Positions 1 through 33,541 of a stretch of DNA of 33,541 nucleotides are shown piece after piece; the stretch's first letter is position 1, and each line of letters starts with the position of its first letter. Made by a program: the position numbers and the translations under genes. The stretch comes from Lophium mytilinum (lineage: Eukaryota): assembly GCA_010093605.1 (NCBI GenBank), contig MU004191.1, forward strand, positions 1-33,541. Reading direction: 5' to 3'. The notes beneath the pieces were generated by a model. The model ran no database searches and was not told the DNA's origin. It was given only the letters and a program-made list of their open reading frames with translations.

Positions 1-102
1 AACCCTAACCCTAACCCTAACCCTAACCCTAACCCTAACCCTAACCCTAACCCTAACCCTAACCCTAACCCTAACCCTAACCCTAACCCTAACCCCAACC
101 CC
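1..102 (+). repeat. Telomeric repeat (CCCTAA)n, chromosome left end
   Basis: AA + 15 perfect CCCTAA units (1-92), then a variant CCCCAA and CCCC (93-102) at the junction. C-rich strand reads 5'->3' from the window start, as expected for a left end. Confidence 0.98.
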
Positions 103-120
103 GTGCTAGCGGGCGACCAA

Positions 121-530
121 TAGTACAGTATAGAAACATCGAGTAAAATTTCGTTATGCGTACTATATACCTACTAGTAGGCGTATAGTATAGAAGTATC
201 TACTAAAATCCCTAAACACATACTATATACCTACTAGTAAGCGTATAGTATAGAAGTATCTACTAAAATCCCTAAATATATACTATATACCTACTATTAA
301 GCGTATAGTATAGAAATATTTAGTAAAATTTTATTAGGCGTACTATATATATTTATCTTAGTATATACTATAGAAATATTTATTAAGGCTTTATTAGGCG
401 TACCCTATACTTATATATTAGTATATAGTATAGAAATATTTCTATTAGTCTTATTAGGTATAATATATATCTATATACTAGTATATAGTATAAAATACTT
501 CTTTAAATTCTATTAAGTATATATCTATTT
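121..530. repeat. Subtelomeric tandem array, 60-bp period, ~7 degenerate copies
   Basis: Successive 60-nt lines from 121 to 481 align without gaps (gYRTATAGTATAGAARYAT...TACTATATAC). Each unit has an internal inverted repeat, GTATA(TA)GTA...TACTATATAC. Confidence 0.9.
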
Positions 531-570
531 TAATATATATTATAGAAATATTTTAAATTATAGTATAGTA

Positions 571-693
571 TTCTTACTAGAAGGCTTTTTATAGAGATTC
601 TTTTAATTATAAATTTATATATCTTTTTTATATATATATATTATACTAATATTTTTTATAGGGCCTTTATAGAAAGCCTTTCTATAGTAACCC
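571..693. repeat. Dispersed palindrome copies 1-2
   Basis: 579-589 agaaggctttt (degenerate); 661-693 gggcctttatagaaag-c-ctttctatagtaaccc with a perfect 9-bp stem at 668-686. Confidence 0.75.
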
Positions 694-829
694 TTATATT
701 ACTATAGAAGTAATTATACTTTCTATTTACTATACTTCTAATATACTTCCCCTACTATAACCTAAATTAAGTAAGTATAAATAAGTTTCTATTATATATC
801 TCTCTATACTTCTAATAAGAATAATAGTT

Positions 830-3720
830 CTTATCCCCCTTTCTTATCTCTACCTCCCTCTTCCCCTTCTCTAATACCTTTTCTAACACCCCCTTTCTCC
901 TCTTTAATACTTCTTCTAACTCTATTACTATTAACTGCGCATACTTCTTTCTTACTACCTTCTTTCTAACTATATACCTTACTATTACTACTATTCTATT
1001 CTCCCCGCCTACTCTACTTTCTAGAAATAAACTACTTACTATAGATAGCCCCGGCGCTAGTATACTTAGCGCTGCCTACTAATACTCCGGCTATAGTAGC
1101 CCTAGCTTACTTACTAGTACTAGCACCTACGCTACTATACTACCTAGTAGCTATACTATAGCGTTCTTAGAACTCTCTACTATCTTCTACTACTTTTTTA
1201 TAGATGCAGGCTTATATATAGCGGGTAGCTATCTCTATATATAGCTAGAGTACCGCCTCTCTTACTATAGCTATATAAGCTACTTTCTTTAATAGGTAGA
1301 GTATAGCGCAGCCGCTAAAAAGGGCGTTCTCTAGATAGTATAAGGCTAGTAATAGCTTAGCAGATAAGTAGGTGCTAGTTTTAAACTTAGTAAAGGTTAG
1401 AACGGGGATTTTAGAGGCTTAATAGAATTCTATAAGAATACTAGTAAAGTTTTTCTAGGGTTCCTTAGAGGTAGTAGTAGTAGAAGTTAGAGTTAGAGTA
1501 TATTTTTTAGTTTTACTAGGGGTAGAGACTATACCTAAGGCTTTAAGAGAGAAGAGGAGAATAAGACTAAGAGTAGAGGCGGCTTCTTTAGCTTCTTTCT
1601 TAGAGGTAAAGGGGCTAGTAGTAGTAAGAAAGTAGAGAGAGCTAGCGGCGTAAAGGGTTAAAGTATAGTTCTAGAAGAGTAGAAAGGTATTACTATTAAA
1701 TAAAAAGATAGGTTAGAGGATAGTAAGAGCCTAGTAGCGCTAGATAAAAAGCTAGGTATTTACTAATAAGTATATAGAGATAGGGATAGATTAGAGAGTA
1801 GATTAGGCTTAGGCTTTAGCGGCGGTAACGGCGGCTTTATACTACTTCTTAAACTTATTAATACTAAGAAGGTTTTATAGTATACTTAGGGTACCTAAAA
1901 TAGAGCCTCTACGTATCTAATCTATTAATAGCGGGGTGGAGTTCTAACTACTAAGAGGAGCTATAACCTCTATCTTTCTTTTCTTCTTAAAGCTAGAAAG
2001 CAGTGTAGTAATTAAGCTTAGTATAAAGAAAGAATAAGAATAATTATTACTATTTATGCTAGTATATATATAAGGTTAAAGGCTAGCCTAAGAAGACTAA
2101 GGTAGGGTGCTAGTTTAATCTATATAAGCTAGAGTAGCTGCAGCTACTCTACTAGAAGTTATTCTTTAGCGCTTAGATAGAAGAAACTCTATATTTATGC
2201 GTAGCGGGCTAAGTTTATAAGAGGTAAAGTATATTACAGCTTATAGTTATATAATAGAGCTAGAGCCCGTTTTAATTTCTACCCCTTAGATAATCTGCTA
2301 AACTTTATACTCTTTACTATCTATTAGTAAATTTAAGCTAAAGTATAAAAGTCTTATTATAGTGTAATAACCTTTATATAAGAAGGCGGCGTATTAGATA
2401 ATTTCTAGTTAGCCTTTTAATAATTCGCATTGTAGTAGATAATACTGGCGTAGTAACTATACCTTAGAGTAGCTTCCTTTCTATAATATCCGCAATTTTA
2501 GGGCTTATAAGTTAGTAACGCAGTAGTAGTAGTAATAGAAGATAAATCTTCGGGTTTTACTATAGTAGTAAAGGGTAAACTAGTGCTATTACTAGGGGTT
2601 AGGTCTAGAGGCTCTACTATAGTAGAAGAAGATAAGACTAATAGTAGAAGAGTAGAGATAAAGCTATTAAAAAAGAAAATAAAAGTAAGGTAAAGTAAAA
2701 AAGTAAAGCCTATTAGATAATTTCCGCGTAGGCGGTATAGAGGGCTAGGGTGTAGTTCTAGAAGAGTAGAAACGCGTTACTATTAAAGGAGAAGATGGGT
2801 TAAAAGATAGTAAGGGCCTAGCAGCGCTAGATAAAGAGTTAAATGTTTACTAATAAGCGCGTAGAGATAGAAATAGGTTAAGACGCTGCTACTTCTATCT
2901 AAGGTTTAGATTTAGAAGTAGATTAGGCCCTACTACTTCTACTCCCTAGCTATAGCCTTAAACCTTATTTATATAGCTCTTACCTCCTTCTCTTCTATAT
3001 TAATCTATAAGCGTAAAAGCTTCTTATTTTTAAAATTATCCTTAAAAAACTTATAGTATCCGGGCTACTTATAAGGCTAGGCTTAATTTTAATACTAGGC
3101 TTAATCTTTATATTAACTTTATCGGCTAGTTTAGGCTTAATATTAATATTAGACTTAGAAGGTAGAGCACTGTCTCTAGAGGCTTAGAATAGGGGGTTAG
3201 CATAGTTATAGAGAGTTTAAGACTTAGTTATAGTAGGCTGCATATTAAGAGTAGTATTAGTAGGCGTGCCTAGGCTATTACTAAAGAGGGAACCTCTATT
3301 TTAATTCTAGATAGTTATAAAAAGTGCTTCTCTCTAGGTATAGATGCAGGTAGGGTTAGTAGTATTCTCTATAGTAAGCGGTTTAGTTATATAGGGTTAG
3401 TCTATATTAGCTAGCTTAAAAGTTATTTTAGAAATAAATAATAAAGACTCCTCTCTAGTATTTTATATAGCAAGATCCGCGGCATTACTAGGTATATTAG
3501 GGTTAAGAAGAGGGTTCTAAGTAATAGTACCTAAGCCTATTAGTGTGCCTATTATAGCGGTGCTATTCTTAGTATACTACTCTTCTAAGTTAGTTATATA
3601 AGTATTTCTATAGCCTACTAGCTTTAAAACTTTATATACTATTAAACTATCTCTCTAAAGTACTTTAAATGTAATTAAGAGTCTCTTCTATACTAGTTCT
3701 AGCTATTAGTTTACCTACAG
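830..3720 (-). pseudogene. RIP-degraded ORF relic(s) of unknown function
   Basis: Codon-like composition on the minus strand, with stops mostly TAA/TAG attributable to RIP and a Glu/Gly/Lys-rich tail near 830-960. No recognisable domain; number of genes and boundaries uncertain. Confidence 0.35.
1654..2883. repeat. ~140-bp direct repeat, two copies (1654-1795 and 2741-2883)
   Basis: Both copies read GTTCTAGAAGAGTAGAAA...TTACTATTAAA...GATAGTAAGRGCCTAGYAGCGCTAGATAAA...TTTACTAATAAG; mismatches are mostly transitions. Confidence 0.85.
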
Positions 3721-4444
3721 CTATAGTATAGAGAGGAATAAGCTAAAGAAGTAAGAAAAGAGAGGAAGAGTAAATTAGGCGGGCGCTAAAGCAACGCAGG
3801 GTATAGTTATATAAACTATATATTATAGGGACCTACTAGTTCCGCCTAAGATAAAATATATATATAGTATAGTAATAAAATAAAACTCTTAGAGCTGCTA
3901 TTTATATATAGTATATAGAGTTAACCTCTAAAGGTTAATTATAAGTATAGGTATAATATAAGAGGTTAGTATATAATATACTAAGATTAATAGAAACTAG
4001 CATATTAAACCTTTTTCTAACTATAATCTACCCCTTATAGTATAGTAGCAGCCTATATATAATACTATATATAAGTCTTAATTAGTATACTATATATATT
4101 CTTTCTAGAGTATTCTAGTAGATATTTATAAAATAAGAAGCGGCCCAACCTAATATAGAGACGGCTGCAACCCTAAACTAGGCTAAAGTATATAAAATAT
4201 AGCCCGGTATACTAAGGTTAACGCGCAGTAGTATAGCAACTCTAAACGCTAAGGATAATATTTAGCAGGGGTAGATATATCTACATCTACCTAATACGTA
4301 TATTTTAATAGAGCAGTTAGCTTCTTCTCTTACTACGCCTAATACTCTATTTAGGCGCGAGGTTATAAATACTACTCTAGATTTAGTTGTAAGGAGGAAG
4401 CTTATATAGCTAAAGCGCTTATTAAGATAGCTATAAGAATAGAA

Positions 4445-4635
4445 TATTAGGGCTTAAGGTTAGAACATTAGATTAAATAGTATTAATATTAATAAAAGAT
4501 AAATATAAGAGAGAAAGAGGTTTCTAGGACGGACGTTGTAATAACCTAAAGGGCGGAGTAATATTTACCTATTCTATAGAGCCTCTATTACGTAACCTCT
4601 AGTTACGTGTTATACGTAATTATATAGCTATAACA
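4445..4635 (-). repeat. 3' LTR of element 1
   Basis: TATTAGGG...CTATAACA (TG...CA ends, one RIP-altered); colinear with 12821-13011. Confidence 0.95.
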
Positions 4636-4650
4636 TGTCTCCCCCCTCTA
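4636..4650 (-). other. Polypurine tract of element 1
   Basis: Minus strand tagaggggggagaca immediately before the 3' LTR start TGTTA. Confidence 0.85.
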
Positions 4651-5169
4651 AAGAAGCCCCCTAATTAAAGCCTTTATAAGAGAGAGTTCTTTCTATACTA
4701 GAGTATCTGTAACCACTTAAATATCTATTAAATAAAGTGCCTAATTATGTTACAACTTAAGTAAATAATAGAAATAAATTAATTTTGTAGAGGATCGCTT
4801 ATCCTTCCTATTTTTCATGCAGCCTTCCGCAGCCTTACTATTTAGTATAGTGTCTAACTAACTTAAATAGTCTACTAGTGTTACTATATATAGTATTACT
4901 ATATATAGTACTATCTTATTATTTATTTAAACTAGGGCCGGCTATAATAGAGCTATAAGGAGCCGTATAGCCTTTATAGCTACTAGCCTACTACTAGGTA
5001 CTTATAATAATCTGCGCTATTATATTGCATTTAATTATTGCGCATATCTATAGTTAGGCCTCCTTAATAAATTAATTTAACCGCTAGTCTAGTAATTAAG
5101 TTATATAGCTTCTGCAGTATTAGTTATATAGAGGTCTATAGCGGTAAGAATAGTAGCTAAGGTTAGTTT

Positions 5170-8100
5170 CTAGTCTAATAGTGGTATAAATAATAGGTAA
5201 GGTTCTAGCTTCTTAGAGTAGTGGTAGTGGAAGTCTACTATAAGGTATAAATAACTATTAGTATAATTATAGTTATTCTATTAGGGTTTATTATCCTATC
5301 TAATAAACTTAATTTTATATTGCATTATACCCCTTTTACCTATAGTAGGGTTAAGTTATCTTCTATTAAGATAGTAGTTAATAACCTCTTTAGTATTACC
5401 TTTTTAATACATTAGTATTATCTATATAGGTAGAGGTTTAGGATTACGCTATCCTTTTATAGGGACTGCGTTAGCTAGATAGAGTAGCTAAGAATAGAAG
5501 ATAGGGTGCAGGTTTTCTATGCCCTTAGGTAGCTTAAGTTTATATGCGCTGCTGTTTTTATAGCTTTCTAGAACTTTAAAGGGGCCCAGCTTCTTAAAGT
5601 TAAGCTTTCTATTTAGGTAGTTTATTTTAATAAACCGTCTATTAAGTATAACTTAATTGCCTGGGTAATATATATATGCTAGTTATTATCCTGCGTTAGT
5701 ATACTTCTTTTACTTAGCTTAGGCCCATTTAATCTCTATGCAGAGAAATGCGCAAAGCTTATCTATTCTAGTAATAAATTTATCTGCAAGCTTTATAAGA
5801 CAGATTATTAGCGCGTTTACATTATCGGGTAGTTGTGCGGCTAGTGTGGTGCCTACGCTAGAAATATAGCCCTTAGTAGCTATAAATAGCGCTACTTCTA
5901 TAGAGGCGTTCTTTAATAAGTTGGCCTTAAATTTAGTAATAGTAAGGAAGTTATACTAGTTATCTTGCTAGTAGTTAATATATGCCCTAAGGTATTACTT
6001 TAAGCCTATATTAGCGACTTCTATTTATCTATCTATCTTAGAATAGAAAGCTATAGAAAGCTTTAGTTTTATTCTAATGCATTTATATAGGTGGAACTAG
6101 AAAGTTAATATAAATTATAATCCGCAATTAGATATAATAGACTCTAGGTATCCTTTAGTGCGCTAGACCCATTCTAGAAAGGCTTATGCTACTTCTTTAG
6201 CCTCCGTTATTACTATTAGAATAAACTTACGCATCTTAGAAAGTCTATTAACTACTACTATAACGTATTAGTAGTCTCGTCCGGCTTATATATATTTAGG
6301 TAGTAGGCTAATAAAGTTAACTATAAGGTTAGTCTAATATTATTTAGAAATTAGTAGTAGTTTAAGAAAACCTTACTTTACCTCTTATGCATGCTTAATG
6401 TAATTACATAGTTAGCAGGCCTTAATATATTAGTTAACGTTAGAGGTTATTTATAGCTAGAAATAGTATATTAAGACACGGTTATAAGTAGACGTAGTTC
6501 CACCGTAACCAACTAGCGGAGGCTTGTGTAGGCTTTTAATAATAGCTAATTAGAGTTTCTCTTTTATAGGAATATATAAGCGGTCCTTTTAAATAAAAAT
6601 AAGGCTGTTATAGATTGTGCAATTATAGAGTTTAAGCTTAACGCCATAATTTTTAACTATATTAGTAGGCAGGCGGCGTAGCTTAGCTCTAATAGCGTCT
6701 TTAATAGCGTTAGTAATAGTATTATTAGTAAGGGCCTCTTATATATAATCTATAATATCTTACTCTACGGCACTATTAGTAGAGTTATTCTATAACTCCC
6801 CCTGCCTACCTAGTAGCTTCTATAGTTTATTATTAAGGTTACTCTAAGACTCCCCTTAATTAAGTTCTACTTTACTAAGGTTATATATTATTGCTGCAAG
6901 GGAGACTATATTATAAGTTATACTGTTAGTTATAATATAAGCTAATTTAATAGCGTAACGCATTTCTAGTTTAAGATTATAGTTCTTTAAGATAGTTTAT
7001 TACTAAATCTTATAGCGCTTATTGTTTTTATCTAGTATATTACCTAGGCGCCTAGTTAGTAGATTAGCTTTACTATTATCCTTGCCTGGCCTATATATAA
7101 TCCGGAAGTTAAACTTAGAGAGGAATTTAGCCTATCTAGCCTATTATTAGTTAAGCTGCTTTATCTCTATAAAGTATTATAGGGTCCGGTAGTCTAAAAG
7201 GACTTTAATAGAATTACTATACCTATAGCTAGTAAGTTCTATGCACTATTCTTTAAAGGCGTAGATAATTGCTAGGAGTTCTTTATTATAGATTTAATAA
7301 TTAAGTTAGGCTGCGCTTATTTAGTAAGATATAAATGTAATAGGGCGGAGGACTCTATTAGCTTATATTTAAGATAGTATAGCGGCCGTAACGGTATTAG
7401 ATGCATTGCATTCTACCTACGTCTCTAGGTCTAGATTAAAATAAGCTATCTAAGGAGTATTAATAAACGCTTATTTTATTTATTTAAATAAAAAGTCTTT
7501 AGAGCTACCCTTCTACTATAGAAAGGTAAACTACTTATAGACCTTAGCCCTAGTAAGTCTTATAAGGGGTCCTGTAATGTTAGAATAGGTAATAATAAAT
7601 CGCCGGTAGAAATTATAGAAGCCTAGAAAAGCTTATATATTATAGAGGTTCTATAGTTATAGCTAGTTAACTACTATTTTAACTTTAGCTAGATCTATTT
7701 TAAGGCCGTTAACGCTAATAATAACGCCTAGATATTTAACTTCCTATTTATAGAATTTACACTTAGTAATATTAAGGAAGAGGCCGGCCTTGCAGAGTTA
7801 CTAGAGAATCTTCTTAATGTGGCCTATATGTTCCTCCAACGTCTTACTAAAAATAAGAATATTATTAAGATAGGCCGTGCAGAAGTTATTAAGGTATTTA
7901 AGTAGAACATTATTAATAAAGGCCTAGAAGGTCGCCGGAGCGTTATATAGGCTAAAAGGTAAGATAGTAAATTTAAATAGGCTATATCTTATAAGAAAAG
8001 CCGTGTATTTCTTATCTTCTTCTCGCATTCTAATAGCGTTGAAAGCGGCTATAACGTTGAACTTTATATAATACCTAGCGTATTTTAATAGTATAAGTGT

Positions 8101-9390
8101 ATCTTTTATAGCCGGCGGGATATTATAAGCTTTAATTATAATAGTATTAAGGCCTTAATAGTCTATATAAATGCAAAGGCCTCCCCCTAGTTTATAGATA
8201 ATAATAATAGGAGCAGCGTATTAACTATTACTTTTTCTAATATATTCTTTGCTATATATCTTGTTAATAAACGTTTTAATAACTAGCGTTTCGTCTTATA
8301 AGAGCCTATAGACTTTTTAGGCTAGGGCCTTAGTTTCTAGCTTAATATTAATATAGTAGTTAATATTAGTGCCGTCCTTTACTTTATGCCGGGGTAGAAG
8401 CTTATTAGCTTTCTTTAGGTTCTATATATTAAGGAAGCTATAGTATTCTATAGGTACTAGTACTTTAAGTTTATTACAAGTTATTAGCTTGCGTTCTATC
8501 TTCTTAAAGAACTTTTATTAGTCGTCTTTTAACATTGCGTAGAGGCTAATAGCTGCCAGGTTATTAGTAAAGTTAGCTAGACCTATAACCTTGTTAGGTT
8601 TATACGGGCGTCTATTAGCGCGCGCTTAGTCTTCCGCTTTTTTATTAGCGAGCGCTAGTTTAAAGTATTTAGGCTAGATGTAAATAGTATTCTCTTCTAG
8701 TAACTATTATAAATTATATAAGTACTTATTGCTAGACACGGCGTTAATATTAAGCGCTTTAAAGGCTGTAAGCTAGGCATTAAGTTTCTACTAGAATAGG
8801 CGTTTACTAGTGCAGGCTATAGGGTTCTTTAACTAAATATAGACAGGTTTATAGTTAACTAGGCATTAAGAATAGTAGTAGTCTAAATCTAACTATATTA
8901 TTTAGGTACTAAACTTTATATAAGCGTTGTGTATTACAAGCTAGCTTATACTAAGAATAATATTATAGCCCTTAAGGTTATAGATTAGAGCCTAGAACTT
9001 ATTATAGTGGCCTTTAATCTGCATAGTAACTTTAGCTGCCTTATTAATAACTAACGTAGAACTATTTAGCAGCTTAATGTTACGTAGAGTAGCTTTATAA
9101 ATATTAAGCTTATACTATTTTATAAAGCTTATAGAGATAAATATAAAGCCGCCGCATCTAGAGTCTATAAGGATAGTTAATTTAACTATTCTAGTTAAAG
9201 TAATAATCTTATAGTTGAAGTCTATTTACTTACTAGAAAGAGAAGTAAGTCTAATAGCGCATGCGGAGAGCTTAATATTAGGTAGTTTTAGAGGAGGTAG
9301 CTTAAGCTCTTAAATATGTGCAAGAACTTAAGCTAGTGTATCTTCTAACTATCTCTAACAACAACTTTTATTAGAGATTAAGCGTTTTCT
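5170..9390 (-). pseudogene. pol: pol relic of element 1 (protease, RT, RNase H, integrase, chromodomain)
   Basis: Protease LIDS[R<G]C (~9155-9172). RT LPFSLYNAPATF (~7927-7963) and YLNN<YLDD (7861-7872). RNase H VECNASN<VECDASD (~7395-7418) and IYNKELLAII. Integrase H..H..C..C (~6400-6530), core D-D-E region ~5940-6340, KKLGPF (~5578-5595). Chromodomain-like QYKIKFI[G][W]D (~5290-5325). Many RIP stops. Confidence 0.93.
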
Positions 9391-11700
9391 AAGTAGTTAG
9401 AATAGACAGCTTTATTATTATTATCTTAGTCTTAGTTATCCTTATATTTATACTTATATTAGTACTCCTAATTACTACTATAGTTAAACGCGTTAAGTTC
9501 TATACTATTAATACTAGTAGTAGTAAGGCGCTTATCGCGCTAAGCCTCTAATATAGTCTTTCTAGCTATAGTACATTTAGGGTTACTAGCTTAGTAGTTC
9601 TTCTTAAAGTAGCTAAAGTAATATCCTTTCTTACTAAGGCGCAGGCGGACGTGCGGTGGAACGCTTAGCAGCGGGATAGTAGTAGTCTTCTTAACTATAA
9701 TGCAATTATTAGTCTTAGTAATAAACTACTTGCGTTGGGCGCAGTTTAAATCTTAATAGTTATCCTGCGTATATGCGTTATTTAAGCGGCGTGCTAAGAT
9801 TTATACTACTAGAAGCTTATTCTTAAGTTGCTTTTTGCGCTAAATATAATATTAGTCTTTATATAGGATATTATCTTTTACCTAATACTATATAGGTAGG
9901 TTAAAGTTAATATAGGTAAATAGATCTATACGCAGTATTTCCTTAAGGTAGTAGTAATAAGTTGCAAGGCTGTTATTAATCTTACTATACTTTAGCCCGT
10001 TAAGAACAACGTTAAGATGTTATAGAAAGTTAGACGTCTTCTTATTAGAACGCTATTTTATGCCCTAGCTATTAAGCTAATTAAGAAGGTAATTATAACG
10101 CATAGTATTACTCTCTTAGAATATAGCATCTAGGTCCTAGGTAAGTTCCTTAAGTAAATAATACGGGTTAGTAGATATAAGAAGTCCTTAATCTTCTATA
10201 ACTTTATATGCGCGCCCCTTATAATAACTAATAGCGAGCTGGATTTAAGTTATAGTAGTAGGGTAAGTCTACTAGTCTACTTAGACTAAGTAGATTAGGT
10301 AGTTCTTCTAGGCTGCATATACTATAGCTCTTAATTTAAAGTTCTATAGGTATGTATATTTAGGGCAAGGGCCCTATTATTATCTATATTAAGAATAGAT
10401 AGGTCTATATACCTATAGCTAAGTAAAGCTACCTAGTTAGCTTAGGTTTAGGTTATCTCTACCTCTACCTCCACCTCCTCCTATAGTAAAGTATTAGCCT
10501 AGAACGCAATTATATTAGAAATTATCTAGATTTAGAGTATATAGTCCTGTTAGTAGGGAAGGAGAGTAATTATCTATAGAATTATAGTTAGATAGATATC
10601 TATATAGGTCTATATATATATTACTAGGTTATTCTATAGGTAGGTTATAATAAAGTTAGGCTTTAAGCTAAGTAATTTAGTCTAAGGCTTATTAGTGTGT
10701 AATACCTAGCTTATTAAGCTAAGCTATCTAAGCTTAGAACTAGGCGTGCTTCTTATTCCACCTGCGACGCACTTATACTAAGTTTATCTTCATAGCTTCT
10801 AGTGTATTACTAAGGGTGCAAACTTATATGCAAAGCTTAGAGAGTTTACTATTAGTAAGTAAATATTTCTTATTTAGCTCTTTAATAGTAGTATTAGTAG
10901 CATCTTATTCTTAGGTAGTAATATTTATTCTATACTTATAGTTATTACTATCTTAGTAAGCTAATATAATATAGTTCCACTACTATTTAGGTATAAGCTA
11001 GACGTCTTTAATAAGGTCTTATAGACCTTATAGTTTATATTACTAGTAAACGCTATCTCTATAGCGCATCTTAAAGATAGAGCTATTAGCGCGCTGCGCA
11101 ATTATAAGATATAACTGCTAGTAATCCTCTACGCGTATTGTATTATAGTGCCTACTACTCCATTCTATACCTGCTGCTTACTAGGCTAGGTTAGGAGTAT
11201 TAAGTCCTGTAATAGATTTAACGCGGGTAGATTAGTATTATAATAGAGATATATTAGGGGAGGAAATACTATAAATAGGTAGTATTCTTAGATATTTAGA
11301 GTTGCGCAACTAAAGGTTAAGTTTAGAAATAGTATTATAATATGCCGTAGCTTTAGGGGTGTTAATAGTAACGCCTTAATAGGCTATCTTAAGCTAATTA
11401 ACTTTATTATCTGCGTTATTACTAAACTATTGTTCCTCCTCTTATTAGTTATATTTATCGGCTAAATTAAAGTTAGAGGAAGAATCCTTACTATAGGCGG
11501 CAGTTATATTATTAAGGCCGGTAGTAGTGTCCTTAAGTTCTTTAGGTAAATTAAAGTCGCCCGGTACATAGCTGCTAATGCGGGAGAGTAGGAGTATAGT
11601 TTCCTCTACTATAGTTACTACTAGAGGGGCTAGGGTAATTAGTAGGGGCTTACCTATAGTACTAAACTTAGTCTAATAATATTGCAGGTTAGCGGGTATT
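9378..11700 (-). pseudogene. gag: gag relic of element 1 (5' end approximate)
   Basis: RIPped zinc knuckle [C]FS[C]FKKN[H]..SNPKC at ~9572-9622; the frame ends TTA GAA AAC GCT TAA (9392-9378); position between the 5' LTR and protease. Confidence 0.7.
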
Positions 11701-12321
11701 ACTAAAGAAACTAGTCTAATAGATAGAACTAATTAAGAAGTAGCTGCTAGTGTCTATAACTAGGACTAAGTTGCGCCTTAAAAGGGTAGAATTAATAGTT
11801 AAATAAGAGGAGGCTATAGGCTATAATTAATTTATATTATATTATTATTATTATCTTCTATAAGAAGGTGCTATAGATTTAGGGCGCCTTCTTAACGTAA
11901 TATAATGCTAATGCGGCGGGGGTTAATAGGAATACTATTAGCGTCGCTAAATAGGCGTCTAGCAGTAGAGCATCTACTAGAGACTAAGTTGCTAAACTAT
12001 AGGGCTTTAGCGCGGTTAAAAGTATAGCGGTTAGGGTTAGCTATATAAGAAGGTAAAAAAGTTAGTATAGAAGAAAGAAAACTTAAAGAGGCAAGGTATT
12101 AAATTTATATGCAAGCCGTTAATAAATTTTAGTTATTTACTATAAGCACCGGCGGCGTAGAAGGCTTAAGAAACTAGCGCTAGTTATAGTTAGTAGCGGC
12201 GTTATTAGAGGAGCTATAGTAAATAATAAAGTTAGGTAGTCTATTTATAAAACGGGTAGTATATAGAAAATAGGTAGTCTATAGATATTTATTCTATAAT
12301 ACTAAGTATGCGCGTAGGCTA

Positions 12322-12715
12322 GCCATTATTAATACTAAGCTTTCCGGGCGTTAGTCTCTATATGGGCATGGCAATTAATTAGTAATACTAGGCGCGCGCA
12401 CGCGCTATTATTAATACTAAGCTTTCCGGGCATTAGTCTCTATATAGTAATAGTAAAGTAGATAGAAGAAAGAGTTATAGAGCTGTTAAAGTAATAGATA
12501 AAAATTAGTAAGAACTTTCTAGGGTGCTGCTACTACCCCTCTATTATAGGGGCTTATTATAAGCGCTGCTATAGTTATAAGGTCTACTATCTAGCTTCGC
12601 GCATAATAGCTAGATTACTTTATTAGGGGCCTGCGGTGCTGCTAATAGGTATACTATATTATTAAGTGTAGTCTTTATTAGAGGTCCGCGACGCTACTAA
12701 TAGTTACTATATTAG
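12322..12715. repeat. Short direct repeats in the 5' leader of element 1
   Basis: GCYATTATTAATACTAAGCTTTCCGGGCRTTAGTCTCTATAT at 12322 and 12404 (82-bp offset); a second, looser pair CTTTATTAGRGG...CTAATAG at ~12618 and ~12673. Confidence 0.8.
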
Positions 12716-12809
12716 TGGGTATAAGTATACTACAGCTTATTATAAAAGCGCACTCTATCACGGAAAATTTTCTAGGGGTTGCTTCTATCGCTTCTAGAAG
12801 CTAGGAGGG

Positions 12810-12819
12810 TATTTATCTT
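12810..12819 (-). other. Self-priming primer-binding site of element 1
   Basis: + strand tatttatctt (12810-12819) is the exact reverse complement of aagataaata inside the adjacent LTR (12872-12881); it lies 1 nt from the LTR edge. Confidence 0.8.
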
Positions 12820-12820
12820 A

Positions 12821-13011
12821 TATTAGGGCTTAAGGTTAGAACGTTAGATTAAATAGTATTAATATTAACAAAAGATAAATATAAGAGAGAAAGAGGTTTC
12901 TAGAACGGACGTTATAATAACCTAAAGGGCGGAGCAATATTTACCTATTCCGTAGAGCCTCTATTACGTAACCTCTAGTTATATATTATGCGCAATTATA
13001 TAGCTATAATA
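12821..13011 (-). repeat. 5' LTR of element 1
   Basis: 191 bp; by manual comparison 13 differences from 4445-4635, all transitions, no indels. Confidence 0.95.
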
Positions 13012-13902
13012 TAAAAGTAAAGAAAAATACTAGAATAAAAGAGTAGTTCTATTTATAATATAGAGACTATTTATAACTATAAGAAGAAGGAAAGTTATAT
13101 TAAAAGTAATAAATAGTAAGACTATAACCCCTTAAGAATTACTATTCTTACTAATAATAAGCAGGTCTAAATATATTACTAATAAACTAGAAAGTATAAC
13201 TATAATACCTAAATTACCTTCCGCCGCCTAGTATATAGAAGACTTAATAATAATATATATAAATAACCCTCCTTCTAGTTAGTTTAGGTATTATATAATA
13301 ATATACGCTTTAGAGAACTATAGATAGAATAAAGTTGCATATAGTATATTAATAGATAGGGTCTATAGAGAGGACTTAGCCTAGCTATATAACTAATATT
13401 AGTAAAGAAAGTTAAATTATAGGGTATATAATAGTAGATTCTTTACTATAAAAAAGATAGAGAGTATATACTAATAGTATAGATATAATAGAGCGGCATT
13501 AGAATATAATTACCCTCCCTAACTATATAAACTACGGTGGATAAGACCGCCCTCTATAATATAGATAAATAAAATAAATATTATATTACGCATAAGATAC
13601 GTAAGGCATAGTTATAGTAGTAAATATTACGCTATATTCTATAGTTAAGTAAGCCGCTATCTAGAGGCTAAATATAAACTAGAAGATTTTAAGGGTATAA
13701 AGTATACTACTACTATAGAGTAGTGCTAACTATTAGAGGGTAGGGAATAGAATATAAGTAAGAAATTAGAATAGTAAAAAGTTAGTAGTACTAAGTAAGT
13801 AGGTGCAAACTAATAGTAAGAAAAGTAGTCCTAATTAGAACCGTTAGAAAGAAAAAGAAAAAGATATTAAGAGATACTAAACTAAATCTAAAAAGTAGAG
13901 TA

Positions 13903-13937
13903 AGGGCCTCTATAAAAAGCCTTTCTATAAAGACTCT
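13903..13937. repeat. Dispersed palindrome copy 3
   Basis: agggcctctataaaaag-c-ctttctataaagactct. Confidence 0.75.
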
Positions 13938-14810
13938 ACTAGTTATACCTTACTATTAGACTTCTCTAGCGCTATACTAGTTCCCTTTAATTTACTACTA
14001 TCTTCTTTACTATTAGGGTTAGTATCTGCACCTAATACCGCGGGCGGTTAGCTAATATTAGGATTATTCTTCCGCCTGCGTAGGTTTATTTTTAGTCTAG
14101 TAGAGTTTATAGACTTCTACGCGGCAGCTTTCTTCTTAGTAGCCTTTCTTTTGCGCTAAAAGTACTACTTAGTAATCTCTTTCTCTATTATATACTTATA
14201 TAGATAATATATAAGAAATTTAGATATAGGATCTTTCTTAGCTACTTTATTCTTCTTTATAGTAGGCTTTTTTTTTGCGCCTTAGCGCTTCTAACTCTTA
14301 TTAGTATTACTAGAGGATATAGTCTTTAAGGTTAGCTGCAAGGCCCCTTCTATAAATTCTAGCGGGTTGTCTAAGTTACTACTATAGTTGCTGTTACGCT
14401 TAAAGGCAACTTTAGATAGCGTAGTATTAAAATCCGGGTAATTATTAAGATACCTTTTATTTTACTTATTAGTCTTAGACGGAACGTTCTCTATATTAAT
14501 GTTAGGGGTTTTAATATTCTTTTTATTCTACTTATTACTCTTAGTCTAGTTATTATCTATATTAATATTAGCTTTTAGTAGTAAATAAAAAACTAGATTA
14601 TTTATAGAATTCTATAAGAAGATAGTAGATATTCTACGCTACCTCTTCTTCTATATATTAGATAACAGGATAGAGTCTATAGAAGGGGTTCTAATAAGGC
14701 GTCTATTAAAAGTACTAAGAGGGCTAGAAGGTAGAGTTAAAGTGGGTTAACGGGTAGAAGTAGAAGCTACTATAATAGTTAGCACTTAAGTAATATAATA
14801 GGCGATGCTA

Positions 14811-15297
14811 AAGGGCCCTAGTAGGAAGGCTTTCTAAAAAGGCCCTAGGATAAATTCTTATCTATATACTTTATAAGGAATAAAGTATTATTTTTATACT
14901 CTTTACCTTTAGAGTTATTACTATTTAGCCTACTAAAAGAATTATTGCCGTCTATATTACTAAAAATAGCGGGTACTTAATATAAAGAGTTACGCTCTAG
15001 CCTATATTAATAGATAAAAGGGGTATAAGCCTTTCTAGTAGCGCTCTTTATAGGGGTAGGTATATTAGATTTAGTAGAATTTAAGTCTTTAACTGTAATA
15101 GTAGACTTAGGGTTAGGCTTACGCTTTTTAATAGTAGCTGCTAGTATAGTACTAGCTTTACGCTTCTACTTTAAAGCTTTACTATTTTATTACTCTAGCA
15201 TCTTTAGCTTTAGCTTTAGGGTAGCTTTTACTATAAAATACAGATTAGTAAAGTATAAAGAGGCAAGTAGAGCCCTAGTAGAAAGCCTTTCCGCTAG
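14811..15297. repeat. Dispersed palindrome copies 4-6
   Basis: 14811-14846 aagggccctagtaggaag-g-ctttctaaaaaggccct; half copy ~15027-15048 aagcctttctagtagcgctctt; 15270-15297 gagccctagtagaaag-c-ctttccgctag. Confidence 0.8.
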
Positions 15298-16613
15298 AAT
15301 CTATAAGGGTAAACTTACTGCTTGCAGGATAATACTTAAGCCTTAAATCTAGCTTATTAATACGCAGTTTCTTAGGCGCTCTACTTACACCCTTCTTCTA
15401 CTCTTCTTCTAATTCTAATTTAGTAAATTTATATACTTGTTCTTCTTAAAACTTATTACTAAATCTACTAGACTAAAAAGTTATATTACCTTATATAAGG
15501 GTTATTAGAAATATAAGAATATTTTATAGAGAGTTAAAGCGCTTAATATATAATTCTACTAGTATATTTAAAATATCTATTTCGCCTGTAATAAGGCGGG
15601 GTGCAATACTCTTATTATTATAGGTTACCTACGCATACTAGCTATCTAGGGTTAGCTTTTCCTTAGAGGTCCCCTCTACCTTAATCTAGTTAGTATTTAA
15701 CGCAGTAGCAAGACCGGGAAGCGCTATCTGCACCTGGCGCAAGAGAGTAAAGGCATTAAATATATTCTAGATAAAGAACGCGGTTACTATAATAGTAAAC
15801 TTCTAGCTAATCCTATATAAACGCGCTATCGCCTGCTTCTTAATCTAAATAGAGCCTGCAGGGTTAAAAAGATATATATTATAATAAGTAGACTATAGAT
15901 TAAGCTTAGCTTTATTAGCCTAGTAACTAGTAATAAGGATCTTTACTTTAGAGTTGGGGTTGTTAAATAATAAGATAAGGTTATTCTAGTTAGTAGTAGA
16001 GAGATTAGAGGCTAGTATATAAGCATTTATTTTATAATAGTTAATAATCTTAGCAAGAATTATTTACTTATCTAGGTAGTTAGTCTAGATAATAACCTTC
16101 TCTATACGCTTAATAACGTTATTAGCTAAATAGTATAGTAGTGCAGCTACTTTAGGGGCATTATAGATAAAAAGGGCAATAATATAATAAAAGGGTGCGG
16201 ACTTTACTTTAAAGTCTTTCTAATTAGAGTTAGTTTAGACATTCTTATTCCGGGTAATTTGCTTTATTATGCCTTATAAAATATCTATTTCCTTTAACTA
16301 GTAACCGCTATTATTCTTAAGAGGGATAATTTTCGGGCCGTTTTTAATCTTATTACCCTCTAAATCTAAAACCTTCTCTTATAGATATGCTATTATAGCG
16401 CGCTTAAAGTAGACTAAAAATAGCATAGTACTTATAAGGTTAAGAGCACGTATAGAGCATGCGTTAAATATATAGGTGCGCTAGCCTATATAGTTCTTAG
16501 TAAAAACTATTAATAACTTAAGGTAGCTTAGTAATTTATTAGTATAGATAATATAGCCTAGTTTTATAGGCTATAGCTTAATTACTTGCGTAACTAACCG
16601 CGGAAGTAATCCT

Positions 16614-16686
16614 CTAATTTAGGTGGCAGGATTAGTAGAATTATTTAGGCATGTAGAAGGGTATAAGTAAGTAATTATATACTTAC
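16614..16686 (-). other. Spliceosomal intron (73 nt) in the SNF2 relic
   Basis: GTAAGT donor at 16686, CTAAT branch-like site, TAG acceptor at 16614. Removing it joins the frame of motifs I/II to that of motif VI and yields GLLPRLVTQVI, resembling the SNF2 LPP linker. Confidence 0.75.
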
Positions 16687-16763
16687 TAAAAATTAAGCGT
16701 AAATAAAGCCCCTATATAATTCTAGAGAAATATTAGAAAATTAAAGTAAATAAGAGGAGAGAT

Positions 16764-16800
16764 AAGGGCTCTAGCTGGAAGCCTTTCTGCTAGGGCCCTT
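16764..16800. repeat. Dispersed palindrome copy 7 (inside helicase exon)
   Basis: aagggctctagctggaag-c-ctttctgctagggccctt. Confidence 0.85.
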
Positions 16801-17580
16801 TATATAATAACTTACGGGTTAAATAAAGGCAGAATAAAATTTTTAAAAGCCTTGCGTGTATACTAGAAAATTATACCTAAATAGTTATTAGAAAGCTTAA
16901 ATAGATTATTAGTACCCGGAATAAACTTAGCTTTACCGGGTTTTAAGCGGTACATGCAGAATTATAGATACTTATCTCTTAGTTCTATAAAAGATATATA
17001 AGTAGGTATATTAGTAATACCTATATATAGCGGGGTTCTACTATAGAGTATAGTAAAGTCTAAGTAAAGCTATAATATAGTTAGGTAGAGATTTACTTAG
17101 TTACTTTTAATAAGCTAGCACTTATCTATAAATTAGACGTTAAAATAGCTACTTAAGAGACCGGGCTAGGTAGAGCTTAGGTAATATTTAACTTAGTTCT
17201 TTAGCTTAGTAAGATTATTATTGCTATACTACTTTAATGCGGGCTAGAAACCGTGCTAACCGGCTATTACCTAATAGCTAGCAATTATAATACTCTTAGT
17301 ATTTGCCTTATTTTTAGTATTAAATAAGAGATAGTCCCTAGTTAAGGTATTATATAGAAACGTAGCACTATAGAAAGTAACTTAGCCCTTTAATAAATAG
17401 ATATAGAGCTTAAGTTTAGAACTAAACTTTATAAGTTTATTTGCTATTTAGTATACTAAAATAGAAGGTATAAGAAAAAGAAAGGGCTTTACCGGCCTAG
17501 GGTCTTTCTTATCCGCAACTTTACGCTAGCGCTTAGTAATAAGCTATAATTAAATTAGTAGATACTAAGAGAAACTATTA

Positions 17581-18412
17581 GAGGGGTAGTAGAAAGGCTT
17601 CCTATTAATACTCTTTAAAGAGAAATTACTTATATATCTAATAAGGGTAGCCATTAAAAATATCTTTCTAATGCTAACCTTATCTATAATTAAAGCCCTA
17701 CTAAGAAAGCCTTTCTATATAATATAGTATATATAGTAAGCCCCGGTAATCTACTACTACCTTAAGTAAATATTGCTATTTATTATAATAAGGCGAGGTT
17801 TCTAATAGTTATAAATGCGTAGGGCCTTTATTACTTCTTTAAGGTTATCTAGCTAATAGGCTTTATTAGTTATTAGAAGGCGGAGTATACTCTACGTTGT
17901 AAGATCTACCGCAGTTAGTATAGTAAAGGGGATAATATTCTTTATATTAATAGCGGTAGCCCTTATATTAGCCTCTATATCTTAGGTATATTTAATACTA
18001 TCTAGATTAGCATACTTATTCTTATTTAGATCTATAGCGCGCATGTTTAGGTGCTATTTAATGGTATATATAAAATCTTCTACTATCTATCTAATTACCC
18101 AATATATATTATATTAAAACTTTAATAAGTTCTAGTTAATTATTACTCTAGTGCGCTTAGTATGCGTAATTACTAACTTAAGCTTCTATTTTATAGTGCC
18201 GGTAATATACTTAGCGCTAGTAATATTAATATTACCTTTCTTCTTATTAACTAGGTTTATAGTAATTTCCTCTTTAAATAACTCCTAGATAGAGTTATCT
18301 ACGTTAACCTCTATATTAATGGCCGTAAGTTCCTCCTTAGTAAAATAAGAGGGCGACTACTAATAGAGAGGCCTAGAAGGGCCTTAACGGGAAGGCTTTC
18401 TATTAATATTCT
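17581..18412. repeat. Dispersed palindrome copies 8-10 (within helicase gene)
   Basis: 17581-17614 ...tagtagaaag-g-cttcctatta...; 17693-17720 with core agaaag-c-ctttct (17704-17716) directly upstream of Walker A codons; 18377-18412 aagggccttaacgggaag-g-ctttctattaatattctt. Confidence 0.75.
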
Positions 18413-19387
18413 TACTGCTATAAGTAATAGTTTTAGCCGGGGTCTTAGGTGCCGGTGCTAGACTAAGCTTTATTTTTTAAAGAATATTCTATATCTTAAT
18501 TTAGTTCTTAGTATAGGTAGTTCTACTAGCTTAAGACGGGCCACTCTTAAATTCTATATTTTTCTTTAATTTAAAGAAGATTCTAAGCGCTTTATTATTA
18601 GTAATATTAGCGCGGTTATATAAAAACCTACTAAACCGCTTCTAGTAGTAATTAAAGTATTAACTAATAAATTAAGCTACCTAATCTATAGGTTTATAGT
18701 TATCTATCTTAAGCTAAGGAGTAGTATATTACTATAGATTATGCAACTTACTAGTCTTAAAAGTATTTAGAATAGTAGTAAAACTAGCCCCTTAATTCTA
18801 ACTATATATAGCGCGCTTTAGGTCTAAATACCTATTCTTATACTTATTCTAAATTACTTAGAAATTAGGCTTAGCTAGAATTGCTTTAAGTTCTGCTTTT
18901 ATTTAACTATAAAGCTTAGCTAACTTTATTCTACTAGTATATAGCGTGTTTACTAAGGCCTATAACTTTTCTAACTCTTTATCTTTTCTACTACTAGTAA
19001 CTAGCGCTTAAAGCTTTTCTTACTCTTTATTAGAGTTCTTAGGGATATTAAAGTTATTACTATAGTTATTACTATCTAAATAAACTACTTTACTATTTAC
19101 TAATGTAAGCATCTCTAGATCTATTATAGTAGCTAGCTAATTACGCTTTAAATTAATATAGGCATTAACCCTTAATTTAGTAACTAGTAGAGAGGTAGAA
19201 TTTAGATCTTCTAGCACTTTAGAAGAAGTGGATTATTTCTTATAGCTATCTACTAGGTTAGTTGCAGGTAATATGTGTAGGGATGCAACCTTTACTGCTG
19301 CTTTACTAGGGTCCCTATTACTTAAGATATTTATAGCTAGCCTATTAATATATTAGCTTATCTTAAATAATAGAAGAAAGGAGGCAG

Positions 19388-19560
19388 GTAAAGGGCTCTA
19401 GTAGAAAGGCTTTCTACTAAAACCCTTTACACTATGCTTAGTATTTTTAGTATTATTATTTTCTTAATATTTTCTACCGCCGCATCTTTAAAATTAAGGT
19501 AGACTAATCTATTAAGACTAGTAAAGGGCCCTAGCAGGAAGCCTTTCTATAATAATTCTT
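19388..19560. repeat. Dispersed palindrome copies 11-12
   Basis: 19388-19430 gtaaagggctctagtagaaag-g-ctttctactaaaaccctttac (43 bp, near perfect); 19521-19560 gtaaagggccctagcaggaag-c-ctttctataat. Confidence 0.85.
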
Positions 19561-20010
19561 ATAATACGCTTATTTTACTCTACTCTTAGAGAAATTACAA
19601 TAGAATAAACCTATTAGTAGAATTAGCTATAATATAACTTAATTTTACCTACTAGATAGTAAACTTACTAAAAGGCTTAACTGCTAGCTAAAAAGACGCC
19701 TAAAATAAGCTAATTGCGGCTCTAATATAGCTAGAAAGCTGCTAACTATTATCTAGTAAGTAAGAAACTAGCGCGTAACTATTCTACAGGTAGCTAGATA
19801 AGTAGAAGTAATAGGGGTGCAGTAGTATAGAAGGAGAGGTTAGTATAAAAGTAAAGAAGTTAAAGCTACTAGGCGGTAGATAAGTTTATAGGCGGCCGGG
19901 CTAATAGCCGCCGGCCGCTAAGACGCTAAGCCTTTAATAGTAAACTGCTTAAGTTAACTCTTAAGATTAATATAATAGCTATATATTATATAAGGTTAAA
20001 ATATTATAGG

Positions 20011-20230
20011 TATTATAGTATAATAGCGGATTATAAGAGAAGACCTAATATTAGTATATATAGACGAAGTAACTATAAGAAAGAAAGAAGGGCGCGGAGC
20101 GCCGGCTAAAAGGTAGGCGAGGCTAGCACTAAGCCTGGTTATGTAATAGTAATTATATGCTAGAGGGCATATAACGCCGTTACGTGTATTAGAAACGTAT
20201 CGCGATAGGGGTTGCGTTATAGCTATAATA
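20011..20230 (-). repeat. 3' LTR of element 2
   Basis: Colinear with 28075-28294. Confidence 0.95.
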
Positions 20231-20244
20231 CTACCCCCCCTCTA
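20231..20244 (-). other. Polypurine tract of element 2
   Basis: Minus strand tagagggggggtag immediately before the 3' LTR. Confidence 0.85.
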
Positions 20245-20639
20245 AAAGGAACTATATATAGAGCTCCTTCTAGTATTATACTTTAGCCTTTCTATTTTAT
20301 ACTTACTATACGCAAGTACTTCTTTCTAATTAGTTTCTCTTTAATTAGTCTTTCTATTAATCGTGCAGTCTTACTATAATTCTCTATAACCCTTTAGTCT
20401 TTTTATATAGTATTATAAGTTATTAGTATTATAAGCTATAGGTGTTATAATCTATAGGTGCCGTGCAGGCATAATATAAATTAGTATAGGAGTTTTAAAC
20501 TTATAAACCTTTATATTACTTATTACCTAGCAGTCTACTAGGTTAGCGTCTTCTAACTAGAGAAGTTAGTAATTACTTAGCTAGCTAGCGCTAGTTAGCT
20601 TTAGTAATATCTAGCTTAAGGTCTACTTCTATAGTCTTA

Positions 20640-23600
20640 ATATAATTGTAGCTAGCAGGGGTTTCTAGTGCTTAGGTTTCTTAAAAGACTTATAAGGTCT
20701 AGTAGCGTTAGAGTATTAATAATAGTAGTCCATTATAACGTTACGGTAATTAAACGTGCTTTTGTATAATTTCCACTTAGGTTTAGCGTTCTAGTTAGGG
20801 TAACTAGTGTAGTAGATCTTATACTGTAAAAGGCCTTTAGTGCCTATAGTAGAATTAACTATTACTTTATTAATGCGGGAGTTAATAATATTATCTATAT
20901 CCTATTATTTAAAGCCTTCCTAATTAACTTTAATAGGGCCGGGTTTATTATACGTTTATTCTTTAAGTGGCTCGTAAGTAATTCTATGCAGTAGCTAGGG
21001 ATAGAAGATATTAAATAGTTCTTTTAAGGTTTAGGGCAGAGCGAGTTTATATATAGAGTTATTAATAACGCGTGTAATCTTATATAGCCCTAGTTACTTA
21101 TAGTCTAAAGACTTATTTAGGCGTTAAGTCTTAATATTACGCGCGTTAAGTATAACTTTATCCCCTACTTTAAGCTCTAGTGCTAGTTTGCGTTTTAAAT
21201 TTATATAGTAAGCTTAACGTGCTTATACCTAGATAAGCTTATCTTATAAGAATAGTTATAGCTTATTAATGCGTTTAGCTAGGGCGTTAGCTTTCTTACG
21301 GAGTAATTTCTAAGGGCCTTTAGGCTTAATACTATTATTAGCGGGTTCTAGTCCTAAGTATAGGTTGTAGCCTTTAGTTGCAATAAAAGGTAAGATACTA
21401 GTTATAGTTTTATTGCAGTTAGCTTTAAACTTAGCTATAGGTAGAAGGTCTACCTAATTATTCTATTTATAATTAATATAGGCTTACAGGTATTATTTTA
21501 AAGCTATGTTTACAATTTTAGTTTAGCCGTCCGTTTCTAGGTAAAATAATAATAAGAGCTTTAGCGACGTGCTAATACGGGCGTAGAGGCGTTTCTAGAA
21601 GTATAATATAAACTATGCTTTTTAATTAGATACTATAGTATATAGATAGCCTTCCTTACGCTAGACCTATTTAATAAATGCTTAGATAACTAGCTTAACT
21701 TCTATAGAATTAAGCGGGATAAACTTTCTCTTCTTTAATAGTTAATTAACTATAACTATAATATACTTATATTGCCGGCCCCACCGTTTATAGATAGGTA
21801 GCGGTCCGATAAAATTAACTAAGATATTATGCCAGTAGTAATGTAGAATTAGCAGTAGGTAAAGAAGGCCTTATTTACCTTCTCTAGAGTACTTTAAGCG
21901 GCGATAGATTATGCAAGCGCCTATATACTAATTAACATTAGAGGTTATAAGAGGCTAGTAGTAGTAGTTACTAAGCCTAGCATATATAGAAGTTATTCTA
22001 GCGTAACTAGCTAGTTTAGGTTCGTGCATAGATTAGATAATTATAGTGCGTAGTTTTAGCACTACTAGTATATAGAGCTTCTTCTAAATATAGAGAAAAT
22101 TATTAATTATATTATAATTACTAAGCTTAATTTATAAATAGTAGTCGCGGTAGAATTAAGCTAGTAGTTACTATTTATTACGTTATTTAGCGTACTTAAC
22201 TACTTATATAATAGAATTAGCTTAAGAGGCTTTCTTTACTTATTAGAGGATTTAATTACTAGTTAGAACTAGCTTTAATACGTTATATGGCTCGGTATTA
22301 GAAGCTAGTCTGTTATTAGTATAAGAATTCTTTATCTTATCTCTTACTATAGAGGTAGTCCTAGAATCCTTTATCTTATCTAGGGGCTCTAGTTATAATC
22401 GCGTTTATCTAGTGCGCGTAACTGCAAGTTAAAGTTTATTAGTGTAATTAGGTTAATTAAATTTACTAAAGTTATAAAGTATAGAGGCTAGGTTTATTAC
22501 TATATATTCTAGGGCGTTCTTAGTAAGTATATAGGCTAGGTTAATAGCGTAGTATATATTAGGTTTATAGTTTATAGGTTTAAGCATAACTTATTCTTAA
22601 TACTTATAATAAGCGTTACCTTTAGAGGGCTTATTACTAGGTTATCTAGTAAGAAGATCTAGCTTATTATTAAGCTTTCCCAGCTTATATATAATTTTAA
22701 AGTTAAATTCTACTAAGAACTTAGCCTATCGGGCTTAATAATAGTTAAGTTATTTAGTTGTTATAAACATCTAAAGATTCTTATAATTAGAGATAACGTT
22801 AATAGGGCTGCTGCATTCCTGGCCTTAGCCGGTAAGCTCTAGGCGCTAGTCTTTAAATACTAGAATAATAGCAAGTAGTTCTTTATTATAGATAGCGTAA
22901 TTAATCTACTATAGTATTATTTATTGTAATATAAAGGTAATAGGGCGTAGAGTGCTATCTAGTTAGACTTATAATAATACTGCGGCTATTATATAATCTA
23001 AGGAATTACACTTAATCTATATTTTATAGTTTGGATTCTATAAGGCTAGCTAAGGGGCGTTTTAGAAGTATTTCTTAATCCGGGTAAATGCTTATGCCTT
23101 GTCTCTGTTATCTTTCTAAGGGAATTTAAATAACTTCTTAGCAGAGGACGTAAGTATAGAGAGAGGTGCGGCGAACTTAGAATATCTAGTAATAAAGTAA
23201 TAGTAGAAGTTATAGAAGCCTAGAAAGGCTTAAACATCTTTAAGGTTTCTAGGTATAGGCTAATTAAGTACTATTTAAACCTTATAGGGGTCTATGCAAA
23301 CACTATTAATACCTATAATAATACTAAGATACTTAACTTCCTAGACTGTAAATTCGGACTTGTAAATATTAAGAAAGAGACTAGCGTCTTTAAGTCTTAT
23401 AACTATAGAGATAACATATTTCTTATAATCTTCTAGGTTATTACTAAAGATAAGCACGTTGTCTATATAGGCTGTATAGTACTAGTTAAGATCTTTATAT
23501 AGTATATTATTAATATACGCTTAAAATAAGCTAGGTGTATTATATAAGCTAAATAGTAGAACTATAAACTTAAATAGACCCCATCTTATTAAGAACGCTA

Positions 23601-25044
23601 TTTTATGTTTATTACCTTCTTTAATGCGTAGAGCGTTAAAGGCGCTAATAATATCTAGCTTAGTGTAGTATCTAGCTTTAGCGAGTAAGGCTAATGTATT
23701 CTTAACTAAGAGCGGCATGTTACAGCTCTTAATTATAATATTATTTAGTCCTCTATAGTCTATATAGATATGTAGGCCTCTACTAGGTTTCTTAATAATA
23801 AGAGTTAGGGCGGTAAAGAATAATAAGCTTAGCCAAATAAAGCCTTTAGATTGCATTTTATTAATAAATACTTTAACTACGGCGGCTTAATCTTATAAAA
23901 GACTGTAGACCTTTTATACTAGTAGTTTACTATTAGGCTTAATATTAATTGCGTGGTCTATTTTGCGGTAAGGGGGCAGTATATTTACTGCTTGTGGGTT
24001 CTATGCATTATAGAGGTAGTGGAGCTAATCTAGTAGTAGCTATTTAATCTTATTATTAGTAATAGGTGGTCTATTTATTTTATTAAAGAATTTCCTGTAG
24101 TTAGCGGGGTTAATTATAAAGATATTAGATATAAATGCAGCTTATTTCTAAGCTAGGGAGTTATTTAGCTTATTAAGTCTATAGAGAGCTAGATTATTAG
24201 CTATAGTATAAGTATCTTTATCCTCTTAAGTATTAAGGTAGTAAAGCTTATTAAAGTCTTTATTTTATAGTTAGATAATAGCGTCTTCCTTACCTTTACA
24301 GGTAAGCTTATAATATTTAGCAAGGAAGTTATTAGCTTTAGCTAGGTTAAGGCTAAGCTTGCGGTAATAGTTAATAATTTCGTGTAGGGCACTATTATAT
24401 AGCTTCTTTTCTTTATAGGTAATATATTAGTTACGGCTATTACTCTAAATATATTAACAGCCGTCTATATATAGATAGTGGCTAGCGTAGTAGTTAGAGT
24501 TAAAATCTAGTGCGTGCTCTTTCTATATAGGACTAGGCTTATAGTATTTAAACTAGGGTATACTAAGAATAATATTATAGCTCTAAAGGTTAGTAACGTA
24601 GCACTATAGGTATTTAATATAGGCTCTAAGTAATAGCGTAATTTAAGCCTTATGCGTAACTATAAGCATTAACTAGCTATTAGTAAGGCGTAGTAGTATT
24701 AGCTTTATAATGGGGACTATTATAAGCTTATAGGCTTTTATAAATATTTATAATATAAAAGCTAGATATAAGCAGCCTATATCTATTAAGTACCTACTAT
24801 TAATAATACCGGAGGTAATAGTATAAATTCTGCATTTAAAATTAAGCTATTTTTCTTATGTAACTTTCTTAGAGGAATTAACAGCGCAGGTAGAGAGCTA
24901 GAGTTTATCTAGCTTAGGGGGTGGTTGCTTTAGTTTGCAAATGTAGGCAACTAATGCACTTAGATAAATACCTGCTAGACTCTAACCGTAACTATAGTTA
25001 GAGCCTAGGGAAAATCTATACTATTTAAGTCTAAAGAGTTTCCC
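20640..25044 (-). pseudogene. pol: pol relic of element 2 (protease, RT, RNase H, integrase, chromodomain)
   Basis: Protease LID[T]GC (~24772-24790). RT fragment = supplied ORF 23521-23856 (YIDYRGLN, KLDIISAFNALRI); YIDN<YVDD at 23458-23469. RNase H KCNSLDY<ECDSSDY (~22993-23014). Integrase HEPKLA[G][H] (~22005-22027), ETDG[Q]T (~21520-21537), LG[P]Y (~21082-21094). Chromodomain ~20700-20910 (SRI...GLLQYKI..T[G]YPN[W]NAKPKW). Confidence 0.94.
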
Positions 25045-27300
25045 TATGCGGCGTTATTATTACTACTATTATTATTAACAGCGGCTAGCGCGTTACTAAG
25101 CTTAATATTAGATGCGAAATTATCTATATAGTAAACTATAGAGAGCTTTAAATTAAGCTCTTTCTAGAAGCGGGCAAGGCGTTATTAGACTATCTCTTTA
25201 GAGGGAGGGGCGTTCTTTATATAGGGATAGTTGCGGTCTAATACGCGGTGTCCTATCTTAAGGTAGTTATAGTAGATATCTTTATCTTATTTATTAAGCA
25301 CTTTAGTTACTACAGGAGGGAGATAAATGCGGCGGGTATTACTATTATAGTCTTAGCAGCGTAAGCTATTATCTATAATAGGGCGTAATAAATACGCTTT
25401 AGGGTTACGGTTAAAGTTCTAGAAGCTATAATTAGACTTCTTACTAAATAGCTTATTAGTATATGCGGATCCATTACTATTATTTTAGAATAGGCTGTTA
25501 GTGCGTTATTATTTACGGGCGCGCTTATGTTTACTGGTAAGAAAGAACACTATACAGTTAACGGCGGTAACTAGTTCTATCTAGAATATATAGTTGTTAG
25601 CAGCGCTAAAAACCTAACTTTTAAGTTTAGGGGTAATAAGGCGCTTAAGCTATCCTTTCTAATTAATAAAGTCCATTTCCTTATCGGAGTCTATTAATAT
25701 TATTTCCTGGAACCGGAGGAGGAAGATAGGCCATTTCTTGTTATATTTTATAAATGCCTATTAGCTGTAAAGCTTATTATTTATAGCTATAGCTTTGTCC
25801 TTAATTATAAAATAGGGGTTTATTATTTTAAATATTTTTTTAATTATTTTAAAGTTGTTACTTATAGGGCGGTCCTATTAAGTACGGTTGCATATAACGC
25901 TTTTAGCGAATCTAATATAGTAGGATTTAATGTATTTAAGCTTAGCTTACTTATTATAGAAATCTTAAGGTTTATTCTAGAAGATAGTATAGGCGTGCAC
26001 TTTCTATAATTTATATTTAGATTAGTTATCTTATTCTTTAAACTTCTATAGGTCGCGGAACTTAGTATATAGCTAGTGTAGGCTAGCTATAAGTTAGGCG
26101 TTTAGATTGTATAAAAAGTTAGGCTAGGTAAAATAATTGCAATTAGGAGGATTATTGCTGTTGCCTTTATTAGATAGGTAGCTATAGTTACCGCGCTTAG
26201 CTGCGTTATCTTATTAAGAGCGCGCTTAGGGTTATTACTATATAGCTTATTAGTACTTCTTTTTATACTCTATACCCTAAGCGCGAAAGGTGTCGCGCTG
26301 CTATTAGTATTAGTCGCGGTAAAAAGTAACTTTAGCTACTTTAGTAGTAAGGCCTTTAACCTTAATATAGAGTTTAGCGTTAAAGATAGTCTAAGTGTTA
26401 GTTTTCTTGCGCTTATCTTCTAGCTACTTAGTAAGACTGTCGCGTTTATTAGCAAAGTTCTTAGCGTTAGTATGCATCTTAGCTACTTAATAATAGAGCT
26501 TAGCGGCTTAGTTTTTAAGGTTAGTAATTATAGTACTATTTTATGCGCCTTATTATTCTTAAAGTTATGTAATTTTATTATCTTTCTATTAAATAGCTAC
26601 TACTATATTCCTAACATCTTTATGCAACTTACTAAGTTCTCGGCGGCAGTTAAGTAGTGCGGCGTAAATACTAATATATTTATCTTAAGCTATATCGCAA
26701 AGCTCTTCTATATTATTAATAGTAATATTAATAGATTACCTATTACAGGCTTAGTTAATAATAAAGACTATGCCGTTATCTTTATTATCTATAAGGAGGG
26801 ACTATCAACGGTTAGGTAGTTAGCCGCTAGTTCTAGCGGAACTAGCGCCTGCGTTACTAGCGCCTGCGTTAGCTATATTAGGCTGTTCTTAGGTAGGGTA
26901 GATATTTAGAATTGCAATAGTATTAGTAGTAGAGATAATAACCTAGTCCTCTATAGTAATTAGAATTTAGAAGAAGAATAGAGTAGTTAGGTTAACTAGG
27001 GGTTTAGTAAATTAGACGGCATAAGGTATAGATATTTTAGCGAATAACTTAAAGTCTTCTTTATCTTTACCTTTACCTTTACCTTCTTATGCATAGGCGT
27101 TATTATTAGTATCCTACTTAGTAGAGTTAGTAAGGTTGTACTAGACTTAGCTCCGTGGTAGATTAGTACTAAATTAATTTAGTAGAAGGTAAATATCTAG
27201 TCCTAGATTACTAAATTTCTTAGTACGTGCAGCGAGAGCTTCCGGGGTTACAGTTAGTTAGTGTTGTAATACTCCTCCGCCGCCTATCTTATAGGCAGCT
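25020..27300 (-). pseudogene. gag: gag relic of element 2 (5' end approximate)
   Basis: RIPped zinc knuckle [C]YN[C]LKIGH......[C]P at ~25224-25275; GGGAAAC slippery site at 25038-25044 in the same frame. Confidence 0.7.
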
Positions 27301-27696
27301 TCCTTTTCTTAGTAATTAAGCTTATATACTTTCTAAGAGTTAAATGTAAGAGTAGATTAAGTAGCTTATAAGCTAGAAGGGAGAGTAGAAGTAGTAATAA
27401 CTAGACGCTTATTAGCTTTACCGCCGGGAGGTAAACCTATAAGCTGCGCGCTAGGTATAGCTATACTATATAGAGTTAGAGCTTTTCTACTATAGCTTAG
27501 TATAGCTAGTCTTAGGGGTATTATTTATATCTTTACTAGTAAGTATTAGTAGACTATAGAAGGAAAGGTTAGTATAAGGTAGAGGGTATAGGTTCTCTAT
27601 AAAAGCTTAGAAGTAGGCGTGCTTTCTAGAGTAGCTAGTACTATTCTTAGCGGCTGCCTTTAATTAGTAAATAAAAATAGGATAACTACGCATAGA

Positions 27697-27892
27697 CTAG
27701 TTAGTTGCGCGTAATAGTAGTAAGTAGGTATATAGGGCCTGCGCGCTAGCCTATTACTAATAGGGTATATATAGTTCTTACTCTATTATTAGAAAGTAAC
27801 TGCGCTTATATTAGTTAGTTACGCGTAATAGTAAGCAGGTTTATAGGGCCTGCGCGCTAACTATAGTAGGCGGGGTATATAGAGTCCTTACT
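27697..27892. repeat. Two ~85-bp direct repeats in the 5' leader of element 2
   Basis: TTAGTTRCGCGTAATAGTA...TATAGGGCCTGCGCGCTA...GGGTATATA at ~27697-27782 and ~27812-27892. Confidence 0.8.
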
Positions 27893-28034
27893 ATAAGATT
27901 ATAGAACCTTCTTTTAAGTCTCCCTATATTAATATAGAGGTTGTTAGGTTTATATATTAAAATTAGGCCTATTAAAATAGCTATTTAGTTAATTATAGGG
28001 TTGCTAATATAGATAGATAGATAAAAAGAGGGTA

Positions 28035-28054
28035 CTTCTAGAAACTTCTAGAAG
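28035..28054. promoter_or_regulatory. Heat-shock-element-like array (4 alternating pentamers) in the leader of element 2
   Basis: cTTCt aGAAa cTTCt aGAAg matches alternating nTTCn/nGAAn; function not demonstrated. Confidence 0.4.
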
Positions 28055-28063
28055 CTAGAAGGG

Positions 28064-28074
28064 TAGTTACTTTA
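28064..28074 (-). other. Self-priming primer-binding site of element 2
   Basis: + strand tagttacttta (28064-28074) is the exact 11-nt reverse complement of taaagtaacta inside the LTR (28129-28139) and directly abuts the LTR. Confidence 0.82.
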
Positions 28075-28294
28075 TATTATAGTGTAATAGCGGATTATAA
28101 GAGAAGACCTAATATTAGTATATATAGATAAAGTAACTATAAGAGAGAGAGAAGGGCGCGGAGCGCCGGCTAAAAGGTAGGCGAGGCTGGCGCTAAGACT
28201 AGTTATGTAACGGTAATTACGTGCTAGAGAGCACGTAACGCCGTTATATATATTAGGAACGTATTGTAATAGGGGTTACATTACAGCTATAATA
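28075..28294 (-). repeat. 5' LTR of element 2
   Basis: 220 bp; differs from 20011-20230 by transitions plus one transversion seen (aagcct/aagact), no indels. Confidence 0.95.
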
Positions 28295-28461
28295 ACGGGT
28301 ATAAATATATTAGTATTTTACTTAATTTTGCTAATATATAAATATTTATAGTTAATCTATAATACTATACTATATATTACCTAGTTCTAGTAATATAGTA
28401 CTACACTAAGATAGGTTAATAGAATATCGCGCGTTATTATATAACTATTTACCTATAGTAT

Positions 28462-28625
28462 AAGAGTCTTGCTAGAAAGCCTTTCTACTAGGGCCCTTTA
28501 CTACTTATATTAAGTACGCCTATTATTACCTCTCTTCTTATATATATTACTACTATATATCTACTAGATAAGTATTTACGTACTATATAAGAGCCTAGCT
28601 AGAAGCCTTTCTACTAACGCTCTTT
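28462..28625. repeat. Dispersed palindrome copies 13-14
   Basis: 28462-28501 aagagtcttgctagaaag-c-ctttctactagggccctttac; 28589-28625 aagagcctagctagaag-c-ctttctactaacgctcttt. Confidence 0.8.
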
Positions 28626-28699
28626 ATATCTTATACTAATTACTTTACTACCTTTCTTATTAATAATTCTTATTTATAACGCCGCCCCTACTAGTCTAC

Positions 28700-31600
28700 C
28701 TATTAATACTTAAATCTATATGCTCCTTAGAACTCTTCTACTTAAGCCTTATTCTTCTAGGCCTCTTACTCTAAGTCCCCCGAGTTCTCTATTTCTAAGC
28801 TGTAGTTACCTAAACTCTCTTTATACTTATACTCTTTATCTAATAACTAACTACTTATATCCCCCTCTTGCTCCTTCTATATTGCTAAATAATTCTAGAA
28901 TTCTTTAATTATTAGAATTCTGCCTAAATAAGCCCTTAGGCTATTTAGTATATAGTACTTAAACCTAAGCTAGATATATTTTAGATTAACTTAACCCCTA
29001 GGGCCTATAATATTATCCTCTATTATTATTATCTTTAACTTTCCTAGGCTTTTCTAGGTTATATTCTATACTTTCTTTGCAACTACGTCTATACTAAGGT
29101 TAACTGCCCCCCCTTAAGCCTATTCTTTAATATATTAGCTTAGTTAGGCTACCTTATAGTAGTAGCTATTTAGTAGTTATATATAGATCTACTATATATT
29201 TATAATTATATCTCTTCCCCTAATATTATCTTATATATCTTTAGAGTTATTTTATTTAGCTTAACGCGTAGTTAAAATTTTATTATTATTGTATCTTAGA
29301 AGAACCTAGAGTAATAAGGCGGCTCTTACTTATAGATTATTAAGGAATTATTCTACCGTTTTTAGTAACGCTTTATTTCTAATTATTGCATTTAATCTTT
29401 ATAATTTTATGTAGAAGGGACTATTATTCTATTTTTAAGTTTCTATAGCTAGATCTATAATATTAAATAGCAGCTAGACTTAATTAATCTAGCGTCTAGT
29501 TAAGTGCCTTAGATAATTTATATTACTATTTCTAGCTATATTCCGCATATAGGCGTAGCTTACTATAAGTTCTAACTTTCTATATAGCTTTATAAGTATA
29601 TTAGGATAAAGTATAACTATAGATCTATTTAGAATACTTTTAAGAAATTAGTTATATAGTTCTTTACTCTTCTATTATATCTTAGTATTTCTATCTTCTT
29701 CTATATACTATCTGCTTAGAAGCTTATATATATTAGTATAGTATACCTTAATAATAAGCGCAGCTGCCTTACCTATCTATAGCGGTGCTAATTGCTAATC
29801 TTTTTATACTTTAGTCCTATTTTTGCGTTAAATAGCTAGCGTGTACTATACTATAATGCTATACTATAGATACTGCATCTCTATATCCTCTCTAGTAAGA
29901 AATACCTAGATCTAAGCTTTAGTAAATATAGCTTAGAATTAATTCCTAAGGCCGGCTTATAGTTAATTAACACCTTAAGAGCTAAGTTATAGGGGCGTTA
30001 TTATCTAATCTAAGTACTCTAACTTTAGCTAAGCTATGCTATACTTCTTAAGGGAGTCTAATAACCTAAGGCTATATAAGGTTATAGGATTCTAGAGGTC
30101 TTTTTAATTTATCTACTCTTTTTTCTATAGTATAGATAATTAAGTAGGATTACTATATCTAGTAGTAATTTACGCAAGGCGGATATAAAGAGATGCTAAA
30201 TAACTATTTACTAGCTATTTATCTAGTATTGCTATATACCTAGCATTACGCCCGGGGGTAACCTAAAGAGATAGTACCTAGAAAAGAAATACCTAGTAAT
30301 TAAGGTTTATAATAGTAAAGGTATTAACTTCTTCTATAGAAAGAACCTAGTAGGGGTAATAAGGCTTACTACTATTATCTAGCCTATTCTTTATAGTAAA
30401 TTTAGGACTTGCGCTTTCTTTAAGTTACTTAAGTATAGTAAGAAGTACTTAGAACTCGGTTTAAACCCTATAGAATAAGTATCTATCTCTCCAGAGTATA
30501 GTATAGTAGCGTTAGAGAATAGTAGTAAGACTATTCTAAAGCTATTTTCTTTTTAATAATTCTCTAGAGCTACCTGCCGCTTTAAACTACTGCTTAATTA
30601 TTTTAGTTAAGACTGCAAGAGCTTCTAGTTAAGTATTATAAAAGGGTGTAATATTCTTAATAGGTAACTTAAGTATAATCTTATTACTATTATAGATTTT
30701 ATTATATACTATACTACTAATACGGCTATAGTTACCTGCTTAGAGCTCTACTATTAAAGATAACGCGCCCTAGGTAAGATAGTAGGGGTATAATATTATA
30801 TAAATCTTTTCTTTTCTACTATTATAGAAGTAAGTGGCCTAGTAGTTATTATAGCTAGTTTTACATAGAAGGGTAACCCCGGTATCTAGCTAATTAGTAG
30901 TTAGAACATTTTTATATCTATAGTTAATCTATATTCCCTTATCTAGTATATTAATTAGGTTTTTATTAAAAGTAGTAGTTAAAGTATATAGTAGCTAATC
31001 CCTGCTTTAAATTATACTTAAGAACTTATATACTATTTTTAGATTATAATCTAAGACTACTAGGAATACTTCTTTAAATAAATCTTTAGGTATAGTGTCT
31101 ATTCCTATAAAGTTTTCTGCGTTATAAAGAACTTAGTTCTAGAATTCTTAGAGTTAATACTATAGAATTATATACTTAGTATTAATATAAGAGTCTCTAG
31201 ATAATATTATATATTTTTCTTTCTTAATGCTTGCTTTACCCTATATAATATTAAAACTGTGTAGTATATACTACTACTTATTAGGTATTAGAGTATGCTT
31301 TACTATAGGTAAGATAATATTATTAAGCTAAGCTGCTTATATTATATCTAGTAGATGTAAAGTATTACCCTTCTACTTATTTAGTATTGGTATCTAGGGG
31401 AAAAATATATAAGTTTTAAATTAATGCTTATATCTATACTTTATATAAAGCTGCTTTATTATATAGAGCTTATAGCCGCATATTATAATATATTAGTTTT
31501 AAGTAATACTTTAAAGAAAGGATAGTTATAGAGATAGTAAGAAGTATAAATTATAGGCCGCTAAAGTAGAGATGCTAATAATAACGCTATTAATATTATA

Positions 31601-33150
31601 CACTTACCGGATTTTAATCTCTTTATTTACTATAAAGCTAGCTTTAGACCTTATAAAACTAAGCCTTAGAGTTTCTATATTACTAGTTTCTCCGCTTAAT
31701 ATTAATTTCCATGGGATATTATTAAAGTTATTAGAATTATTCTCTCTCTATAATAGCTCTAGTTAGCTTATTAAATAGAAGGCTGCATTAGCTATAATAG
31801 GCTCTTATTAGGAGGGAAGGTTCTAAGCTAGAAGAAAGCTAGTAACTTAGCTAAGGGATCTACTCTAAGGAACTATTATATAGTTACTTGCTATATTATA
31901 ATATTAGCTACTATATTATCTAAATAGAAAGAGTTAAGATATATAGTAAGTATACTAGACTTCTAACGCTAATTAGATTATACTTACTATATATAGAGTA
32001 TTTACTAATAGATTATTATACCTATATATATTAGCTTTATATAAACTATAGAGCTTATAATACTTACCTATTAAAGTCTATCTTATCTATAACTTTATCT
32101 ATAATCTTGCTATTACCTTTACTATTTAAGGCTATATTATCTACCCTACTACCTTAATTCTCTAGCATAACTTTATTAAGTAAACCCGGTAATTTATCTA
32201 TAGTATCTTACTATCCTTGCGTATATATACCTTCTCTACCCTCTTTAACTCTATTATCTAATACCTTATCTATATCTATACCTGCTTCTACCTTATTCTT
32301 AAGTTAGATAAATTCCTCTTCTATAACCTTAGTTACTAGCGTTAGGCGGAGAGATAATAAGGCAGCGTACTACTCTATTTAAACCTAACTATTATTATGC
32401 GCTAGTTGCATAAACCGACTTATATTAGCTAGTATTTTCTTCTTATCTATTTATTCCGCAGCGTCTATTCTAGAGAGTACTTCTACGGCCTTATTTTATT
32501 GCGCTAAGAATAATTCTGCTATAATCTCTTTATTAGTTATTTACGCAAGTACGTAGAGCAGTAATATAGTAATAAGGGCTAGTATTTAGTATTATATTAT
32601 TAGTTCTAGTTATATAGAAGTAGAAGCCGCTATAGTTTATTAAGCGCGTAAACTTACGCGTAGTATTATAGCTATCTATAGAGTATTCTAGAGAGTAAGA
32701 ATAGTATATACGCCTGTATATATATATAGTATAGCTATAGGTTTAAGAAACACTTTATAGAGATAGCGTATAGCGGGTAGAACCTAGCCCGGAGCTCTAT
32801 TATTATTATTTACGGCTTACTAAGATATCCCTACGCTAGAAGGTAGTAATAGAGAGGGTAACACCTCTCTAGTATCTAGAGGTAGTAGTAACGCAGGTAT
32901 ATAAGGAGACAACGCGGAAGATATAGATAATAGTAACTCTAATACTGCCTCTTCTACTTCTTTATCTACTTAGGCTACTTCTTTATTTACTTTACTTTCT
33001 TTAGCTGCTTCTTCTTCTCCTTTAACTACTGCTTTCTTAATAGTCTATATAATAGCATGCTTACTACTATTACTTTAATCTTGCTCTATAGCTTCTATTA
33101 ATTCTATATTACTTTAAATTTTAGGTATATATTAGGCCGCTTTTAACTTA
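28700..33150 (-). pseudogene. Large uncharacterised protein gene relic (RIP-inactivated, >1000 codons; ends approximate)
   Basis: One frame gives protein-like text at both 31621 and 30592 and on to ~29400: PW..ILSG, Y[D]I[D]S, YIFFP, YP..LT..A, [GG]IVYNKIYNS, TPFYN..LEALAV. An acidic N-terminal part (EEEAA..., ~32950-33030) is in another frame; a 46-nt GTAAGT..CTAAT..TAG intron (32067-32022) joins the two frames. Confidence 0.65.
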
Positions 33151-33235
33151 CTAGAGTATATACTACTACTAGTAGACTGCTAGGTATAAGAAAGTTATAT
33201 TAGTTAAGTAGGTTAAGAGGTTAGAGAAGTAAGAG

Positions 33236-33452
33236 AATAAGTACTACTATAAGTAGCCCGCCCTAGAGTAGAATATTAGGTAGGTTTAGTAGATAGAGAA
33301 GGAGTAGTAGAATAAATACTACTATAGGTAGACCGCTATAGAGAAGTATATTATATAGGTTGCGTAGGTTAAATAGATAGAGAAGGAATAGTAGAATAGA
33401 TACTACTATAAGTAGACTACTGCGGAGAAGTATATTATATAGATTAAGTAGA
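33236..33452. repeat. Degenerate tandem repeat (~84-bp period, 2 full copies + 1 partial)
   Basis: TAGATAGAGAAGGARTAGTAGAATARATACTACTATARGTAGAC...GAGAAGTATATTATATAG at 33290 and 33374; partial copy from ~33236. Confidence 0.8.
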
Positions 33453-33541
33453 GGTAGAAGGTAATAATTCTTCTATTAAGACGGGTTCTACTTAAGTTTA
33501 TTAGAACTTAACTGTAAATACTAGAAGATTATAAAAGATAT

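Follow-up and report, generated by a model that had tools for sequence, protein, structure and literature searches.

The forward strand of Lophium mytilinum contig MU004191.1 opens on a telomere and runs into a heavily decayed block that a first-pass annotation took for a multicopy unit with an SNF2-type, not RecQ-type, helicase. The question this locus raises is whether such a block is a telomere-specific element, a large mobile element or a decayed repeat that happens to reach the chromosome end. The window referred to below is the whole stretch that was analysed, 33,541 nt from the telomeric end of the contig; its features are collected in table 1.

Layout of the window and its retroelements

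The telomeric start and the 60-bp array reported previously were both recovered. Two Ty3/gypsy retrotransposons were inserted later into the remaining DNA, termed here the backbone. Both have the LTRs, 5-bp target duplication, polypurine tract and RT-RNaseH-integrase order of this group, with RVT_1, RNase H, Integrase_H2C2 and SH3_Tf2-1 matches in both interiors on the minus strand. The LTR pairs are 93% identical in element 1 (4444-4636/12820-13012) and 88% identical in element 2 (20011-20230/28075-28294), values that become 100% over 194 columns and 99.5% over 221 columns at the purine/pyrimidine level. This coding is unchanged by RIP, and we used it for LTR pairs, target duplications and coding frames, leaving out self-BLAST matches below about 85% identity at that level as uncalibrated. 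The target duplications, TAGAA/TAAAA for element 1 (4440-4444 / 13012-13016) and ATAGG/ACGGG for element 2 (20006-20010 / 28295-28299), differ by transitions only. For element 1, one source-sample contig passes from 4444 to 13020 with three intervening letters, a precise empty site. Excision of both elements leaves 4341 + 6998 + 5247 = 16586 nt, close to the 16.7 kb first estimated for removal at the target duplications; these three parts are segment A (telomere-proximal), segment B (with the SNF2 relic) and segment C (including ORF-X). The repeat block extends past the window end at 33541.

Just three stop-free frames of at least 100 aa are present in the whole window. Segment A shows coding-like purine/pyrimidine codon periodicity of 1.15-1.28, the level of the pol and SNF2 relics. 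This segment also holds a 150-nt internal duplication (1645-1793 / 2732-2880; 98% identical at the purine/pyrimidine level) and is matched by GC-rich contigs of run X3 at 1576-1837 and 3122-3356; it gave no Pfam or PDB match. The large unknown ORF of segment C stood in part: codon periodicity is frame-consistent over the whole of ORF-X, but no open frame of at least 100 aa lies there, and 104 of its 1099 codons are stops. On this periodicity ORF-X is a putative coding relic; Pfam gave no match to it, and PDB matches were at chance level (NUG1, E 0.32; gp27, E 0.93). Searching all six frames of the backbone against Pfam, with stops read as X, yielded 0 families and thus neither a transposase nor a recombinase, as the annotation had it, although absences of this kind weigh little because even the SNF2 relic escapes these scans. 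A search of Rfam likewise gave 0 families. Repeat and self-comparison of the window showed no terminal repeats of the backbone unit, which runs off the window.

Table 1. Positions of features in the window, with the evidence for each.
Feature	Position	Strand	Evidence or remark
Telomere repeat (AACCCT)n	1-101	.	16.8 units, 98% matches
Degenerate 60-bp tandem array, ~7 units	about 123-544	.	period 60, several overlapping rows, 78-93% matches
Segment A coding-like relics	about 600-2400 and 2700-3900	.	purine/pyrimidine codon periodicity
Palindrome copy adjoining 60-bp array	658-699	.	
Ty3/gypsy LTR retrotransposon 1, inserted in backbone	4445-13011	-	LTRs, domains, target duplication, empty site
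Four palindrome copies downstream of SNF2 relic	13897, 14806, 15027, 15265 (13897-15307)	.	
Short coding-like stretch among these palindromes	14100-14700	.	codon periodicity
Intron-bearing SNF2-family ATPase gene relic	about 15640-19500	-	PDB, phmmer and profile matches
SNF2 relic C-lobe	16720-15662	-	profile E 1.3e-49
GT-AG intron, 94 nt (GTAAGT ... CTAAT ... TAG)	16722-16815	-	contains one palindrome copy
SNF2 relic N-lobe	17549-16827	-	profile E 7.5e-22
SNF2 relic motif I	near 17735-17700	-	
Palindrome pair upstream of SNF2 relic	19386-19564	.	
Ty3/gypsy LTR retrotransposon 2, same family as element 1	20011-28294	-	LTRs, domains, target duplication
Second palindrome pair	28457-28627	.	
Putative coding relic ORF-X, ~1100 codons	28800-32100	.	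frame-consistent purine/pyrimidine codon periodicity
Further coding-like stretch, frame other than ORF-X	32100-33541	.	codon periodicity
84-bp tandem repeat	33204-33447	.	inside the 32100-33541 stretch

The SNF2-family relic, its intron and the palindromes

Pfam returned 0 families for the SNF2 frames, word-indexed protein searches with the N-lobe and the C-lobe found nothing, and a PDB search with the N-lobe gave no match. The C-lobe frame, in the PDB, matched Rad54 (E 9.6e-5) as well as Rad5 and Snf2, four of the five matches at E<=10 being SNF2 proteins. Exhaustive phmmer searching yielded 136 relatives at E<=1e-3 (best 6.1e-38), and the SNF2 domain PF00176 is present in 32 of the 33 that were scanned. 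A family profile built from 59 of the phmmer relatives covers the C-lobe over profile positions 322-642 and matches one locus only in the window; a profile of this kind, made from exhaustive-search matches, can thus recover genes that are invisible to Pfam. Among full-length relatives, 21 of 21 match the C-lobe and seven match the N-lobe too. Judged by sequence, the gene is SNF2-type, its nearest relatives and PDB matches being of that type and none RecQ-type, which bears out both the class and the minus-strand placement given in the first-pass annotation. Its motif strings fared less evenly: QAIAR is literally present, but the other six of the seven searched are absent as letters and are mental de-RIP readings, which agree with the SNF2 family alignment. 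From periodicity in the same frame, an N-terminal extension probably reaches about 19500.

The gene is dead. The two reading frames used hold 61 and 18 stop codons, 34 stops fall among the 594 codons aligned to the family, and there is no intact ORF. The orphan fungal family to which it belongs is uncharacterised, and partial gene models are common in it: 78 of the 136 relatives are shorter than 560 aa. An atlas search with one relative (P0018) gave generic SNF2 clusters only. With another (P0001), a related-locus search found nothing, and a word-indexed search returned one bacterial-looking protein (P0137), whose 39 intron-less metagenome loci are uninformative on fungal synteny.

Removal of the GT-AG intron between the lobes brings profile positions 88-642 into one frame at 252.3 bits, compared with 162.8 and 71.2 bits for the unspliced relic. 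Since this canonical intron was kept, the gene was copied as DNA and not through spliced RNA. The intron contains one copy of a 41-nt palindrome that occurs at 13 sites in the window, every one of them in the backbone, where palindromes had been described. The best-preserved copy (19386-19431) has a 20-bp stem and folds at -27.1 kcal/mol (z -8.4), with none of 200 shuffles folding as well; it is the one copy in eight that folds far better than shuffles. A second candidate for a palindrome within an intron gained only 3-7 bits, against the one copy in the validated intron. In introner-like elements, reportedly described in Dothideomycetes by van der Burgt et al. in 2012, a short repeat that folds into a stable hairpin likewise sits within a GT-AG intron of canonical form; unlike them, most of the 13 palindromes in the window fall where no intron can be demonstrated, and all are confined to a single repeat unit.

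RIP and copy number in the source sample

The claim that the whole backbone is RIP-mutated was confirmed by dinucleotide indices, with TpA/ApT at a RIP-like 1.77-2.0 and (CpA+TpG)/(ApC+GpT) at 0.17-0.34 in all five segments. In the SNF2 alignment, 107 non-identical codons return to the consensus of the family only when C>T/G>A changes are reversed, compared with 69 and 60 for transversion controls (p 0.005 and 3e-4). The window is a closely analysed case of a repeat block destroyed by RIP, in which RIP-invariant purine/pyrimidine coding makes the coding frames, the target duplications and the identity of the LTRs readable again.

Contigs from two runs of one source sample were compared with positions 110-20000 at >=80% identity. 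They contributed 4386 and 4589 pieces, and single sites within the SNF2 relic show a variant letter in as many as 8-11 distinct contigs. Differences between copies are overwhelmingly transitions (531-956 per type, versus 12-89 per transversion type), and another copy has segments A and B contiguous without LTR element 1. The source genome therefore contains many copies of the region 110-20000 that have diverged by transitions, and these, together with the precise empty site, establish that the unit was multicopy, as the annotation had proposed. Source-sample contigs can in this way yield paralogous empty sites for the reading of RIP-destroyed regions.

That annotation had also named a finding that would overturn its reading, a single-copy backbone with RIP leaking out of the adjacent LTR elements; on this explanation the genes would be single-copy host genes damaged by such leakage. 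Leakage of RIP into flanking DNA is an established phenomenon, but here it is the backbone that is the more strongly mutated, with a (CpA+TpG)/(ApC+GpT) index of 0.17-0.24 against 0.31-0.34 for the LTR elements, and the source-sample contigs contradict a single-copy state through the many diverged copies and the empty-site copy. We regard this explanation as highly improbable.

Described relatives and competing explanations

The closest described thing appears to be X3X3R8 of Stagonospora (Parastagonospora) nodorum SN15, likened here by description: a 26-kb, RIP-affected multicopy repeat which, in the part of the report available, carries three Rad5/SNF2-like helicase genes, a Rad6-like ubiquitin-conjugating enzyme, uncharacterised ORFs and pseudogene frames (Hane & Oliver 2010, PMC3017866). 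X3X3R8 and the backbone share a large multi-gene repeat in many RIP-mutated copies, an SNF2/Rad5-like helicase and broken frames. They differ in that X3X3R8 has three helicases and a Rad6-like enzyme whereas the backbone has one SNF2 relic, with no match to UQ_con (ubiquitin-conjugating enzyme) in its six frames in a Pfam scan of low sensitivity; and telomere adjacency is not described for X3X3R8 in that part of the report, whereas the backbone adjoins the telomere. With such a repeat in print since 2010, calling the unit 'undescribed' was too strong (PMC3017866).

The position of the locus would suit an element of the telomere-linked helicase type that has an SNF2 ATPase instead of the RecQ-like helicase of TLH or Y' and that spread among chromosome ends by recombination before RIP. 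The present copy begins at the telomere with the 60-bp array, the helicase relic would lie approximately 7 kb from the telomere without LTR element 1, and a rough estimate of tens of copies would suit the number of chromosome ends. TLH genes (Magnaporthe, Ustilago, Fusarium, Zymoseptoria) and yeast Y' likewise place a helicase-type gene in a repeated telomere-adjacent block, often AT-rich or RIP-mutated like the backbone. Fungal TLH are reported as RecQ-like in the portions of the literature available, so an SNF2 version would be new; in place of their RecQ-type core, the relic has SNF2-type nearest relatives and PDB matches, and the relatives carry PF00176 and no RecQ-type domains. The abundance data point the other way. 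Summed contig depth in run X1, which is a sum over contigs and not a copy number, is 180-900 for segment A and 1650-3885 for the SNF2 segment. The SNF2 segment thus appears more abundant than the telomere-proximal one, which argues against a telomere-anchored unit, and in other copies of segment A the contigs run into gypsy sequence at 554, 2248 and 2658 instead of the array. We consider a telomere-linked element unlikely.

A large autonomous DNA element, either Starship-like or a big cut-and-paste transposon, is also rather doubtful. On this view the recombinase or transposase would be encoded by ORF-X or by a gene outside the window, with the SNF2 gene as accessory or cargo, which would be consistent with a multicopy unit of several genes, a frame-consistent relic of about 1100 codons and a repeat block that goes on past the window. 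Starships are likewise large multi-gene DNA units in Pezizomycotina; however, neither their captain tyrosine recombinase (DUF3435) nor element boundaries were found here, the former being sought in the six-frame Pfam scans to which the SNF2 relic is invisible. Those low-sensitivity scans yielded no domain of a recombinase or transposase, and the window showed no terminal repeats. The apparent copy number is high, and tens of copies are atypical for Starships. The parts of the Starship literature searched do not mention SNF2. AcademH was dropped as a candidate: in the available part of a secondary source, its helicases are DEAD plus Helicase_C, with SNF2_N among the non-TE domains.

More speculatively, the 41-nt palindromes might belong together with ORF-X and the SNF2 gene in a single, hitherto undescribed class of large fungal DNA element of high copy number, either mobile and SNF2-encoding or an SNF2 counterpart of the telomere-linked helicase elements, with introns colonised by a hairpin 'introner'; we hold this to be improbable too. 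Were the SNF2 repeat telomere-linked or mobile, it would bring a second helicase class to the biology of fungal chromosome ends, or else be a new element that carries genes.

On the explanation we favour, a large multicopy DNA repeat formerly included an ordinary, spliced nuclear gene coding for an SNF2-family ATPase of the orphan fungal family, and the backbone, with segment C as a putative part, is probably one of its copies, now dead and mutated by RIP. It belongs with decayed repeats of a broadly familiar kind; that it is a telomere-specific or a new type of element is at most a candidate reading. Copy number may have risen to something like tens, through repeated segmental duplication or through mobilisation by an enzyme that cannot be recognised in the window, and RIP would then have destroyed every reading frame. 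This copy would sit at a chromosome end because RIP-mutated repeat blocks reach the telomere, rather than as a telomere-specific element, and would now be AT-rich subtelomeric filler, most likely without coding function.

As a counterpoint, the present copy adjoins both the telomere and a minisatellite, the placement expected of a telomere-linked element.

Gypsy insertions, RIP and copy number

GC content is 25-37% along the whole window, and only three stop-free frames of at least 100 aa occur in the entire 33.5 kb. TpA/ApT is 1.77-2.0 in all five segments, while (CpA+TpG)/(ApC+GpT) is 0.17-0.24 in the backbone (the window minus its two LTR elements) versus 0.31-0.34 in the elements; extreme RIP indices in 5/5 segments thus bear out RIP across backbone and LTR elements alike. 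The anatomy first noted for this chromosome end, with telomere, 60-bp array, LTR elements, palindromes and SNF2 relic, also holds.

Coordinates of features in the window
Feature	Position	Detail
Telomere repeat AACCCT	1-101	16.8 units
Degenerate 60-bp tandem array	about 123-544	directly after telomere repeat
LTR element 1 (-)	4445-13011	
LTR pair, element 1	4444-4636/12820-13012	93% identical
LTR element 2 (-)	20011-28294	same gypsy family and orientation as element 1
LTR pair, element 2	20011-20230/28075-28294	88% identical
SNF2 relic (-)	15640-19500	
84-bp tandem repeat	33204-33447	about 2.8 units; right edge of window
41-nt palindrome, 13 sites (nhmmer)	658, 13897, 14806, 15027, 15265, 16760, 17587, 17694, 18373, 19386, 19521, 28457, 28586	

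Since RIP yields transitions only, the window was recoded as purine/pyrimidine, and in this coding the LTR pairs agree in 100% of 194 columns and 99.5% of 221 columns. The LTR pairs are 7% and 12% diverged, exclusively by transitions, so that this divergence reports RIP rather than age. Both interiors carry, on the minus strand, Pfam matches to RVT_1 (E 3.5e-20 and 7.6e-14), two RNase H models, Integrase_H2C2 and SH3_Tf2-1, and the domain order is that of Ty3/gypsy. The 5-bp flanks (TAGAA/TAAAA for element 1, ATAGG/ACGGG for element 2) differ solely by transitions, and in run X2 one contig passes from 4444 to 13020 across three intervening letters, a precise empty site for element 1 in a paralogous copy that is less mutated than the window at two positions. 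Removing both elements at these target-site duplications leaves 16586 nt, in line with the approximately 16.7 kb first proposed.

Contigs from two DNA runs of one sample were compared with 110-20000 (segments A and B and LTR element 1) at 80% identity or more, giving 4386 and 4589 pieces that range from at least 99% to below 90% identity. Their differences are mainly transitions (476-956 per type versus 12-89 per transversion type), and at the listed variant sites in the SNF2 relic the variant letter is carried by 3-11 distinct contigs. Together with the empty-site copy, these data confirm that the backbone was multicopy across segments A and B. Summed word depth in run X1 (180-900 in segment A, 2400-4850 in LTR element 1 and 1650-3885 in segment B; about 58-190 for single contigs) is not copy number; all that is taken from it is that copies are numerous and that the SNF2 segment is commoner than the telomere-proximal one. 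Further joints in the contigs, at 554, 2248 and 2658, connect A-like copies with gypsy sequence.

The SNF2 relic

Of seven motif strings sought literally for a minus-strand SNF2 helicase, only QAIAR is present in the window; the SNF2 identity itself stands on similarity searches and a family profile. An exhaustive phmmer search of 1.84 billion representatives yielded 136 proteins at E≤1e-3, of which 20 reach ≤1e-10, the best being P0001 (E 6.1e-38, 31% identity). A family profile was built from 59 proteins of at least 560 aa, 58 from this set plus P0137, a bacterial-looking protein from a separate search. It matches 17549-16827 (profile 88-316, E 7.5e-22) and, in a different minus frame, 16720-15662 (profile 322-642, E 1.3e-49), with no third match anywhere in the window. 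The C-lobe was matched singly by 21/21 full-length relatives and the N-lobe also by 7/21. Against solved structures, the C-lobe frame matched zebrafish Rad54 (E 9.6e-5), Rad5 and two Snf2 entries, the fifth match being a ribosomal protein (E 0.12), while the N-lobe frame matched none. SNF2-rel_dom was found in 32 of the 33 relatives scanned (16/17 and 16/16), supporting an SNF2-type rather than RecQ-like helicase. P0018, a relative with an intact gene, stands at the same distance from every characterized SNF2 subfamily (top match DDM1, E 1.7e-17), with no RING or HIRAN domain seen. P0137 was rejected as a member of the fungal family: the 39 metagenome loci related to it match continuously over about 2.9 kb, and this lack of interruption gives them a prokaryotic look.

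The two profile matches are separated by 106 nt that contain GTAAGT...CTAAT...TAG on the minus strand. With 94 nt (16815-16722) taken out, they fuse into a single in-frame match (252.3 bits over profile 88-642, E 1.8e-78), which indicates a normally spliced gene in a repeat that was copied at the DNA level. A further candidate intron past motif I gains just 3-7 bits. The purine-at-1/pyrimidine-at-3 score, a RIP-invariant coding signal, persists in the SNF2 frame to about 19500, suggesting that the protein was some 1250 residues long and had an N-terminal extension, which fits relatives of 900-1300 aa. Stops occupy 34 of 594 aligned codons. In columns where the window departs from the family consensus, reversing C>T/G>A alone restored 107 codons, versus 69 and 60 for two transversion controls altering the same letters (p 0.005 and 3e-4).

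Many relatives are partial gene models, as 78/136 are shorter than 560 aa. In the common models of about 580 aa (P0004, P0005, P0008, P0009, P0014, P0015 and P0024) the SNF2 match begins at residue 1-33 but at Pfam profile positions 57-98, and the absent domain starts could reflect gene-prediction errors at an unusual intron. Directly past motif I, the window has a palindrome and the candidate intron.

Other coding relics and relation to known repeats

The codon score is 1.15-1.28 in the pol genes and SNF2 relic, and as high in segment A at 600-2400 and 2700-3900. The 'large unknown ORF' of the first-pass annotation survives in part, as a frame-consistent signal at 28800-32100 that may lie on either strand, albeit lower (1.06-1.20) and with 9.5% stops versus 5-7% in known relics. 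It gave no Pfam match and no meaningful PDB similarity. No Pfam family was found in any of the six backbone frames, a weak absence because Pfam also misses the SNF2 relic (no match in three minus frames of 15000-18500). A 150-nt internal duplication (1645-1793/2732-2880) is 77-80% identical in letters and 98% as purine/pyrimidine, so its divergence is entirely of RIP type. Run X3, which carries a different organism label and may be RNA, has two contigs of high GC content, 1298 and 4261 nt long, that match 1576-1837 and 3122-3356 at below 90% identity. The differences are mainly window-A/contig-G, as though these contigs represented homologues of the segment A relics that had escaped mutation.

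Fungal telomere-linked helicases are described, in the portions of the literature retrieved, as RecQ-like, unlike the relic here. Those portions yielded no description of an SNF2-type subtelomeric helicase. By occurrence counts, SNF2 is absent from the 10 Starship papers listed. Its sole mention in the retrieved part of a subtelomere preprint concerns a supernumerary-chromosome gene rather than the subtelomeric helicase. A telomere-attached unit or giant element is a possible but less probable reading of these data. A closer precedent is X3X3R8 of S. nodorum, a 26-kb RIP-affected repeat whose content comprises three helicase genes of Rad5/SNF2-like type, a Rad6-like enzyme and uncharacterized ORFs (Hane & Oliver, PMC3017866), a name that the full-text search returned from this paper alone. 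The most economical reading is that the backbone is a decayed member of this known class of RIP-destroyed gene-bearing repeats.

Palindromes of the backbone

All 13 sites of the 41-nt palindrome, found with an nhmmer model of nine copies, lie in the backbone (binomial p 1e-4), and the 16.9 kb that the LTR elements occupy yield no site at E<0.01. The best copy forms a 20-bp stem (-27.1 kcal/mol) equalled by 0/200 shuffles; for two more, 1/200 and 4/200 shuffles fold as well, and for five others at least 14/200. One copy lies inside the validated intron and most lie outside demonstrable introns; an introner, a MITE and a unit-specific motif are all candidates. Two similar palindrome pairs (19386-19564 and 28457-28627, spacing 126-135 nt) flank LTR element 2, and with that element taken out, four copies come to lie upstream of the SNF2 relic in a stretch of roughly 1 kb.

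Follow-up and report, generated by a model that had tools for sequence, protein, structure and literature searches.

A recurrent palindrome in a RIP-mutated chromosome end of Lophium mytilinum as the likely core of introner-like introns in a repeated SNF2 unit

Symmetrical and repeated introns in fungi

The introner-like elements of the Dothideomycetes are described as repeated introns with a stable structure that degenerate over time, and the same account includes cases of a few near-identical intron duplicates in a single gene (Collemare et al., 2013; PMC3609843). The sister introns described in the Hypoxylaceae are ~93-nt imperfect inverted repeats around a central palindrome, with no target duplications (Fekete et al., 2021; PMC8469720). 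We have analyzed a RIP-mutated chromosome end of Lophium mytilinum, a stretch of 33,541 nt (hereafter the window), along which a recurrent dyad of ~43 bp with the consensus GTAAAGGGCCCTAGYRGAAAG-S-CTTTCYRCTAGGGCCCTTTAC is scattered. On balance this palindrome is probably the structured core of a family of introner-like introns in a repeated subtelomeric SNF2 unit killed by RIP. The initial annotation knew of no described element with this signature, a statement that the repeated, internally symmetrical introns of these two accounts contradict (PMC3609843, PMC8469720).

Like the sister introns and stwintrons portrayed in PMC8469720, the introns predicted here are canonical U2-type, similar to each other and of comparable length (93 nt there, 88-94 nt here), with an inverted repeat around a central palindrome that is predicted to form a hairpin, intron signals on the coding strand only, no flanking duplications and a symmetry that decays in older copies. 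Palindrome pairs are about 100 nt apart in the Hypoxylaceae stwintrons, and two pairs found here are 127-133 nt apart (PMC8469720). There is however no sequence likeness, the centre being TTTCTAGAAA in the Hypoxylaceae and GAAAG-S-CTTTC with GGGCCC blocks here, and the symmetry that spans the entire intron there is confined here to the 43-nt dyad in the 5' half (PMC8469720). Besides, the Hypoxylaceae introns are reported from many unrelated genes with splicing shown by RT-PCR, while ours are known from sequence alone and belong to one repeated dead gene unit, with some copies outside any recognisable gene (PMC8469720). The introner-like elements of PMC3609843 are in the same way look-alike spliceosomal introns, longer than ordinary fungal ones and with a stable predicted structure, a likeness drawn from the published description and not from sequence comparison; hundreds of copies in unrelated genes are described for them, whereas here only this repeat unit was seen, by an insensitive assay.

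The 12-mers of the motif were absent from the fungal papers searched (supplements excluded). MITEs and transposon-derived introners are short non-coding inverted-repeat units that can end up as introns. The palindrome shares with MITEs the short non-coding unit of inverted repeats, but no target-site duplication, partner transposase or dispersed copies were found here. The telomere-linked helicase families of fungi (RecQ-type TLH, yeast Y') have a helicase-superfamily gene in a repeated telomere-adjacent unit, as is the case here, although the gene in our unit is SNF2-type, unlike the RecQ-type TLH. We know of no palindrome-bearing introns in the TLH and Y' families.

Distribution and decay of the palindrome

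The half-site GGGCCCTAGYRGAAAG, with up to 3 mismatches allowed, matched 13 times in the window, whereas 100 dinucleotide shuffles averaged 0.92 matches and none exceeded 4; the density in shuffled sequence, which the initial annotation had named as decisive, is thus far below that of the window. The core RRAARNYTTYY with palindromic flanks starts at 579, 672, 13915, 14824, 15281, 16777, 17592, 17705, 18390, 19404, 19537, 28475 and 28601, and with one more, degenerate palindrome near 15040 all 14 places flagged at the outset were recovered, although just 11 of them hold fairly complete copies, two are half or degenerate and one is doubtful (Table 1). No copy was found within the 16.9 kb of two equally AT-rich gypsy LTR elements (4444-13012 and 20011-28294), nor in 700-4443 and 28700-33541, so the restriction to the non-LTR backbone holds, as does the view that the motif is real and no artefact of RIP or composition. 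Unbiased self-BLAST of the three backbone pieces found common sequence almost limited to palindromes of 24-60 nt, and MAFFT alignment of the palindrome flanks failed beyond about 45 nt. The unit is one inverted repeat, and its centre base can have either orientation with respect to the gene strand.

Table 1. Palindrome copies, predicted introns and helicase relic in the window
Feature	Position	Strand	Description
Fairly complete palindromes (n=11)	centres 677, 13920, 14829, 15286, 16782, 17597, 18395, 19409, 19542, 28480, 28606
Half or degenerate palindromes (n=2)	centres 15040, 17710
Doubtful palindrome (n=1)	centre 584
Telomere-proximal pair	563..698		doubtful copy (centre 584) and good copy (centre 677)
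Palindrome	13899..13941		on minus strand, GTAAGG 8 nt upstream (G at 13953)
Palindrome	14808..14850		followed by GTGCTAACTATTATAG on minus strand
Degenerate palindrome	15024..15052		one arm and centre; other arm shortened
Unit C, 88 nt (putative intron)	15231..15318	-	GTAAGT, 9-nt spacer, palindrome (centre 15286), TACTAAT, TTTTATAG; splice signals only
SNF2-family helicase gene relic, RIP-wrecked	15647..18002	-	homology-supported part
Intron A, 94 nt (predicted)	16722..16815	-	GTAAGT, 8-nt spacer, palindrome (centre 16782), CTAAT, TCTCTAG
Intron B, 90 nt (predicted)	17544..17633	-	ATAAGT, 9-nt spacer, palindrome (centre 17597), CTAAT, TTATAG
Coding half-copy	17693..17720	-	KGFLSRAL immediately preceding motif I (IIDKVSIRK; counterpart of GDSVGLGKT in P0014)
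Palindrome	18374..18416		upstream of the aligned SNF2 part
Palindrome	19388..19430		best preserved, 39/43 to consensus; 4/4 differences C>T or G>A
Palindrome	19521..19563		left arm intact, right arm decayed
Two palindromes (centres 28480, 28606)	28435..28662		within tandem duplication of ~127-nt segment

The stretch 19330-19620 was matched by 71 and 62 contig pieces from the two runs of the source sample, with transition differences only, and the loose ends of these pieces correspond to paralogues of the copies at 28480 and 15286; the one run that may be of RNA gave no matching piece. The source genome contains this whole stretch in multiple copies, in agreement with the proposal that the palindromes are part of a repeated backbone unit. 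In these contigs no palindrome context appeared outside this repeat unit, by an assay insensitive to 43-nt matches. Only one sample carries the stretch. At position 19421 the window has A where most other genomic copies have G, and at 19546, 19549 and 19550 some of them have C, G and C, nearer to the consensus right arm. Compensatory change between the arms, proposed earlier as a check, was absent among the window copies (70.0% paired vs. 68.8% in shuffles, a level reached by 137 of 500 shuffles). Folding energies of the best-kept copies are -12.3 (the DNA hairpin of 19388..19430) and -11.6 kcal/mol (z -4.8 and -3.1), and folding was better than in shuffles for only 3 of 11 copies. The present copies are decaying relics and the locus is a dead copy.

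Several copies lie outside the homology-supported part of the helicase. The one at 18374..18416 has on the minus strand GTAAGA at its start and a CT-rich run and then TACTAAG after it, and the same minus frame has the lowest stop density on both sides, which is weak evidence. The two halves of the tandem duplication (28435-28540 and 28562-28662) are 75% alike, and the flank 474-589 resembles 28361-28484 in inverted orientation. At least five copies (584, 677, 28480, 28606 and 13920), perhaps more, have no demonstrable gene around them, so that the family is not purely intronic.

Palindromes in the SNF2 helicase relic

The SNF2-family gene relic reported by the initial annotation exists. A phmmer search with the minus-strand translation of 16801-17798 gave 22 matches at E<=1e-3 (best 3.1e-22), and 9 of the 10 matches scanned have the Pfam SNF2-rel_dom; Pfam on the raw translation of the relic gave no hits. 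These homologues combine SNF2-rel_dom with Helicase_C and are related to SNF2/Rad54/Rad5 chains of solved structure, and a profile of six full-length ones recognized the minus strand with i-E values of 6.8e-22 (18002-16965) and 1.3e-29 (16717-15647), tblastn alignments being also supportive. The SNF2 N-domain occupies 18002-16816 in one frame and the Helicase_C part 16721-15647 in another. By profile and tblastn the motifs follow the order of SNF2 ATPases (I, Ia, II, III, then Helicase_C IV-VI), and IIDKVSIRK, KPFLFLIP, FIDKC*LIKS, SRTPLY, ILITSY*ANKAKLNL and QAIARLYRIS can be recognized by eye.

Homologues cover 2.36 kb of the relic, in which just two long insertions interrupt the alignment, each with a full palindrome. 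At intron A, residues 179 to 188 of P0008 span 16830 to 16711 with a change of frame from -3 to -1, the homologue profile has a matching break (positions 706 to 756), and conceptual removal gives ..FILPLFNPII*GLYLRLIF.., with the 8-residue spacing of P0008. Intron B is a 30-residue insertion relative to P0014 between motifs I and Ia, also an insertion in the profile alignment, and once it is removed GKT and PFLFLIP are 28 residues apart (26-41 in homologues); its 90 nt stay in frame, whereas the 94 nt of intron A change it. The donor ATAAGT of intron B would derive from GTAAGT by a TpG>TpA change, the 5' G having presumably been lost to RIP. Since the copies at 16782 and 17597 lie in insertions of 94 and 90 nt relative to homologues, with canonical splice signals and one frame change, both are predicted to be spliceosomal introns. 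The initial annotation had placed several copies inside helicase exons without breaking the frame; actually, the frame changes across 16764-16800, which therefore is not an in-frame exon, and the comparison with homologues that it called for indicates that the two full copies are inserted and only the half-copy at 17710 is overlaid on coding sequence. Unit C (15318-15231), about 200 nt past the homology-supported end of the gene, is a putative intron by its splice signals, so that intron status is backed by homology for two copies only and by signals only for the third.

The splice signals keep a regular position. On the minus strand 3/13 copies have GTAAG[TG] beginning 31-33 nt before the dyad centre, against 0/13 on the plus strand and a background of 1.3% per 17-nt window, and a fourth copy has ATAAGT at the matching minus-strand donor position. 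Downstream of the dyad, CTAAY followed by YAG is found on the minus strand in 6/13 copies. The intron units share the 43-nt dyad, the donor at a fixed distance and the CT-rich run, with weak likeness outside the dyad. We have found here, then, several characters of introners: donor, branch and acceptor on the coding strand (in two units, and in the third by signals), mutual resemblance, a length of 88-94 nt and stable folding of the best copies.

A relative provides evidence of a palindrome at the same intron site. P0001, the closest homologue (jgi, another record), which has the DECQ box as in the relic, reads through the exon end of intron A into KGGLQEAFLQPPL, aligned to 16791-16749. Among 22 proteins (9496 residues) no other antisense-symmetric peptide has five or more mirrored pairs; this one has six, and shuffled protein sets contained 0.08 peptides with at least six per set. 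The arms deduced for P0001 differ from those of the window at mirrored positions (GGN-CTG / CAG-NCC vs. CCC-TAG / CTA-GGG). Judged from the protein alone, the peptide would only be derivable from a palindrome of at least 39 nt with mirrored arm differences. P0002 ends exactly at the exon end of intron A, where translation into GTAAGT would meet an in-frame TAA.

The half-copy at 17710 is the only palindrome over conserved codons, and the earlier reading of 17704-17716 as coding just before Walker A was correct. It is collinear with the homologues, with a WQ-to-GLGKT spacing of 28 in the relic, P0014 and P0022 and of 27 in P0021, and its 12-mer GAAAGGCTTTCT recurs unchanged in the full copies.

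Origin of the palindromes

Chance, or a by-product of RIP or low complexity, might be invoked in a DNA of about 30% GC, full of inverted repeats rich in TA (121 inverted pairs were listed), but is extremely improbable and was rejected: the excess over shuffles, the absence from equally mutated LTR elements, and the palindromes being nearly the sole similarity between backbone pieces oppose it, and the G+C-rich GGGCCC blocks are the opposite of a RIP product. A miniature MITE-like or foldback DNA transposon, some 45 bp long, consisting entirely of inverted repeat and inserted repeatedly into the SNF2 unit, would have left copies in the live gene only where harmless, i.e., in pre-existing introns and in the flanks. 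The short common unit with mostly unalignable flanks and the occurrence both within and outside genes, with the centre base oriented either way, would suit such an element, and by the minimal size of fungal introns the 49 nt remaining from intron A (94 minus 45) would be a viable intron. We consider it unlikely nevertheless. The best-kept copies (19409, 28480, 16782 and 19542) have no visible target-site duplication, although RIP could hide one of 2-3 nt, and random insertion into old introns is hard to reconcile with a 5' splice site whose distance is constant and whose strand is invariably that of the gene (3-4/13 vs. 0/13) and with two of two introns occupied. The lack of copies outside the repeat unit in the contigs of the source genome, by the insensitive assay mentioned, also speaks against it, whereas their absence from the LTR DNA only dates the activity as older, because the LTR elements inserted later.

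Alternatively, the palindromes could be cis-acting dyads of the repeated SNF2 unit, either bound by a dimeric protein or forming cruciforms or hairpins that signal recombination, replication or silencing, and placed in its non-coding parts including introns. Clusters flank the gene (four at 13.9-15.3 kb; four at 19.4-19.6 plus 28.4-28.6 kb) with further copies inside, the dyad is kept in the relative with mirrored arm changes, a paralogous module adjoins telomere-adjacent repeats, and it is the stretch as a whole, not the dyads alone, that is multi-copy. We regard this as rather improbable, for the fixed splice-site context is not predicted by it, nothing here identifies a binding protein or mobile-element enzyme, and to our knowledge SNF2 ATPases are not site-specific dyad binders. 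The present copies do not show pairing constraint either, though this is expected of dead copies under any model.

According to the introner-like explanation that we favour, the palindrome would be the structured core of a small family of similar insertion units, each about 90 nt long and composed, on the gene strand, of the 5' splice site GTAAGT, a spacer of 8-10 nt, the 43-nt dyad, a CT-rich run that includes a CTAAY branch site, and YAG. Those located in the SNF2-type helicase gene would be its spliceosomal introns, and the units would have multiplied inside a single gene unit, much as introner-like elements and the symmetrical sister introns of other ascomycetes do. Afterwards the gene unit would have become multi-copy in the genome; RIP-type mutation (C>T and G>A) would have inactivated it, and here the two gypsy LTR insertions beside the telomere would have split it. 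The exonic, homologue-collinear half-copy at 17710 is unaccounted for by this model and the palindromes outside the helicase gene remain unexplained, although the copies in the flanks presumably arose by the same process as the intronic units. The units would have spread by copying, either by RNA-mediated re-insertion or through a DNA step, and copying or splicing would have depended on the hairpin, in the intron RNA or in DNA. A doubtful extension is that the dyad is functional, kept palindromic at this intron site between diverged relatives by mirrored compensatory change, as the active part of palindrome-driven intron making. In this extension one of the helicase's exons could even be the source of the family: the half-copy at 17710 encodes conserved residues before motif I and shares its 12-mer with the intronic copies, as if the first hairpin intron had been seeded by inverted duplication of this exon segment.

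The palindrome along the chromosome end

We have found a palindrome of about 43 nt, with a central C/G, that recurs along a subtelomeric stretch with about 30% G+C throughout. The sequence begins with (CCCTAA)n up to about base 100, indicating a chromosome end, followed at 101-506 by a tandem repeat with a 60-bp unit, present about seven times and with inverted repeats inside (end region 1-553). Two full-length and heavily mutated Ty3/gypsy elements, whose LTR pairs are 93% and 88% similar where compared, occupy part of it, so that the backbone consists of 1-4443, 13013-20010 and 28295-33541. Element 2 separates palindrome 19542 from palindrome 28480 (copies are named by their centre) and, translated with stops as X, matched the Pfam families RVT_1 (2e-13), RNase H, integrase zinc domain and SH3_Tf2-1. 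Other repeats were found in the backbone: a 149-nt direct repeat, 80% alike, at 1645-1793 and 2732-2880 within the otherwise uncharacterised 700-4443, and, near the right end, at least three tandem units of approximately 84 bp at 33149-33461. In the self-BLAST, the telomere-adjacent repeats at 474-589, which flank the telomere-side pair of copies, resembled in inverted orientation the DNA beside copy 28480 at 28361-28484 (72-77% over 52-105 nt), which looks like part of a common subtelomeric module.

The initial annotation had counted about 14 copies of the palindrome in the backbone, and this number held. A loose core search gave 13 places with palindromic flanks, all of them among those already listed, and the fourteenth site, near 15040, is a degenerate copy. 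Eleven copies are fairly complete, two are half or degenerate (15040 and 17710) and one is doubtful (584). A symmetrised weight matrix gave no further sites above 8 bits, a circular scan since the matrix was derived from those very copies. The half-site GGGCCCTAGYRGAAAG, allowing up to 3 mismatches, was matched 13 times, against a mean of 0.92 and a maximum of 4 in 100 dinucleotide-preserving shuffles, and there were no copies in 16.9 kb of LTR-element DNA, the control for unrelated RIP-mutated DNA (C>T / G>A type changes) that the initial annotation had called for. The motif is confirmed as real and non-random, and a chance origin is excluded. Besides, self-BLAST among the three pieces of the backbone, an unbiased comparison, returned almost solely palindrome matches of 24-60 nt, and the MAFFT alignment of 240-nt stretches around the copies revealed no common flanks. 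No un-mutated version appeared in a metagenome pattern scan. Across the whole window Rfam gave no gathering-level matches and, for 13800-19700, a single chance-level match to a Bacillus sRNA (E 0.93). Literature searches with the 12-mers of the motif gave nothing fungal or relevant among the matches listed.

A helicase relic and its introns

Six-frame Pfam searches with X at stops detected no families in 13000-20010 or in 28295-33541, while the control on LTR DNA recovered RVT_1 and four more families. For 13000-20010 this result is misleading, because an SNF2 relic is detected there by phmmer and by profile; its motifs are visible by eye in the minus-strand translations. A phmmer comparison of 16801-17798, translated from the minus strand with stops as X, against 1.84 billion representatives yielded 22 proteins at E<=1e-3 (best E 3.1e-22). 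SNF2-rel_dom was present in 9 of the 10 matches scanned, three of these 9 carrying Helicase_C too, and the homologue P0014 is similar to solved SNF2/Rad54-like and Rad5 chains. Judged by this homology the helicase relic is real, and the SNF2 gene proposed earlier is present although Pfam is empty. Since Pfam missed what phmmer and a home-made family profile caught, a Pfam scan that finds nothing in RIP-mutated DNA cannot be relied on. For the N-terminal ~370 positions of the homologue profile, no match upstream of 18002 was found. We dropped the idea of a second, inverted gene copy marked by the two telomere-side dyads, 700-4443 giving no SNF2 signal.

Motif II usually has the form DExH. In the relic it reads FIDKC*, i.e., DKC* at 17123-17112, and in the three closest proteins (P0001, P0002 and P0003) it has the unusual form DECQ, which marks a separate subfamily, represented in the databases by short fragments alone. 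The available excerpts of the literature on SNF2, subtelomeric, RIP and helicase terms contain no description of such a unit.

Principal features of the stretch (i-E values from a profile of six full-length homologues)
Feature	Coordinates	Strand	Description
Ty3/gypsy element 1	4444-13012	minus	LTR pair 4444-4636/12820-13012
Ty3/gypsy element 2	20011-28294	minus	LTR pair 20011-20230/28075-28294
SNF2 N-domain	18002-16816	minus	one frame; tblastn and two profiles; i-E 6.8e-22
SNF2 C-domain	16721-15647	minus	frame different from N-domain; tblastn and two profiles; i-E 1.3e-29
Intron A	16815-16722 (94 nt)	minus	cccGTAAGT-tattatat-dyad-...ttCTAATatttctcTAG; dyad centre 16782
Intron B	17633-17544 (90 nt)	minus	ATAAGT-aatttctct-dyad-...taCTAATttaattaTAG; dyad centre 17597
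Unit C	15318-15231 (88 nt)	minus	splice signals: GTAAGT, 9 nt, dyad (centre 15286), TACTAAT, TTTTATAG

Homologues cover 2.36 kb of the relic, and compared with these proteins the DNA carries two long insertions and no more, with one full palindrome in each. At intron A, residues 179-188 of the homologue P0008 stretch over 16830-16711 and the frame shifts between. Its excision gives FILPLFNPII*GLYLRLIF, with 8 residues between two conserved blocks, as in P0008. The peptide KGP[W]QKGFQLEP had been taken to cross the palindrome with the frame unbroken; it is instead a read-through of this intron, where the frame changes. Intron B adds 30 residues between motifs I and Ia in comparison with P0014 and the profile; once excised, 28 residues separate GKT from PFLFLIP (26-41 in the homologues). 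A T precedes the first A of its donor ATAAGT, so that a former GTAAGT altered by a TpG>TpA change is the simplest reading. The homology stops about 200 nt short of unit C, which is therefore recognised solely by its signals.

On the minus strand, 3 of the 13 copies (13920, 15286 and 16782) are preceded by a donor GTAAG(T/G) whose start is 31-33 nt from the dyad centre, and the ATAAGT of copy 17597 provides a fourth, donor-like site at this distance; on the plus strand there were none in 13, the chance of one donor match being 1.3% per 17-nt window. Six of the 13 copies are followed on the minus strand, at 15-50 nt, by CTAAY and then YAG. Donor and branch/acceptor both being on the minus strand, the repeated unit is polar and gene-oriented despite its palindromic core.

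The initial annotation placed copies inside helicase exons. The two full copies in the part of the gene supported by homology are instead in look-alike introns, and the statement applies only to half-copy 17710, which has the exact 12-mer GAAAGGCTTTCT in common with full copies. Here 17693-17720 (minus strand) encodes KGFLSRAL immediately ahead of IIDKVSIRK (motif I), so the KGFL described just before Walker A is indeed coding. From the conserved WQ to GLGKT there are 28 residues in the relic, as in the homologues P0014 and P0022, and 27 in P0021; the half-copy is collinear with them, with no insertion, and remains unexplained by the intron model.

Relatives and copies outside the gene

P0001 is a separate record (jgi) on a contig of 1318 nt, and P0003 (jgi) is on one of 1175 nt. 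Searches with P0001 found no homologues longer than it; a near-homologue search returned P0001 and P0003 only, and the sole match of its C-terminal 43 residues was P0001 itself. In metagenome contigs, patterns from P0001, P0002 and P0003 gave 392 matches, none of them confirmed. P0001 aligns to 17435-16749 in a single frame and runs on beyond the exon end as ..SPYVIQHSSIKGGLQEAFLQPPLV.. Its peptide KGGLQEAFLQPPL is antisense-symmetric, with 6 mirrored residue pairs, each encodable by reverse-complementary codons, around one centre codon. It is the sole peptide with at least 5 mirrored pairs in the 22 phmmer proteins (9496 residues); shuffled protein sets contained 0.08 peptides with at least 6 pairs per set. 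Judging from the protein, the codons following ..SP would start G-TAY-GT, a donor. P0002 terminates at ..STPDP, where GTAAGT would yield an in-frame TAA. The read-through of P0001 and the end of P0002 at the exon end therefore suggest relatives with an intron at the position of intron A, and at the protein level we infer that at least one relative carries a dyad of at least 39 nt there. Its arms would be GGN-CTG / CAG-NCC, against CCC-TAG / CTA-GGG in the window, with the differences at mirrored positions.

Among the 13 copies of the window no compensatory change between arms appeared: 70.0% of cells pair, versus 68.8% in shuffles (137 of 500 as high). As a DNA hairpin, no more than 3 of the 11 copies folded better than shuffles. 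The sole sample containing the stretch has two DNA runs, which gave 71 and 62 contig pieces on 19330-19620 at 80% likeness, covering it entirely, while one run that may be of RNA gave none there. The differences listed among the pieces were all transitions, which makes the backbone a multi-copy repeat diversified by RIP. Dyads were in no visible excess over their flanks. Loose contig ends match the flanks of copies 28480 and 15286 and are therefore paralogues of the same SNF2 unit; no unrelated genomic context was seen among them, in an assay possibly blind to 43-nt matches.

Copies 28480 and 28606 belong to a tandemly duplicated segment of about 127 nt (28435-28540, 28562-28662). Copies 18395, 19409 and 19542 are at the expected place of the unalignable N-terminal part of the gene, whose frame has the fewest stops around them, a weak indication, and copies 13920, 14829 and 15040 are past the end of the gene. 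Stop density per frame separates exon from non-coding DNA too poorly to class the flank copies.

Possible origin of the palindromic introns

An introner-like family of short, structured, look-alike introns is the best-supported interpretation. Such introns would have multiplied inside one gene unit, which afterwards turned repetitive and was killed by RIP. It is also possible that the palindrome is a miniature foldback transposon; by eye, no target-site duplication was visible at the best-preserved copies. Another possible explanation takes the dyads as cis-acting sites of the SNF2 unit, to which the family is limited as far as seen. For introner-like introns there are fungal parallels. In the available excerpt on Dothideomycetes, introner-like elements include near-identical introns duplicated in a single gene (PMC3609843). 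The symmetrical sister introns of Hypoxylaceae, as excerpted, are closer still: they are canonical, of about 93 nt, with imperfect inverted repeats and a palindrome at the centre, they integrate without flanking duplications, and their authors propose that hairpin or double-stranded intron RNA helps copying at DNA breaks (PMC8469720). The family described here differs in sequence, is confined, as far as seen, to one repeated SNF2 unit, has its dyad in the 5' half of the intron only and also has copies in apparently non-genic flanks.

How new spliceosomal introns originate and spread is an open question. To our knowledge the few fungal cases all suggest structured, self-similar introns, by a mechanism that is unknown. 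In annotation terms, a subtelomeric backbone that is empty to Pfam proves to be an SNF2 gene unit in repeated form, inactivated by RIP. The locus described here contributes a further case, its structured portion being a nearly perfect palindrome of 43 nt, present in every recognisable intron of one gene, with a half-copy in a neighbouring exon; a relative, judging from its protein, has a palindrome at the corresponding site with mirrored arm changes. Intact copies, should this or related genomes have any, would provide a compact system to test the role of the hairpin in splicing, in copying or in both.
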